This document shows, piece after piece, positions 1 through 64,000 of a DNA stretch of 64,000 bases. The translations under genes were made by a program, and so were the position numbers. A model generated the notes under the pieces. The model was given only the letters and a program-made list of their open reading frames with translations, made no database searches and was not told the origin of the DNA. Source of the stretch: a virus; the IMG/VR virus record IMGVR_UViG_3300043411_001639, positions 92,733 through 156,732 of that record. The stretch is one strand, 5' to 3'. Position 1 is the stretch's first letter. Each line of letters starts with the position of its first letter.

Positions 1-255
1 TACGACTACGGTGCTAACTTACAACCTTTAGCAACTGAATATTCAAACAAAGAAAACTACACAACAGATGCTATGGAAAGAATTAATACTTGTGTTACCA
101 AATATATGCCTTTTGTTCAACTTGAAGGATTTAGAGCAGAACCAAGATATAATGACAATCAATATGTTGGAGTAATTGACAACTACTTAGTTTATTCTGT
201 TTCCAGAGTGAATATTAACTCAAAAACTCTAGTTGTTAGAATTTTTGCTATTTAA
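1..255 (+). CDS. Baseplate wedge subunit, gp25/GPW-like (5' truncated by window edge)
   Basis: Frame 1 is open from base 1: YDYGANLQPLATE...ERINTCVTKYMPFVQL, matching the gp25 pattern '(D/E)(F/Y)G..L...I...I..(Y/W).P.V'; lies upstream of a gp6-like gene. Confidence 0.75.
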   Translation, partial: YDYGANLQPLATEYSNKENYTTDAMERINTCVTKYMPFVQLEGFRAEPRYNDNQYVGVIDNYLVYSVSRVNINSKTLVVRIFAI

Positions 256-272
256 AGTTTATACTCAAAGAT

Positions 273-371
273 ATGGCTAGAAGAAAAAAAAGAAGTCACT
301 ACAAAACAGGTGTTCATATCAGTAGCAAGTGTACTTCTGGTAAGATAAAATATAGAAGCGGGTGGGAATAA
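273..371 (+). pseudogene. Truncated duplicate of the 5' end of the head-completion nuclease gene (32 aa)
   Basis: Translates MARRKKRSHYKTGVHISSKCTSGKIKYRSGWE*, nearly identical to the N-terminus starting at 517 (MAKRRKHYITGTHVSSKCTSGKIKYRSGWE). Confidence 0.8.
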
Positions 372-544
372 CGGATCTGGTTGGGAAAATTTTTATAGAT
401 CATAATCATTTCAATAATCAACGAAGAGGTTTGTTGTGCAGGCAGTGTAATACTGCACTTGGAATGCTAAAAGAAAATGTTAACACAATAGAAAAAATGA
501 AAGAATATATTTTAAAATGGCAAAAAGAAGAAAACATTACATAA
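362..544 (+). pseudogene. C-terminal remnant of an endonuclease VII-family (HNH-fold) homing endonuclease
   Basis: IDHNH..N.RRGLLCRQCNTALG is the EndoVII signature (DHdH...vRGlLC..CN..lG); the N-terminal CxxC is missing. Confidence 0.8.
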
Positions 545-925
545 CTGGTACTCATGTTTCTAGCAAATGTACCTCTGGTAAGATAAAATACCGTAGCGGT
601 TGGGAGAGACAGGTAATTTTTTTTTTTAGATAATAATCCCCTAGTAGCTTCATATGGTTATGAATGTTTAAAAATTCCTTATGTAGCAAACTATAAAACA
701 GGCAAAATTAGAATCTATTTTCCTGATTTTTTAATCACTTATACTAATGGAGAAAGAAAACTTGTTGAAGTTAAAAGAATGGACAAGATAGGAACAGCTT
801 CTGTTATCAAGAAAAGTGCTGCCGCTAGAACTTGGTGTGATGGAAATAACGTTGTGTTTGAAATATGGTCAAATACAATTATAGAAGGAATCAGAAAGAT
901 TAATGAATCAAAGGGATTGAAATGA
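517..925 (+). CDS. Head completion protein, T4 gp4-like / TnsA-type PD-(D/E)xK nuclease, interrupted by a one-base frameshift at T11 (617-627)
   Basis: Frame 1 from ATG 517 gives YRSGWERQV; frame 2 after the T-run gives LDNNPLV..YGYE.LKIPY...YFPDFLI...LVEVK...WC.....FEIWS, ending TGA 923-925 overlapping the next ATG. Confidence 0.8.
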
Positions 926-1566
926 CAACAAGTAAACACCAATGTTTAGGATTAGACATCTCAACTAGTGTAGTAGGTTTTTGTACTCTTGCAGGAGAAG
1001 ACATTTGGGAGATAGAAGAAGATGGTGAGTTGATAGTTGAACAAGGAAGATTAGAAACTCTTGACGCTATCAAACTTACTGGTACTAAACTAGAAAATCT
1101 CTGGCAAAAAGCTGATTATGTTAGTGACTGGTTTTTCAACTGGAGATCAAAAAATCCAGATATAGTCATAACGAAGATATTTGTTGAAGAGAACGCTAAG
1201 AGATTTGCAGAGGGTTTTACAAGTGCTGATGTTATTTTAACTTTAGCTAAATTTAATGGTATCGTTAGTTACCTGGCACATAAAACCTTTGATGCAGAAG
1301 TTTTTAATATCAACGTAACCAAGGCAAGATCTGCTATTGGTTTTAAAAATAAACTTGATGGTGCAATAGATCCTTTAACAAAGAAAAAAATGACTGTTAA
1401 AGAAAAAGTATTTAATCATGTTATAGCACTTCATCCTGAGTTTCCTTGGAAAAAACATATAGCAAAATCAGGTAGTCATAAAGGAAATGAAGTTTTTGAT
1501 GACTGTTCAAGGGATATGTGTGATGCCTATGTTGTTTGTAAAGGTGGAATGTCTATAATTACATAA
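922..1566 (+). CDS. RuvC-like Holliday junction resolvase
   Basis: LGLDISTSVVG, IFVEE and D..DA motifs of the RuvC/RNase H fold. Confidence 0.8.
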   Translation: MTTSKHQCLGLDISTSVVGFCTLAGEDIWEIEEDGELIVEQGRLETLDAIKLTGTKLENLWQKADYVSDWFFNWRSKNPDIVITKIFVEENAKRFAEGFTSADVILTLAKFNGIVSYLAHKTFDAEVFNINVTKARSAIGFKNKLDGAIDPLTKKKMTVKEKVFNHVIALHPEFPWKKHIAKSGSHKGNEVFDDCSRDMCDAYVVCKGGMSIIT

Positions 1567-1567
1567 C

Positions 1568-3418
1568 ATGCCTATCAATGATTCTAGAAGACAGCAAATC
1601 AGAGAAAGAAAATATCTAAACAAAGATTTTGAAGGATTCTACAACGATCTTCAAGAATATTCAAGAACTTATTTTAATCAAGTAAATAAAGATTTGAGTG
1701 AAAACAGTGTAGGTGGAATGATGGTAGAGCTAGGAGCTTTCATAGGAGATAACCTTTCTTATTACCTTGATCATCAGTTTCAGGAACTTGACTATGAGAC
1801 CATGGTTGAACCAAAGAACATTGAGAGAGAACTAAAAAACTCAGGTGTTAAAATAGTAGGTTCAAGTCCTTCTGTACTTGACATAACTTTTTATTTTAAA
1901 ATTCCAAGCCTATCTGGAACAACTCCAACAACTTATGATCCAGCAGGTTTGCCTTGTGTACACATGGGAACTAAGTTTATTTCAGAATCAGGGGTTAGTT
2001 TTGAACTGATAGAAGATTTAGATTTTACAGAACTAGATTTTGCTGGAAACTATAAGTTTGATATTCTGATAGGAGAACAAGATCCTTCAACAAACAGACC
2101 TCTAAATTGGTTGATTTCAAGAACAGGAATAGCGGTATCAGGCCAGAGAGAAACAGAAAGTTTCTCTCTTGGTAGTTTTGAAGCTTTTAAACGAATAACT
2201 CTTTCTAAAGAAAATATAACAGAGGTTGTTTCGGTGTTTGATTCTGAAGGAAATGAATATTATCAGGTAGAAAACCTGACACATGCAAGTGTCTTTAAAA
2301 AGATAAGAAATATTAAACAAGACCAAGATGTGGTACCACACCATCTTGAAATAATTCCAGCACCTTATAGATTCACAGAAGAAACAAGTCTTAATACAAG
2401 ACTTACAACTTTGGTTTTTGGAGGAGGGAGTGCGGATAGGTATGAAACAGAAGATGATGATATCATTCCAGATCCAAGTGAATATGCTCTTCCACTTTAT
2501 GGTAAAAATACTGTTTCAAGATTTAGTATTAATCCTTCAAATCTATTAACAACTACAACTTTAGGGATATTAACTCCTAACACCACATTAACCATTGATT
2601 ATAGATATGGTGGTGGTTTATCTCATAATATTGAGAAAGAAACTATAAAATCAATTACTGATCTAAGAATAACATTTCCAAACAACCCTAGTCCTACTAT
2701 TTCAGCTCTGGTAGTGCAATCAGCAGATGCTAACAACCTAAAAAGAGCTTCAGGCGGAGAAGATCCTTTAACTTTAGAAGAACTGAAACAGAAGATTCCT
2801 TCTGAAAGAGCAGCACAATCTAGAATAGTAGAACAAAGAGATCTTCTAGCAAGGATCTATAAAATGCCCACTACTTTTGGGCGTGTATTTTCAGCTAGTG
2901 CTTGGCCCAACTTAAATAATCCTCTTGCTACAAGTTTGTTTGTAATTTGTAGAGATAGTAATAAAAACTATATTCAAGCGCCAGATACTCTGAAGAAAAA
3001 TCTTGCTTTATATCTTAATGAATATAGATTAACAAATGATTCAATTGATATTTTAGATGCTCAGGTAATAAACTTACAACTAAGATTTATAGTTAATTTA
3101 AGTCAAGGGTCAAACAAACAGTTAGTTTTGCAAACTATCATTCAAAAACTAAAGAAATATTTCTCTTCTGGAAACTTCAAGATTGATTATCCAATCTCTA
3201 TGGATGATGTAAGAAACCTTATTTATAACACTCAACATGTTGAATCAGTTGAGCAAATCATGTTTACTAACATAACAGGAATTAATGGAGAACTAGAATA
3301 TAGTTCAAATTATTTTGATCCTTCTGCCAATACCAAAAGAGGTTTGTTATATCCCCCTCAAGGTGGAGTGTTTGAAATAAAATATAAAGATATAGATATC
3401 ATAGGAACACCTGTATGA
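1568..3418 (+). CDS. Baseplate wedge protein, T4 gp6/Baseplate_J-like
   Basis: YLNKDFE...DLSENSVGGMMVELGAFIGD.LSYYLD N-terminus; FGGG, YRYGGG, ASGGEDP..LEELK, RIV...D motifs. Confidence 0.85.
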   Translation: MPINDSRRQQIRERKYLNKDFEGFYNDLQEYSRTYFNQVNKDLSENSVGGMMVELGAFIGDNLSYYLDHQFQELDYETMVEPKNIERELKNSGVKIVGSSPSVLDITFYFKIPSLSGTTPTTYDPAGLPCVHMGTKFISESGVSFELIEDLDFTELDFAGNYKFDILIGEQDPSTNRPLNWLISRTGIAVSGQRETESFSLGSFEAFKRITLSKENITEVVSVFDSEGNEYYQVENLTHASVFKKIRNIKQDQDVVPHHLEIIPAPYRFTEETSLNTRLTTLVFGGGSADRYETEDDDIIPDPSEYALPLYGKNTVSRFSINPSNLLTTTTLGILTPNTTLTIDYRYGGGLSHNIEKETIKSITDLRITFPNNPSPTISALVVQSADANNLKRASGGEDPLTLEELKQKIPSERAAQSRIVEQRDLLARIYKMPTTFGRVFSASAWPNLNNPLATSLFVICRDSNKNYIQAPDTLKKNLALYLNEYRLTNDSIDILDAQVINLQLRFIVNLSQGSNKQLVLQTIIQKLKKYFSSGNFKIDYPISMDDVRNLIYNTQHVESVEQIMFTNITGINGELEYSSNYFDPSANTKRGLLYPPQGGVFEIKYKDIDIIGTPV

Positions 3419-4965
3419 CTGTTAGAATATTTGACTGTATAGCTGACACGTATATTACAAACAAATATATTAACAACACTATGGTATCTCAGTCAAACAC
3501 AGGAATGGCTGGAACAATAGACTTATTTAAACTTTATGACGAGACTTCAGTTCCTGGTTTGACAGGTTCGGTTATAGTGGAACAATCAAGAGCATTGTTA
3601 AAGTTTGATCTTACGAGTTTAATATCTAGTTCTTTTGTTCCAACAAACGGTTTTAGATGTTTTTTAAAACTATCTGACATATATTCTGGTCAACCTGTAC
3701 CTTCTAATTTTAGTTTACAGTTGTTTCCTCTAGCAAAAGAGTTTGTTGAAGGGAGAGGAATGGATGTTGTTAGTTTTAGAGATAAAGATTTTACTAACTG
3801 GACAACTGCTTCTTCGGGAATAATCTGGACTGTTTCTGGTGCTGGTAGTTCAGGAAGTTTAACAAGTTCAAATATTGATTATTTTTACACTCCTAGTGCC
3901 ACTCAGTATTTTTCAAGAGGTGATGAACAACTTTTGATGGATGTTACCAGTTTAGTATCTGGAGTTGTTGACGGAACTATTCCAAACTATGGTTTTAGAC
4001 TAGGTTTCACCCAGGCCAATGAACAAGATGCTTACACTTATTTTGTTAAACGTTTTTATTCTAGACATGCACTGGACAAATCAAAAAAACCAAAGATTTT
4101 GTTTTATGATGATAATTCAAAACAAGACGGGTTTTTATCTACTTGGTTTGGTGTGTCTAGCTCTGTTTATCTTTATAACAATAAGATTGATAATACATAC
4201 AGAAATTTTAAATCAGGAGCCCTTGATTTAACTGGTAGCAACTGTATGAAATTGTTGTTGCTAAGTTCTAAAAGCATTAATATAACTACAAGTAGTTGGA
4301 GTGATAGTTTCAGTTCTAGTATTACTTACGTGACTAGTTCTGTTAGTTACTTTTCCAGTTCTTTCAATGTTTCTCAAGTATCAACAGGAATATATTCCAG
4401 TTCTCTAATTCTTGATCCACAGGCCGATAGTTCCCTTCAAATATTTATTACTGGTTTGGGGTCACAGATATTTTTCAAGCCTATCTGGACCTCTTCTGAT
4501 GAGACTGTTGTGTATAGAACGGGTAGTTATTATCTTCCAGTATTAAAAAATGAAGGTAGTTCTACTGAAGCAGAAACAGATGAGGGTTATATAGTTTCTT
4601 TGCCTAATCTTAAAGAGACATATACTTCAAGAACAGAAACCCGTGTCCGAGTGTTGTTAAATAAATTTGGTGGGTTGCCTATATCAAACTATTTCAAAGT
4701 ACAAAACATTAATCAACCAAAATCAATAGTTGTTTCTTCAATGCATTGGAGACTTAAAAAGGCTTTTACAAACGAAGTTTTGTTTGATTTTGATACAACC
4801 CACAATGGAACAAAGCTATCCTCTGATAATGAAGGAATGTGGTTTGTTTTATATTGCCAAGACTTGTTGGTAGGTCAAGTATACGAGATAGAGTTCCTAA
4901 TAGATCAACCTATTAACAAAACATTTATACTCAACCAAGGTTTTAGATTCAAAATAATTGAATAG
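3415..4965 (+). CDS. Putative baseplate/virion protein with DNRLRE-like N-terminal domain
   Basis: ADTYI...SRALLKFDL...MDVTSLV...NYGF...KPK pattern; directly follows the gp6-like gene. Confidence 0.55.
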   Translation: MTVRIFDCIADTYITNKYINNTMVSQSNTGMAGTIDLFKLYDETSVPGLTGSVIVEQSRALLKFDLTSLISSSFVPTNGFRCFLKLSDIYSGQPVPSNFSLQLFPLAKEFVEGRGMDVVSFRDKDFTNWTTASSGIIWTVSGAGSSGSLTSSNIDYFYTPSATQYFSRGDEQLLMDVTSLVSGVVDGTIPNYGFRLGFTQANEQDAYTYFVKRFYSRHALDKSKKPKILFYDDNSKQDGFLSTWFGVSSSVYLYNNKIDNTYRNFKSGALDLTGSNCMKLLLLSSKSINITTSSWSDSFSSSITYVTSSVSYFSSSFNVSQVSTGIYSSSLILDPQADSSLQIFITGLGSQIFFKPIWTSSDETVVYRTGSYYLPVLKNEGSSTEAETDEGYIVSLPNLKETYTSRTETRVRVLLNKFGGLPISNYFKVQNINQPKSIVVSSMHWRLKKAFTNEVLFDFDTTHNGTKLSSDNEGMWFVLYCQDLLVGQVYEIEFLIDQPINKTFILNQGFRFKIIE

Positions 4966-4989
4966 TGTATTTAACAATACATAAATTCT

Positions 4990-7900
4990 ATGCCTGAACT
5001 AAACAGATCATTTTCAACCCCTGTTGTAACCAGGAGACAAAACAATATTAATAATAGAACAGGTATTTTAGAGAATGTTAGTTATTCTCAGATATCAGGT
5101 TCAAGTTTTGGTAGTTCGGGTAGTTTTAGATATGATATTCCCGGTTCTGGTTTGAAATCAACTCAAGAGCTCAATGTTAATTGGTCTGAATTTAAAAACC
5201 ATGTTTTTTTTAACTCTGCACAAATAAAAACAAATGCTGCTATTCAAAAAATATTTGATGGATTTCCTTTTGATGGTTCAAAACAAGAATATGAACTGTT
5301 TTTTGATGGGATGACAGGATATGAAAAATGGATCTACGATCAGTTTCCAAAGAATGTTGGTTATATGTTTTTCTCAGGTACTAACGGTACGGAGCTAACA
5401 GAAGGAACTTACATAACAGTTAAAGATCAGGCGGGGTTACTGAACTCTGGAAGCTCAACAAATATATCAGGCAGACAGTTTTTAAATCCTGGTATAAGTT
5501 CAGATCTAATGATTGAATTCCAGTTGTTTATACCGCCAGTATCAAACTCAAATCAAATCATTTTACAAAAACTAAACAACATACAAAATTGTGGTTATCA
5601 AATTTGTCTACATGAAACAGGTTCTATAAATGAAACTTCAATAAGTTTTACTGTTGTTTCAAGTTCACAAACCTTAACCACTGAATCAAATAAATTAATA
5701 GTAAACAAGAACCAGTTCAATCATCTTTGTTTCTTTTGGCAAAGAGCCTCAAATAGTTTGTTTTGTTATAACAACCATCAGCTTTTGTCAACAAGTTCAA
5801 TGCCTGTTCTGATATCCAGTCTTGATTTTAACAGTTATGATTTATTGATTGGATCAGGAACAACAAACAGAAACACGGGATTTACTCCAAAAAATACTTT
5901 GTCCGGTGCTATGGATGAATTAAGAATTTGGCACAAATTTGTTTCTTCTGATCTTAGACAGAAGAATGAAAAAAGAAATGTTTATGCTCAACCCAATTTA
6001 AATCTTTATTTTAAATTTAATGAACCTTCTGGCAGTAATTCCAAACTAATTCTTGACTATTCGGGCAACAGTCTTCATGGAGAGTTATCACAACATGGAT
6101 TTGGTTTAGGGGTAGGAAACGTTGCAACAGGAAGCATAGCAGGAAGTTCACCTTTAGTAGCTGAAAAACCAGAACTAAACCCCAACTTGTTTTCCGTAAC
6201 AACAGAGTTTGCAACACTAACTTCTAGTTTATTAACTACTGCCAAAACCTACGATAATAACAATCCTAGCTGGATCTTAAATCTTGTTCCTTCACATTTT
6301 TTTCTTGATGGAGATTACGAAGAAGCATTAGCTACGACAGATGGTGAACTCCTAGAAGGAATAAACTTCTTTGGTTTCAATAAAGCAACCATGAAACAAA
6401 GCCAAGTGTTATTATTAGTGTTGTATCTTTGGGCTAAATTCTTTGATGAACTAAAGTTAATGATTGATAGTTTTGCTTATCTCAACTATGTTGATTTTAT
6501 AGAAGAAGACACAATTCCAGATAAATTTCTTCAGTTTTTTGCTAAGAGACAGGGATTTGACCTTCCAACTTTGTTTAATAACAGTTCTCTTACGCAGTTC
6601 ATAGATGGAGAAGACCTTTTGAACAGCGATTTTGGGTTTGGCACCTCTCTTAAAACTATCCAGTATAAAATCTGGAGAAGAATACTATCCAATATTCAAG
6701 ACATTAAAAAATCAAAAGGAACTATTCATTCAATCAAATCTTTTATCAGATCAGTTGGAATTGAACCTGACAATAACTTTAGGATTAGAGAACGTGGTGG
6801 TCCTTTAAAAACAAATCTTTCATTCTCAAAACAAAACAAGAGTGAAGTCATGAAACAGATAAATTTTATATCAGGAGGTTTATTGACCTCTCCTTATCTG
6901 TCAAGCTCAAGAACTTCTACAGAACTAGGATTTCCTGGTATTGCTAACATTCCAAGTGATGGATTGTTAACTTCTGGTAGTTGGTCTTTTGAACTAATGT
7001 TTCAAGTGCCACGAAATGGTGCAAACACATATTCAAGTCAATCATTAGCAAGGTGGTTTACAACAGGAAGTTTGGGTAAATGTTTAATAGCAGATATTCA
7101 AATAGTATCAAGCTCAGGTCTTACAGTTTTCTTTAATCCTTTGGTTGATACAACCCCTGTTTCAATGTCAGTCAGTTTTGATCCTATGGATAATAATATT
7201 TGGAATCTTTGTTTTTCAAAACAAAGAGCTGACCAGTTAGGATTTAACAGTTCCAGCTATCAACTAAGAGTTGCAAGAAATTCATTTGGAAAAATTGAAA
7301 CTTGTTATTCTTCTAGTTTGTTTATCAATGATTCCAATAATAATGTCTTTAGTTTTTTATCTAGTTCAACAAATGCTTCTGGCAGTTGGTTTGAAATTGG
7401 AAGTTCTTCTATAACAAACATTAATACCGGAAGTTTTATGTCAAGTCTCAGTTTTACCGATAGAGTTTTCAATGGAAAACTATCGCAGATAAGATTTTGG
7501 TCTAAGTATCTAACAGATGTTGAGTGGTTTGAACATGTTACTAATCCTAAATCTATTGGAACTTTAAACCCAATAGTAAACTATGGGTTTAACACAAAAA
7601 TAACAGGCAGTTTTGAACGTTTAAGAATTCATGCTCATGTAGATCAACCTGTTACTTCTTCAAATACTTCTGGTGAGATATTATTAACTGATTTCTCACA
7701 AAACAATCTGACTCTTTCTGGTACTAGTTTTCCTATAAATTCCGTTGTAGTACAGCCAAAATTATTTTATTACTCATATGTTAACCCTTACTATGATGAT
7801 CTTTCAACAACAAACAAGGTAAGAATCAGAAGTTTTATCAGTGGTTCCTCTTTTGAAAACAATCAAGAACAACACTATGCTCAACAAGGAAAAGTTTATG

Positions 7901-8352
7901 AACTAAATCCTAATGAGTTAGTACAAGACAACGCAGTGCTATCAATTGACTACTCCGCAGTTGATGCTCTAAATCAGGACATAGCAAATATGTTTGGAAC
8001 ACTAGAACTCATTAATAATTCAATTGGAGCCCCTGAATTGATGTTTTCCCCTGATTATCCAGATCTTGAGTTTTTACAAAAGATTTATTTTAACAACCTA
8101 GTTGATCCAATAAATCTTAAAAACTGTTTTGATTTTTATAAATGGTTTGATATTAGTTTTGGTGATTTTATTAAACAACTGATACCAAGAAAAACAAAGT
8201 ATTTTGGAATCAACTTTGTCTTAGAATCTCATATGTTAGAACGTCCAAAATTTGAATATAGTTTTGGTGATAGCTATGTTGGTGAATCAAACAGAGATCC
8301 AAGTTCAACTCTTACACTACAGTTCTTTAGAGGAAAAATAAATAGATCATGA
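4990..8352 (+). CDS. Large baseplate protein with LamG/concanavalin domains and a P2 gpI/gp7-like segment
   Basis: SGAMDELRIW, LYFKFNE...ILDYSGNSLHG and FNGKLSQIRFW (LamG); IKKSKGTIHSIKSFIRSVG (tail_P2_I-like). Confidence 0.7.
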   Translation: MPELNRSFSTPVVTRRQNNINNRTGILENVSYSQISGSSFGSSGSFRYDIPGSGLKSTQELNVNWSEFKNHVFFNSAQIKTNAAIQKIFDGFPFDGSKQEYELFFDGMTGYEKWIYDQFPKNVGYMFFSGTNGTELTEGTYITVKDQAGLLNSGSSTNISGRQFLNPGISSDLMIEFQLFIPPVSNSNQIILQKLNNIQNCGYQICLHETGSINETSISFTVVSSSQTLTTESNKLIVNKNQFNHLCFFWQRASNSLFCYNNHQLLSTSSMPVLISSLDFNSYDLLIGSGTTNRNTGFTPKNTLSGAMDELRIWHKFVSSDLRQKNEKRNVYAQPNLNLYFKFNEPSGSNSKLILDYSGNSLHGELSQHGFGLGVGNVATGSIAGSSPLVAEKPELNPNLFSVTTEFATLTSSLLTTAKTYDNNNPSWILNLVPSHFFLDGDYEEALATTDGELLEGINFFGFNKATMKQSQVLLLVLYLWAKFFDELKLMIDSFAYLNYVDFIEEDTIPDKFLQFFAKRQGFDLPTLFNNSSLTQFIDGEDLLNSDFGFGTSLKTIQYKIWRRILSNIQDIKKSKGTIHSIKSFIRSVGIEPDNNFRIRERGGPLKTNLSFSKQNKSEVMKQINFISGGLLTSPYLSSSRTSTELGFPGIANIPSDGLLTSGSWSFELMFQVPRNGANTYSSQSLARWFTTGSLGKCLIADIQIVSSSGLTVFFNPLVDTTPVSMSVSFDPMDNNIWNLCFSKQRADQLGFNSSSYQLRVARNSFGKIETCYSSSLFINDSNNNVFSFLSSSTNASGSWFEIGSSSITNINTGSFMSSLSFTDRVFNGKLSQIRFWSKYLTDVEWFEHVTNPKSIGTLNPIVNYGFNTKITGSFERLRIHAHVDQPVTSSNTSGEILLTDFSQNNLTLSGTSFPINSVVVQPKLFYYSYVNPYYDDLSTTNKVRIRSFISGSSFENNQEQHYAQQGKVYELNPNELVQDNAVLSIDYSAVDALNQDIANMFGTLELINNSIGAPELMFSPDYPDLEFLQKIYFNNLVDPINLKNCFDFYKWFDISFGDFIKQLIPRKTKYFGINFVLESHMLERPKFEYSFGDSYVGESNRDPSSTLTLQFFRGKINRS

Positions 8353-9131
8353 GTGTTTTCTTAAGTCACCATACATCCTATTCAATTAAACCATTTGATG
8401 ATCTTGAATCAAGTCAGTTAAATAGAAAAAACGGAACTGTTACTAATAACTTTAATGGAGTTTACGATAGATCAAGACAAGGAACTGAAATAAGAACTGT
8501 TGAAGATATATTAAAAACCAACCAACCAAAACTAAGATCAAGGGGTTTATTTAACACAATTGATAGTTTTGGCAAAGTAACTCATGAACAAAAACTAAAC
8601 AACATAGGATCAGTACAAAGTTTTGTTGAATATACAAATCAAAAGTTTTATAATGATCTCCAAGAAGAACTTCTTCCTGAAAAGTTTATTGAAAACAATC
8701 AGAATGTCTATTACCCATTCTATATGAACTCTGGATTGTATAAAATTGAAAGATGCACAGTAGAAATACTACAATCTTATCCTAGTAGATTCCCAGAGTC
8801 ATCTATAGGGTTTGGAACAACCAGAGGAAAAAATTATGAGCAATTTTCCATTAACACAACCTGTTTTCTTGATGAGGGAGAAGAGTTTTTAGGGGATACA
8901 TTGTCTGGATCTATTGTGTTTGAAGGTTGGTTAGCTCCTGTTAGCAACAGTATACAATGTTATTTTGAACAAGATCCTACTACAACTTGGGTAGAAAACT
9001 TGACTATTACTGACCAACAAATGAAGAATAGTTTAAACTCATTAACAGCTTCATGTCTTGAAACAAATTTAGTAATAAACCTTAACAAGAGAACAAGTGT
9101 TGTTTTTGATGGCTGGAGGAAAGGAAGTTAA
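8349..9131 (+). CDS. Hypothetical virion protein
   Basis: 260 aa ORF coupled (ATGA overlap) within the baseplate operon. Confidence 0.5.
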   Translation: MSVFLSHHTSYSIKPFDDLESSQLNRKNGTVTNNFNGVYDRSRQGTEIRTVEDILKTNQPKLRSRGLFNTIDSFGKVTHEQKLNNIGSVQSFVEYTNQKFYNDLQEELLPEKFIENNQNVYYPFYMNSGLYKIERCTVEILQSYPSRFPESSIGFGTTRGKNYEQFSINTTCFLDEGEEFLGDTLSGSIVFEGWLAPVSNSIQCYFEQDPTTTWVENLTITDQQMKNSLNSLTASCLETNLVINLNKRTSVVFDGWRKGS

Positions 9132-9136
9132 AATTA

Positions 9137-10711
9137 ATGAGAACAGAAAAAGGTACTAGATTAAAGTTTCTACCTCCAAAACATCAATTACAACAGCAAA
9201 GAATAAAACCCAAAAGAACTAGATTTAGTTTTATTGATGATGAAGTAGTTGATTTTAATGTTTCTGGAACTATTAATGCTGGAAATGGTTTGATATCAGG
9301 GAGTCAGTTTTTGATAGGACTAGACGTTCATACAACCCTTAATATCCCAGATGGAGTTGTAAGACAAGATTCAGTTGAATCAATTATTAAAATTCCATTG
9401 AATATTTCTGGTGCAGTCCTACCATTTAAAGACAATGAAATTCCCGAAATTGATAACTCAGCCAATAGTTTTTATACCACTGGCAGTAGAGTTATAGATA
9501 TGGGGGATGGATTTCTGTCTCCTTTGTATAACAAGGTTAAATTTGAGATTGATTTAACTCCTAGTTCTAATACTAGTTTTGGTATGCAAAACTATCTTAG
9601 TGGTTCCAATAATTTTGTAATGAGTTATTGGAACCATTTTTTAAACAGATATGAAGGCATAGGATCAGGAACAGAGTTTAATGCTTATACTAGCAGTTCT
9701 GCTAGTTTGTTGGATTTTCTTACAGGCAGTGCAATAAGTTTTGGAGGTTCTACGGGTGGTAGTCCTTTGTTGGGGGATCTTTCAGGTTCTCAGATACTTG
9801 CCAATCCAATAAACACTTTTGGTTTCCCAGGTTGGTCTACTTATGAAGCTTCAAGTTCACAACTATATTCTCTTTCAACTAAAATTAAAGAACCATTCCT
9901 ACTTGAGAAAGTTGTTTTGTATTTTAGTGGTAGTTTAAATGGCCACAACTATGCTTGGGCAGGAGAAGCTTGTATTACAACTTTTTTTATATTAAATCAA
10001 AGAAAAACATTTATTAACAAACTTGAAAACACTGTTTATTATATTTCTTCTGGTTCTACAAGTGTTGGTTCCATGGTTTTATCTCAAAGTAGTTTAACCA
10101 CAACAAGAGATTTGATAACTTGGTTACAGTTGTCAAGGCAATCTTCAATCTTAGACCCAGTTGGATTACAAAGAGAATACTATTATCCAGATCCAGGAGT
10201 AAGAAATAGTTTACAAGGTGAATTCAGTCAACAGTTTATAGTTTCGGGAAATGTTAAATCACCTTTCTCTTATGCTCCTTCTATTAGTTTTCTTGTGGAT
10301 TCAAGCAGAAAAACACAGGGTATTCTTGAAAACTATAATGTATCTGGCAGAAATATGATAAATGACTTGGGGCGTAGTTGGAAAAATCCTTGGTTAAGTT
10401 CACAAAATTATATAAATGGTTTGTTTGTTGATCATTATCTCACAGAAAGAACAGCAAACATATCAAAAGAATATTCACAAAATATACCTTATCTGTTATT
10501 ACCAACAGATAAGTTAATATTTGGGTGGTGTTTGCCAACAGAATTATATTATTGGAGTCATGACAATGCTGATCCAATTTTTATAGGGGCCGGGCCAGCA
10601 TTAACAGGTAGTAATCAGGGGGTTAATAAAATAGTTTTCTATGGTTCTTACCTTTCAGCCAACAAAGAACGTCTAACCGAAACACAAGAGGTTATAAAAT
10701 ATGGAATTTGA
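9137..10711 (+). CDS. Ser/Gly-rich putative virion protein
   Basis: 524 aa ORF with many SGS/TGS motifs in the structural cluster. Confidence 0.55.
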   Translation: MRTEKGTRLKFLPPKHQLQQQRIKPKRTRFSFIDDEVVDFNVSGTINAGNGLISGSQFLIGLDVHTTLNIPDGVVRQDSVESIIKIPLNISGAVLPFKDNEIPEIDNSANSFYTTGSRVIDMGDGFLSPLYNKVKFEIDLTPSSNTSFGMQNYLSGSNNFVMSYWNHFLNRYEGIGSGTEFNAYTSSSASLLDFLTGSAISFGGSTGGSPLLGDLSGSQILANPINTFGFPGWSTYEASSSQLYSLSTKIKEPFLLEKVVLYFSGSLNGHNYAWAGEACITTFFILNQRKTFINKLENTVYYISSGSTSVGSMVLSQSSLTTTRDLITWLQLSRQSSILDPVGLQREYYYPDPGVRNSLQGEFSQQFIVSGNVKSPFSYAPSISFLVDSSRKTQGILENYNVSGRNMINDLGRSWKNPWLSSQNYINGLFVDHYLTERTANISKEYSQNIPYLLLPTDKLIFGWCLPTELYYWSHDNADPIFIGAGPALTGSNQGVNKIVFYGSYLSANKERLTETQEVIKYGI

Positions 10712-11861
10712 TATAGAACCAACTAAAAATTTATATCTTTCATCAATAGATAAAATTATCACAGGTTCAATACTTGCAGGAACCAGAGGGGTGGTTGGAA
10801 GTAAAATATCTGGTTCTCTTGAATATAGAGGTGATCAAGTTTATTCTAGTTACTATTATAACAAGTTTAAAAAAACTAGTCTTGGTTCAAATAGACATGT
10901 AAATTTTGTTTCACAAGATAAAATTATTTGGGATTCCGTTGTTCCTTCTCCAATAGAGATTTATTTGATGAATGGGGCCAAGGTTGTTTCTGCTGAGTAT
11001 GATACTGATATTTGGAACAACATTTTCGGGCCTCCTCCACTTCCTGATAAAGTTCGTTTGAGAGAGTTTTTAGTAAAAATTTTTATCGCTAAAGGTTCAA
11101 ATAGTTTTCTAACTGCAAGTAATGGTGCAACTATAACAGACAACTATTGGTATAGTAGTTTTCCTTTTCAAAATACATATAAAAATATTACTAGACTGTT
11201 CCAGCCTTCAACTACACTGCATTTTACCAAAGGTTACAAAGAGAAATTAAACGGTACTGATTTTCTTGTTTACCAAAAAGGAGTAACGAACGATGTGTCT
11301 GCTTCTTATAAATTTGGAATATCTATTGTAAGCGGAAACAATGGTTTAAGTTCAAGTTTTATACAAGAAGTTTTATATGAATATGTTGTAACTCCTAGTG
11401 TATTTAGTGTTTTAGAGATTGGAAATGCCTCTAGTTTAGAATCAATTCTAAACTTGTCTTCAAAAACATTTTATGATTGTTTTTTTGGTATTAGACCAAG
11501 GATGGTACAAACAGATCTATCTTATGTAAACACAAGTTCTTTTCCGCAATGTCATTATTCTCAAAGTTTTGTTGTTGAGAGAGAAGGCTGGAAGTTTGGC
11601 TTGTATAATGCTTTCCCAACTAACTATAATGTTGTTTTCAAACGTAATAGTTATGGTCAGATCAGAGATTTGTTGGAACCCAGAAAAAGAACTAAAACTT
11701 ATGAGTTATCAACAGGAACTTTTTTGACTCCTATACAAATTACTTTTGTTTCTGGAACTCAAGCCTATTTGACTTCTTCTGAAGCAGATACTCTAGATAC
11801 TAGAGAAACAGGTATTTATAACTTTGAATATCAATGTGGAAAACCATATGTTGATAATTAA
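10701..11861 (+). CDS. Putative virion protein
   Basis: 386 aa ORF overlapping the upstream gene; structural context. Confidence 0.5.
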   Translation: MEFDIEPTKNLYLSSIDKIITGSILAGTRGVVGSKISGSLEYRGDQVYSSYYYNKFKKTSLGSNRHVNFVSQDKIIWDSVVPSPIEIYLMNGAKVVSAEYDTDIWNNIFGPPPLPDKVRLREFLVKIFIAKGSNSFLTASNGATITDNYWYSSFPFQNTYKNITRLFQPSTTLHFTKGYKEKLNGTDFLVYQKGVTNDVSASYKFGISIVSGNNGLSSSFIQEVLYEYVVTPSVFSVLEIGNASSLESILNLSSKTFYDCFFGIRPRMVQTDLSYVNTSSFPQCHYSQSFVVEREGWKFGLYNAFPTNYNVVFKRNSYGQIRDLLEPRKRTKTYELSTGTFLTPIQITFVSGTQAYLTSSEADTLDTRETGIYNFEYQCGKPYVDN

Positions 11862-11875
11862 TCAATACTAGTTGC

Positions 11876-12835
11876 ATGTCAGGAATATTAAATTCAAAAG
11901 AAAGAATCTTGGATACTATTATAACACAACAAGGTAGAAAACAAATTTCTACTGGCAAGTTAAAACCTGTATTTTATTCTTTTTCTGATACTGGTACTTT
12001 CTATGATAAACAAGATCTTGACAACCTGGATATTCCTTTTGAACTAGAAGGAAGATTGATGTTTGAAGCAGCTAGTTTGCCTCAAGACCTAATCTGTCTT
12101 GAAAAAGATGATTCTGGTAAACTTATAGTAAAAGAATTTCAAAGAACTTCAGGGAGTTTTGTATTGATAAATGGTCAGACTTATGATACTGAAAACCAAC
12201 TGTTTGTTTCTGAGTCTGCTTCACAACAAAACAGTTTTTTGAGTGGTTCACTAAGAAATTTTATTAATTTAAACCTGTTATCCGAAGCAAAAGAACTAGA
12301 TATTAATACTAATAGTTCTGAGTTTGTGGTTTCTCCTAATTCAGTAACTTTTAATATTACCAGAACTGTTCCTATGTCTGGAAGTGCTAGGGTGGGGAGC
12401 ATAGATCAAATAGAAAGCTTGTTTGAAGACAAGAAACTGAGCCATTTATCAAATTTTGATTTCCTACCCCCGGTTAATATTCCAAGAACAGGAACTACCA
12501 TCAAACAACCTCTCGGAAACTTTGTTGATCTAAAACAATCTTCTATCCTAACTTTGGCAGATCTTTATCAAGAAATAACAAGATTTTCAGACTATATGGT
12601 TTCTTTAAATTTTTTATCAACAAGTAAAAACAACCGTATTTTTAGTCAGTTTTATGAAAAATCAGAATCTTCAGGTATAAGAAAACTAGATATCATAGAT
12701 TTTGGTGAATTTGAGGAAAGAAACATAAGAAAACATGTTTTTTTTGCTGGTAAACTTTATAGGGACAGTACAGGAAGTGACACCTTTGTCAACATGTTTA
12801 CATTAATCTGGAAGAAAGAGTTGCAAAATGCCTAG
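11876..12835 (+). CDS. Putative baseplate/fibre-attachment protein (N-terminal paralog of 19582..20295)
   Basis: N-terminal ILDTIITQQGRKQISTG...YSFSD resembles IVDAVITDAGRQAIAR...WAASD. Confidence 0.55.
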   Translation: MSGILNSKERILDTIITQQGRKQISTGKLKPVFYSFSDTGTFYDKQDLDNLDIPFELEGRLMFEAASLPQDLICLEKDDSGKLIVKEFQRTSGSFVLINGQTYDTENQLFVSESASQQNSFLSGSLRNFINLNLLSEAKELDINTNSSEFVVSPNSVTFNITRTVPMSGSARVGSIDQIESLFEDKKLSHLSNFDFLPPVNIPRTGTTIKQPLGNFVDLKQSSILTLADLYQEITRFSDYMVSLNFLSTSKNNRIFSQFYEKSESSGIRKLDIIDFGEFEERNIRKHVFFAGKLYRDSTGSDTFVNMFTLIWKKELQNA

Positions 12836-14801
12836 TTTTAGAACTCTGAGTAATCTACCTGTTGGTCTTGAAGAAAAACCTGCGATTATTTCAGACATAG
12901 AAGTTTATTTGTTAAAAACTACTAGTACAAAAACAATCTATGTTCTTGAATATAAATTCTATCCTTCAAGAGCCATTTTAAATAACCAACAAGCTTTTAA
13001 AGTTGTTTGTCAGGTAAGAGACAAAGAAAAACCTAGAGTTCTAGGTACTTTTGGTGGGGATAACATGTCAATAAGTGAATTAATCGTACAAAGTAACTTC
13101 CTTACAGTTAGAGCTTTGAATGAACAAGCCAGACATGTTTTGAGTGAATTTCAATCAGATCCTACAAGGTCTATTCCGAACAACAGACTTAATAATTTAG
13201 CAAGTTATAGAAAAGAATCTATTAAAATAACTGAACAATTTACTATTACTCAGGATATAACAGATTTATTTATCTATGTATCTGTTAAAAATTCACAAGA
13301 TTTAGTTGTTCAAGAGGAAAAGCTAATGATTCCTCATTTGAAATATAAAAATCTGTTTGAGAACACTATCACCAAACCCTTGACTTGTTTGCCTGCTCAA
13401 AACAACATCCTTGGAAGAAATATATTTTATGTTCAACAATCTGAGGGAAAAGGTTTTAGTTTGTTCAGAAAAAATAAACTTACAAAGAAATATGAATTCA
13501 TAAAAAATTATTATGCTTCTGGTACAGGTAGTGAAGTTTATAAGGTAGTTGACGAAACAACGGTTTTATATCATAACATTCAATACAGAGTTGTTCCTTT
13601 TGTGTTAGATGGTAGTTTGGTTTCTGATTTTACTGATGTAGTGATTTCTTCCAATAGAAAACAACCTGAACTTAAACCATTCATCCACCTGATTATCTCA
13701 GATGAAAACAAGGTAAGAGTTGATTTTTTTAATATTACAACTAGAATAAAATCTATTGTTCTGTACAGAAACGACCAGATAATAAAACTGTTCAATCCCC
13801 AAAATAATTTTAGTTTCATTGATGATTTGGTTCAACAAGGGAAGATTTATAAATATCGTTTTGAATACTATGATAGTTTTGGCAATAAATTTAGTTCCGT
13901 TTCTGAAACTAATATTAGAGTACCAATTTCAACAGCCCCAGAGAAAGTAAATTTAACAACAAAAATTTCTGAGATTTCACAACAAGAAAACAATATTACG
14001 TTTGTTTTAACAAGTGAATTTCTTGAATCTATTCAAACAAAACTTAAAACATTTATTGGAGAAAGAGGATTTGGATTGTTTGAAGAATCAATAAACCTAA
14101 ATGATCTTCAAGGAATTGTTTCTTATCAAATTATCAGACAAAACATTACAACAGGTGAACAAGAAGATCTGGGAGTTTTGACTAACACAAACAGATTTGA
14201 CGATAAAAGAAACTCGGATTTAATGGGGGCCAAATTATTAGTTCCAAAAAATCAATATAGATATATTATTAATACATTTGTTAGGAACATTATCACCCTG
14301 CTACCAAACTATGTTGTTACAGATAATTCAGTTACTGGAGTTGAGTATAATTACAGCCCTTATAAATGGTTAAATCCAGTGGTACTAAATCAAGGAACTA
14401 TTGTGTTCTCAAATGAACAACAAAGAAATTTTTCCTACTCTCCTTTTACAATATCTGAATTATCCAGAACTCAAATAACAGAAGTTTTCACCATAGGGGA
14501 CAGAACTACTACTGCCAACATCCAATCAGTAAATCCGATTAAACTATCCAAAGACAAAGTATTAGTCCAATGGAACATTAGTGATCTTTCTTTTGTTGAT
14601 AGTTTTGAGATTTATAAATCTGTTAAACTTTCTTCTATAAAAAGGATAGCAGGTTTTCACCATGCTTTAAACAATATCTTTGAATTTATTGACACGGTAA
14701 ACCCAGACGAGAAAGATTTACTATATTCTGTTGTTGTAAGATATATTGATGGTACTTCTAGTGAAGTATTTGCGCAAAACAAAATATTTTATACATCATA
14801 G
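12828..14801 (+). CDS. Fn3/Ig-like repeat virion protein
   Basis: Repeated 'F.D..V..G..Y.Y' and 'V.VQW....VDSFEIYK' beta-sandwich patterns. Confidence 0.55.
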   Translation: MPSFRTLSNLPVGLEEKPAIISDIEVYLLKTTSTKTIYVLEYKFYPSRAILNNQQAFKVVCQVRDKEKPRVLGTFGGDNMSISELIVQSNFLTVRALNEQARHVLSEFQSDPTRSIPNNRLNNLASYRKESIKITEQFTITQDITDLFIYVSVKNSQDLVVQEEKLMIPHLKYKNLFENTITKPLTCLPAQNNILGRNIFYVQQSEGKGFSLFRKNKLTKKYEFIKNYYASGTGSEVYKVVDETTVLYHNIQYRVVPFVLDGSLVSDFTDVVISSNRKQPELKPFIHLIISDENKVRVDFFNITTRIKSIVLYRNDQIIKLFNPQNNFSFIDDLVQQGKIYKYRFEYYDSFGNKFSSVSETNIRVPISTAPEKVNLTTKISEISQQENNITFVLTSEFLESIQTKLKTFIGERGFGLFEESINLNDLQGIVSYQIIRQNITTGEQEDLGVLTNTNRFDDKRNSDLMGAKLLVPKNQYRYIINTFVRNIITLLPNYVVTDNSVTGVEYNYSPYKWLNPVVLNQGTIVFSNEQQRNFSYSPFTISELSRTQITEVFTIGDRTTTANIQSVNPIKLSKDKVLVQWNISDLSFVDSFEIYKSVKLSSIKRIAGFHHALNNIFEFIDTVNPDEKDLLYSVVVRYIDGTSSEVFAQNKIFYTS

Positions 14802-14810
14802 ATATAACAT

Positions 14811-17800
14811 ATGGGAAATAACTTTGGAATACCTGTTAGAAACAATACTTCGGCAGCTTATGGTGGTTTAACTACACAGCCTTCTTCTGCTCCTCTTCCA
14901 ACAGCTACAGCACCTATTCCCACTACAACTAATACTTTTTTAGTTCCTGAAGCATCTGTTCCACAGTCTCCTGTAGCTAGTGGGTTTCAAATGTCTACTA
15001 CTATTGTACCAGGAGTTAGTGTTCAACGAACTGGAACAGCAACAGTTTTTATTGATAGAACAATACCACCTACTGTTTATCAAACAGAAAATCTTACAGT
15101 TCAGTTTGGTGGTGCTAACAACCCAGAAACTAGAAATATTATTAACGAAGGTTTATCAGCTTTGAGACCAGAAGTTTTATTACAATTTTCACCAAGAAAT
15201 TTAATAGATACAAACAATCAACTAACGGATCTTGGTAAACTAGCAGATTTTAACTATAAACTCAGAAAACTTAAACTAGATGTTTCATTGGTTACTTCAA
15301 GATCACTATCTGAATCTGAAACAGTTAAATTTGAACAACTAGATTTATCTTATAGACAACAGTACGAAACTTGTTTTAACAATATCCAAAGTAAAAAAAT
15401 CAAATCACAAAAGAAAAAAACCATCAAAGCATTGTTTGATATAAAGTCAATACCAGACAGTTATTTTGGTGATGGCTTTTTAAGTTTTAAACAAATATTT
15501 TCAAACTATCTTGGATATTCAAATCAAAGTTATAATAGTTTTACAGATACAAAAATTCTTGGTCAACTTATTCTTGATTTAAGAAATGCTCTTGAAAACT
15601 ATTCTAGTAACTTATTAAGCATCAGAGATCTAGATAGAACAAATGATCTCAACCCTTACACATATGATAAAACTTTTAACGTTAACGGTTTAAAAATAGA
15701 ACAATTAAGATCTAATTCAAGAATTAAAAATCTCTTCAATGAAGGAGTGTTCAGAAACTTAGTAACAAGATTACCTCCTCAACCTCTTGATAAGATAAAA
15801 CTAATGATTCATTTGCTTTCAAAAGAATTGTTAGTTTCAAAAAATCTTTCTAATAGTCAAACCAGAACAAAACTTGTTCAAATGTTTGGAGCATCAGCTA
15901 ATCCTGATGGAAATCCTTTTGATAATATATTTGGGGATACTGGAGTTTCAATATTTGATCCTGTTGTATCTGCCACTAACAACTCAATAGTTTCTTTGTT
16001 GAATTATGTGAATCAAAAAGTTCTACCATTTGAAAACAGATATCTTCAAGAACAAACTACAAACTCTGTGTTCATACCAGGACACGAATATTTTCTTGAT
16101 ACTACTGATCGTATAAATCTTGATGTTTTCACAATAGGATTGTCACGAAACATAACAGAACTAACAGATATCCTCACTAAATTATTATCTCTGGATGTTA
16201 ACCCACAAACTTCTAATGTTGTGTTTAGTAGTCTTGCCATCCAGTTTGGACAAACTTTAGCTGGAAGAAATACAAATAACATATCACATGCATTGTTTAA
16301 ACTGGCATCAGAAGATATTCAACTGCAATATTTATTGTTTAACTATTTGTTTTTAGCGGGATTAATCATAACTCTTGGTGAAGAAGATAATGTTTTTATA
16401 CGTTCTTATAAAAAAGATACTCAAAGAACAGAAATTGATGTTGATACTCTTTATGAAGAAATAGGATTAGTAATTACAAGAATAGTTGAAAGAGTGGTTG
16501 GTTTACTTTCTTCAAACTCAAACAATGAGCTTAATATAGTAAACAGTTCATTTACTAGTTTAATAACAACTCTTGGTTTAACAAGAGTTTATACCCAAGA
16601 TCTGACACAAACTTTGAGAGGCTTTGTAAACGCAGATCCGATTAATTCAAAAAATTCATTATTTAAGATGTTCATTGATTTCATTCTTGAGTTAGAGAAC
16701 ATCAACTCATCAAATGGAACAAAAATTTTTCTTTTACAGGATGACAGTGGAAGAACAAGATTTAATTTTCTCAGTTCTTCTACAATGTTGTTTTTGTTTT
16801 ATCAAACTATGATAGGATTATCTGCTATGTTTATTCCTTATGAATTTGCAGGTCCTGTAATAAACAACAGTTTTAACATTGAATTTGATACTTCTGAGTT
16901 TGAAAGACTACACAACCTATTGACCAATCGTACAAATCCAGTTCCAGAATATACAGCAATTTTCAATGTACTGGAAAAAGAAACAACTTTTGTCAAACAA
17001 GGACTAAATTGTTTCAACAAACTTAATTCAAGGTTTTCAAACATTCAACAACTGGCAGAGCCCTATTTTCTTCAGTCTAGTTTTGTAACAGAATATCAGA
17101 CAAAACTAGCTTTATCCGTTATTAATTCAGGTAGATTTAAAAATAAGTTTGACGGAAGTTATGGAATATTACCCGTGACATTAGCTGAAAAACAAACAGT
17201 AATAGATTTTTCAAAAAACTTTGGAGAAAATAATTTTAAAGTATTTGGTATAGGTTTACCTAATGGGTTTGTAGAAAACTTAAACAAAAACATTATTATT
17301 ACCGAAGATGCTGGTTCGGACCAAGAAACTTCTGTGATAAAAATCAATGTTTTCTGTAAACTTTTACAATACCCAAACATTGTGTTAAAACCACAATCTT
17401 ATCTCTTTGATCTTAATATTTTCAACCTGAAACAAATATCAACTGGTTTTTACAACTCAGTTGATCAGGTAATAAACAATAATTTTGGTACCACCTATGT
17501 TGATGGAAATTTCTCTATAATTGAAGGATATAATGATATTCTAATTCAAAAGGAAGAACTAAGAAATCATAAAACAAGTGAGTTGTTAAAAACATACATG
17601 TGTTTAGTTTCTGGGATCAAGATGTATGAAGAAGAATTTTTTATCACACCAAAACTTTTTACAAACAAAACTAAAGATAATTTATTTAATAGCCTTGACG
17701 TAAGAAATTTAACCTCTGTGTTGACAGGGCAGAAATTGTTTGATAGAATTTTGTTTTTGTTGGTTGATTTAAACCAGTTTGAAATTGATTACAGTAAAAC

Positions 17801-17918
17801 AAATAAAAATAGTCTCGGAGCTCAAACATTAGAAAAAATAAAAATTGTTAATGACAGAACTAGTTTTGATAAAAACGATCTTGTTTTAGTTGATATATTC
17901 TTCACTGTTGGAAAATAA
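14811..17918 (+). CDS. Large hypothetical virion protein with Pro/Thr-rich N-terminus
   Basis: 1035 aa ORF; low-complexity P/T/S first ~90 aa, then predicted helical body. Confidence 0.55.
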   Translation: MGNNFGIPVRNNTSAAYGGLTTQPSSAPLPTATAPIPTTTNTFLVPEASVPQSPVASGFQMSTTIVPGVSVQRTGTATVFIDRTIPPTVYQTENLTVQFGGANNPETRNIINEGLSALRPEVLLQFSPRNLIDTNNQLTDLGKLADFNYKLRKLKLDVSLVTSRSLSESETVKFEQLDLSYRQQYETCFNNIQSKKIKSQKKKTIKALFDIKSIPDSYFGDGFLSFKQIFSNYLGYSNQSYNSFTDTKILGQLILDLRNALENYSSNLLSIRDLDRTNDLNPYTYDKTFNVNGLKIEQLRSNSRIKNLFNEGVFRNLVTRLPPQPLDKIKLMIHLLSKELLVSKNLSNSQTRTKLVQMFGASANPDGNPFDNIFGDTGVSIFDPVVSATNNSIVSLLNYVNQKVLPFENRYLQEQTTNSVFIPGHEYFLDTTDRINLDVFTIGLSRNITELTDILTKLLSLDVNPQTSNVVFSSLAIQFGQTLAGRNTNNISHALFKLASEDIQLQYLLFNYLFLAGLIITLGEEDNVFIRSYKKDTQRTEIDVDTLYEEIGLVITRIVERVVGLLSSNSNNELNIVNSSFTSLITTLGLTRVYTQDLTQTLRGFVNADPINSKNSLFKMFIDFILELENINSSNGTKIFLLQDDSGRTRFNFLSSSTMLFLFYQTMIGLSAMFIPYEFAGPVINNSFNIEFDTSEFERLHNLLTNRTNPVPEYTAIFNVLEKETTFVKQGLNCFNKLNSRFSNIQQLAEPYFLQSSFVTEYQTKLALSVINSGRFKNKFDGSYGILPVTLAEKQTVIDFSKNFGENNFKVFGIGLPNGFVENLNKNIIITEDAGSDQETSVIKINVFCKLLQYPNIVLKPQSYLFDLNIFNLKQISTGFYNSVDQVINNNFGTTYVDGNFSIIEGYNDILIQKEELRNHKTSELLKTYMCLVSGIKMYEEEFFITPKLFTNKTKDNLFNSLDVRNLTSVLTGQKLFDRILFLLVDLNQFEIDYSKTNKNSLGAQTLEKIKIVNDRTSFDKNDLVLVDIFFTVGK

Positions 17919-17923
17919 ATACT

Positions 17924-19576
17924 ATGGTAATTGCAAAGAAAATACAAATTCTACCCACTAAACAATCAACCACAATTGACATTTCAGAAATTGAAGATCT
18001 TAGAGGAAAGTTTGTATACAACTATTTTGAAAGAGATGAAAAAACAAACAACCCAAGTTTAGTTGATTCAAGAAAAATAAGTTTGACTTGGACTCCTAAT
18101 GTCATATGGAATAGAAGGGACTTGGTTGATTCAATAATCATAGGAGATCATTATGATCTTATTATTCAAGAAGATGAGTTTAACAATCACAATCTAAAAA
18201 CAATTGATTTAAATCAAACAACTGGGATTAATCAGGATGTTTTCCGACTTCTTGAAACTAGTTTTACAGGTTTGTCTTCAGGAAGTTTATTAGATCGTAC
18301 CAAATCTCTTTATGAACAAACTGACGAAGAACTAGATCAACAGTTTATAGGAGGATTAGTTCATTCTCAAAAACAAGGTCTTGGAGTTTATTTTGATACC
18401 GATAGCACAAACATCAAAAATGAAAACCTAATATTTCCTGTTGGAATAACTCCTAAGTTTATGGATAAAATCATTGAAACAATAGATGAAAACAATATTG
18501 GTTTTAACGGTTTTTTGACTGCTGAAGAGCGAGAACAAATCATTGTTATGGCTAATGAATCCAAAGAAAAAAGAAATACAAATGTATTCTCAATGGAAGA
18601 TTATGACCACCAGTTAGACAAAATTTTTTCACTAAGAAACATAAAAACAGATTCAAACTATCAGCCTGTGTTTCAGCCTGTTGGTTATGTTGTTGAAAAA
18701 TTTAACAAGTCAACAAACATGTTTGAACAACCATTGTTTATTGAAAATATTACTATAAGTAAAACAGAAGATATCAATGTAAAATATAATCAGACTTATT
18801 GTTATAGGATTAGAACAGTAGCTTATGTTGAATTTACTGGTCTAAACAGTGAAACAAATGAATATTTGGTTTTTTCTTTTCTCGTTGGATCAAAACTAAG
18901 TAACTTGTTAGAAGTTGAATGCGTTGAAACAACCCCTCCTCCAGTAGTTACAGATTTTGATGTCACCTGGGATTTTGTTAAAAATCTTCCTAAGATAAGC
19001 TGGAGTTTTCCTCCCAACAAACAACGAGATATTAAAAAGTTTCAAGTGTTTAGGCGTAGAACCATCACAGAACCTTTTGAATTGATTAAAATGTATGATT
19101 TTGATAACAGTACAGTGAAAACACTATCACAAGAACAACCCAATCCAGAGATAGTAGAACTAATAGATAATCCTCCATTGTTTTATTGGGATAATAGATT
19201 TATCAAAACAAATACAATGATTTATTCTGTTTGTTCAATAGATGCTCATGGTTATAGTTCTGGATATTCAATGCAGTTAGAAATATCCTGGATTTCTAAT
19301 AAATTTAAGAAGAGACTAATATCGGTTTCAGGAGCACCTAAAGCTTATCCAAACTTGTTTTTGAACCAAGATGCTTTTGTAGACTCAATAAAAACAGAAG
19401 AGTTTACAGGTTTAGATCTATATTTTAATCCTGAGTTTATTGAGTTGACAGACAAGAATTCAAGAAGTTTAGAGTTTTTAAAAACTGGTGCAAACGATAC
19501 ATATTCATTAGTAATGATAAACATTGACAATCAAAAACAAGCAACTTTTGATATTAGCTTAAGGAACAGAGAGTAA
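17924..19576 (+). CDS. Fn3-domain virion protein
   Basis: GYVVEK...DINVKYNQTYCYRIRTV and PPPVVTDFDV...ISWSFP...IKKFQVFRR are Fn3-like. Confidence 0.6.
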   Translation: MVIAKKIQILPTKQSTTIDISEIEDLRGKFVYNYFERDEKTNNPSLVDSRKISLTWTPNVIWNRRDLVDSIIIGDHYDLIIQEDEFNNHNLKTIDLNQTTGINQDVFRLLETSFTGLSSGSLLDRTKSLYEQTDEELDQQFIGGLVHSQKQGLGVYFDTDSTNIKNENLIFPVGITPKFMDKIIETIDENNIGFNGFLTAEEREQIIVMANESKEKRNTNVFSMEDYDHQLDKIFSLRNIKTDSNYQPVFQPVGYVVEKFNKSTNMFEQPLFIENITISKTEDINVKYNQTYCYRIRTVAYVEFTGLNSETNEYLVFSFLVGSKLSNLLEVECVETTPPPVVTDFDVTWDFVKNLPKISWSFPPNKQRDIKKFQVFRRRTITEPFELIKMYDFDNSTVKTLSQEQPNPEIVELIDNPPLFYWDNRFIKTNTMIYSVCSIDAHGYSSGYSMQLEISWISNKFKKRLISVSGAPKAYPNLFLNQDAFVDSIKTEEFTGLDLYFNPEFIELTDKNSRSLEFLKTGANDTYSLVMINIDNQKQATFDISLRNRE

Positions 19577-19581
19577 TAATA

Positions 19582-20295
19582 ATGGGAATTATACAAAATG
19601 ATACCAACAACATCATTGTTGATGCGGTTATAACAGATGCAGGGAGACAAGCTATTGCAAGAAACGATGGTAGTTTTTCTGTTGTTAAATGGGCTGCTTC
19701 TGATGAGGAAGTAGACTATTCAATCATTCAACAGTTTGGTAAAACAAATGGAGAAGCTAAAATAGTAGTTAACACTCCTGTTTTTGAAGCTTTAACTTCT
19801 CAACAGTTCTCTCAGAAATATAAACTGATGAGTATTAGTAATCCAGCTTTAATACGTCTTCCTACCCTTAAAATTACTGGAGAGGGTGTTGATGCTAGTA
19901 TAAATGCAATTGCTATTGGAAATACAACCATTAAAAGGAGAACTGTAACAATCTATCAAGATATTTTGAATGAAACAACAATAGATCTTGAACTGAGAGA
20001 CCAATCTTTTATGATTACTATGCCAAGTAGATTTCTACAGGTTAGAAGTATCCCACCAGATGACATAGACAGTGTTTATAATGCTCTTTATTTTCTTACA
20101 AGAGATTCAGGAGAAACAACCCTTGGTGGCAGTAGACTAAGTTTTACACTTGAAACTAAATCAATTTCCGAAACAGATTTCCAGATTTACGGAACAAGAA
20201 CCAACAAAAACATCATTAAATGTTACATTAAAATTGCAGGGATACAAAGTGGTGCTGTTCTTGATATAGAAGTATCAATAACCAAAACATCATAA
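19582..20295 (+). CDS. Conserved baseplate/fibre-collar protein
   Basis: VDAVITDAGR...KWAASDEEVDY...TPVFEA motif seen in large myophage tail modules. Confidence 0.6.
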   Translation: MGIIQNDTNNIIVDAVITDAGRQAIARNDGSFSVVKWAASDEEVDYSIIQQFGKTNGEAKIVVNTPVFEALTSQQFSQKYKLMSISNPALIRLPTLKITGEGVDASINAIAIGNTTIKRRTVTIYQDILNETTIDLELRDQSFMITMPSRFLQVRSIPPDDIDSVYNALYFLTRDSGETTLGGSRLSFTLETKSISETDFQIYGTRTNKNIIKCYIKIAGIQSGAVLDIEVSITKTS

Positions 20296-20316
20296 CTGGA
20301 AGAATAACAAACAACT

Positions 20317-21456
20317 ATGAGTACCTTTAAAGAATTCGGTCCCAATGATATTAAAACAACCCAAGACTATTTTGAAGTCATAACGGATGTGTTGCAAACA
20401 GATATTTCTTCAAGTGCTACAAGAAGAAAATCTGAAACCTTTGTTTCAGGAGGGATTGGTCCCGGTGTTACTTCTTCTCTTTGGCATACTGTGTTTGACC
20501 AAGACTATAGTCTTCAAACAGCTAACCCAATCATGAATATCACTTTTGGATTAAGTCCTAGAAGTAGTTTGGTTTCTGGATCTGTTACTTATACAGATTC
20601 TAGAACAGGGAAACAATATTTTCCTTCACAAAGTTTGATGATGAGAGAAAAAACTTTTATCTATAGAGAGTTTGCGCAAACTCTTCTTGGAAACAGTAAT
20701 CTTGATTTCCAACTTATCTCAGGTTCTACAACCTCTTATATACGAGAACCTTTGTTTCTTACCTTTACTAGACTTGTAGCAAGAGATGGATTAAAAAGAG
20801 AAAGTTTTGCCATTAAAGCATTTGTTTCTTCTGCTATTGTTACTGGTCCTCCAACAAGTTCAAAGATCTATACAGATGTAGGTTCAACTTCAAACATTGA
20901 AACAGGTGTTGGTGGTCAGGTATCAGTATTAGTGGATTCTAGTAATACAAACTATCCAGTAGGATTATTGTACCTTGATAGAGGAATAGCTATTCTTGAT
21001 ACTCAGAGAATATTCTATGTCTCTCAGTCAATGACAGGTTCAATCAGAGCTGTTAACAGTGCTGGAACTCAGTTGTTTTCAGGTAGTTGTAATCAATTCT
21101 TTGTTTCTGCTTGTTTGGATGACATTCTTGATCATGTATGTACTGTAAGATTTAGTTCGTCAAATGAAACAGCAATAGCATTCAAAAACCTAACAACCAT
21201 CAATAGTACAATCTATTACTGTAGATTTGATGCAGATGAATTCAACTACTCATCTAACCCAACATATACAGATTCAAACAACAGGATAGTTGTAATTGAA
21301 CCAGGGCAAGAAGCTAGACAAAAATCATTCACTTTTGTTACCAGTATTGGCGGATATGACGCTCTTGGTAGATGTTTATGGAATGGGAAACTTTCAAGAC
21401 CTGTGATGAAAGATAGTCAAAGATCCTTTGTGATAGAGGTTGCAAATGATTTCTGA
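20317..21456 (+). CDS. Baseplate/fibre-associated virion protein
   Basis: C-terminal EFNYSSNPTY...FVTSIGGYD...KLSRPVMKD motif; paralogous C-terminus with the next gene. Confidence 0.6.
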   Translation: MSTFKEFGPNDIKTTQDYFEVITDVLQTDISSSATRRKSETFVSGGIGPGVTSSLWHTVFDQDYSLQTANPIMNITFGLSPRSSLVSGSVTYTDSRTGKQYFPSQSLMMREKTFIYREFAQTLLGNSNLDFQLISGSTTSYIREPLFLTFTRLVARDGLKRESFAIKAFVSSAIVTGPPTSSKIYTDVGSTSNIETGVGGQVSVLVDSSNTNYPVGLLYLDRGIAILDTQRIFYVSQSMTGSIRAVNSAGTQLFSGSCNQFFVSACLDDILDHVCTVRFSSSNETAIAFKNLTTINSTIYYCRFDADEFNYSSNPTYTDSNNRIVVIEPGQEARQKSFTFVTSIGGYDALGRCLWNGKLSRPVMKDSQRSFVIEVANDF

Positions 21457-23798
21457 TGACTCTACAAAAAATCTACCCAGAATTCATTGAAACAATCAGC
21501 CTCAATACTAACCCAAAAAGGAACTATATTAGTAGTTCCTCTGGAATTACAGGAGACCTATATGTTTTCCCACGTAGAATTCTAAGGGAAAAACAAATAA
21601 AACTAACTTCTAGTAGTTCTGTATTTACAGAACAAACGGATTTAAACGACTATTTAGACAGTGCTAAGAATTCAGCTAGGGTATCTAACTCAAACAACTT
21701 TGCTCTGAACAGTTTTCTAACGGCTGTTAATACTCAGCCAACTAACCAGAACAAACAACAGAAAGTATTAATTTACAGAGAAGTTCCAGGTTTTGATACT
21801 GACAAAGCCCAACAACTAAAGAAAAACCTACAAAAAGTATTAATACCTTTTTACAAACCGGAATCAACTACTTTTGATTTTAGTTATAACAATTTTAACA
21901 GTTTAAACTTCTTTCGTAGTTCGGATACTCCTACAAGTTCTGTACTGTTATATCCGAACTTAATAACTGTTGGTTCAGATAGTACAATAACAGGAAGATA
22001 CATCCCTTCAACTGGATTTAGTTTTGATCTTTGGGTTAAACCTGGATATACCAACACTAAAGCTGCTACTATATTTCACCTTAGTTCTGTGTTTGCACTG
22101 TCTGTATTAACTGGTTCACTGAAGAATGAAAGAGATGAACCACTAGGATACAGACTGTTGTTACAAACAAGTGCTAGTTGTGACACCTCACCATCAACCA
22201 TCAATCTTAATTCTCTCCCAACAGGTAGTTTTTTATCAGATAACAACTGTTTGTTAAAAAATCACTGGCATCATGTTTCTGTTAGATGGGGAGGTTTAGC
22301 AGTTAACAATGGTACTGGTAGTTTCTATGTTGATGGAAACAACAAAGGTAACTTTGTTATCAGTAGTTCTACAATAGTTCCTCTAAGTTTCTCTCCTGGT
22401 AGAGATAACCCAAATGTTCTTTGTGTTGGTAATTTCTATGAAGGAACCAACTCTGGAAGTGCATCAACAGGTAAATTCTTTACTTCAACCATTGCTACAA
22501 GAGAAGGATTGGAACAGTTAACTGTTGATACAGGGTTTGCACCCTCCAGTTATTTCTTTGATCATACATTTAGCGGAGAACTATCAGAACTAAAAATCTA
22601 TAACAGATATATAACAGACTCAGAGATAAGATTCTTACAAACAAATAGTCCATTACCATCAACACAAGGGTTGATATTCTATCTACCTCCATTCTTTACC
22701 TATGAATCTCCAACCAGGACATTCCATGCAGCTAACGGAGGAGTTTTAATATCACCTTTCCAAACAGAGGATGGAACTACTAATACTCCATTCAACAAAG
22801 ACCTAGCATACGGTCTAGGAGGTCATTATATCAACCTGGAAAATAATACTAGGGAAATGGTCAACGGAATATATCCGCGCCTCTGGGAGCTCACTGGTAG
22901 CCTTCTGTTGAATAGTCTAAATACTCCGATGACTGCTAATGAAATACTCTACTCAACAGGTTCTGTTAAAAAAGCTTCTCTTACTGTTCTACCTTCTGAC
23001 AATGGAAACTATTTTCCCAACTATGATTGGTTTGGTAGTTTAAATAAAACTAGGTTTGTTAATGATTTTGGTAGTCAAGATCTATCAAGGATAACCTTGA
23101 ACGATATACTTCCTTCAAGAACAGAAGCCTATAACAATTTGTCTGGGAGTTTAGCTTCAGATCTAGTTGGTTCAAGACCTGAAAACATCAGCGCAAGTAT
23201 AACAAACAACCAAGCTTATACCCTACAACAAAGAACAGGTGATAGTTCTTCCAGACAAGTTGTTATGTTTAACATCAGTAACTTGTTCTATGGTGACAAG
23301 ATAAAACCCAACAGTTTAACTATTGTTGATACAGACCTATCAGGATCAGATGGAATTGTAAGAATAACTCTCAAAGATGATGGCTGTGGTAATTTATATA
23401 GAGCAGATAGTTCTGGAAGTTTAGGACATGCAACCTGGAACTCAGTAGGAAACGTGTTTTACAACGAAGGAATAGTTTTAATCAAACATCCTTCCCTATA
23501 TTTTTTTGGTAAGAATGAATTTAGAATGACATTTCAAGGGGAGAGAAACGTTCATGTTCTTAGTTTAAATCTGTTCCTAGCACCTTATCAATTTACTTCT
23601 TCTTCTAATCCTAGTTTTGTTGAACTATCCAGTTCAATATCAACTAACATCAATGAAGAAGATAGGAAGTTTGTTTATGTTACTAACGTAAACATCCATG
23701 ATGACAACTTGAATGTTATAGCTAAAACTTCATTTGCTCAACCTTACAGATTAAAACACTCAGACAAAGCACTTGTTAAAGTAAAACTAGACTTCTAA
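21456..23798 (+). CDS. LamG-domain virion protein (candidate receptor-binding/baseplate)
   Basis: FSFDLWVKP...NHWHHVSVRW...FYVDG...FSGELSELKIYNR (LamG); C-terminal SSNPSF...YVTNVNIHDD.LNVIAK...QP...VKLDF. Confidence 0.7.
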   Translation: MTLQKIYPEFIETISLNTNPKRNYISSSSGITGDLYVFPRRILREKQIKLTSSSSVFTEQTDLNDYLDSAKNSARVSNSNNFALNSFLTAVNTQPTNQNKQQKVLIYREVPGFDTDKAQQLKKNLQKVLIPFYKPESTTFDFSYNNFNSLNFFRSSDTPTSSVLLYPNLITVGSDSTITGRYIPSTGFSFDLWVKPGYTNTKAATIFHLSSVFALSVLTGSLKNERDEPLGYRLLLQTSASCDTSPSTINLNSLPTGSFLSDNNCLLKNHWHHVSVRWGGLAVNNGTGSFYVDGNNKGNFVISSSTIVPLSFSPGRDNPNVLCVGNFYEGTNSGSASTGKFFTSTIATREGLEQLTVDTGFAPSSYFFDHTFSGELSELKIYNRYITDSEIRFLQTNSPLPSTQGLIFYLPPFFTYESPTRTFHAANGGVLISPFQTEDGTTNTPFNKDLAYGLGGHYINLENNTREMVNGIYPRLWELTGSLLLNSLNTPMTANEILYSTGSVKKASLTVLPSDNGNYFPNYDWFGSLNKTRFVNDFGSQDLSRITLNDILPSRTEAYNNLSGSLASDLVGSRPENISASITNNQAYTLQQRTGDSSSRQVVMFNISNLFYGDKIKPNSLTIVDTDLSGSDGIVRITLKDDGCGNLYRADSSGSLGHATWNSVGNVFYNEGIVLIKHPSLYFFGKNEFRMTFQGERNVHVLSLNLFLAPYQFTSSSNPSFVELSSSISTNINEEDRKFVYVTNVNIHDDNLNVIAKTSFAQPYRLKHSDKALVKVKLDF

Positions 23799-23799
23799 C

Positions 23800-24639
23800 C
23801 TACATCAACAGGATTTTACCAATATAATAACCAATTAAATTCTCTATATGACCCACAATGTTTTCTTCATATGAGGGTAAATCTTGTTTATACATTTCAA
23901 GAGCATGTCGGTTGCTAGGATTAATATCCCCATAGAATTTTATAGTTTTTGGTAGTTGAAGTTTAACTGTTCCCGTTAATAAATACTGTGCTATCAATTC
24001 ATAAACAAATTCATATCCTCTATTAAGTTTCTTGTCTCTGGCGGACTTCATTGTTCCTATTTGTTGAAATACTTCTCCCAAGCCTGGTTCAAATAACTTA
24101 GTGAAATAAATACCATAAACTTCACCCAGAATATTTCTTAGGATTGAAGTTAATTCTCTTTCAAAATATTGAAACTCTTCAGGGTTCCCTTTCCCATTCA
24201 TCATATCCCTATTCATTACATGTCCAAATCTATGAGCAATTGTCCAACCTGTCATTGGAACTTTTTGATCACCAAAATTACCGTTAAAAATTATAGTAAT
24301 ACTATCAGGGTTTGGGTCTGGAATTTCATTGGGTGATATTTTTAGTTCTGTTCTCAGAAAATTTAAATCTATTGGACCTATCTCTTGGTAATCTTCACTG
24401 TTTGTGTAAGATTTATTAAGCATATAAACATCAAAGTTAAATTTTGTTCTTTCCCACTGTTTTGTTATTTTTTCAATAGCTTTTGGATTTGTTAATAATT
24501 TTCTGTCAGTGTCATCAAATCCACCTTCTTCAGCTTCTCTACCTGTAAAATTTCCTACAAGTTTTGTCTTGATTGGCATTTCATTCAAGATTACTGACTC
24601 AACAATCATAATGAACTTTTGTTTTTCAAACTGATCCAT
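23800..24639 (-). CDS. Zincin-like hypothetical protein (HRxxH variant); likely start 24639
   Basis: WTIAHRFGH followed by EFVYELIAQYL; N-terminal MDQ...IVESVILNE. Confidence 0.55.
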   Translation of the reverse strand: MDQFEKQKFIMIVESVILNEMPIKTKLVGNFTGREAEEGGFDDTDRKLLTNPKAIEKITKQWERTKFNFDVYMLNKSYTNSEDYQEIGPIDLNFLRTELKISPNEIPDPNPDSITIIFNGNFGDQKVPMTGWTIAHRFGHVMNRDMMNGKGNPEEFQYFERELTSILRNILGEVYGIYFTKLFEPGLGEVFQQIGTMKSARDKKLNRGYEFVYELIAQYLLTGTVKLQLPKTIKFYGDINPSNRHALEMYKQDLPSYEENIVGHIENLIGYYIGKILLM

Positions 24640-24657
24640 GTTCTCTAGAATATATGT

Positions 24658-24915
24658 ATGATGAACAACTCTAAACAAGAACAGTTGGGTTTGATCCTAG
24701 CTCTACAGTATCAGAAAGAAACAGATACTATACTATGGGATTTATTAAACACAAAAAAGTATCATGGTTTAGTAGACATCTGGTATGAGTTTAACAATGA
24801 CAGGTTAGATATTAAATTCCAGCAGATAAAAACACCTGATGTTCAGAAACATAATAATGAAACAATGAGATGGTTTGTTAGTCAAGAAAAACAAGCTGTA
24901 AAACACGTTGTTTAA
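24658..24915 (+). CDS. Hypothetical protein
   Basis: 85 aa ORF filling the gap before primase. Confidence 0.5.
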   Translation: MMNNSKQEQLGLILALQYQKETDTILWDLLNTKKYHGLVDIWYEFNNDRLDIKFQQIKTPDVQKHNNETMRWFVSQEKQAVKHVV

Positions 24916-24953
24916 AGCCATAACCAACTATGGTAACATGGGTATGAACAGAA

Positions 24954-25961
24954 ATGAGTTTTACTCTAGGAGAATCACAAGAGTTTTTAACCAAAGTATT
25001 TGGTTCTGGAAAGTTAACAGGTAACGGTCTTAATTTTGCTATCTCTTGTCCGTTCTGTCAAGACACTAACCACAAGAAGAAACTTGAAATTAGACTTGAC
25101 TATTTTGTTTGTCATTGTTGGATCTGTGGTTTCAAGAGTAAAAACCTTGTTAAACTTTTAAAAGAAACTAACAACCAACACCATGTTAGAGAATATCTTG
25201 ATAAGTTTGGCAAGAGTTTACTGTTAAAAGAACAAGCAGAGGAAGAACTGTTCTCAGATAAACTTAACAGACTTCTTGATAAAACTACTAGTAATAATAA
25301 ACAACCAGAGACACAACAGGTAGATCTTCCTAAAGATTTTAAGTTACTAGCAGTAAACCTTGATTCAAAAACCGCTAAACCTTATTTAGACTATCTTATA
25401 AAACAAAGAGGTTTGGAATTAAGAGATCTGTGGTACTATAAGATTGGTATAGCTCCAGGTACATATCCGAACAGAGTTATTATCCCTTCACACAGACCTG
25501 ATGGTAGTTTAAACTACTTTATTACTAGAACAATCAACAGTTGGGAAAAACCTAAATATTACTCTCCTGTTAAACAAAGAACAGATCTAATATTCAACGA
25601 GATTAACATAGACTGGACATTGAACAGAATAGTCCTTGTTGAAGGAGTGTTTGACCTGATGAAAGTAGCATATGAAAACACAGTACCACTACTAGGAAGT
25701 GAGTTAGACGAGAAAACAAGACTATTTCAAACCATAATAAACAATGCAGATACTATGGAAGTTATACTGGGACTTGATAATGACGCTAAAACAAAGACAG
25801 TAAAACTTGTCAAACAGTTTCAAAACTACGGAATCAACCCTAAAATAGCAATCCCAAACAACAATGACTTTGGTCAGATGATGAATAAACAGAATGTTGA
25901 ACAACAAATAAACAACGCTAGAGAGTTTACTTTTCAACAACTGTTACAATGGAACATATAA
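24954..25961 (+). CDS. DNA primase (Zn finger + TOPRIM)
   Basis: CPFC...CHCWIC zinc ribbon; RVIIP, PKY, LVEGVFD and LGLDND TOPRIM motifs. Confidence 0.9.
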   Translation: MSFTLGESQEFLTKVFGSGKLTGNGLNFAISCPFCQDTNHKKKLEIRLDYFVCHCWICGFKSKNLVKLLKETNNQHHVREYLDKFGKSLLLKEQAEEELFSDKLNRLLDKTTSNNKQPETQQVDLPKDFKLLAVNLDSKTAKPYLDYLIKQRGLELRDLWYYKIGIAPGTYPNRVIIPSHRPDGSLNYFITRTINSWEKPKYYSPVKQRTDLIFNEINIDWTLNRIVLVEGVFDLMKVAYENTVPLLGSELDEKTRLFQTIINNADTMEVILGLDNDAKTKTVKLVKQFQNYGINPKIAIPNNNDFGQMMNKQNVEQQINNAREFTFQQLLQWNI

Positions 25962-25967
25962 ACAACA

Positions 25968-28900
25968 ATGAAAATAGCACACATATCAGACATTCATGTT
26001 CGTGGTTTAACAAGACATGAAGAATACAAAGCAGTATTCAACAATCTTTATCAGAAACTAAAAGAGGAAATAAAACCTGATCTAATAGTTTGTACTGGAG
26101 ATATCTGGCATACCAAAACCCAAGGAATAACTCCAGAGGCTATTGAGTTACTCACCAACTTCTTTGATGAACTAGCAGGAATAGCTCCTTTACACATGAT
26201 CTTAGGTAACCATGACGGCAACCTAGCTAACAACAACAGACAAGATGCTATAACTCCTATACTCAAAGCAATGAACTATAAGAGTAAGAAAAACACTAAA
26301 TTTTATAACAACATAGGTGATTTACAACCAGGAATAAAACTTTATAAACAAAGTGGTGTTTATCCTGTTTATTGTTCAGACTTTATGATTTTTGGTGATT
26401 CAACAGTATTAACTTCAAACAGTCATCAATTAAAAGAATCAGATTTTTCCTTCTGTGTTTTATCACCTTTTGATAAAGAAGGATGGGAACAAGTTAAACC
26501 AAAACCTGACAAGATAAACATCTGTTTGTTTCACGGTTCTGTTCTAGGTTGTGTTACAGACCTAGAGCATATGTTAGAGCACACAGAAGAAGAACTAAGA
26601 CTGTTTGATGGTTATGATTTTGTTATGCTGGGGGATATTCATCAACAACAGTTCATGGGACACAGACCTGATAAAACTGGAAACATAAAACCTTGGATTG
26701 GATATCCAGGTTCACTAGTACAACAGAACTTTGGTGAAGGTGTTCACAAAGGTTTCTTTGTCTGGGATATCAGAGCAAAGGATGATTGGGATGTTGATTT
26801 TATCATACTTCCTAATGACATGCCATTTCTTAACATCAGGTGGATGGGTGATGTTGATCTAACCCTAGAACAACTAGAAGATATTAAACCAGGAACAAGA
26901 GTCAGAGTTATATCTGATGAACAAATAACCCAAATAGACAGGAGACACTTATATCATGAACTAAGAGAAGTTAAATCATGTTCTGAACTAGCCTATAAAA
27001 TTACTAACAACAAAGACAACCTAAAAAACATTTCTACTTCTGGATTAACAATTCATAAGGCTAGTTTAAGAAATGATCATGGAACCATGTTGCAGTTCTA
27101 TAGAAAATACATAACTGATCATCTTCAATCTATGAATCTTCAAGAAGAAGAACTAAAAGGGGCAGAAGAACTGATTGTCCAGTACATGAATAAATTCAAT
27201 GAATCTTTCCAAGAAGAAGCAAGAGACGTTCACTGGACGGTTAAAGAACTAGTTTTTAATAACCTGTTCAAATATGGGGAAGGAAACAAGATCAATTTTG
27301 ATAAACTAAAAGGTATAGTTGGTATCTTTGGTCCTAACAGAGCAGGTAAATCTTCAATTGTTAGTAGTTTAATGTACGGGTTGTTTAATACAACAGAAAG
27401 AGAAGTAGGCAGAGGAGTAGGACACTACATCAACAAAGGGAAGAAACAGGCTAACTGTTCTATCAGATTTGAATCAGGTGGTTCTGAGTATTTGATAGAA
27501 AGAGCAGTAGCTTTAAAAGAAAACCCTAAAGAACCTATGGCCTCAACTACCACACTACAACTCTACCAAATACAAAAAGACGGCAGTAAGAGTATTGTAG
27601 AAAATGATGTATCAAGAACTGACACTGATAAAGTTTTAAGAAAACTAATAGGTACACCAGTTGATTTTAGACTAACTGCTTATTCAGCCCAAGGTGACAT
27701 AGCTAGGTTCATTGAACAAGGTGCTACTCAAAGAAAAGCTAACCTTAACAGGTTCCTTGACCTTGATATATTTGAGAAACTTTATAAAACAGTAAATGAT
27801 GACTACAATGCTATAACTGCGAGAATATCTGTCTATCAAACAGATGAAACAAGAGAGTCAAACATACAAGTGTTATCTGATAAAATAACACAGTTAGAAC
27901 AAGAACTACAAGTTGTTCAAGGAAACATTGAAACCAGAAAAACAAACATTGAGTTTATCCAGAATACTTTAAACAACCAAACCAACATAAAAAACATCAA
28001 GTTAAAACTAGTAAACCTAAGACAAGAAACAGAAAAACTAAGTTATAAACTACAGGAATTTAGTTCTGTTTCTGTAAAATCTTTAGATTTAAGAGAACAA
28101 TACCAAACAAAACTATCTCAAGTTGAGCAACAACTAGAAGAGTTGTCTGGAAAACTGGAAACCTGGAGAGAAGTTGAGTTGTTGTTAACAACAAAAGCTA
28201 AAGAACAACAAGAAATAAAAATAACTCTTGACAAAGAAACAATAGTTTTAACACAGCAAGAAAAATCTGTTAGAAAACTTGATTTAGTTCCTTGTGGTGA
28301 TCAGTTTCCTAACTGCCACTTTATTAAAGACAGTTATGAAGATAAACAAAAACTTCCTGTACAACAAGCTGTTGTGTTGGGTTTAAAAAACAAACATCGT
28401 TCATTAGAATTAGAACTTGAAGACCTGATTAAAACAGAAGCTACTAAGTCAATTAAACAGTTTGAACAACTAGAGTTAACAAAAACTAAATTAATCAAAG
28501 AACTTGAAGATATTAAATCTCAAGATTTAATATTAGAAGATAGAGCTACTCTTGTTAAGGAACAACTACAAGAGAAACTTCAAGAAGTACAACAGCTTGA
28601 GAAAGAAGCTTCTGGTTATGACCTTGATAGTTTTGATACCAAACAACGTGAGTTATTACAAGAACAAAAAGAAATAACAGCTCTTGAACAAGAAAAATCT
28701 AACAAGATCAAAACTGTTGGAATGTTAGAAAACAAAAAACAAACAGTGATAAAACAAGTTGAAGAATTAAAGAAAGGACAAAAACAACAACGAATCTTAT
28801 CAACAATTCTTGAAACATTCTCAAAGAATGGTATTCCAGCTTTAATTCTTTCAAGTCAGTTACCTGCTATTAATGAAGAGATAAACAAGGTACTTCAAAC

Positions 28901-29273
28901 AACAGTAGATTTTAAAGTAGTTCTTGAAACAGAAGTATCTTCTAACACACTTGATATCTGGATTGAAGACTCAGGTTCAAAAAGAATAATTGAGTTAGCT
29001 TCTGGAATGGAGAAAATGATTGCAGCACTTGCTATTAGAATTGCTTTGTTAAATCTTTCCAGTTTACCAAGACCTGATTTTTTTATCATAGATGAGGGGT
29101 TTGGTTCTCTAGATGATGACTCAATCATGAAATGTCTACAGTTTATACAAACATTCAAGTCAGTATTTAAAACAATTATTGTCATAAGTCACATCTCTCA
29201 AGTAAAAGAGATAGCAGAGAAAATCATTGAAATCACAACCTATGAAAACGAATCAAAAGTACAACATATCTGA
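25968..29273 (+). CDS. Fused SbcD/Mre11 (gp47) nuclease and SbcC/Rad50 (gp46) ATPase
   Basis: HISDIH, TGDIWH, GNHD, FHG, GDIH, YPGS phosphoesterase motifs; Walker A GPNRAGKS, Q-loop, coiled coil, ASGMEK signature, IIDEGFGSLD, VISH. Confidence 0.92.
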   Translation: MKIAHISDIHVRGLTRHEEYKAVFNNLYQKLKEEIKPDLIVCTGDIWHTKTQGITPEAIELLTNFFDELAGIAPLHMILGNHDGNLANNNRQDAITPILKAMNYKSKKNTKFYNNIGDLQPGIKLYKQSGVYPVYCSDFMIFGDSTVLTSNSHQLKESDFSFCVLSPFDKEGWEQVKPKPDKINICLFHGSVLGCVTDLEHMLEHTEEELRLFDGYDFVMLGDIHQQQFMGHRPDKTGNIKPWIGYPGSLVQQNFGEGVHKGFFVWDIRAKDDWDVDFIILPNDMPFLNIRWMGDVDLTLEQLEDIKPGTRVRVISDEQITQIDRRHLYHELREVKSCSELAYKITNNKDNLKNISTSGLTIHKASLRNDHGTMLQFYRKYITDHLQSMNLQEEELKGAEELIVQYMNKFNESFQEEARDVHWTVKELVFNNLFKYGEGNKINFDKLKGIVGIFGPNRAGKSSIVSSLMYGLFNTTEREVGRGVGHYINKGKKQANCSIRFESGGSEYLIERAVALKENPKEPMASTTTLQLYQIQKDGSKSIVENDVSRTDTDKVLRKLIGTPVDFRLTAYSAQGDIARFIEQGATQRKANLNRFLDLDIFEKLYKTVNDDYNAITARISVYQTDETRESNIQVLSDKITQLEQELQVVQGNIETRKTNIEFIQNTLNNQTNIKNIKLKLVNLRQETEKLSYKLQEFSSVSVKSLDLREQYQTKLSQVEQQLEELSGKLETWREVELLLTTKAKEQQEIKITLDKETIVLTQQEKSVRKLDLVPCGDQFPNCHFIKDSYEDKQKLPVQQAVVLGLKNKHRSLELELEDLIKTEATKSIKQFEQLELTKTKLIKELEDIKSQDLILEDRATLVKEQLQEKLQEVQQLEKEASGYDLDSFDTKQRELLQEQKEITALEQEKSNKIKTVGMLENKKQTVIKQVEELKKGQKQQRILSTILETFSKNGIPALILSSQLPAINEEINKVLQTTVDFKVVLETEVSSNTLDIWIEDSGSKRIIELASGMEKMIAALAIRIALLNLSSLPRPDFFIIDEGFGSLDDDSIMKCLQFIQTFKSVFKTIIVISHISQVKEIAEKIIEITTYENESKVQHI

Positions 29274-29502
29274 TGACCTAATAGTCATCAATCCTAACAA
29301 CATACAAACAGTACCTTTGTTCTGTCCTGTTTGTGGTTTTCCACTTGAACACTCAGATGATGTTAAACACTACAAAGAATATAACAAGTGCTTCATGTGC
29401 GTCTGTAAGAACATAGATATTAATACTCTCCCAGAAAAACTAGAACAATATTTAGCTTCTAGAGTTAAAACCCTCCAAACCAAACAATTAATCATAAACT
29501 AA
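29227..29502 (+). CDS. Small Zn-finger protein
   Basis: CPVC...CFMC; true start may be ATG 29242. Confidence 0.55.
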   Translation: MKSQPMKTNQKYNISDDLIVINPNNIQTVPLFCPVCGFPLEHSDDVKHYKEYNKCFMCVCKNIDINTLPEKLEQYLASRVKTLQTKQLIIN

Positions 29503-29534
29503 TCTTGTTGATATTTAAATCTATAATACAATAG

Positions 29535-31667
29535 ATGTCAACAAGAAAATTAGCAAAACAAGAACAGATTGATGAACTAATGAAATGTGGTTCAGATCCA
29601 ATCTATTTTATCAAAAACTACCTATTCATTCAACATCCAGAAAAAGGAAGAATACCTTTTGAACTCTTTGAATTCCAAGAAGACTGCATCAGAGACTTTT
29701 TAAAATACAAATTTAATGTAGTGGTCAAGTCAAGACAGTTGGGATTATCCACCACCGCCGCCGCTTATTGCCTATGGATGGCAATGTTCCATGAAGATAG
29801 AAACATATTAATTCTTGCTACTAAACTTGATGTAGCTAAAAAGATCATCAATAAGATTCGTGTAACTTTTAAGATGTTACCTGGATGGATGGTAGGTTTG
29901 CTTGGTTTAACAGAACCAGAAGCAAGCTCTGTCAAGTACATGAAACTATCAAACGGTTCTACCATTACTGCTGAACCCACAACAGAAAACTCAGGACGTT
30001 CAGATGCTCTGTCTTTATTGGTAATAGATGAATGCGTAACAGGAGATACCACTATTCAAATAAGAAATAAAACAACAGGTGAAATAAAAACCGTTGAAAT
30101 ACAAGACTTATTAAGTTCAGAATATAGGGGATCTATTAATCAAGATTTAAAATTAATAGACGAACTAGAGGTTTTAACTCCTAGTGGTTGGAGTAGTTTT
30201 ACTGGAGTTAAAAAAACTACCAAACAAGAGAAGTATGAGGTATTAACTGAACACTCAAAACTAGAATGTTCAAAAGGACACAGACTTAAACTGGAAGATG
30301 GTAGTTTTGTTGAGGTAAAAGATCTAAATCCAGGGAACAAACTTGACAATCAAAATATTGTTGTTTCAATTAAACAAACCCAAGAAACAACAGATTTTTT
30401 TGATTTAATTAATGTTGAAAAACATAGTGAATATTATACCAACAATATAACAAGCCACAATTGTGCTCACATTGAAGGTTTAGAAGATATTTGGGTGGCT
30501 TTAAAACCTGCTCTAACAGTAGCTAAAAACGCTAAAGTTATTGCATTTAGTTCACCTAAAGGAAAAGCAAACTTCTTCTATAAACTCTATAAAGAAGCAG
30601 AAACAGGGGTTTGGGAAGAAGACAAAAAAGGCTTCCATGCTAAAGGACTAGGCAAGAACAGTTTTCACGCTATTAAACTTCCTTGGACAGTACATCCTGA
30701 TAGAGATGAAAAATGGTTTGAAGAAGAATCAAAATCAATGGATGCCAAAGCTATTGCTCAAGAGTTCATGGCGTCATTTGAACAATCAGGTGACACTTAT
30801 TTTAACATTGAAACAATGAACAACATTGAACAAGAACTTGAAGAACCACTATACCATGATGGTCCTAATGAAAAAAACATAGATGCACTCTGGATCTGGA
30901 AAGAAGTTTTCTTAGATCACAAATACCTGTTGTGTGGTGATGTATCAAGAGGAGATGCTCAGGATTTTAGTGCATTCCATATAATCAATACTACTACTTG
31001 GGAACAAGATGCTGAGTTTATGGGCAAGATACCACCGGACAAATATGCTGATTACATGGTTGAGATAGCCAAAAGATATGGGGAAGCTTTTATTATACAA
31101 GAGAAAAACTCTGTAGGTATAGCTACAGCTATCAGACTAAGAGACTTAAAATATCCTCATGTTTACTGGCAGGATAAATCACAAGATGAACAACTATACA
31201 TGTCTGATGAAGAAAAGACAATGTTGTTTCCAGGATTTACTATGAAACCAGGAAATAAACCAGGAAATAGAGATGAGCTTTTAATAAATCTTGAAGGAAT
31301 ATTAAGAAACAAACAATTATTAATCAGATCAAGAAGATTCTATTCTCAGATGCAAGACTTCATTTGGAATGGCAAGAAGGGACAAGCAGCCAAGGGGAGA
31401 AATGACGATCTTATCACTTCTCTGGCTATTGGTTGTCACATAGTAAAACCAGAAAGAAACAACGTTAATAAAACAGACAAAGAAGCTCCTGGCTCAATTC
31501 CAGATTTTCAAAACATGTTTCTCAAAGTCATGAGAAGACAGAATATTAATACAAATATTAACCTTGGACAACAAACATTTAATGGAGTTAAACTCAAACC
31601 AGGAGTTAGATCTGAAGCTGTTGCTCAGCAACAACAAGTAAAAGATATGTTTGGTTGGATGTTTTAA
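29535..31667 (+). CDS. terL: Terminase large subunit (T4 gp17-like) containing an intein
   Basis: DPIYFIKNY, PFELFEFQ, KSRQLGLST (Walker A), LLVIDE (Walker B), SSPKG, GDVSRG, NDDL nuclease motifs. Confidence 0.95.
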   Translation: MSTRKLAKQEQIDELMKCGSDPIYFIKNYLFIQHPEKGRIPFELFEFQEDCIRDFLKYKFNVVVKSRQLGLSTTAAAYCLWMAMFHEDRNILILATKLDVAKKIINKIRVTFKMLPGWMVGLLGLTEPEASSVKYMKLSNGSTITAEPTTENSGRSDALSLLVIDECVTGDTTIQIRNKTTGEIKTVEIQDLLSSEYRGSINQDLKLIDELEVLTPSGWSSFTGVKKTTKQEKYEVLTEHSKLECSKGHRLKLEDGSFVEVKDLNPGNKLDNQNIVVSIKQTQETTDFFDLINVEKHSEYYTNNITSHNCAHIEGLEDIWVALKPALTVAKNAKVIAFSSPKGKANFFYKLYKEAETGVWEEDKKGFHAKGLGKNSFHAIKLPWTVHPDRDEKWFEEESKSMDAKAIAQEFMASFEQSGDTYFNIETMNNIEQELEEPLYHDGPNEKNIDALWIWKEVFLDHKYLLCGDVSRGDAQDFSAFHIINTTTWEQDAEFMGKIPPDKYADYMVEIAKRYGEAFIIQEKNSVGIATAIRLRDLKYPHVYWQDKSQDEQLYMSDEEKTMLFPGFTMKPGNKPGNRDELLINLEGILRNKQLLIRSRRFYSQMQDFIWNGKKGQAAKGRNDDLITSLAIGCHIVKPERNNVNKTDKEAPGSIPDFQNMFLKVMRRQNINTNINLGQQTFNGVKLKPGVRSEAVAQQQQVKDMFGWMF
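30033..30461 (+). mobile_element. Mini-intein (143 aa, no endonuclease) in terminase Walker B
   Basis: Starts CVTGDT after IDE; block B CSKGH; ends FFDL...YYTNNITSHN followed by C (+1). Confidence 0.92.
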
Positions 31668-31676
31668 TGAATTATA

Positions 31677-31705
31677 TTGCAACTGTCTATGAAACGTGGT
31701 AGTGT
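31677..31705 (+). promoter_or_regulatory. Sigma70-type promoter
   Basis: TTGCAA-N17-TAGTGT with extended TG; ATG 9 nt downstream. Confidence 0.5.
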
Positions 31706-31714
31706 CAGTCCACT

Positions 31715-32170
31715 ATGACAGTTGAACTTCTAGTCTCTCAAATTACAAAAGACAATTTTGAAAACATCCAACAGAGATTCATTCTGTTGAAATACTTCTG
31801 TGAAGTAGGAGGAAATATTCTTCTTCAACAACTCAAATCTCCTGTGTCAAGGAACTTCCTCCCAAATAATTTCATGCGTTTTCCTAGAGACATCAAAGTA
31901 ACTATTGAACGTCTTGAGCCAGCGGCAGAAAACCAAACAGTTGAAAATTGGTTTGAACAGGTTACTCATCTAGCCAAAGATCTTCTTGAAGTTATAGTTC
32001 ATAACATTGGTGATCTAAACAACAAGAAACTTCTCCAAGAAATTAAAGAAACGGCAATTCTGTTGATGGAAAAATCAGGATATGAACAGTTTGAGGCAGT
32101 GTTATTTCCTAGTGAGGGAAACAATGATGATAGTGATCCGACTAGCGATGATCAACAACAGGTAGCTTGA
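31715..32170 (+). CDS. Hypothetical protein
   Basis: 151 aa ORF with own promoter-like site. Confidence 0.6.
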   Translation: MTVELLVSQITKDNFENIQQRFILLKYFCEVGGNILLQQLKSPVSRNFLPNNFMRFPRDIKVTIERLEPAAENQTVENWFEQVTHLAKDLLEVIVHNIGDLNNKKLLQEIKETAILLMEKSGYEQFEAVLFPSEGNNDDSDPTSDDQQQVA

Positions 32171-32175
32171 TGAAA

Positions 32176-32580
32176 TCAACCTAAACCGTTATACCCTACA
32201 ACGTTAATACTACTTGTTAGAGCAGCAGAACCAGAAAGAAAAGGCATGTCATCTCTTGATATGCTGGTTAAACCTGCAACGGCTTCAAAAGTTGAAGTTC
32301 CATTAGCGCTAAGTAAGAACAAGTCTTTTATTCTCCATTCTCCAGAATAAGAACCACTTGGAGGCAGACTAAAACAATTACCACCATTGAGAACACCGTT
32401 GTTTGTAAAACCTACCTTTAGATAGTTAGTTCCGGTATTTTTAACTGTTAGGAACTTTGTTACAAAAGGAAACTGAATTCTGGTTGTTGTGGAAGTACCA
32501 GCTATTGAATTTGTAACAAAAGGCAAAGCAGAAACTTGATATTCTGCAACATAACCAAAACCACTTTTAGGAGTATACAT
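32176..32580 (-). CDS. Small beta-rich putative virion protein
   Basis: 134 aa Gly/Ser/Thr-rich; late-promoter-like ATAGTTA 5 nt upstream on the minus strand. Confidence 0.6.
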   Translation of the reverse strand: MYTPKSGFGYVAEYQVSALPFVTNSIAGTSTTTRIQFPFVTKFLTVKNTGTNYLKVGFTNNGVLNGGNCFSLPPSGSYSGEWRIKDLFLLSANGTSTFEAVAGLTSISRDDMPFLSGSAALTSSINVVGYNGLG

Positions 32581-32616
32581 ACGTTTAACTATCAGAGAGT
32601 TAGTATATTTAATTCC

Positions 32617-33126
32617 ATGCTAAATGAAATGGTAATTGACGTTATAAACCAAGCTCAACAAGAGTTGTTTCAACAAACTGATGATTATTCAGAACTTGCT
32701 ATACTACTAGCTTTATTAAGATCATTAAATATATTACACCAATCTCATCACTGGCAATCAGAAGGTAATCAGTTTTATTCTGATCACTTGTTATTCCAAC
32801 GATTATATGAAAAAATTCAAGATGAAATTGATATAGTTGGGGAAAAAACAGTAGGTTTAGGTAAACCATATCTAACAAACTACTTTAAACAATTAAAGAT
32901 GATTAAACTGTTCTTAAAAACTTTAACAGATTCAAATGTGTCGTATACTTTAAACTCTTATAGAGCAGAACTGTTTGTTGTTGAATTTATTGAAGAAATA
33001 ATTCAAAGATTAAAACTTAAAGAGTTTCTAAGTTCGGGACTTGAACAAACACTAGGTACTATCCAAGAAACACACGAACAGTTCTGTTATCTTCTCAAAC
33101 AACAAACAAGAGAAACATCATATTGA
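32617..33126 (+). CDS. Dps/ferritin-like protein (likely start ATG 32617)
   Basis: HQSHHWQSEG..FYSDHLLFQRLYE....EID..GEK matches the Dps HW...F...H..F..lYe.......D..aE pattern. Confidence 0.75.
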   Translation: MLNEMVIDVINQAQQELFQQTDDYSELAILLALLRSLNILHQSHHWQSEGNQFYSDHLLFQRLYEKIQDEIDIVGEKTVGLGKPYLTNYFKQLKMIKLFLKTLTDSNVSYTLNSYRAELFVVEFIEEIIQRLKLKEFLSSGLEQTLGTIQETHEQFCYLLKQQTRETSY

Positions 33127-33944
33127 AACCTGTAATATATACTAGAAAAGGTTTTAAACCTTGGGAACAAGAAGAACTGCCAAGTGCTTCACAACACTTC
33201 CCTGTTTATAATCAAAGAACTCTAATTCCTGAAGGTAGTTTAGTAATTCCAAGGTACTCAGCTTTACCGTTCTATAAAGAACTGGAGAATGATGTAAAAA
33301 TCTTAGGTAGTAGATTACTAAATACTTATAACCAACACAACTATGTTGCTGATATCATTAACTGGTATGGTGATCTTGAAAACCTAACTTTTCCTACTTG
33401 GACACTAGACAGTTATTTTCCAGACAATGTTAACGGACCTTTTGTCCTTAAAGGAAGAACTAATAGCAAAAAAGACAAGTGGAATACCCACATGTTTGCT
33501 AAGAATAAAAAAGAAGCTATCAAGGTACTAGGCAATCTAAGAGATGATGATTTTATTGAACCGCAAGGTATTGTATTAAGACAATATATTCCTCTTGTTA
33601 AACTACTGGAAGATCCAATCAATAAAATGCCAGTTACTATGGAATACAGATTCTTTTGTTTAGATGGGAAAATCCTGTCATCGGGTTTTTATTGGATTAA
33701 TTTTGCTGATGAAGTTAAGGATCTAATTTCAACTAAAACTCCCGACGGGGCTACAAAACTAGTTGAACAGGTATTAAGAATAATTGAAGACAAAATTAGA
33801 TTTGTTGTAGTGGATGTTGCTTTGAAAGCAGATGGTAATGAATGGATTGTAGTAGAATTAAATGATGGTCAGCAGAGTGGTATTTCTATGAATGATCCTG
33901 AAATTCTTTATAAAAATTTATATCAGAGGTTAATATCAGGTTGA
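33123..33944 (+). CDS. ATP-grasp domain protein (R2K/DUF4343-like)
   Basis: PFVLKG..NSKK, EYRFF..DG, FVVVDVA.....WIVVELNDGQ.SG. Confidence 0.75.
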   Translation: MKPVIYTRKGFKPWEQEELPSASQHFPVYNQRTLIPEGSLVIPRYSALPFYKELENDVKILGSRLLNTYNQHNYVADIINWYGDLENLTFPTWTLDSYFPDNVNGPFVLKGRTNSKKDKWNTHMFAKNKKEAIKVLGNLRDDDFIEPQGIVLRQYIPLVKLLEDPINKMPVTMEYRFFCLDGKILSSGFYWINFADEVKDLISTKTPDGATKLVEQVLRIIEDKIRFVVVDVALKADGNEWIVVELNDGQQSGISMNDPEILYKNLYQRLISG

Positions 33945-34273
33945 GGGAAAGCTTCAATGACAATATCATGTCCTGCTATCCAAGCTACTTGTTTGTAGTG
34001 TTCAAAAAATACTGGATAAAGTAGTACGTCATCATCGCCATATGTGTTTTGTTCTTTGTGTTCTTTTAGATAACTTCTCTTTGTTTTTGCAGGTCTTCCA
34101 TCTATCTTACCTAAACTTCCTTGTTTAACCCCTCCTACAAATTTTGGATTAATATATCCTCTGTCATCAAAAATATACTGTCCATTTATATTTGGAACTG
34201 TATAAACAGAAGCAGGAATATCTCTTACATCTGTTGAGTGAGATCTTGAAACTTTAACTAAATCACCTATCAT
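33923..34273 (-). CDS. Hypothetical protein coupled to GroEL
   Basis: 116 aa ORF whose start overlaps the groEL stop. Confidence 0.6.
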   Translation of the reverse strand: MIGDLVKVSRSHSTDVRDIPASVYTVPNINGQYIFDDRGYINPKFVGGVKQGSLGKIDGRPAKTKRSYLKEHKEQNTYGDDDVLLYPVFFEHYKQVAWIAGHDIVIEAFPQPDINL

Positions 34274-35919
34274 TGTTGTTCACCTTTACTTGTTAATTCT
34301 GATTCATTTTCATTCATAATTACACCGCCTGAAGTTAGAACCGTTCCAACAACACTTGAAGCATGTTGTAAAGCATGTTTTGCTACTTTTACTGGATCTA
34401 TTATTCCAAGTTGTATTAAATCTCCAAACTGTTCTGTTGAAGCATCATATCCATATGAAAAACTTTGATCTGTTGCTTGTTCAAGTTTCTCACAAACAAT
34501 CTCTGAACTTTTACCAGTATTTTCAACTATGGTTCTAAGAGGTTCTTTACAAGCATGAAGAACCGTTAAATAACCTGTTCTTTTGTCACCTTTTAATACT
34601 TGATGCCTTTCTAGTTGTTTCTCAAGAGTTCCAGCAATTTTAAACAACGCTGTTCCTCCTCCTGGTATAATTCCTTCTTGAACTGCTGCTATTGTAGCAT
34701 TCAAAGCATCTTCAACCCTGTCTTTTTTTTCAAAAATTTCAGGTTCAGAACTTCCTCCTACTCTAATAACTGCTATTCCACCAGCTAGTTTAGCTAGTCT
34801 TTTTCTCTGACTAACTCTTTGATTATCTGTTAGATGTTCATTAAGAGAACCCTTGATATCTTCAATTCTCTTCTGTAGTTTTTGTTTTACTTCAACTGTT
34901 GCTTCTTCACATAAAAAAGTAGCAGTAGTTCTTGAAACTATAATTTTTTTACATGTTCCAAGATCTTTGGTTGTTAGTTTTTTCAGAGAGTTTTCATTCC
35001 CAGCGTCCAACACAGTACCTTGAGTTAATAAACCCATGTCATGCAACAGATCTATTCTATAATCTCCAAACCCAGGTGCTTTAATAGCACAACATTTTAA
35101 TACTTCTTTCATCTTATTAACAATAAGACTGTGTAAAGCTTCTCCTTCTATCTCGTCTCCTATTACTAGAAGAGATCTATTTTCATTAGCTACTGCTTCT
35201 AGTACAGGAATTAAATCTTGCAGGTTTGATATTTTCCTGTTTGTTATTAAAACATATGGGTTTTCTAACTCTGCTATGTTTTTTTCTTGATTTGTTATGA
35301 AATAAGGTGAAACATATCCTGATTCAACCTGCATTCCTTCAACAACTTCAAGTGTAGTGTTAAAAGATTTAGTGGGCTCAATAGTAATAATACCATCTGG
35401 ACCTACAAGTTTAATGGCTGATGCTATCAACCTACCAACTGTTTTATCACCGTTAGCTGATATGGTTCCTATGTTTACTATATCTTCTTCATTTCTAACA
35501 GGGATTGATTTTAGACTATTAAGAACATCTCTAGTAGCAAGATCCATTCCTTGTTTGAACAAGATTGGGTTTGCTCCTGCTTCAATAAGTTTATGTCCTT
35601 CCTTTAACAAAGAAAATGCTAACACTACCGATGTTGTAGTACCATCCCCCGCATTGTCATTAGTTTTACTTGCTACTTCTTTAAGAAGTTCTGCTCCTAT
35701 ACTTGGAAGTTTTTTTCTTAAGTTGATAGCTCTAGCGACCGTAACACCATCTTTTGTAATCTGAGGTAACTGATTCCCTCTGTCAATGATAATGTTTTTA
35801 CCGGAAGGACCCATGGTAGTTTTTACAGCTCTATATAAAACCTCTGCTCCTTCTAACAAACCCTTTCTTGCTTCGCTGTCAAACACTACATCTTGTTTTA
35901 GTTTTAAACTGTTAATCAT
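34270..35919 (-). CDS. groEL: Phage-encoded chaperonin GroEL (Cpn60)
   Basis: VKTTMGPSG, ITKDGVTVA, AGDGTTT, KAPGFGD, RLAKLAGG.AVI.VG, DRVEDALNAT, GIIDPVKV. Confidence 0.97.
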   Translation of the reverse strand: MINSLKLKQDVVFDSEARKGLLEGAEVLYRAVKTTMGPSGKNIIIDRGNQLPQITKDGVTVARAINLRKKLPSIGAELLKEVASKTNDNAGDGTTTSVVLAFSLLKEGHKLIEAGANPILFKQGMDLATRDVLNSLKSIPVRNEEDIVNIGTISANGDKTVGRLIASAIKLVGPDGIITIEPTKSFNTTLEVVEGMQVESGYVSPYFITNQEKNIAELENPYVLITNRKISNLQDLIPVLEAVANENRSLLVIGDEIEGEALHSLIVNKMKEVLKCCAIKAPGFGDYRIDLLHDMGLLTQGTVLDAGNENSLKKLTTKDLGTCKKIIVSRTTATFLCEEATVEVKQKLQKRIEDIKGSLNEHLTDNQRVSQRKRLAKLAGGIAVIRVGGSSEPEIFEKKDRVEDALNATIAAVQEGIIPGGGTALFKIAGTLEKQLERHQVLKGDKRTGYLTVLHACKEPLRTIVENTGKSSEIVCEKLEQATDQSFSYGYDASTEQFGDLIQLGIIDPVKVAKHALQHASSVVGTVLTSGGVIMNENESELTSKGEQQ

Positions 35920-35926
35920 CTATTTG

Positions 35927-36328
35927 TTATACCTTTATTGTCTTGTTGTTGCCAAGATCTACAATTAATTCTTGTGAAGGTTGTGTTTGTATAAATCCAG
36001 GTTCAGAAACAAGTCCTGAATACCATGTCTCTGCTTTTAAATTTGCATCTTTACACATGGTATCTAAACTTTGTTGAAAATTTCTTACCAAGTATTCTTT
36101 TACTAGATCAAGAGTTGGAAGAACAGTAAACTTACCAAACTGTTCTTCCAGTTTTTGAAAATCACAAACTTGGTTTAACTTTGGATCTCCAACAAGAAAT
36201 TTATAAGTTATTTCTTCTTCGTTGAATCCTATTTTTCTTTTTTTGATTTCTTCAGAAACTAATAATGGTACTATGTTAAGAGTTTTGCTGGATATCAAAA
36301 ACACTACTTGCCCAGGTGTAAAATTCAT
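35927..36328 (-). CDS. Hypothetical protein
   Basis: 133 aa ORF in the minus-strand operon. Confidence 0.6.
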   Translation of the reverse strand: MNFTPGQVVFLISSKTLNIVPLLVSEEIKKRKIGFNEEEITYKFLVGDPKLNQVCDFQKLEEQFGKFTVLPTLDLVKEYLVRNFQQSLDTMCKDANLKAETWYSGLVSEPGFIQTQPSQELIVDLGNNKTIKV

Positions 36329-36336
36329 CTAGTTTA

Positions 36337-36756
36337 TCAACCTGCTTGTTCTAGAGATTTTAAATAATCTTCAGTAAGAATTAAGAAGTTAGTTCTGAGA
36401 TGTTTGCTTTCATATGGAGTAAAATCAAGCTTAGCAAGTTCTTTTTTAAATCTTGTTTCTAAATGGTGTCCTCCATGTGTTTGATAACATTCATAAAGTT
36501 TTTTTAATGCTGTACCGTGAAATTCTAGAACTGTGATATCAGTAACAGGTTGTTTGTTATTAATTCTTTCTTGAAGAAACTTCTGAGCTTCAACCAGAAC
36601 AAATGGTTCAACTCTATTATCTGCATTGTGTTTTCTTTGATAGATCGCTGCTCTTAGCTCTGAGAATGCTTTTAACAATCTGGATTCAAGAGTGAATCCA
36701 CCTATATTAATGGCTGTTGCAGCTATTGCATCAACGAATGAAGGATGTAATTTCAT
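36337..36756 (-). CDS. Hypothetical protein
   Basis: 139 aa ORF; weak internal repeat (LESRLLKAFSEL / LETRFKKELAKL). Confidence 0.6.
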   Translation of the reverse strand: MKLHPSFVDAIAATAINIGGFTLESRLLKAFSELRAAIYQRKHNADNRVEPFVLVEAQKFLQERINNKQPVTDITVLEFHGTALKKLYECYQTHGGHHLETRFKKELAKLDFTPYESKHLRTNFLILTEDYLKSLEQAG

Positions 36757-37244
36757 AGTTGTCCTAGTTTTTCTTTCATCTCTTTTATTTTTTCTAAACC
36801 ATCTTGATAGATTTGTTTTCTTGAACCTTGAGTTTCAGAAATCTGTTGTTTGAGTTTCTCTTCTTTGTTTAAAATAACATCAAGAAGTTGTTGTCCTTCT
36901 TTCTTGGCTTCTGAAAGTGTTTTCATTCCTAACAACAAACGGATTCTATCATGTTCAGTTACTGAAAGTTGGCTGAATAAAAACTCCAGGTTCACAAACT
37001 TATATGGAAGTTGTTCAATGATTTCTTGTGGTACTCCAGAGTTTGGATCTGTTTCATATTCATCTGTCTTATGATAACCAAACAAGAACAACATTGCTGG
37101 CATCTTCTTGTCTTTAGGAACTTCAATATAAGGAATAGGATTTACTTTACCACCGGGAATTTCGGGTGTCTCATAGAGAATCTCTGGTATGGTACTCCAA
37201 ACATATTCTTTAGGAATAGTTTGTTTTTTATTACTATCACCCAT
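36753..37244 (-). CDS. Hypothetical protein
   Basis: 163 aa ORF overlapping its neighbours. Confidence 0.6.
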   Translation of the reverse strand: MGDSNKKQTIPKEYVWSTIPEILYETPEIPGGKVNPIPYIEVPKDKKMPAMLFLFGYHKTDEYETDPNSGVPQEIIEQLPYKFVNLEFLFSQLSVTEHDRIRLLLGMKTLSEAKKEGQQLLDVILNKEEKLKQQISETQGSRKQIYQDGLEKIKEMKEKLGQL

Positions 37245-37533
37245 TTTCTCTTACTCCTGTTGCATCAAGAATCTCCATGAACAAGTCATAGTTTTCTTTG
37301 TGTTTTACTTTTTGCTTCAAACTAACAGTTTGCATAGCAATCTTAAGTGTTTTGGTATCAAGCTTAGAACTAAACTCTTCAACCAAAGCTTTTTCATCTT
37401 CTTTTAGAAGTTCTTGTTCGTTCTTAACAACTTGATATCTCTTCATGAACTCATCAACTATTGGTTGAAGTTCAGTTAAAGACATTGGTTGTGAATCAGG
37501 TTCATTATTATCTTGTTTTTTTTTACGTGCCAT
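37237..37533 (-). CDS. GapR (DUF2312)/T4 DsbA-like dsDNA-binding protein
   Basis: L..IVDEF..R...VKNEQELLKED.K.LVEE....LD.KTLK.A coiled-coil pattern, 98 aa. Confidence 0.55.
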   Translation of the reverse strand: MARKKKQDNNEPDSQPMSLTELQPIVDEFMKRYQVVKNEQELLKEDEKALVEEFSSKLDTKTLKIAMQTVSLKQKVKHKENYDLFMEILDATGVRENG

Positions 37534-37562
37534 AACATAAAAAAGAATGTAATAAACGAACG

Positions 37563-38591
37563 TTATTGTATAGTGATGCTATTGATCTGAGCTATAAGTT
37601 TGTCAATGTCACTCTTAGCAGATGGTACTTGTTGTTTCAACTGTTCTAACTCAACTAAAATCTGTTTTTTATACTCTTTTTTTACTGCAATTACAACAAC
37701 CTTCTTAGAACCTTCAACATCTTGAGCTGATATAGCTTTGGTTTTAAATCCTTTTGATAGTTGTTGTTGCAGAGCACTGCCTTTTGATCCTAGTATTTTT
37801 ATCAGTTGTGAGTAGTCGGCATTTAAAACCTCTGTAATCGTTTGAAATATTGCAGATAGTATTTCTTGCCTAACTAATTTAATCTCCCCTAGTGACTCTT
37901 CAGAAACCTCTGGCAAGGGATTATCTTCCTTTTCAAATATAACAGATTCAAACACAGCAAAATTCTTCTCTTTGTTCCACCAGTGTTTTCTATCATCTGG
38001 ATCAAGATGAGGTTTTGGATGAGCATGATGTGAATTATGTTCCATGTCTAAACCTAGAACTTCAAATACTTCTCTGGTAATTTCTGGAGAGAACTGAGTT
38101 AGTTTAGTACCAAGAAACAAGGTAGGATCAAGAAGAAAAGCCATGCCTTGTAAGTCATGGTCTTTTAACATATCTAGGTTTCTGTGTATAACACCAGCAT
38201 ATCTGCTATGAAGTTTTGATAACTTATCATCTAAGTTCTTCTTGATAACTTCCCAATTATCTGTTTTCATAAACGGAACTATGAGTTTTGGAACATTGGT
38301 AATAAGATATTTTAGTGTTTGAACTGCACTTGTTGTTAGGTTTTTAACCCCATAAACTGCTGTGTTAAAAATATCTGTTAAAGGTCTAACAAATGTTGTT
38401 ATTAAAGGATCAGTCCAAGGCGAAGCATTACCAGCACCTTCATATCCTCCACCCATTCCGCCATGTAATCCAGAAGGATAACCAGTGCTATAACTACTAT
38501 CTCCCCCACCATCACCCCCTCCATCATCTTCAACTAAAATAACAGATTCAACCAGTTGTTTTATTCTTATTTTGTTTCTTTTTTGACTCAT
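37563..38591 (-). CDS. Hypothetical protein, candidate internal head protein
   Basis: IKQLVESVILVE leader, Gly-rich linker, second VFESVIFE motif. Confidence 0.6.
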   Translation of the reverse strand: MSQKRNKIRIKQLVESVILVEDDGGGDGGGDSSYSTGYPSGLHGGMGGGYEGAGNASPWTDPLITTFVRPLTDIFNTAVYGVKNLTTSAVQTLKYLITNVPKLIVPFMKTDNWEVIKKNLDDKLSKLHSRYAGVIHRNLDMLKDHDLQGMAFLLDPTLFLGTKLTQFSPEITREVFEVLGLDMEHNSHHAHPKPHLDPDDRKHWWNKEKNFAVFESVIFEKEDNPLPEVSEESLGEIKLVRQEILSAIFQTITEVLNADYSQLIKILGSKGSALQQQLSKGFKTKAISAQDVEGSKKVVVIAVKKEYKKQILVELEQLKQQVPSAKSDIDKLIAQINSITIQ

Positions 38592-38901
38592 TTATTTCTC
38601 TAAGTTTCCAACCTCTGGTTTTATGTTTGTTCTTGTTCCATTGTTTTTTGTCATGAAGTTTTAAAGGATCTATATAAACTTCGTTGCCTGATATCTGTTT
38701 CCAAAACTTAATTATTTCTCTCTCAAGTCTGTTGATAGAATGTTTTTTAGATTTTGGATGACGAGTGCTAAACCTTTTCCTTTGTTTGTTGTTGATGTTG
38801 TTTAACAGTTCTCTCTTGATCCTAAACCAATCCACAGTAACATTTTGTATGTATAGATAGATAAATCTTATTTTTAGTTGCAAGTATTTACTCAGTCTCA
38901 T
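38548..38901 (-). CDS. Basic hypothetical protein (likely start 38901)
   Basis: K/R-rich ORF; an upstream start would overlap the divergent gene. Confidence 0.5.
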   Translation of the reverse strand: MRLSKYLQLKIRFIYLYIQNVTVDWFRIKRELLNNINNKQRKRFSTRHPKSKKHSINRLEREIIKFWKQISGNEVYIDPLKLHDKKQWNKNKHKTRGWKLREINESKKKQNKNKTTG

Positions 38902-38906
38902 ATGAT
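38878..38906 (+). promoter_or_regulatory. Sigma70-type promoter, leaderless
   Basis: TTGCAA-N17-TATGAT, 6 nt before GTG 38913. Confidence 0.55.
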
Positions 38907-38912
38907 AACCTT

Positions 38913-39461
38913 GTGATAAAGTATGGATATATAAATGGTTGTTTTCAACCTCTAACAAATGGACACGCTAAACTAATAATCAATGCAGCCAAACAGGTTG
39001 ATTACCTTTGTGTGTTTAAATCTGTCAAACAACGTGATAAACAATTTGAATGGTGGTATTTTGAATATGTGTGGTCATTGTTACTAAAAGAATTAGAAGA
39101 ACAAAAATTAACCAACGTAAGATTTATAGGAACTGTTCAAAGTCCTAGAAAAGATGTGTTGGTACATCTTCATTGGTTTGATCAAATGCAAACCAACAAC
39201 TCTGAACACTGGTTGTTCTCTGATGAACAAGATATTATAGAAGATTCACAATTAGAAAAATTCTGTCCGGCTTTATTAAAAAACAGCCAAATAATAAAAC
39301 ACCAAACTCCAAGAGAACTAACAGACGGTATTTCAGGAACCAAAATGAGAAACTGGTTCAAAGAGAATAACCAATTAGAATTTTTAAAAGGTTTACCTGA
39401 ATTTATACCAGACCAAGTCAAAGTTGACATCTGGAACTACGCCAAACAAACTAATAAATAA
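38913..39461 (+). CDS. HxGH-superfamily nucleotidyltransferase (cytidyltransferase-like)
   Basis: GCFQPLTNGH and GISGTKMR motifs. Confidence 0.8.
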   Translation: MIKYGYINGCFQPLTNGHAKLIINAAKQVDYLCVFKSVKQRDKQFEWWYFEYVWSLLLKELEEQKLTNVRFIGTVQSPRKDVLVHLHWFDQMQTNNSEHWLFSDEQDIIEDSQLEKFCPALLKNSQIIKHQTPRELTDGISGTKMRNWFKENNQLEFLKGLPEFIPDQVKVDIWNYAKQTNK

Positions 39462-39486
39462 AGCCTATATTTATGCCATATAGTTT

Positions 39487-41400
39487 ATGGCACAATCTTC
39501 TTCTCCCAATAATAAAAACACAACTTTCTTTCAGGATTTAACAAGGCTGTTCAGACAAGGGCCTTTAATCCGTAGAAAAATCAAAGCAGGAGTTCAACCT
39601 GCCGCCAACAACATTGACACTAAAAGTCCTATCAACAATCTAGGGAACTATGGTTTTGGTTCTTTCAGGCGTGCTGTATCTTCACCTTTCTCAACACAGG
39701 GGACATATGGACAGATTGACCGAGAGATTAGATATGCTGAATACCAAGACATGGAATATTATTCAGAAACCTCTAAAGCTCTGGATCTCTATGCTGATGA
39801 AACTTGTTCTGGGGATGAGAATGGCCGTTGTTTCCATGTTTTCTCAGACAGTCCTGAGATTCAAAGATCTCTTGAAGAACTGTTTTATGATATCTGCAAT
39901 GCAGACTTTGACCTAAGAAGATGGGTTAGAGACTTTTGTAAGTACGGTGAGTGCTACCTCCATGTTGAAGTTGAACCAAATGAAGGAGTAACAGGAATAA
40001 CTCCATTGTCTGTTAACGATGTTGACAGAGAAGAGGGATTTGATGAAAAAAACAAAAGTGCAGTAAGATTTAAAGTTAAATCAGCTATGTCAAACTCAAG
40101 ATACCTTGAAAACTGGCAGGTATTGCATTTTAGAAGAGTAGGAAATGACTGGTTTCTTCCCTATGGTACTAGTTTACTAGAACCTGCTAGAAGACCTTGG
40201 AGACAATTAATTTTGATGGAAGATGCTATGATGGTTTATAGACTGATTAGATCTCCAGAAAGAAGAGTGTTTTATATTGACGTAACAGGTATAAAACCCG
40301 AACAAGTGCCAAATTTCATGGAACAGGTTGAAAGCTCCATGAAAAGAAACATTTCTGTTGATAGATTAACAGGAAGATCAGATCTAAGACATGCAGCACT
40401 TGATCCTCTTGATGATTATTTTCTACCTACTAGACCTAACAACCTAACAAAAATTGAAAGTCTTCCAGGTGCTCAACATATAACAGCAATAGAAGACATT
40501 GAATATATCCAAAGAAAACTAACGGCAGCTCTAGGAATACCAAGAGCCTATCTTTCCTATGATGATGGACTAGGAAGCAAAGCAAGTCTTTCCCAAGAGG
40601 ATATCAGATTTGCTAGAACCATCAACAACATCCAGAAAGTTATCATAGCAGAACTTAACCAACTTGCAGTTCTACATCTTTATGCTCAAGGATTTGACGG
40701 AGAAGATCTAGTAAACTTTGAACTAAAACTTAGTTCACCAAGCACGTTAGCTGTTCAGCAAAAACTTAACCTTTGGGCACAAAAATTTGAAGTAGCTGAT
40801 GCTGCAAAACAGAGTGAACTTGTAAATGAAGAATGGATTATGTCTAACATCTTAGAATTAAGAAAAGATGATATTATTCAAATTTTTGCTGGAAAAGAAA
40901 GAGATGTTATCAGAAACAAAACCTTGGATGCATTAGAACCACCTAATCCAAAAGACAAAACAACAGACGATGCTATTTTAAATCCTTTTGATCCAACAAA
41001 CTATCAAGTTCCTAGTACAACAGGGAAGGAAAACACAGATGATAGTCAACAGTCAGTCTCAGGTTCCATAACCATAACTCCCCTCTCTCCCCCCTATATG
41101 AATAGGATTACACAACAGTCTATCTTCAACCCTGATGCCCTTCCTATCAAGACTAATTACCAACCTCAAGGATTTATGAAGACTATGTTTGGGGAGGAAC
41201 AATCAACCAAGACAGGGCTTCTTAGTTCTATTCTAACAGAAGACTTGAAGACTGGTTTTGAATTCAAACAAAAGAACAGTTTCATTGGAAAAGTATTGAG
41301 AGAAAAACTTAATGCATTTAAAGTTTCAAAACAACTAAACACCAACTCTAAATCAGAAATAGTCTTTGATTTGCAAATTATAAACGAAAACATCAAATAA
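39487..41400 (+). CDS. Portal protein (T4 gp20-like)
   Basis: ALDLYADE, PYGTSLLE.ARR.W.QL.LMEDAM.VYR..RSPERRVFYIDV, DDYFLP, IESLPG, EDIRFARTI. Confidence 0.95.
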   Translation: MAQSSSPNNKNTTFFQDLTRLFRQGPLIRRKIKAGVQPAANNIDTKSPINNLGNYGFGSFRRAVSSPFSTQGTYGQIDREIRYAEYQDMEYYSETSKALDLYADETCSGDENGRCFHVFSDSPEIQRSLEELFYDICNADFDLRRWVRDFCKYGECYLHVEVEPNEGVTGITPLSVNDVDREEGFDEKNKSAVRFKVKSAMSNSRYLENWQVLHFRRVGNDWFLPYGTSLLEPARRPWRQLILMEDAMMVYRLIRSPERRVFYIDVTGIKPEQVPNFMEQVESSMKRNISVDRLTGRSDLRHAALDPLDDYFLPTRPNNLTKIESLPGAQHITAIEDIEYIQRKLTAALGIPRAYLSYDDGLGSKASLSQEDIRFARTINNIQKVIIAELNQLAVLHLYAQGFDGEDLVNFELKLSSPSTLAVQQKLNLWAQKFEVADAAKQSELVNEEWIMSNILELRKDDIIQIFAGKERDVIRNKTLDALEPPNPKDKTTDDAILNPFDPTNYQVPSTTGKENTDDSQQSVSGSITITPLSPPYMNRITQQSIFNPDALPIKTNYQPQGFMKTMFGEEQSTKTGLLSSILTEDLKTGFEFKQKNSFIGKVLREKLNAFKVSKQLNTNSKSEIVFDLQIINENIK

Positions 41401-41444
41401 TCTGAGATAGTTAATGATAACGGAAAAGCACCAACGGAAAACAA

Positions 41445-42326
41445 ATGTTGAAGCACAATAAAAAAAGAAACACAGGAATTTTATATCATTCACTAGTAAA
41501 TCTTATTGCTGAAGGTATAGTTGAGTCAGATGATAACAAAATAAAACTCTCAAAAGGGCTGATATTAAAACACTTTTCTCCTGGTAGTTGTTTGCTAACA
41601 GAACTTAAATGTTTCAACTCTTTGGTTGACAGAAAAACTTATCAATTTAATACCATTCAGGAAGCTAAAATTTTAGTTGATAAAATCAAGCAAACAGCTT
41701 CAAAAATTTATCAAGAAAAACTAGATCTTGAAAAAACTGCTTTGATTCATGAAATTAATAAAACTATTGGAGCAGAACTGTTTTCCAAGTCAATATCTCA
41801 GTATAAAATACTTGCAACAGTACAAACAGTTTTTAATACTTCAAGAAATAAAACTCTGTTAGAACAATCATTTGATAAATTTTATGAACTGGAACAACAG
41901 ATTTATAACTTCCTGGTTGAAAAATCTCAACCAGGAATAAACAGTGATCTGGTTTCAATAGATGAAATTCTAAACTCTGATTATCAAACTTTAACACTAA
42001 AAATTTTTGAAAATAAAATAGAACAAAAATTTAAAGATAATTTTAACTCGGAACAAAAAAAGATAATACGACTATATCTGAACGGTGAGACTGATCAACT
42101 AATTTCTGAACTAAACGGAATAAAGAACCGGGTATTAACAAAAACCTTGTTAGAATCTGAGACTAAACAGGTAGTCAAGGAAGACAAAGTTCTGGGTGAT
42201 AAACTAGGAGCTATTAAAACAGTTCTTGAACAGACTGAACTTTCATCTAATAAACAAGATATAGGGTTGATTCTGAATGTTTTAAGTTTAGAGACTGAAC
42301 TATTGGCAGAAGGAACTGGAGAATAA
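41445..42326 (+). CDS. Head assembly protein (hypothetical)
   Basis: KHNKKRNTGIL N-terminus; between portal and protease; several LxE sites. Confidence 0.65.
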   Translation: MLKHNKKRNTGILYHSLVNLIAEGIVESDDNKIKLSKGLILKHFSPGSCLLTELKCFNSLVDRKTYQFNTIQEAKILVDKIKQTASKIYQEKLDLEKTALIHEINKTIGAELFSKSISQYKILATVQTVFNTSRNKTLLEQSFDKFYELEQQIYNFLVEKSQPGINSDLVSIDEILNSDYQTLTLKIFENKIEQKFKDNFNSEQKKIIRLYLNGETDQLISELNGIKNRVLTKTLLESETKQVVKEDKVLGDKLGAIKTVLEQTELSSNKQDIGLILNVLSLETELLAEGTGE

Positions 42327-42330
42327 TACT

Positions 42331-42951
42331 ATGTCAAACAAAAAGATGTTGCTAGAAAACTCTATTATATTTGAGTACAACGATCAAAAAATCACACAAG
42401 AAGACAATGGTTGTATGATAGTAGAGGGAATAGTTCAGAGAGCAGATGCAGAAAATCATAATGGCAGAAGCTATCCTTATCAAACACTTGTTAAAGAAGT
42501 AGAGAACTACAAGAAAAAAATTCGTGATAAATGTGCTTGGGGTGAACTTGACCACAGAGACTCTCCTACTATTGAGATGGAAAAAGTATCACATAGATTT
42601 CTTGACATCTGGGAAGAAAATAAAACTTTCTATGCCAAGGTACAGGTTTTAGGAGCTCCAACAAAGGGAGCTATAATTCAAACAATGATTAGAGCAGGTG
42701 GCAAACCTGGAATATCTTCAAGAGCCCTTGGTTCTGTAAAAAAACAAGGTGGTATTGATGTAGTACAAGAAGACTTACAACTAATTTGTTGGGATTTTGT
42801 TTCTGACCCTAGTACCCATGGAGCTTATATGAATCTTAGAGAAGGGAAAGAAATAGATCTTGAAGAGTTTAACAAAACTCTAACTAAACCCGAAAAAGTT
42901 GATAGAATAGCAAATGATATTCTAGAATATATCAAAAGATCTGTAAAATAA
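42331..42951 (+). CDS. Prohead core protease (T4 gp21-like)
   Basis: QRAD..N.NGR.YP, GELDH, VSH, GISSRALGSV, WDFVSDPST.GA. Confidence 0.95.
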   Translation: MSNKKMLLENSIIFEYNDQKITQEDNGCMIVEGIVQRADAENHNGRSYPYQTLVKEVENYKKKIRDKCAWGELDHRDSPTIEMEKVSHRFLDIWEENKTFYAKVQVLGAPTKGAIIQTMIRAGGKPGISSRALGSVKKQGGIDVVQEDLQLICWDFVSDPSTHGAYMNLREGKEIDLEEFNKTLTKPEKVDRIANDILEYIKRSVK

Positions 42952-42955
42952 TATT

Positions 42956-43354
42956 ATGAAAATCACAGAATCATCATTGAAAGCTATCATAAAAGAATGT
43001 CTTAAAGAAGTTTTATCTGAAATGGTGTTACAAGAACATCAAACAACAACAACTCAGAGAACTCAGCAAACAAATCCATTGATAGGGTTGATAGCTGCTA
43101 GTGCTGCAAAAGGGAATCCTGAACAGAAAAAACTTTATGAAGGAATATTAACAGACGCTGTGTTAAACAGTCGTGATTCTGAAGTTATTCCAGCCGATGC
43201 TCTTAATCAGTTCAAACAACAGCAATCTCAACAACAACCTTCCGGTCCTCAAGCTAACAACACTTCAAAATATCCTAACAGATGGGCAGAACTAGCATTC
43301 AGTAACAACTCTAGTGAGTTAACTGGTTTGTTAGCTAGTAAAATGTCTGATTAA
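42956..43354 (+). CDS. Small prohead core/internal protein
   Basis: MKITESSLKAIIKECLKEVLSE leader; RWAELAF C-terminal motif. Confidence 0.6.
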   Translation: MKITESSLKAIIKECLKEVLSEMVLQEHQTTTTQRTQQTNPLIGLIAASAAKGNPEQKKLYEGILTDAVLNSRDSEVIPADALNQFKQQQSQQQPSGPQANNTSKYPNRWAELAFSNNSSELTGLLASKMSD

Positions 43355-43398
43355 TTAAATCTTCGTATATTTAATAATCAGGATAATAAAACTAAACT

Positions 43399-43896
43399 AT
43401 GTCAACAATGCGTTATTTAACAGTAGTAACCCCATTTTCTACTTTTGCGGTAGGTAATGCTGATTCACTAAGCATGAGAAATGCTTTCCCAAGTTCACCT
43501 ATGTATAACGGGAGCTATTCAACAGAAGAACAAGTACAAAATGCTTTTCTAAGACCTGCTGAATATAACCCAACAACTGGAGAGATTAATGATGGAGGCT
43601 ATGCTTTCGGAACAATCAATGTTGAATATCGTGACTCTCCTAACCTTACAGAAGTAAGAGTAGGTGGTGGTGGTTTACCAGGATCACCTTGGGCTCCAAA
43701 CATTGCAAGTCCGGGTGAAGGAAATGGTGACAATGCCTCTGCTATTCCAGCAACAGGTGTTGCAGCTACTTTAACAAACAGAGGTGCTGGTGGAGCATGG
43801 TCGGGGGATGGTTTAGCTTCTCCAAGTGTAACAGCTAGAAGATTGGTTCCAAGAAGATTAGGGGGCTTAGTTCCTGGTTTTGGTGGACGAGTTTAA
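43399..43896 (+). CDS. Gly/Pro-rich putative capsid-associated protein
   Basis: Own ATATTTA motif and AGGA RBS; located in the head module. Confidence 0.6.
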   Translation: MSTMRYLTVVTPFSTFAVGNADSLSMRNAFPSSPMYNGSYSTEEQVQNAFLRPAEYNPTTGEINDGGYAFGTINVEYRDSPNLTEVRVGGGGLPGSPWAPNIASPGEGNGDNASAIPATGVAATLTNRGAGGAWSGDGLASPSVTARRLVPRRLGGLVPGFGGRV

Positions 43897-43921
43897 TAAA
43901 TAACTTAGTAGAAAGCATGAA

Positions 43922-45799
43922 ATGACAAAGAAGCAACAAGCAACAACCTCAAACCTATACGAAGAATCACTTCTTGAGATAGACAAATATAAAGAAGTAG
44001 CTATGCAAGAAGCCAAGAGAGCAGTTCTTGATAGTATTACTCCTTTGATTAGAAAACAACTGGATATAAATTTAAACAGTTTAACAGAACAACAAACAAA
44101 ACTTTTTGAAGAAGAAGGAGATCCGTTTGCTGTTGACGAAACACAAACTTCTGAACAACAACCTTTGCCTCCTACTCAAACTCCTGAACCTGTTACTGGA
44201 GAACAACCACCACTTCCAGTTGATAATACTACTCCTCCCGTTGCTGCTCCTGCTCCAACAGATATTGCAACAACACAACCAGAAGTGCCAACAGATTTAC
44301 CTGTAGCTGTTCCTTCAGCAATGGGTCTTAACATACCAATGCCAGGGGCTGATGGAAAAATAGTTGTAGATCTTAGTTTGTTACTAGCAGGTTCAGGTGA
44401 TCTATTAGAATCACCTCCCTTAACTCCAGAACAACCTGATTTAACAGGTGGCGCTGTTGATCCAATGAGTCCTCCTCCTACAGATGTTGGTGGTTTTCCA
44501 GATCCTTCTATGACTCCCGCTCCTCCAACAGAGGGACTTGAATCAAACCCATTCAAAGAATGGAAATCAAGATTCACAAAACTTTACAGTCTAACTGAAT
44601 CGGTTAAAACAACTCTTGGAAAACAAACTCTGATGGAAAAACTATCAGATTCTCAACAAGAACTAATAGAACTAAATCAATCAAACAAGTTGTCTTCAGA
44701 GAAATTTGAATTCTACAACGAGTTCGTAGAAAAATTTTATAATGTTCTTAAAGGAAATATAAACGAAAGCAATATTTATCCCAAGAATACAGAGGAAGTA
44801 ATGTTAAACAAAAAGAAATCATCAGTAGCAGCTTTTGCTCAGTCTTTGTTCCTTTCTGAAGCCACACATCAAGGTTTCGGTGACGGTGAAAAAGTACCTA
44901 AAGGGAAAGAAGAACTTGGCAAAGATGAATCATCAAAACACGCTATGAAAATTAGCGGAAAGAAACCAGAAGATCCAGGTAAAGCCAAAGCTTTAGTTGT
45001 TGAAGAAGAAGAAGTAGTAGAAGAAGGTGAAGAACCCGAAGTTACTACAGAAGTAAAACAACCCGATGGTCCAAGAGACAAGTCAGAAGGTTGGACAAAA
45101 GCAAAAGTAGCAAACAAAAAAGCTAAACTAAAAGAACAAGCTGATATGATTGCAAAACAACTTCAAGAATGTGAACAAATGGAATCTTCAATGATGACAG
45201 ATGATATGGGTGGTTCAGTAGAAGAAAGAGTTGGAAACGTTACTCTTCATGCAGACAATGTAACTATTGTTACTTCTGGTGGGACTGAAGAAGATCTATC
45301 AGGTATGAGTGATGATGATGAACTAGATGTTGTTCCAGATGAAGGTGAAGAATCTTCTTTTGGTGGTGGGGATGACGATGTTGATCTAGGAGACGATACT
45401 GAAGAAGACGAAGAACCTGCGGTTAAGTCAGAATCACTAAAACGTCTTCAAAAAGAGCACAGAGAACTACAACTTGTTACTGCTCAAAGTTTGTATCTTA
45501 ATAAACTTTTTGCAAAAGAAGGTGTAACTCTTGGTATGAAGAAAAAAATAACAGAGTATATGGACAAGGCAAAATCCTTGACCGAAGCTAAAGAAGTTTA
45601 TTTCAAACTCAAAGGAACACTAGATGAAAATCTAGGTAAACAACAAGGTAAGGGTAAACTAGTAGAAAACAAAGGTGCAACTGCATCAAGTGGCGCAACA
45701 CCAGCAAAGAAAGTTGTAAGTGAAAATACTACAACAACTCATAGCGGTCCTTTTTCCACTGAAAGATTTATGCACTTAGCAGGAATTGCAAAGAAATAA
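43922..45799 (+). CDS. Prohead scaffolding protein (gp22-like position)
   Basis: Acidic/Pro-rich, many LxE sites, C-terminal coiled coil and ERFMHLAGI; directly upstream of MCP. Confidence 0.8.
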   Translation: MTKKQQATTSNLYEESLLEIDKYKEVAMQEAKRAVLDSITPLIRKQLDINLNSLTEQQTKLFEEEGDPFAVDETQTSEQQPLPPTQTPEPVTGEQPPLPVDNTTPPVAAPAPTDIATTQPEVPTDLPVAVPSAMGLNIPMPGADGKIVVDLSLLLAGSGDLLESPPLTPEQPDLTGGAVDPMSPPPTDVGGFPDPSMTPAPPTEGLESNPFKEWKSRFTKLYSLTESVKTTLGKQTLMEKLSDSQQELIELNQSNKLSSEKFEFYNEFVEKFYNVLKGNINESNIYPKNTEEVMLNKKKSSVAAFAQSLFLSEATHQGFGDGEKVPKGKEELGKDESSKHAMKISGKKPEDPGKAKALVVEEEEVVEEGEEPEVTTEVKQPDGPRDKSEGWTKAKVANKKAKLKEQADMIAKQLQECEQMESSMMTDDMGGSVEERVGNVTLHADNVTIVTSGGTEEDLSGMSDDDELDVVPDEGEESSFGGGDDDVDLGDDTEEDEEPAVKSESLKRLQKEHRELQLVTAQSLYLNKLFAKEGVTLGMKKKITEYMDKAKSLTEAKEVYFKLKGTLDENLGKQQGKGKLVENKGATASSGATPAKKVVSENTTTTHSGPFSTERFMHLAGIAKK

Positions 45800-45834
45800 T
45801 CAAACAGGAATATAGATATAAAAAGGAATAAAAT

Positions 45835-47775
45835 ATGAATTTTTCACTTAGTCAACTAGCAGAATCAGTAGTCAGACGCGATATGAACGCTGACGCACAA
45901 AGACTTACTGCAAAATGGGAAAAAACAGCTTTGCTTGAAGGTCTTTCTGGTGTTAAACGTGTTAGAATAGCACAACTTCTAGAAAACCAAGCTAATGAAC
46001 TCGTAAGAGGACAATCAGCTCCACAAGTTCTACAAGAAGCAAATGCTATCTCAACAGGAGCAGCAGGTTTAACAAGTTCAGGACAACTAGCAGGGTTTAC
46101 AAACGTTGCGTTTCCTATTGTAAGAAAAGTATTTGCAGGTCTAGTTGCAAACGAACTAGTATCTGTACAAGCAATGAGTCTTCCAACAGGACTATTGTTC
46201 TATCTTGATTACACTTACGGTTCAAACGTGGGTGGTGATGCTGGAATCAACCTAAGTAGTGCTTCAACAAATGAAACATATTCTTCAGGTACATCCATTT
46301 ATAACCTTCCAACAGGAGCTTCTATTCGTGGAGGTTCTTCAGCAACAGGTGGACAGTTTGGTTTAGTTGGTCAAGGGTACTCAAAAGTACACAACCAAGC
46401 AACCAACGTTATTTGTTCAACAGACTCAATTGGTGCTTGGGTTTCTGGTTCAACTTGGACAGCAGCATCAACAGTAGGATCAACAGCAGACTTCGTAGGT
46501 TATAATGGTAGATTCGTTGGTTATAATCCAACAGTTCTTCAAGATCTAGAAGCCAACGTTCTTGACTATTGTTTCATGCACGTAAGCGCAGCACAGTTTA
46601 CAAGCAAGATCACTGGTGCAGATATTAACGGTGCGGTTGAACAAATCGCAGTAACAGGCTTTGGTGTTACCGCTCCTGGTGGTGCAACAAGCTGGGGTAC
46701 AAACTATCAATCAGGTACAGGAGTTATGAACCTTCGCGGTGAAAACAAACGTGGTACTTGGAACCCAATCACTGGTATCTTTACTCCAGATAGTATTAAT
46801 GGAACACACATTCAATTTGTAGTTGCTCTAAGTAACACAGGTGCAGCACCAACAGTAGGTAACGCTACAACAAATGCTGTAACAGCTTCTGCCGCTCTAG
46901 CTGATGCTCTAAGCGTTGACAGTTCAACAGGATCAACTCTAGTAGTTCCTTCTTTTGAAACCAACTTCGCAGTTGATGCTTCACCAAGAATCCCAGAAAT
47001 TGACATCAAGATTGAATCTGTAAACGTCATGACAACTTCACGTAAGATGAGAGCTCGTTGGTCACCAGAAATGGCCCAAGACATCACAGCTTACTTTGCC
47101 ATTGACATTGAAGAAGAACTAACAAACCTCTTGTCACAACTAATAACACTAGAAATTGACAGAGAAATTCTAAACGATCTTCTAATGCAAGCAAACGCTG
47201 CTAATCTTTACTGGAGTCGTTCTCCTGGTAAAGTAGTTAACAAGTACACAGGTACAGAAGCAACAAGAGCAACATCACTAAGTCCTGCACCTTCATTCAT
47301 GGGAGATGTTCAATCTTGGTATCAAGTTCTAGTTGAAACAATCGTAGAAGTAGCAAATACAATCTACAAGAAAACACTCAGAGGTTCAGGCAACTTCATT
47401 GTTACTTCAACTGAAGTTTGTACAATCTTTGAATCAATGAACGGTTATAACAGTAACTTTAAAATTGATGCACAAGGTCAAGTTAAAGACGGTGTTTCGC
47501 TAGGAGCAGAAGCGGCTGGTACACTACAAAGCAGATTCGTAGTATATAAAGATCCTTACTTCCCTCAGAACAAAATCTTAGTAGGATACAAAGGCAATAC
47601 ATTCCTTGAAACTGGTTATATATATGCCCCCTACATTCCTCTAATTCTTACACCAGTGATCTATGCCCAAGAGGACTTTACCCCAAGAAAAGGGATAATG
47701 ACAAGATATGGGAAAAAGATGATCCGTTCCGACTTCTACGGAACAGTTACAGTTCTAGATATGCAATATATCTGA
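45835..47775 (+). CDS. Major capsid protein (T4 gp23-like)
   Basis: QLLENQ, FPIVRKVF..L.ANELVSVQ.M..PTGL.FYLD, WSPEMAQD, EIDREIL, GYIYAPYIP, FTPRKGIMTRY. Confidence 0.97.
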   Translation: MNFSLSQLAESVVRRDMNADAQRLTAKWEKTALLEGLSGVKRVRIAQLLENQANELVRGQSAPQVLQEANAISTGAAGLTSSGQLAGFTNVAFPIVRKVFAGLVANELVSVQAMSLPTGLLFYLDYTYGSNVGGDAGINLSSASTNETYSSGTSIYNLPTGASIRGGSSATGGQFGLVGQGYSKVHNQATNVICSTDSIGAWVSGSTWTAASTVGSTADFVGYNGRFVGYNPTVLQDLEANVLDYCFMHVSAAQFTSKITGADINGAVEQIAVTGFGVTAPGGATSWGTNYQSGTGVMNLRGENKRGTWNPITGIFTPDSINGTHIQFVVALSNTGAAPTVGNATTNAVTASAALADALSVDSSTGSTLVVPSFETNFAVDASPRIPEIDIKIESVNVMTTSRKMRARWSPEMAQDITAYFAIDIEEELTNLLSQLITLEIDREILNDLLMQANAANLYWSRSPGKVVNKYTGTEATRATSLSPAPSFMGDVQSWYQVLVETIVEVANTIYKKTLRGSGNFIVTSTEVCTIFESMNGYNSNFKIDAQGQVKDGVSLGAEAAGTLQSRFVVYKDPYFPQNKILVGYKGNTFLETGYIYAPYIPLILTPVIYAQEDFTPRKGIMTRYGKKMIRSDFYGTVTVLDMQYI

Positions 47776-47803
47776 AAGATTTAGCTTAGTTTACCGATAG
47801 TTT

Positions 47804-47842
47804 GAGAGGGCAGGTTCCGAAAGGTTCCTGCCCTTTCTTTTT
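47804..47842 (+). terminator. Rho-independent terminator after MCP
   Basis: GAGAGGGCAGG-TT-CC-GAAA-GG-TT-CCTGCCCTTTC hairpin followed by TTTTT. Confidence 0.85.
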
Positions 47843-47852
47843 GTCTGGAAGT

Positions 47853-47880
47853 TTGCAAAGGTGCAGAATCATGCTATACT
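47853..47880 (+). promoter_or_regulatory. Sigma70-type promoter, leaderless
   Basis: TTGCAA-N16-TATACT with extended TG, 6 nt before ATG 47887. Confidence 0.6.
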
Positions 47881-47886
47881 AAGTTC

Positions 47887-49641
47887 ATGGCAACAATAAC
47901 AGGTATTTATAAAATTACAAACAAAGTTAATGGTAAGTTTTATGTTGGTAGTTCAACTAACATAACAAAGAGATGGTGGACACATAAAACAGAATTAAAG
48001 AGTGGTAAACATTGTAATATTCACTTACAAAGTTCTTGGAATTTACATGGAGAAACAAGTTTTGAATTTAGTATAGTTGAACAGTTAAGTGAAGATGTTT
48101 CTGATGAAGAGTTGAAGGAAAAGGAACAGATTTATTTAGATGAATGTTGGGACAATGGAGTTAACTGTTATAACATGTCAAAGATAGCTGACAGACCTTG
48201 CCCCGTTGAACTTCCAGTATTACAGATTGATAAGGTTACAGGTGTGGTTGTTAAACAATGGGACAGTGCTACTGAGGTTGAGAAACAGTTAGGTTGGGCA
48301 AGAAACAACATAGGTAACTGTTGTAGAGGTATACTAGGAACTTTTAAAGGATTTAGGTGGCAGTATGTTGACAACACAAAGAGCAACTATACCCAGAAGG
48401 AAACCTTACAACATGGAGGACACAATAAGAGAAAGGTTGTTAGGGTTAATTCTACGACTGGAGTTGTTGAGGAAGAGTATGGTAGTTTACAAGAAGCTGC
48501 TGATAAAAACAACTTAAAAAGTTATTTAAACGTATTAATGGTTTGCAAAGGGACAAGACAACATACTCATGGACTTGTTTTTAGATACGCAGAGGATAAC
48601 AACAGTAGTATTGTTAACAACAATGGCATTAGTTGTTTAGTGTGTGGGCTTACAGGTTTTAGTGGATTAAAACCTCTTGCTACTCATATTCAGTTGTCTC
48701 ATAAGCCATTAACCTCCCAAGAATATACAGTAAGATATCTAATGGGCTTAACAGCACCTCCTAGTTGTTTAATGTGTAGTAACATACCAAGATATGTTAG
48801 TTTTAGTTTTAAACAATACTGTAAGGAACATGCTAGTATAGCAGAAAGTGTTGGCGGTAAATTTAACAAGGGAAGAACAAGGAAGACAACCACAGCCTCT
48901 ACACTGCCCGAGAATATTCTGGTTGAAGGAATACGTGTTGGGATATATCAACTGACTAACAAGAGTTATAGTAAAGACTGGTGGCTTGAACAGAAGAAAC
49001 AAGATCCAGATTTACTACTGTTTTATTCTGATGACTGGGATAACAAGAGAGAGTTAGTTCAGTCAATGATTGACAGTAGGTTAGGTAAATCAGTTAATAC
49101 CTATGATGCTAGAAAACTCCTGGTCGTTGAAGATCCAGAGTTAACAAAACAGTTCTTAGAACTTAATCACATATCAGGGGTTTGTAGATCTGTTAAATCT
49201 TTTGGTCTAGTGGATAAAACTAGTGGTGAACTTGTTTGTTTGTTAACTCTTAGAAAACCACTACACAAACAAGAACCAAGTGTTGTTGAGATAGCAAGGT
49301 TTTGTTCAAAACAACAGTCAAATGTTAGAGGTGGTTTTAGTAGGTTGTTGTCTGCTTCTGTTAGGTGGAGTGCTAGTAACAACTATACTAAGATGATCTC
49401 TTACTGTGATCTTAACACTGGAACAGGGAGAGTATATGAGGCTACAGGATTTAAACTTCTAAAGGAAAACACAGGAGTAAATTACTGGTACACAGATGGA
49501 CAAGTAAGATACAACAGGTTTAAGTTTAGAGCTCAACCAGGAAAAACTGAAAAGGAAGTAGCAGAAGAGAATGGTGTTCATAAGGTTTATGGTTGTGGTA
49601 ACTCGCTCTATGAACTAGATCTATCAGATAAAACTAACTAA
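47887..49641 (+). CDS. Free-standing GIY-YIG homing endonuclease with NUMOD1-like repeats, Zn fingers and a Hef-like C-terminal region
   Basis: GIYKITNKVNGKFYVGSS..I..RW..H, EQ.YLD, YN; two 'V.Q....G.....W.S..E.......I..CC.G......GF.W.Y' repeats; CLVC..HIQLSH; EIARFCS...VRGGFSRL...ISYCD....G.VY...GF. Confidence 0.85.
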   Translation: MATITGIYKITNKVNGKFYVGSSTNITKRWWTHKTELKSGKHCNIHLQSSWNLHGETSFEFSIVEQLSEDVSDEELKEKEQIYLDECWDNGVNCYNMSKIADRPCPVELPVLQIDKVTGVVVKQWDSATEVEKQLGWARNNIGNCCRGILGTFKGFRWQYVDNTKSNYTQKETLQHGGHNKRKVVRVNSTTGVVEEEYGSLQEAADKNNLKSYLNVLMVCKGTRQHTHGLVFRYAEDNNSSIVNNNGISCLVCGLTGFSGLKPLATHIQLSHKPLTSQEYTVRYLMGLTAPPSCLMCSNIPRYVSFSFKQYCKEHASIAESVGGKFNKGRTRKTTTASTLPENILVEGIRVGIYQLTNKSYSKDWWLEQKKQDPDLLLFYSDDWDNKRELVQSMIDSRLGKSVNTYDARKLLVVEDPELTKQFLELNHISGVCRSVKSFGLVDKTSGELVCLLTLRKPLHKQEPSVVEIARFCSKQQSNVRGGFSRLLSASVRWSASNNYTKMISYCDLNTGTGRVYEATGFKLLKENTGVNYWYTDGQVRYNRFKFRAQPGKTEKEVAEENGVHKVYGCGNSLYELDLSDKTN

Positions 49642-50337
49642 CAAACTATTAGTAGGTTTTCCAGAAGATTTAACATAGTTCTTCAACTCAGACTTCTTAA
49701 GTTTAAAGAATGTGTTGATATCACCATTATCTCTTAAGATCAACAGTCCTTCAGTTTTATAGTCATAAACATAAACTTTGAATAAACCTATTTGATCTAT
49801 TTTAAATTCAATGGTTGAAGGTAGGTTGTTTCTTAGTTGATCTTCTGTAAAACTATCAATGTTTTGTTTGGAAGATATTGCTGTGTTAATCAAGGCATTA
49901 TAACCGTCTGTAAAGGCTTGGTTTATTCCAGCACAGTATTCCTCAAGTTTATTTAATGCGCCGGTTGTAGCTACCTTGTCGTTGACAGCATCAAGTGTTA
50001 CGAGTAAAGTATTGGTATTTTTTATTGCTTCAGGTATTAAGTTGTTGTCTAGTTGTTCTCCTGATTTATTCCTTAATACTAGATTTCTTGTATTGGCTAG
50101 TAAGAATCTTTTTAGTTTGTTTAGTAAAGATTTAACACTAGCAGGTTTGAATTCTTTTAAGTGTTTCAGAGCGTGACTAGTATCATTGTGGGTTGCGCCT
50201 TGAACTTTATATTGATCTTTAGGATCAAACAATATTATATAATCAGATGGGAACAACCAGTCTTGATCTTTTCCTTTGTTGAAAGGTATTTTAGTTTTAA
50301 CATCTTCAAATATAAGATTGTATAACACGACTAACAT
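49624..50337 (-). CDS. Hypothetical protein, candidate BECR-fold RNase toxin
   Basis: SHALKHLKEF ... YDYKTEGLLILRDNGDINTFFK; N-terminal LYNLIFE. Confidence 0.5.
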   Translation of the reverse strand: MLVVLYNLIFEDVKTKIPFNKGKDQDWLFPSDYIILFDPKDQYKVQGATHNDTSHALKHLKEFKPASVKSLLNKLKRFLLANTRNLVLRNKSGEQLDNNLIPEAIKNTNTLLVTLDAVNDKVATTGALNKLEEYCAGINQAFTDGYNALINTAISSKQNIDSFTEDQLRNNLPSTIEFKIDQIGLFKVYVYDYKTEGLLILRDNGDINTFFKLKKSELKNYVKSSGKPTNSLLVSFI

Positions 50338-50367
50338 AGATAGTTTCTTTCTATTTATGAGTTAGCT

Positions 50368-51669
50368 ATGTCAACCTTTATTACAACTCTAAGACCTACA
50401 CCTTTTGGTTTCTATGACAGTGATCCTATATTCCAATGGGATGCTGAGAGAATGGTAACATTTGTTATGAGAGCTTTAGGTGAAGATATCTTGTCTGTTG
50501 AACTAACAAATAAAGTAATCTGGATGTGGTTTGAAAATGCCACAAGAGAGTTCCAGGGTTTTATTATTGAATATCAGGCGAAAAGTAACCTTGCTAGTAT
50601 TCTTGGTATGCCTTCTGGTTCATTGAACCTTAACAATCCGTTTGATCCTAACAACATCAACTTAACAAACATGTATGTTCATCAGAACCTTGAGTTTGTT
50701 AACAGTCTTGCAGATGCTTATAGTGAGATCATAGGTCTTGGTGGAAAACAAGAAACTTATTCAGGATCAATAACTCTTGAACTTGGAAGACAAGACTATA
50801 ACCTAAACACTGAACTAAAGAATGATAGTGGTGATGCTCTGTATGGATTACAGCCTTCTGGTTCTGTTGATAAAATGACAATCCACGAAATATTCCATGT
50901 ATCACCTATGAACTATATGTTTAGTGGAGGTAGCATGAGTCCTGGTATGTTATCAAACAATCTATCAAGTTTTGCAGGTCAGATAGGTGGAGGAAGTATG
51001 GCTTTCTTTCAAGTCCTTCCAGTGTTTGATGATTTACTCAAGTGGGGACATCTTAAAATGTCTGATAAGGTTAGAAGATCCCACTACACTTATAAAGTAT
51101 CAGGTAAGATGTTAAGAATATTCCCTGTTCCTACAAACATAGTTGAAGGAGTGAATAATAAACTCTGGATCAGAGTAGGTTACAGACAAACAGCACTTCC
51201 TGGTTTAGAGAACAGTCTTGTAGTATCAGGTACAAGAAACTTAACTAATACTCCAGCCGGTACTCAGGTTTTGTTTGGTGCTAACAACCCAGCTAACATT
51301 CCCTATGGACTAATAACTTATAAGACATTAAATCAATGGGCAAGAAACTGGATAGCTCAATATACTCTGGCTTGTTGTATGGAGTATGTTGGTAACATCA
51401 GATCAAAGATTAAATCTATTCCCGCTGGAGATAAAGAGATCAGTCTGAATGGTGATGATCTAGTATCCAGAGGTAGAGAAGATAAAGAAAAACTCCTAAC
51501 AGGTTTAAAAGAAAAACTTGAAAGTCTTACCTATGACAAACTCATGGAACAAGAAGCTACAAGAGCAGAGAACATGATCAAACAACTTAACTACATCCCT
51601 CTTCCGGCTCATGCAGTTATTCGTGTCCGCGTAAAGAGAAGAAATAAAACAAAAATCAAACTTGTTTAA
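50368..51669 (+). CDS. Neck/head-tail adaptor protein (T4 gp13-like)
   Basis: RALGE..LSVELT, LRIFPVP, WIAQYTLA..ME..G.IRSK...IP......LNGDDL. Confidence 0.8.
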   Translation: MSTFITTLRPTPFGFYDSDPIFQWDAERMVTFVMRALGEDILSVELTNKVIWMWFENATREFQGFIIEYQAKSNLASILGMPSGSLNLNNPFDPNNINLTNMYVHQNLEFVNSLADAYSEIIGLGGKQETYSGSITLELGRQDYNLNTELKNDSGDALYGLQPSGSVDKMTIHEIFHVSPMNYMFSGGSMSPGMLSNNLSSFAGQIGGGSMAFFQVLPVFDDLLKWGHLKMSDKVRRSHYTYKVSGKMLRIFPVPTNIVEGVNNKLWIRVGYRQTALPGLENSLVVSGTRNLTNTPAGTQVLFGANNPANIPYGLITYKTLNQWARNWIAQYTLACCMEYVGNIRSKIKSIPAGDKEISLNGDDLVSRGREDKEKLLTGLKEKLESLTYDKLMEQEATRAENMIKQLNYIPLPAHAVIRVRVKRRNKTKIKLV

Positions 51670-51688
51670 TTCCATACTTATCAACACT

Positions 51689-52327
51689 GTGAATTCCTTT
51701 GATTTTCTACTTGAAACTTTGTCTTATGAAGAACTTAAAAAAGCTATCAAGCAACACATTCTTGACAACAAAGATACAGAACTTGAAAGACATAAAGATT
51801 CAATATTAAAACTAATTGATCAAGGAAAGTATAAAAAACTACTTCATGTTAAAAACACAAAGTATGTTTACAGAATCATTGATTTTAAAGACATTAAATT
51901 TTTAGAAACCATAACAAACACCAGACAACTATCCAAAGAACCTGGAGTAGTACACAAACTTCCCAAGGGAATACTAAAACCCAAGAAAGATATTTCCAGT
52001 TGGACTTCTAATCCCAGATCATTAATCTACAGCGGGTTTCTTTCTGTTTTATCTTCTTCAAAAACAAACCTAGTGTTGTTCAGAGCAAAAGTAAACAATA
52101 AAAACAACACGTTGTTTGGTAATCCAGATGACATGGCTAAAGAAGTTAAAACAGATAATGGTTATTTCTATGAGAAAGAAGTAATAGGAATGGGAGATAT
52201 AGTTTATGACAAGGCTGTATACCAAATTCAACAAGAAGGTTTAGGACTTGAAGCTCTGGCACTTAACCTGATTAACACACTAGAAGATTTTAAGAAGATA
52301 AAGTACGAAGGGGATTATTATGCCTAG
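51689..52327 (+). CDS. Putative ADP-ribosyltransferase (R-S-E clade); likely start GTG 51689
   Basis: YVYR, ISSWTSN and YEKEVI in the expected order. Confidence 0.55.
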   Translation: MNSFDFLLETLSYEELKKAIKQHILDNKDTELERHKDSILKLIDQGKYKKLLHVKNTKYVYRIIDFKDIKFLETITNTRQLSKEPGVVHKLPKGILKPKKDISSWTSNPRSLIYSGFLSVLSSSKTNLVLFRAKVNNKNNTLFGNPDDMAKEVKTDNGYFYEKEVIGMGDIVYDKAVYQIQQEGLGLEALALNLINTLEDFKKIKYEGDYYA

Positions 52328-52985
52328 ATTGTTTGTTACTTCAAAAGAGATTGAGTACATGAATGATGTAATCAAAGAAGTTATTAAAGATGTTGTAGGA
52401 CAGAAAATATACTATTATGCTATATCAAAGGCTGGTACTACTGTTAATAAAATCTATAATGAATCAGATAAAAAAGTGTTTGAACCACCACTAGCTCTTG
52501 ATGTTCTAATAGGACAACCACAGTGGGAAGGTAAGTTTAATAAATTTGGCTATCAACAAGGAGCTACTGTTGAAATAGTCGTACAAGCCAGAGATCTGAT
52601 AGATAAAAGAATACAGATATTCCAAGGGGATTATTTTGTCTATGGTGATGCGGCGTTTGAAATTGTTTCTTATCTAAACATGAACAATATATTTGGGCAA
52701 GAAGAATATGAAAGTGCGTATAAGATCATAGGCAAACTAGCACTTCCAGGTGAGTTTGACTCAACAAGTTTGTTTAATCCAACGAAAGAATCTATTGACA
52801 ACTCTGGTATTGAACAGAAGTTTGAACAACAAAGAGGGATTGAGACTGATTCTAAAGGCAGACCAACTGGAGATATAAGACAAGTACAAGAGAGACTTAA
52901 GCAAGAGAATGACTTACCTCCAGTAGCAATGAATGAAGGTCCAAGAAAAGTAATTAAAACAAAGGGATTCTTCTATGATGAATAA
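52320..52985 (+). CDS. Neck/head-closure protein (T4 gp14-like)
   Basis: GQKIYYY.I......N.IY.E...K.F, KFG, GDYF.YG; position after the gp13-like gene. Confidence 0.7.
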   Translation: MPRLFVTSKEIEYMNDVIKEVIKDVVGQKIYYYAISKAGTTVNKIYNESDKKVFEPPLALDVLIGQPQWEGKFNKFGYQQGATVEIVVQARDLIDKRIQIFQGDYFVYGDAAFEIVSYLNMNNIFGQEEYESAYKIIGKLALPGEFDSTSLFNPTKESIDNSGIEQKFEQQRGIETDSKGRPTGDIRQVQERLKQENDLPPVAMNEGPRKVIKTKGFFYDE

Positions 52986-53700
52986 ATATGATGGTTCTTG
53001 GTCAACCTATGAGTTTGTGTTTGAGGAAGAAACCCCTGAATTAACTGACTATCAAGATTCAGTTAATAGATCCAACTATATCATACAAGAGATAGAGGGT
53101 TTAAGGAAACAATACAAGCAGGCTTATGCGGGCTTTGGAATAATAGAACAACTAATACGGGAGTTACCTCAGATAGAATATTTACTGTCAAACAAAGAGG
53201 AGCTAGAGGGTATTAAAGGTAATGCTTACCAAGCTGCTAGTTTATTAGCTGAGAGTCAGCTTACCATACAAGGTATCTACGGATTCATAGCTGTACTACT
53301 AAACAAAAACGTGATAAATAGACTAGAAAACTATAAAACAATATCTGAAATGTTAAAGATGAAAGAATTGGTACAGGCATTTGATACAAGTATCAAGGTT
53401 ATGAACCAGTTAGTTTCTGGACAAGTACCTTTGAGACTTAGCAGTGCAGAAGTATCCTATAGTTTATACAAGAAACTGTGGGATCTAGGATTTAATAGTT
53501 CCAAGGTATTGTTATCTCCAGAAGAGTACAAAGATTCTCCTGCAAAAACTCTGGTTGAAGGATTTACTTATAAACTTCTAATAGCTTATTATAGTTTCTT
53601 GGGTATTCATAATAGTTTAGCGGTGTTAACAACACAACTAAACAAGGCACATGATGTTCCAGAACTAAACAGGTGGTTAAAAACTCATACACCTAGTTAA
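52975..53700 (+). CDS. Hypothetical helical protein
   Basis: 241 aa ORF between neck and tail terminator genes; YEFVFEE near the N-terminus. Confidence 0.6.
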   Translation: MMNKYDGSWSTYEFVFEEETPELTDYQDSVNRSNYIIQEIEGLRKQYKQAYAGFGIIEQLIRELPQIEYLLSNKEELEGIKGNAYQAASLLAESQLTIQGIYGFIAVLLNKNVINRLENYKTISEMLKMKELVQAFDTSIKVMNQLVSGQVPLRLSSAEVSYSLYKKLWDLGFNSSKVLLSPEEYKDSPAKTLVEGFTYKLLIAYYSFLGIHNSLAVLTTQLNKAHDVPELNRWLKTHTPS

Positions 53701-53706
53701 TCTTAT

Positions 53707-54870
53707 ATGGTTACTAGACAAACAATCTCAAGGGATTATCAGAACAGTTTAGTTTCTTATCTTCCTACAGGTTATGAATCTAAACTAGACAGTCCTGATG
53801 ATTTCTTTGTTCCTTCTTGTGGTTTTTCTGATGTGGATGAGTCTGTCTATAATTTGTTTAACAAAGAGATAGGATTTTCATCAACTGAATTCTCAAACAA
53901 AACAGTTCTAACAAGATATCCAAAGCCAACAGTGAACTTTGCATCAGGTGAAAGGTTCGCTATTATTAAAAAAGCTCTGACAAGAGATAACAATGAAGCA
54001 CCTATTCTCCCAATAATTTCAATCACCAAAAAAAACGTAACTCAATCCTCTGAAGATATATCAAACAGAGGAATAAACCAGATGACAGGAAATCTTGTCT
54101 GGAAGAGAAGACTTGCACCAGAAGATAAAATCTATCAGAACCTCCTAAACAAAATCCAACTCCAGAACAACAACTCAGTTTTAACAGGTTCCGTTTCTGG
54201 AGAACTAAAAGATACTGTTAATATAAAACAAGGAATGTTATTAGACGACAGTCTTAGTGGTTTTAACAACTTGTTTGAAGAAATTACTATTCCATCTCCA
54301 CAGTTTTATACAGTCAACTATGAGATAACTTTCTGGACTACCCATACAATTCACATGAATTATATGTTAGAAACTTTTATCAGAAGTTATCTGCCTCAAG
54401 TAAGAGGATTTGTGGTTGGGTGTGATAAGGGATATAACTTCATAGCTGAAACTGATGAAGAGTTTAACAATGAAGATAACATTGAGGAACTAGACGAAGA
54501 AAAAAAACTTATTAGATATACTTTTAGTCTTAATGTAAAAGCTTTTCTTCTATTTGGTTCTGACATTAACAATGAAGATGTTCTGGTTAAAAGAAAGATA
54601 TTAACTCCAATAGTAAACTTTGAAGTGTTAGATGATTCTGAATCAGGTGGTACAACTAAAATTGAAACCAAAACTAATCCTTACACACTTACAGAACCAA
54701 CAACAGAAGAACAACAAACCAAAACAACCAAACAACACCTCTATCAAGAAAAGATAATCAATGGTCAATACAGGAAGATTTTTATCACAGATCAGAATAA
54801 AAGAAAAGGTGAGACTGTTTATTCAGCAGAAAACTTAACAAGTTTAATAAGGTTTCTGAATCCTGACTAA
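53707..54870 (+). CDS. Tail terminator/sheath stabiliser (T4 gp15-like)
   Basis: FASGERF, ILPIISI, P.P..YTVNYEITFWT....MN..LE, RYTFSLNVKAFL; precedes the sheath genes. Confidence 0.7.
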   Translation: MVTRQTISRDYQNSLVSYLPTGYESKLDSPDDFFVPSCGFSDVDESVYNLFNKEIGFSSTEFSNKTVLTRYPKPTVNFASGERFAIIKKALTRDNNEAPILPIISITKKNVTQSSEDISNRGINQMTGNLVWKRRLAPEDKIYQNLLNKIQLQNNNSVLTGSVSGELKDTVNIKQGMLLDDSLSGFNNLFEEITIPSPQFYTVNYEITFWTTHTIHMNYMLETFIRSYLPQVRGFVVGCDKGYNFIAETDEEFNNEDNIEELDEEKKLIRYTFSLNVKAFLLFGSDINNEDVLVKRKILTPIVNFEVLDDSESGGTTKIETKTNPYTLTEPTTEEQQTKTTKQHLYQEKIINGQYRKIFITDQNKRKGETVYSAENLTSLIRFLNPD

Positions 54871-54919
54871 TGGCTGTCTAATTATTCAAGACATTAATTT
54901 CAAACAAGGATAAAACACA

Positions 54920-57900
54920 ATGGCAGAAAAAAAACTTAGAGCTCCTGGTTTTCAGGCAAATGAAATAGATTTAACAATCCCAAAAGCAGAAGAACCAACT
55001 GGAGTTCCTCATGCAATCATAGGTCCATCTCAGAAGGGTCCAGCATTTGTACCTAGTCTGATAGGTAATTTTCCTAGTTTTGAAGCAAGGTTTGGAGGAC
55101 ACAACGGAGAGTTTATTACTTCTTATGCTGTTGAACAGGTGGTTGGCAATGGAAAACCTGTGTTGTTTATCAGAACTCTTGGAGCAGGAACAAACAAGAC
55201 AGTAACAGATATTGAGCTAACAAGAGTAACAGATACTGTTAGACATGCAGGTATGAAAGTAACAGGAAGTGCAATAGCAGATCTAAGACACAATGGATCA
55301 GTTCAATTCCTAGCAGCTAAACACGTTGTAACAAGTTCTGAAGCAGTTAGCTATCCTATGTTTAGTGATAACCAGAGTTATACAATGACCTCTAACTATG
55401 TTCATTTGATCAGAGGGGTTGTTTTTACAGCTTCTGATACTCGTCTCATGGTTATGAGTGCTTCTGAAGAAACATTTGGTAACTTACTAGATGATTCAGT
55501 TACTATTGATGATACAATTACCAACCCAACCTATAGAAAATTTAAACTTGTTATTTCAAGTTCTGTTGGTGCAACTTTTGCTACTACAGATGGTCTAAGC
55601 GGTTTAAGAATCTTAACTGCTTCCTTTAACCCTTCCAGCAATGATTATTTTGGCAAGATTCTAAACAAAGATCCTGAAAAGTTCAGCACAGAAAAACACT
55701 TGTTATATTGTGATTTTCCTGTTGATAATGAAGTTGCAACAGTAGCTTCAGGTTCTGGAAACACAGAAACAGTTGTGGTTCTTTCAGGAAGTAGTGTTAC
55801 TTCTCCAAACTCAGGACTTACTTCTTTGAGTTTTAGAGACGCTTTTGGTTATTACAACACAAGATACACTACTCCAAAAACACCTATGTTTATTTCTCAG
55901 CCTTTTGGGGAAACTGAACATGACTTGTTTTATGTTGAAGCTATAGATGATGGTGCAGTTGCTACGACCAAATACAAAATCAGTATTTCAAATATCAAGA
56001 GAAGTATAGATCCAAAATATGCTTACGGCACCTTTACTCTTCTTGTAAGAGATTTTAATGACTCAGATTTTGAACCTAAAATTCTAGAAAGATTCTCAGA
56101 ACTAAGTCTAGATCCAGATTCAGTTTCATTTATTGGAAACGTGATAGGTGATAGAAAAATCTATTTTAACTTTGATGTTGAAAACGAAGATGATAGAAGA
56201 CTCGTAGTTAATGGAAAATACCCAAACAACTCAAAATTTATCAGAGTTGTTATCAGTCAAAACGTAATCAACAAACAAATTCCTGAAAGTTGTCTTCCCT
56301 TTGGTTTCAAGGGTGTACCTGTTTTAAATACAAACACTCTTCAAACAGATTCAACTCCAAGACTAGCCTTAGCAAGACTAGCAGGTTCAGGATCATTTAA
56401 CTCAAGACTAACAGGTTCTATTGTTCCTCCTCTTCCAATGAGATTTAAAGTAACAAGAGGTGAAGTAAACTCAAGTCCTAGTTTCACAGGGCATAATGGT
56501 CCTAGTGAAATAGTTGACTCAAGATTGTTTTGGGGTGTTAAATTTGAAAGAAACAACAACCTTTCAAATCCTAATCTAAGTTCAGAAAAAAATGAACTCA
56601 TAAACTCTTATGCTAAGTTTCAAGGTTTATCAAAACTTGATGTTCTTATAACAGGATCTTATGCCGATTCATTTAACAATAATAAATTTAGTTTAGCCAA
56701 AGTAGCTTTGTCTTTTGGTAGTATTGAATTTCTTACAGCTTCAATTGATACACACATGAAAGAAGCAGCTTATATAAGAAACGGCAAAAACATTGTTGAT
56801 TTTTTTTACGCTATTGAAGATGGGAGTTGGGGCGGTAGATTAACCTTGATGTCCTTGTTGGAATTATCTTATTATATTCCTGCTCAATTATCAACATTCA
56901 ATAGATTTTCTGAATATATGAAATTTTCAACCTTCATGTATGGTGGTTGGGATGGAACAAACATCTTTGATAGAGCAGCTAATAGATTTAATGATAGATC
57001 AACCTCAACAGAATCAAGTAGTATTGGCTATGGAGGGGCTTCAACAAGTTACTCATCACCAGGAGCCACAACAGGTGTAAACCATGCTGGATATGGACTT
57101 GAAAACAATCAAGTTAACTCTTATCTGCAAGCAGTTAATCTAGCAACAGATCCAAATCTTTCAATAGCAAACATAGTTTGTGCACCAGGAATAAGAGAAC
57201 CTTTGATAACTGACTATCTTCTTGATAGATGTCATTCAGAACATCAAATGTCTGAAGGGGTAATTGATGTTCCTTATTACGATGATCAAAACATTCGTAT
57301 ATTTGATGGTGAAACCAGAAGAACCATTGACATAGAAAACACAGCTAAAAATTTTGATTCAAGAACAATTGATAAAAATGTAGGAGTAACATACTTCCCT
57401 AACGTTACCATTGAAGATGGTACAAATAAAAAACTCCTAACAGTTCCAGCTTCAATTGCAGCTTTGAGTGCTATATCTTACACAGATAAAGTTAGTTTTC
57501 CTTGGTGGGCAGTTGCGGGTTTGAACAGAGCTTCACTTGATTTTGTCAAGGGAGCACAAGTAAGAATCAACAACAAAACAGACAGAGAAATTCTATACTC
57601 AGCTAGAATTAATCCTATAATAAAACTTCCAAGAGAAAGTTTTGTTATTTGGTCGCAACAAACACTAGCTCTAGGAGATAGTTTGTTTACTAACCTAAAC
57701 ATCAAACGTATGGTTCTTGAAATAAAAAGAATCATTGTGGCAATAGCTACAAGACTTGTGTTTGAAAACATTACTCCTGATCTATATCAGAACTTTACAA
57801 CTCAAACAAATTCTGTTCTTTCTGTTGTACAAACAAGAGAAGGAGTAGAGAGTTTCAAGGTAATTTGTGATGAAACAAACAACTCAGATGACGATAGAAA

Positions 57901-58006
57901 CAACAATAAAATGAATGGTGTCATCATGATACAACCAACCAAAGCTTTTGAATATATTGAATTAAGTTTTGCAGTATACCCAAGCGGGGTTGTCTTTTCG
58001 GACTGA
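54920..58006 (+). CDS. Tail sheath protein 1
   Basis: APGF..NEIDL, IIGP.QKGPAFVP, GGWDG, YFP.V, FPWWAVAGLNR, RINPI, IWSQ.TL, LNIKR, IQPTKAFEYI. Confidence 0.92.
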   Translation: MAEKKLRAPGFQANEIDLTIPKAEEPTGVPHAIIGPSQKGPAFVPSLIGNFPSFEARFGGHNGEFITSYAVEQVVGNGKPVLFIRTLGAGTNKTVTDIELTRVTDTVRHAGMKVTGSAIADLRHNGSVQFLAAKHVVTSSEAVSYPMFSDNQSYTMTSNYVHLIRGVVFTASDTRLMVMSASEETFGNLLDDSVTIDDTITNPTYRKFKLVISSSVGATFATTDGLSGLRILTASFNPSSNDYFGKILNKDPEKFSTEKHLLYCDFPVDNEVATVASGSGNTETVVVLSGSSVTSPNSGLTSLSFRDAFGYYNTRYTTPKTPMFISQPFGETEHDLFYVEAIDDGAVATTKYKISISNIKRSIDPKYAYGTFTLLVRDFNDSDFEPKILERFSELSLDPDSVSFIGNVIGDRKIYFNFDVENEDDRRLVVNGKYPNNSKFIRVVISQNVINKQIPESCLPFGFKGVPVLNTNTLQTDSTPRLALARLAGSGSFNSRLTGSIVPPLPMRFKVTRGEVNSSPSFTGHNGPSEIVDSRLFWGVKFERNNNLSNPNLSSEKNELINSYAKFQGLSKLDVLITGSYADSFNNNKFSLAKVALSFGSIEFLTASIDTHMKEAAYIRNGKNIVDFFYAIEDGSWGGRLTLMSLLELSYYIPAQLSTFNRFSEYMKFSTFMYGGWDGTNIFDRAANRFNDRSTSTESSSIGYGGASTSYSSPGATTGVNHAGYGLENNQVNSYLQAVNLATDPNLSIANIVCAPGIREPLITDYLLDRCHSEHQMSEGVIDVPYYDDQNIRIFDGETRRTIDIENTAKNFDSRTIDKNVGVTYFPNVTIEDGTNKKLLTVPASIAALSAISYTDKVSFPWWAVAGLNRASLDFVKGAQVRINNKTDREILYSARINPIIKLPRESFVIWSQQTLALGDSLFTNLNIKRMVLEIKRIIVAIATRLVFENITPDLYQNFTTQTNSVLSVVQTREGVESFKVICDETNNSDDDRNNNKMNGVIMIQPTKAFEYIELSFAVYPSGVVFSD

Positions 58007-58033
58007 AAGACTAACTAAATAGGAGAATAAAAC

Positions 58034-61000
58034 ATGGTAGAACAATTTAGAAGTGCTGGCGTTACAACAAGAGAAATTGAACAACAAAACATTGTTGCCC
58101 AACAATCTAACGCAATTCCAGCATGTGTGATATCAACCACAGAAAAAGGGCCAGCTTTCCTCCCAACCATATTAACTTCACCAGAAGAATATGAAACAAC
58201 TTTTGGAGTTTCAACAACTGATAATCCGTATGGTTTCCTTTCCGCTAATGAATGGCTGAGTTATCAGCCTTCTTTAATGCAAGTTAAAATACTAGGAGTA
58301 GGGGATGGAACTAAAAGAACATCAACAGAAACAAACAAAGGAAAAGTAACCAATGCTGGATTTGTTGTTGGCGATCAACAACCTCAATCAAGTTTAAGTG
58401 GTGGTTTAGCTAACAACCCTTATGCTGTTCCTACAAGTGCAGGAGCTATCGCAGCAACAGGAAGAAACTATGTTCTAGCTGTTGCCATGAGTCAGAGTGT
58501 TGGTTCAACTTATTTTACAGAAGCGGGTTTATCAGCTACTCCGATTATACTCAGAGGTATGATCATGGCAGCTTCAGGGGTTGTTCTAACTCTTTCAGCT
58601 TCAAATGTTTCAAGTGATATGGCAGACAACACTGTTGCAGCAGATATTACTGTTTCTGCTAACATCAAAGGTTTCCATACTGGTTCCGTAAATCTTCAAG
58701 AAGGTTCACAGAACTTTGTTATGTTACTTAATGGGCACAGAGGTTCAACAAGTTATCCCAGAGTGTTAACAGGAAGTTTTGATCATACAAGAAACAACTA
58801 TTTTGGAAACATCTTTAATAAAGATCCACTAAAACTTGAAGAAGCAGGACATTTACTATACAGTTATTTTGATATCAACAGTGCGGTTGCTACTGTTACA
58901 GGATCAGGAATTGTTCCCGCTGTTTCAGGGGCAGGAACAACAGTTGGAGCTGGTTATGAAAGAATAGCATTCTTAGTAACATCTTCAAGAGAAAGAAACA
59001 TGGGTTCTGCTACTGTTCCTAATTTTGAAGGATTTGAGGATAGATTTAGAACAGCAAACAGTAGTTGGATCATGTCACAAAAGTTTGGTGGAACTCCAAT
59101 AAATCTATTTAAGTTTTGGAGTTTAGATGATGGTGAAATAGGACATAAAAAAGTTAAGATTACTATTGAAAACATCACGCCTTCCAACAACACTTCATAC
59201 TTGTTTGGTACATTTGATGTTGTTGTTAGGGATATCAATGATAATGATACAAATAAAATTGTACTTGAACCATTCAGAGGTTTATCCCTTGATCCTAAGA
59301 ACGCAAGATTTATAGGTAAGATTATAGGAAATGGTTACACTTATTTTAACTTTGATGCCGCTGAATCAAAACAAAAACTAGTAGACCTTGAAGGTTACCC
59401 TGTTAGATCAAAATATATCAGGGTTGAACTGTCAGATGAAGTAGTTGAAGAATCTATTGATCCTTCCGCTTTACCAATGGGATTCAGAGGACCACAACAC
59501 TTGGTAACATCAGGAAGTGCAGTATTCAACACTCACTCAGATGACTATCTGACTATTTCAAATCCGTTTAGAAGAATAGTACAACTTCCTGTACCAATGA
59601 GAATCAATCTTGTAAAAGGAACTGGAAGCTCACAAACTGTTGATAGAAATCTTTGTTGGGGGGTTCAGTTTGAACAAAGAATCTCTGCAACAGAACCTAA
59701 CTCTACTATCAGACCCAATACAAGTCTTGACAGTTTTAAAAAATACTATCCAAATTACCATACAGAATACATGAATGTTGTGGTAAAAGACAATGAAGGT
59801 GTAGCAGATACAGCGGAAAACACTGTTCTTGATTCAGATAGATTTAACAACAACGTTTTCACCCTAGAAAACGTTCAAGTAACTTACAACGCTACTAGCT
59901 TACTTCCTGATCTAAACACACTAACTTCCTGGAGTTATGTTAGACAAGGGGGAATTACCACAAACACTGGTGCTCTAACAAGAGCACTAACAGTTACAGA
60001 CCTAAGAGATACAGGAGTTAGAGCCCTTGGTAAGTTTTCTTTTTATCTTGAAGGTGGTTTTGATGGTGTTAGAATTTTTAACCAAGAAACTAAAAGGCTT
60101 TCAAACATAGCCACCGTAGAGGAATACACAAACAGTACCAGAGGTTTAACTCAAGGTCCAACTATTAAAGCCTACCAAAAAGCTCTTGATATTGTAGGAG
60201 ACACCTCCTATCTTGATTTTCAAATTATAACAATACCTGGAATGAGACTTGCTTATCTGACAGATCTTGCTCAAAACTTAATGGAAACATCAAAAGATGC
60301 AATGTTTATCATGGACATTGAAGAGAGAGACAGTGGTAATCAAAAAGTTCTATCTGAAACTCAAGTAGTTAATGTTTTAAATACTATAACAGATTTCCAG
60401 AACAGAGGAATCAGCACTTCTTATACTTCAGCTTATTTCCCTGACGCTAACGTATTAAACAGATCTTCAAGAACAAGAGTTAGAGTTCCTCCTTCTGTTG
60501 TAGTTCTAGGAATATTTGCTAAGAATGATTCAATAGGTCATCCTTGGACAGCACCAGCAGGTTATACTAGAGGAAACCTATCTTCAACAGAAAGTCTAAC
60601 AACTATTCTTTCAAGAAAAAATATGAACGATCTTGCATCAGCAAACATCAACCCTCTTGTTGTGTTTCCAGGTCAAGGTCCGGTTGTTTGGGGACAGAAA
60701 ACCCTTAATGACAAGATGTCAGCTTTTGATAGAATCAATGTTAGAAGACTACTACTGGATCTTAGAAGAAAAGTAAGAACAGTAGCACAAAGAATGTTGT
60801 TTGAACCTGCTAGAGATACAACCCTTGCAAGATTCTCAGCACTAGTAAACCCAATACTAAAACGTATTCAAGATCTAAAAGGTGTTGAACAGTACAAGGT
60901 AATCATTGATACCTCTACTACTACAGAAGCAGACATAGAAAACAAAACAATTAGAGGATTGATCCTACTTGTTCCTACAAAAGCTCTTGAGTTTGTATCT

Positions 61001-61039
61001 CTTGACTTCGTTGTTACTAACACTGGAGTAAATGTATAA
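58034..61039 (+). CDS. Tail sheath protein 2
   Basis: SAGVTTREI, KGPAFLP, GGFDG, VPPS, PWTAPAGYTRG, INPL..FPGQG.VVWGQKTL, DRINVRRLL, PTKALEFV. Confidence 0.95.
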   Translation: MVEQFRSAGVTTREIEQQNIVAQQSNAIPACVISTTEKGPAFLPTILTSPEEYETTFGVSTTDNPYGFLSANEWLSYQPSLMQVKILGVGDGTKRTSTETNKGKVTNAGFVVGDQQPQSSLSGGLANNPYAVPTSAGAIAATGRNYVLAVAMSQSVGSTYFTEAGLSATPIILRGMIMAASGVVLTLSASNVSSDMADNTVAADITVSANIKGFHTGSVNLQEGSQNFVMLLNGHRGSTSYPRVLTGSFDHTRNNYFGNIFNKDPLKLEEAGHLLYSYFDINSAVATVTGSGIVPAVSGAGTTVGAGYERIAFLVTSSRERNMGSATVPNFEGFEDRFRTANSSWIMSQKFGGTPINLFKFWSLDDGEIGHKKVKITIENITPSNNTSYLFGTFDVVVRDINDNDTNKIVLEPFRGLSLDPKNARFIGKIIGNGYTYFNFDAAESKQKLVDLEGYPVRSKYIRVELSDEVVEESIDPSALPMGFRGPQHLVTSGSAVFNTHSDDYLTISNPFRRIVQLPVPMRINLVKGTGSSQTVDRNLCWGVQFEQRISATEPNSTIRPNTSLDSFKKYYPNYHTEYMNVVVKDNEGVADTAENTVLDSDRFNNNVFTLENVQVTYNATSLLPDLNTLTSWSYVRQGGITTNTGALTRALTVTDLRDTGVRALGKFSFYLEGGFDGVRIFNQETKRLSNIATVEEYTNSTRGLTQGPTIKAYQKALDIVGDTSYLDFQIITIPGMRLAYLTDLAQNLMETSKDAMFIMDIEERDSGNQKVLSETQVVNVLNTITDFQNRGISTSYTSAYFPDANVLNRSSRTRVRVPPSVVVLGIFAKNDSIGHPWTAPAGYTRGNLSSTESLTTILSRKNMNDLASANINPLVVFPGQGPVVWGQKTLNDKMSAFDRINVRRLLLDLRRKVRTVAQRMLFEPARDTTLARFSALVNPILKRIQDLKGVEQYKVIIDTSTTTEADIENKTIRGLILLVPTKALEFVSLDFVVTNTGVNV

Positions 61040-61041
61040 TC

Positions 61042-61602
61042 ATGAAAATAACAATCAAAGAACTAAAGGCCATTATCAAAGAAACTGTTGACAAAAAGAA
61101 AAAACAAGAACAAGTTAAGCGTAAACAACTGTTAGATAATAAAAAACTAACAGAAGAGTTGTTTGGTATAACCGAATCAGATACTAATGTTAATATTGAT
61201 ACTGATGAAACAGTTACAGAAGGTAGTTTTAAAAATCTAGCTCTTGGGGCAGCGTTAGCAACAGGACTTGCTGGAGGAGCAATTGCTAATCAAACTGTAA
61301 GATCAAATCATAATTCCGCAGCTTATGGAGCCATTCATAGAATAGTTGATTCAACTAACTCAAGAACTTCTGGCGGTGATATGGCTTGGTTTATTGGGGC
61401 AGATAGTTTTGCAAAAACAGAAGAGATAGAAAGACTTCTTGTCCAAAAACTTAAAACAGAAGGTGGTAGATTCCTTCAACTAGCAAACCAAAGTGATTCA
61501 AGAAATATAGGTCTTGCCTTACGAACTCTTGCAGATGAAAGTCTTACTCTAACAGATCAAGAAAAAGAGTTAGTTAGAAGTTTTGCATCAAGACTAAGAT
61601 AA
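61042..61602 (+). CDS. Candidate internal head protein with a hydrophobic Gly/Ala segment
   Basis: MKITIKELKAIIKE leader; VTE/GSFKNLALGAALATGLAGGA. Confidence 0.6.
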   Translation: MKITIKELKAIIKETVDKKKKQEQVKRKQLLDNKKLTEELFGITESDTNVNIDTDETVTEGSFKNLALGAALATGLAGGAIANQTVRSNHNSAAYGAIHRIVDSTNSRTSGGDMAWFIGADSFAKTEEIERLLVQKLKTEGGRFLQLANQSDSRNIGLALRTLADESLTLTDQEKELVRSFASRLR

Positions 61603-61642
61603 TCAGTAACAATGATATTTACCAAAAGGATAATAAACAACA

Positions 61643-62134
61643 ATGGTTAGAACAATTCCAGTATCAGAAATGAATCCTGTTAAATTTACTCCAAAGATGA
61701 AAAGACACTTCATTTTTGCTATTGAAGGGATTGATATGTTTTTAGTTAAAACAGCTCAAAGACCTACTTTTGCAACAGAAGAAGTTGAAATTCCTTGGAT
61801 TAACCAAACAAGATTCATAGCGGGGAAAACAAAACCCAACGCTATAACAGTAACACTCCACTCAGCAATAGCTCCAAGTGCAGAACAACAAGTCATGGAA
61901 TGGCACAGACTTTGCCATGAATCTGTATCAGGTAGAGATGGTTATCCAGACTTCTACAAAAGAGACATCCAGATTAAGATTCTTGATCCAGTAGGCTCAA
62001 TAGTAGAACTCTGGGATATTAAAGGTGCATTCATCACAGAAGCTAACTTTGGTGACCTTTCACATGAAGCTGGTGCAGAAATGCTTGAAATATCATTAAC
62101 GATCAGATTTGATGTTGCAGTTATGCAATTTTAG
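61643..62134 (+). CDS. Tail tube protein (T4 gp19-like)
   Basis: PK...F...I.GI...LVK...RP, AGK, VMEW, YKRDI...LDP.G..VE.W.IKGAF......GDL. Confidence 0.92.
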   Translation: MVRTIPVSEMNPVKFTPKMKRHFIFAIEGIDMFLVKTAQRPTFATEEVEIPWINQTRFIAGKTKPNAITVTLHSAIAPSAEQQVMEWHRLCHESVSGRDGYPDFYKRDIQIKILDPVGSIVELWDIKGAFITEANFGDLSHEAGAEMLEISLTIRFDVAVMQF

Positions 62135-62191
62135 TCAGCTATATGGTATCGGGGTTATACATCAGTTGGAAACTACTATATCATTATAGGT

Positions 62192-63046
62192 ATGACAACT
62201 GAGTATACCTGCCCCCATTGTAAACAATATCAAACAACTTCTCTTGATTCTTTAGGACGACATGTCGGTCGTTCTCATAAAAATCAATTTACCAGACAAC
62301 AACTTTATGAAGTTCTATTTCTTAATGGAACTACTCCTACTTGTAAATGTGGTTGCGGTGAACCTGTTAAATTCCTGACTATTGAACTTGGATTTAGAGA
62401 ATATAAAGTAGGACATATTTCCCGAATTAACAACAACTATCAAACAGAAAAATCTGTTACTAATTCAAAAAACACAATTAAAAAATTAAACCAAGAAGGA
62501 AAATGGAACCAACTCCAAAAGGATTGGTCAAAAGGTTTAACAAAAGAGACAGATCAACGTGTTAAGAACATGGCTGATAGTATAAATTCAAATTCAGAAG
62601 AAATCAGAAAAAGATCAGAAAGGTTCTCAAAGTTAAGACTGGATGGTACTGTTCAGACACTATATGGTCCAGAACATTCACAATGGAAAGGAGGAGTAAG
62701 CACTTTGAGTAATCTCTGTAGAAGTTATACCAGATTCTATAAAGAATGGAAATATCCCAGGTTAGTTGAAGCTGGATTTAAATGTTCTGAATGTCCTAAC
62801 ACTAAACCATTAGAGGTTCACCATGATAAAGAAACCTTTTCGGAGATTTTGAGATCTATTGCTAAAAAACTTAATTGGGAGGAAAGTTTCACAACTAGCA
62901 CTGTTTCAACAGAAGAAATTGAAAAACTAAAACAACAAATAAAAGATGCTGTTGTTGATTATCATGTTAACAATAACATTTCTGGCAAGGTTCTTTGTTA
63001 TGAATGCCATTTAAAACAACACGACCGTTATAATTTCTCTAAATAA
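62192..63046 (+). CDS. Free-standing HNH homing endonuclease with C2H2 and CxCGC Zn modules
   Basis: CPHC...HVGRSH, CKCGCG, WKGG, CSEC...LEVHH...LCYECH...H. Confidence 0.85.
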   Translation: MTTEYTCPHCKQYQTTSLDSLGRHVGRSHKNQFTRQQLYEVLFLNGTTPTCKCGCGEPVKFLTIELGFREYKVGHISRINNNYQTEKSVTNSKNTIKKLNQEGKWNQLQKDWSKGLTKETDQRVKNMADSINSNSEEIRKRSERFSKLRLDGTVQTLYGPEHSQWKGGVSTLSNLCRSYTRFYKEWKYPRLVEAGFKCSECPNTKPLEVHHDKETFSEILRSIAKKLNWEESFTTSTVSTEEIEKLKQQIKDAVVDYHVNNNISGKVLCYECHLKQHDRYNFSK

Positions 63047-63062
63047 ACTTCTACTTACTTCT

Positions 63063-63512
63063 ATGAATGATGAGATCCTATTGTTAACAGAACTATTGTT
63101 TGTTGAAACATCAAACAAGGAAGTTCAGGCTAAGGCATTCAAGGATGATCTTCACAGAAACAATCCAAAACTATACAAAGATCTGGAAACTCAGGCTATG
63201 ATGGCTATCAACGCTGTTAAGAGAGGTGAGAAACCCAAATACAACGTTGATAACTTAAAAACATTGTTTAGTTGGAATCCAGCATTTGATCCAATAGTAT
63301 CTGGTGATACTTATGGGGTTAGAGCGTTTATTACGTCTTTGATGGGGGATAACAAGTCTGCTGGGAAGGTTAAGAGATTCTATGACAGGACAATTGACCA
63401 GTATTTCAAACAGATATATGGTAAATCCATTGAAACCAAGAAGAAGAAAAAAAAGAAATCACTGATTCAACAAGACAAACATTATAAACCACCAAGTTCA
63501 ATTGAACACTGA
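63063..63512 (+). CDS. Hypothetical protein, candidate internal head protein
   Basis: CTACTTA motif 5 nt upstream; LLTELLFVE leader. Confidence 0.6.
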   Translation: MNDEILLLTELLFVETSNKEVQAKAFKDDLHRNNPKLYKDLETQAMMAINAVKRGEKPKYNVDNLKTLFSWNPAFDPIVSGDTYGVRAFITSLMGDNKSAGKVKRFYDRTIDQYFKQIYGKSIETKKKKKKKSLIQQDKHYKPPSSIEH

Positions 63513-63515
63513 TGG

Positions 63516-63947
63516 TTAGGTTTTAAGTCTATCTGGAATATCTTTATCTAGAAGGGGTTCAAAACTTACTAAGCCATGTTCGTTGATTTTAAGGTCAAAT
63601 CTTAAACCATCATCTCCAATCCCCCAAAGAACATTTGGTTGTTCCCCAATTAATTTTCTGTTTCTATCAGGGTTAATAGATTTATACAGATTCTCTTTTG
63701 CTAGAGTAGTTGTCTCTTTGAGATGATTAGTTAGTACAAGTCTTACTAGAGGGTTGTAGTTTTTATATTCAACTAGTTTCTTTTCAAGAGCTTCTAGTTG
63801 TTTCTGAGAAAAGGTCAAAACAATCTGTGCAAGTATGGTTAAGTCTTGTCTGGTATTATATTCTAATTTTAGTTTATGAATTAGATAGGTTTTTTTCTTT
63901 AGTTGTTCAAGTTTGTTAAATAGTCGTTGAGTTTCAATGTAATACAT
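63516..63947 (-). CDS. Hypothetical protein
   Basis: 143 aa; upstream AGGAG RBS and TATAAT (63967-63972, minus strand). Confidence 0.6.
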   Translation of the reverse strand: MYYIETQRLFNKLEQLKKKTYLIHKLKLEYNTRQDLTILAQIVLTFSQKQLEALEKKLVEYKNYNPLVRLVLTNHLKETTTLAKENLYKSINPDRNRKLIGEQPNVLWGIGDDGLRFDLKINEHGLVSFEPLLDKDIPDRLKT

Positions 63948-64000
63948 TGTGGTGTCTCCTGGTAAGATTATAGGCTATTCTAGCTTCCATGTCTGAGTAA

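Follow-up and report, generated by a model that had tools for sequence, protein, structure and literature searches.

In bacteriophage T4, the capsid-targeting sequence (CTS) is a peptide of 10-19 residues that is removed by gp21 (PMC9026906, PMC5694885, PMC3012670); the CTSs of the internal proteins IPI, IPII, and IPIII are the subject of Mullaney and Black 1996, as that work is reviewed in PMC9026906 and PMC3012670. T4 also packages the ADP-ribosyltransferase Alt, which gp21 processes at ITE-6 and LTE-619 (PMC5694885). The giant phages phiKZ, 201phi2-1, and SPN3US have many head-internal proteins with N-terminal propeptides, including diverged paralogues with identical N-termini, and their ejection proteins have (S/A/G)-x-E sites and propeptides that are often longer than 100 residues (PMC5694885, PMC7411985).

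The locus described here is like the T4 system in that an N-terminal peptide ending in Φ-x-Glu (Φ, hydrophobic) stands on otherwise unrelated proteins, in that the genome encodes a gp21-family protease, and in that the candidate cargo genes vary among relatives. Leaders read from T4 (IPII/IPIII, gp24, gp22, and gp21) have the same form as the tags found here. The locus differs from T4 in belonging to a very distant lineage and in having two leader flavours; in addition, T4 internal proteins are small and basic, whereas the candidate cargo here is larger and enzyme-like. With phiKZ, 201phi2-1, and SPN3US it shares a Glu-specific prohead protease but not the form of the tag, as the leaders here are short and have a hydrophobic P3 residue, as in T4. 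We propose, by analogy, that the leaders are probably T4-type N-terminal propeptides: that is, protease-cleaved capsid-targeting sequences.

The window, which is the whole 64,000-nucleotide stretch of DNA that was analysed, is the late half of the 156.7-kb genome of an uncultured T4-like phage distant from T4, and its head and tail genes include those for portal, gp21-type (S77) prohead protease, scaffold, gp23-type capsid protein, and sheath. An earlier note had listed nine N-termini in the window as portable leaders that bring exchangeable cargo into the head, and all nine are present where it had placed them. Eight have leaders of 9-21 residues ending in hydrophobic-x-Glu. These leaders come in two interchangeable flavours: type A, amphipathic, with the form M-K-I-T .. 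L-K-x-I-I-K-E (42956 and 61042, with a diverged form in 37563 and 23800), and type B, hydrophobic, with the form M .. Φ-Φ-Φ-E (49624, 51689, 52975, and 63063). Type A leaders resemble the N-termini of T4 gp24 and gp22. The features, named below by first coordinate, are:

23800..24639, minus strand: 279-residue His-x3-His family protein; leader residues 1-20 (24580-24639), with Φ-x-E followed by (A/M)-P-(I/V)
32617..33126, plus strand: putative Dps/ferritin-like protein
34270-35919: chaperonin (GroEL-like)
37563..38591, minus strand: 342-residue protein; leader to Glu21 (38529-38591), then Asp/Gly-rich linker
41445..42326, plus strand: gene between portal and protease, likely for a prohead-core protein; position of T4 genes 67 and 68
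42331..42951, plus strand: prohead protease of the gp21 type (Peptidase_S77); presumably the enzyme that processes the leaders
42956..43354, plus strand: post-protease protein; type A leader, residues 1-14 (42956-42997); conserved position
43922..45799, plus strand: acidic scaffold-like protein; T4 gp22 position, syntenic across related loci
45835..47775, plus strand: gp23-type major capsid protein (phrog_138, E 2.5e-67)
47887-49641: homing endonuclease, adjoining a variable locus of tagged genes
49624..50337, minus strand: 237-residue accessory protein; type B leader, residues 1-11 (50305-50337); downstream of the capsid gene and its homing endonuclease
51689..52327, plus strand: 212-residue ADP-ribosyltransferase-fold protein; 9-residue type B leader (51689-51715)
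52975..53700, plus strand: 241-residue protein; type B leader, residues 1-17 (52975-53025)
61042..61602, plus strand: lineage-specific 186-residue protein, inserted between sheath and tube genes; type A leader, residues 1-14 (61042-61083)
63063..63512, plus strand: 149-residue protein; type B leader, residues 1-15 (63063-63107)

The protease matches phrog_207 in a profile comparison (E 4.9e-47) and is 32% identical to T4 gp21 over 147 residues, and its GELDH and GISSR segments align with GELNH and GVSSR of T4 gp21, the catalytic His and Ser motifs. Two Φ-x-E sites are present in its own N-terminus. The density of [LIV]xE sites is raised (z 2.5-3.8) in 41445 (14 observed vs. 7.9 expected, z 3.0), the protease, 42956 (6 vs. 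1.9, z 3.8), scaffold-like 43922 (23 vs. 13.1, z 3.1), 37563, and 37237. In the capsid protein, whose closest named matches (33-45% identity) are in Flavobacterium, Microcystis, and Rhodothermus phages, VLQE/A (Glu68; 46027-46038) falls on a site, L-(K/R/Q)-E/(A/S) or more fully L-x-E/(A/S)N, that 41 relatives conserve, and a maturation site is predicted after Glu68.

The genes 41445, 42956, and 43922 hold the positions of T4 genes 67, 68, and 22 and are rich in cleavage-type sites, although 42956 comes after the protease, a gene order different from that of the T4 core genes; no homology to gp67 or gp68 was detectable in this comparison. In T4, gp24, gp22, gp67, and gp68 supply the propeptides and core proteins that gp21 degrades. 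The N-terminus of the 41445 family is conserved among relatives. In 42956, two further L-x-E sites follow the leader, up to residue 27, and its position and leader pattern, LKxI(V/I)KEC..E, recur in 72 ORFs of related loci. Because the 42956 family is positionally conserved (in about 70 related loci) and rich in cleavage-type sites, we rejected 42956 as swappable cargo; its product is probably a prohead-core component.

Extended leader similarity, rather than a bare hydrophobic-x-Glu, is what counts, since the latter is too common to inform alone. The near-identical MKIT leaders that the earlier note had pointed out on the unrelated bodies of 42956 and 61042 rank 10th of 32,385 N-terminal pairs, and all nine pairs ranked above them are tandem paralogues; the MKIT pair is the genome's best N-terminal match between non-paralogous proteins. 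Different codons are used for 6 of its 11 identical residues. With a composition-preserving shuffle as the null model, the motif [LIVFM][LIVF][LIVF]E at residues 2-22 occurs 6 times in genes from 23800 onward (1.27 expected, p 0.0008) and 16 times genome-wide (7.6 expected, p 0.004), a modest enrichment of type B. Eight of the nine listed N-termini are leaders beyond chance, and the ninth, MLNE at 32617, is not. Against the reading as propeptides, internal [LIV]xE sites are not depleted in the candidate cargo.

Comparison with other phages is the strongest support for the leaders. Orthologues retain the leader while flanking sequence drifts, and no leader is missing from the orthologues in two closely related genomes, G001 and G002, although the leader sequence itself may be exchanged: the G001 orthologue of 52975 has a different, 10-residue leader, also ending in ΦΦΦE, ahead of the same body. 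The G001 orthologues of 49624 and 63063 retain ..VLIFE/D and ..ELLFVE/TSNKEVQ, respectively, and the leader of 61042 does not vary among five orthologues, the most distant at 54% identity, while the Lys-rich stretch behind it does. At syntenic gaps, all of the extra non-endonuclease genes in G001 and G002 (3/3) start with ..LLFE, and G001 has one additional tagged gene at the 49624 locus. One leader motif stands on unrelated mature proteins within a single genome both here (42956 and 61042) and in G001, where IYSLLFE heads two unrelated bodies. Conversely, three families, those of 23800, 51689, and DYRGSH, put the same body behind different leaders, with ΦΦ-x-E in the first 22 residues of 55% of homologues in the 23800 family (13% of internal windows) and 53% in the 51689 family (8% of internal windows). 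At one related locus, L025, six tandem small genes downstream of the capsid gene all start with MKIT.., and at the matching locus of L032 there are other tagged genes. In related genomes, where the earlier note had suggested a check, different tagged genes stand at the same locus, and the proposal of exchangeable cargo behind a portable leader is supported in part (same leader on unrelated bodies, same body behind different leaders, gain and loss at syntenic gaps, a gp21-type protease gene close by), with the exception of 42956.

Some homologues begin with MKTLKEF.. or with M-R-A-x-E-F-I-x-E, near the T4 tag. The latter heads 16 unrelated body clusters and is found at 2.8% of ORF starts vs. 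0.014% of internal Met, an approximately 200-fold difference. Among large records carrying the 23800 family, all picked for that family, 11 of 15 encode Peptidase_S77, and among the 7 with completeness of 90% or more, 6 do; one near-complete record, of 373 kb, gave no S77 match. From these sequence comparisons we conclude that the tags are real and non-random, that selection acts on them at the protein level, that they move between bodies, and that an S77 protease accompanies them.

The cargo labels of the earlier note (ART, RNase, zincin, Dps, and membrane-active protein) are upheld in part. In 61042, the match to the profile of a small acidic family, located after the protease in relatives, is confined to the first 39 residues. 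In 37563, L19 and E21 of the leader are invariant (alignment A1), a homologue of 24% identity carries the type A form ahead of the same DDG, and other homologues adjoin portals and keep L-x-E-rich leaders. In 63063, the leader site is the sole [LIV]xE in the protein. The 23800 family is widespread (66 homologues), with E20 and P22 conserved at 90% or more and a leader that varies in type and, from about 8 to 20 residues, in length; here the Glu-x-Pro junction may instead be part of the mature fold. The AF2 model of 23800 has pLDDT 91, its best Foldseek match, lethal factor, is weak (E 0.03, TM 0.24), and a wide fold search gave PPEP-3 at Z 3.6 among unrelated helical matches. The label of zincin is not borne out: HExxH is absent, and the invariant motif reads H-R-F-G-H, in which the first His is not followed by Glu. 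For 32617, a Dps-like fold is plausible from profile scores (phrog_3636, E 7.7e-11; phrog_858, E 5e-9; Pfam DUF5856, 27.4 bits, under the 34.6 cut-off), but we rejected MLNE as a leader: in homologues the first ferritin-like helix stands right at the start, with no leader ending in Glu before it.

The label of ADP-ribosyltransferase (ART), given to 51689, is upheld by fold and motifs. Residues R62, W105 (SSWT), and E164 (ExE) are invariant among 37 sequences (alignment A4) and correspond to R-S-E class motifs. A wide fold search returned only 74 chains at Z of at least 2, the top 50 nearly all ARTs, with best Z values that are modest (Vis, 5.6, with rmsd 4.3 Å over 141 aligned residues; C3stau2, 5.2; Certhrax, 4.9) and Foldseek E values of only 0.06-0.5. 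A GTG start yields the 9-residue leader, and the G001 orthologue starts at the same point. In the AF2 model (pLDDT 92; leader 58), the leader is a low-confidence appendage on a well-folded body, and 68 homologues bear type A, type B, or T4-like leaders. As in T4 Alt, the fold of 51689 is that of an R-S-ExE ART and the protein opens with a short peptide, here ending in L-L-E; it differs in size (212 residues vs. about 680), and no sequence similarity to Alt was found. The modelled fold supports its reading as an analogue of Alt.

The tags could be real and portable but address a target other than the head interior, with no prohead-protease cleavage: they could dock proteins to the tail, baseplate, or membrane, be recognized by the GroEL-like chaperonin of the phage, or signal regulation or degradation. 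Several tagged genes do sit among neck and tail genes (49624-53700 and 61042), outside the head block, a chaperonin is encoded in the window, type A leaders are predicted to be helical, and the link from leaders to capsid is drawn by analogy. We nevertheless consider a non-head target unlikely, given that the form of the leaders equals that of propeptides of T4 itself, that every leader ends in Glu, which is found at P1 in the sites of gp21-type proteases (PMC5694885), that proteins encoded directly after the protease bear the same leader type and the capsid protein has a matching site, and that the 23800 family co-occurs with S77.

Chance and composition offer another account, in which frequent hydrophobic-x-Glu and AT-rich codons near gene starts (Lys, Ile, Phe, Leu, Glu) mimic leaders that have no function. 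Most windows of 30 residues would be expected to contain a bare [LIV]xE, and MLNE at 32617 is such a case; AT-rich 5' codons could favour some leader residues; and the motif is 2.4-fold enriched at N-termini genome-wide, including that of an aminoacyl-tRNA synthetase, surely not cargo. Against this, p 0.0008 persists under the composition-preserving shuffle, the leader survives orthologue divergence and leader replacement, every inserted accessory gene is tagged, and the exact-start tag far exceeds its frequency at internal Met. This improbable account is largely refuted for eight of the nine candidates. Least probable of all, to the point of being hardly credible, is that the shared 5' ends reflect DNA-level recombination or translation-initiation cassettes that move genes, the peptide itself having no role. 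Conserved CTS-coding DNA in T-even phages may help cassette exchange, and tagged genes at variable loci adjoin homing endonucleases (47887-49641 here, 47848-48981 in G001); yet different codons encode identical residues in both leader pairs, and leaders differ across families in sequence and length while keeping the Φ-x-E end.

Under the reading we prefer, of capsid-targeting propeptides, we infer docking, cleavage, packaging, and injection by analogy with T4. During assembly of the prohead core on the portal, each protein would be docked to the scaffold or core by its short leader, the gp21-type protease would cut after the leader-ending Glu, and the mature protein would stay in the head with the DNA and be ejected into the next host. 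Two classes of bearer would be involved: conserved core or scaffold-like proteins, whose probable fate is degradation (41445, 42956, 43922, and perhaps 37563) and accessory cargo that varies among relatives (the ART 51689, the His-x3-His protein 23800, 49624, 52975, 61042, and 63063). A strategy known from T4 would thereby be found in further phages and on further cargo, an ADP-ribosyltransferase among it.

Injected proteins reach the host before any other phage weapon; in T4, a restriction enzyme is blocked by IPI and RNA polymerase is modified by Alt. To our knowledge, phage-injected proteins are known for only a handful of model phages. If the tag works as it does in T4, what uncultured T4-like and jumbo phages inject would be predictable from sequence, and among the strongest candidates for early host takeover or counter-defence would be the ART, the His-x3-His protein, and several unknowns. 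Whether the Φ-x-Glu tag is a general, sequence-readable address label across T4-like and many S77-carrying jumbo phages is a question on which we lean slightly to the negative side; if it is, a scan would list each phage's co-injected effectors (ARTs, His-x3-His proteins, and a large number of unknowns), and dozens of new families of injected proteins for host takeover or anti-defence would come to light. The T4 CTS has already been used for loading foreign proteins, and the tag could do the same in such phages.

The earlier note had also credited several of the tagged genes with late-promoter-like motifs of their own. This was not confirmed: the T4 consensus TATAAATA has 4 occurrences (5.8 expected), none upstream of any candidate, and with it as query the three opposite-strand candidates yielded no late promoter, a point against the reading we prefer. 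The other five candidates are co-oriented inside late gene strings.

Unrelated small genes across the window, designated here by their start coordinates in it, begin with short leader peptides ending in hydrophobic-x-Glu (Φ-x-E), and all nine N-termini that an earlier note had read as marking cargo for packaging and injection were found in place. The leaders come in two flavours: type A, which is amphipathic and MKIT..-like, and type B, which consists of a hydrophobic run plus Glu (ΦΦΦE) at the extreme N-terminus (49624, 51689, 52975, and 63063). The leaders of 42956 and 61042 are indeed near-identical, with 11 of 14 residues shared on unrelated bodies, and VESVIL-x-E is indeed common to 23800 (residues 13-20) and 37563 (residues 14-21). 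The true start of 23800 is the ATG at 24639, and the GTG start of 51689 yields a 9-residue leader, matching that of an orthologue from a relative, in which the start is ATG. Elsewhere in the genome (G000:C1:55184-57869 and 81426-82187; loci L091 and L092), type B tags are carried by three to four kinase-like paralogues and by a GNAT protein; the match of the GNAT protein to Acetyltransf_1 (21.1 bits) is just above the cut-off.

Bare hydrophobic-x-Glu alone carries little information, and the leaders might be products of chance; we consider this the less likely explanation. When 255 ORFs of the genome are compared pairwise over their first 25 residues (32,385 pairs), the MKIT pair (42956/61042) ranks 10th, and the higher ranks are occupied only by tandem paralogues. 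In a test in which residues 2-22 were shuffled with composition kept, ΦΦΦE is present in 16 proteins genome-wide vs. 7.6 expected (p 0.004), and in 6 vs. 1.27 expected for genes from 23800 onward (p 0.0008). The alternative that the leaders are a DNA cassette is likewise less likely, because 6 of the 11 residues shared by the MKIT pair are specified by different codons, which argues for selection on the peptide and not on a DNA cassette.

A third alternative is that the leaders address a destination other than the capsid; we regard this, too, as less likely, and comparison with T4 leaders, read from NC_000866, bears on it. T4 IPII and IPIII start MKTYQEFIAE|A, gp24 starts MAKINELLRE|S, gp22 starts MLKEQLIAE|A, and gp21 starts MNEPQLLIE|T; the T4 IP tag is similar to type B leaders, the gp24 and gp22 propeptides to type A leaders. 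In T4, gp21 cleaves off propeptides of 10-19 residues that direct proteins to the prohead core; the tag by itself packages foreign proteins, and Alt, an ADP-ribosyltransferase (ART), is both packaged and processed (PMC9026906, PMC3012670, PMC5694885). Our literature search found no paper on such tags outside the T-even group. The best available reading of the sequences is that they encode a capsid-targeting system of the T4 kind, distant from that of T4 itself, with leaders of two flavours and cargo rich in enzymes; its leaders would dock and be cleaved, and its cargo would be packaged and injected. We conclude that the observation in the earlier note largely holds.

We regard comparative sequence evidence from close relatives as the decisive part of the case. 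G001 (60 kb) and G002 (19 kb) are IMG/VR contigs syntenic with the window, with protein identities of 55-98%. Their orthologues retain every leader, and the 52975 orthologue has the same body behind a different peptide, likewise ending in ΦΦΦE. Relative to the window, the two contigs have five additional genes: two homing endonucleases and three genes starting ..LLFE. In a more distant phage locus, L025, six tandem small genes just downstream of the capsid gene all have MKIT.. starts, and in L032 the same locus holds another tagged protein and one MKIT gene, a parallel to the variability of internal-protein loci in T-even phages. Swapping of candidate cargo, for which the earlier note had proposed examining related genomes, is seen both as tagged extra genes in relatives and as the difference between L025 and L032 at one locus.

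More distant T4-like phages (80 loci) nearly always have a type A leader at the start of the gene 3' of the protease gene, and likewise on a small acidic protein encoded after it. In these distant loci the first 25 residues are 18-fold enriched in the type A motif relative to other positions, and the motif is present on about a dozen further body clusters besides the two conserved post-protease families. In the 23800 family (66 homologues), the leader is always ~8 to 20 residues long and ends in Φ-x-E, followed by a conserved (A/M)-P-(I/V); in the 51689 family (68 homologues), the same domain is found behind leaders of type B, of type A, or of a nearly T4-like form. ΦΦ-x-E is present within the first 22 residues in 55% of the 23800 family vs. 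13% of internal windows, and in 53% of the 51689 family vs. 8% of internal windows. In a third family, whose body starts DYRGSH, the leader is type B in G001 and L100 and type A-like in L032. Single-protein scans of IMG/VR returned nothing for 37563 and 61042 and only the close relative for 23800, and a metagenome scan anchored on 52320 returned only three short contigs and was uninformative.

The 23800 family is found in 188 IMG/VR stretches, and many members begin M-(R/K)-A-x-E-F-(I/L)-x-E. In 23800-family loci this tag is present at the exact start of 16 unrelated body clusters, and at 2.8% of ORF starts vs. 0.014% of internal Met residues. Peptidase_S77, the family of gp21-type prohead proteases, is present in 11 of 15 large records carrying the 23800 family, and in 6 of the 7 whose completeness is 90% or higher. 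The A3 family (by context, the 23800 family) is not universal, since a search of five large marine T4-like records did not detect it. L166:939-4217 (+) encodes a 1,092-aa protein, by its sequence a tagged multi-domain fusion, with a 9-residue M-R-A-L-E-F-I-N-E tag, a P-loop (GGPGSGKS) domain, and a C-terminal 23800-family domain. At L135:2975-4464 (-), and likewise in L137 and L138, a tagged 23800-family gene has beside it three unrelated genes in a row, each tagged M-(R/K)-x-x-E-(F/I)-(I/L)-x-E, in what looks like an arsenal locus of another phage lineage.

The window covers the final 64 kb of one phage contig of 156,732 bp (GC ~33%) and contains a T4-type late module:

39487-41400, portal
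41445-42326, unnamed protein
42331-42951, gp21-type prohead protease (32% identity to T4 gp21, His and Ser motifs aligned)
43922-45799, acidic scaffold-like protein, separated from the protease gene by two small genes
45835-47775 (+), gp23-type capsid protein
after the capsid gene: homing endonuclease, neck genes, two sheath paralogues, tube gene

The best capsid-protein matches are to Microcystis, Flavobacterium, and Rhodothermus phages (33-45% identity). Megablast of 10 kb gave no match to named phages, none of which is close, and tblastn with a 132-aa protein (the length of the 42956 product) gave no match. The late-promoter-like motifs ascribed to several tagged genes were not confirmed: the T4 late promoter TATAAATA shows no enrichment, and a ATATAGAT-like word precedes the capsid gene and 3415 in an inconsistent pattern.

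Several genes of the late region have features of their own. The gp23 profile covers the N-terminus and residues 344-628 of the 646-aa capsid protein, leaving outside the match a Gly/Ser/Thr-rich insertion of ~200 residues. The homing endonuclease directly 3' of the capsid gene (47887-49641, +; 584 aa) has a GIY-YIG N-terminal part, an HNH-like C-terminal part, and an excess of [LIV]xE sites (z 3.2). The tandem sheath paralogues (54920-58006 and 58034-61039, +; ~1,000 aa each; 85-86% identity in G001) match sheath profiles only in their C-terminal third. The large terminase gene is intact in the window (29535-31667, +); a 353-aa ORF splits its G002 counterpart (L087:10388-13567) and probably represents an intein or a homing endonuclease. 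A full-length, 549-aa GroEL-like chaperonin (34270-35919, -; 80% identity in G002) is encoded together with four small conserved genes in a block on the minus strand, adjoining the portal region. The 165-aa protein of 43399-43896 (+) has a Gly-rich C-terminus and 92% conservation in G001; in most related loci one to three copies lie 3' of the protease gene.

Cleavage-type sites in head proteins had also been noted previously. The density of [LIV]xE is raised in the scaffold-like protein, the protease, 41445, 42956, 37563, and 37237, as expected if these are degraded core proteins, and VLQE|A in the capsid protein (Glu68) falls, in an alignment, on an L-x-E|(A/S)N site conserved across 41 relatives. 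Internal [LIV]xE depletion was not seen in candidate cargo. The product of 42956, proposed as exchangeable cargo, is instead a conserved, cleavage-site-rich head-block protein.

The functional labels proposed for the tagged proteins fared unevenly. The 51689 product is, by motifs (invariant R, SSWT, and ExE) and predicted fold, an ART; its model has a pLDDT of 92, with the leader the sole poorly modelled part, and nearly all top structural neighbours are ARTs, with modest Z values (best 5.6). The zincin label for 23800 is not borne out: His136, His140, Glu210, and Glu214 are invariant in the family, the motif is H-R-F-G-H rather than HExxH, and there is no convincing fold match. PHROGs (E limit 0.01) and Pfam (0.1) gave no match for 23800, 42956, 51662, 52975, 63063, and 43399; the only matches for 37563, 61042, and 49624 were weak, sub-threshold ones in Pfam; and PDB sequence-profile searches with the A3 and A4 (51689-family) alignments gave nothing usable. 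For 49624, an atlas look-up returned colicin D/pyocin at 0.82, below lead level; for 51662 it returned no named family, and the RNase label is accordingly not verified. The 32617 product is probably Dps/ferritin-like, as proposed, but its MLNE is not a leader, because homologues start directly with the helix. At least nine large, unrelated phage contigs (L127, L140, L146, L151, L158, L161, L166, L167, and L174) have the Dps-like gene (32617-33126, +, in the window) no more than 6 kb from a member of the 23800 family.
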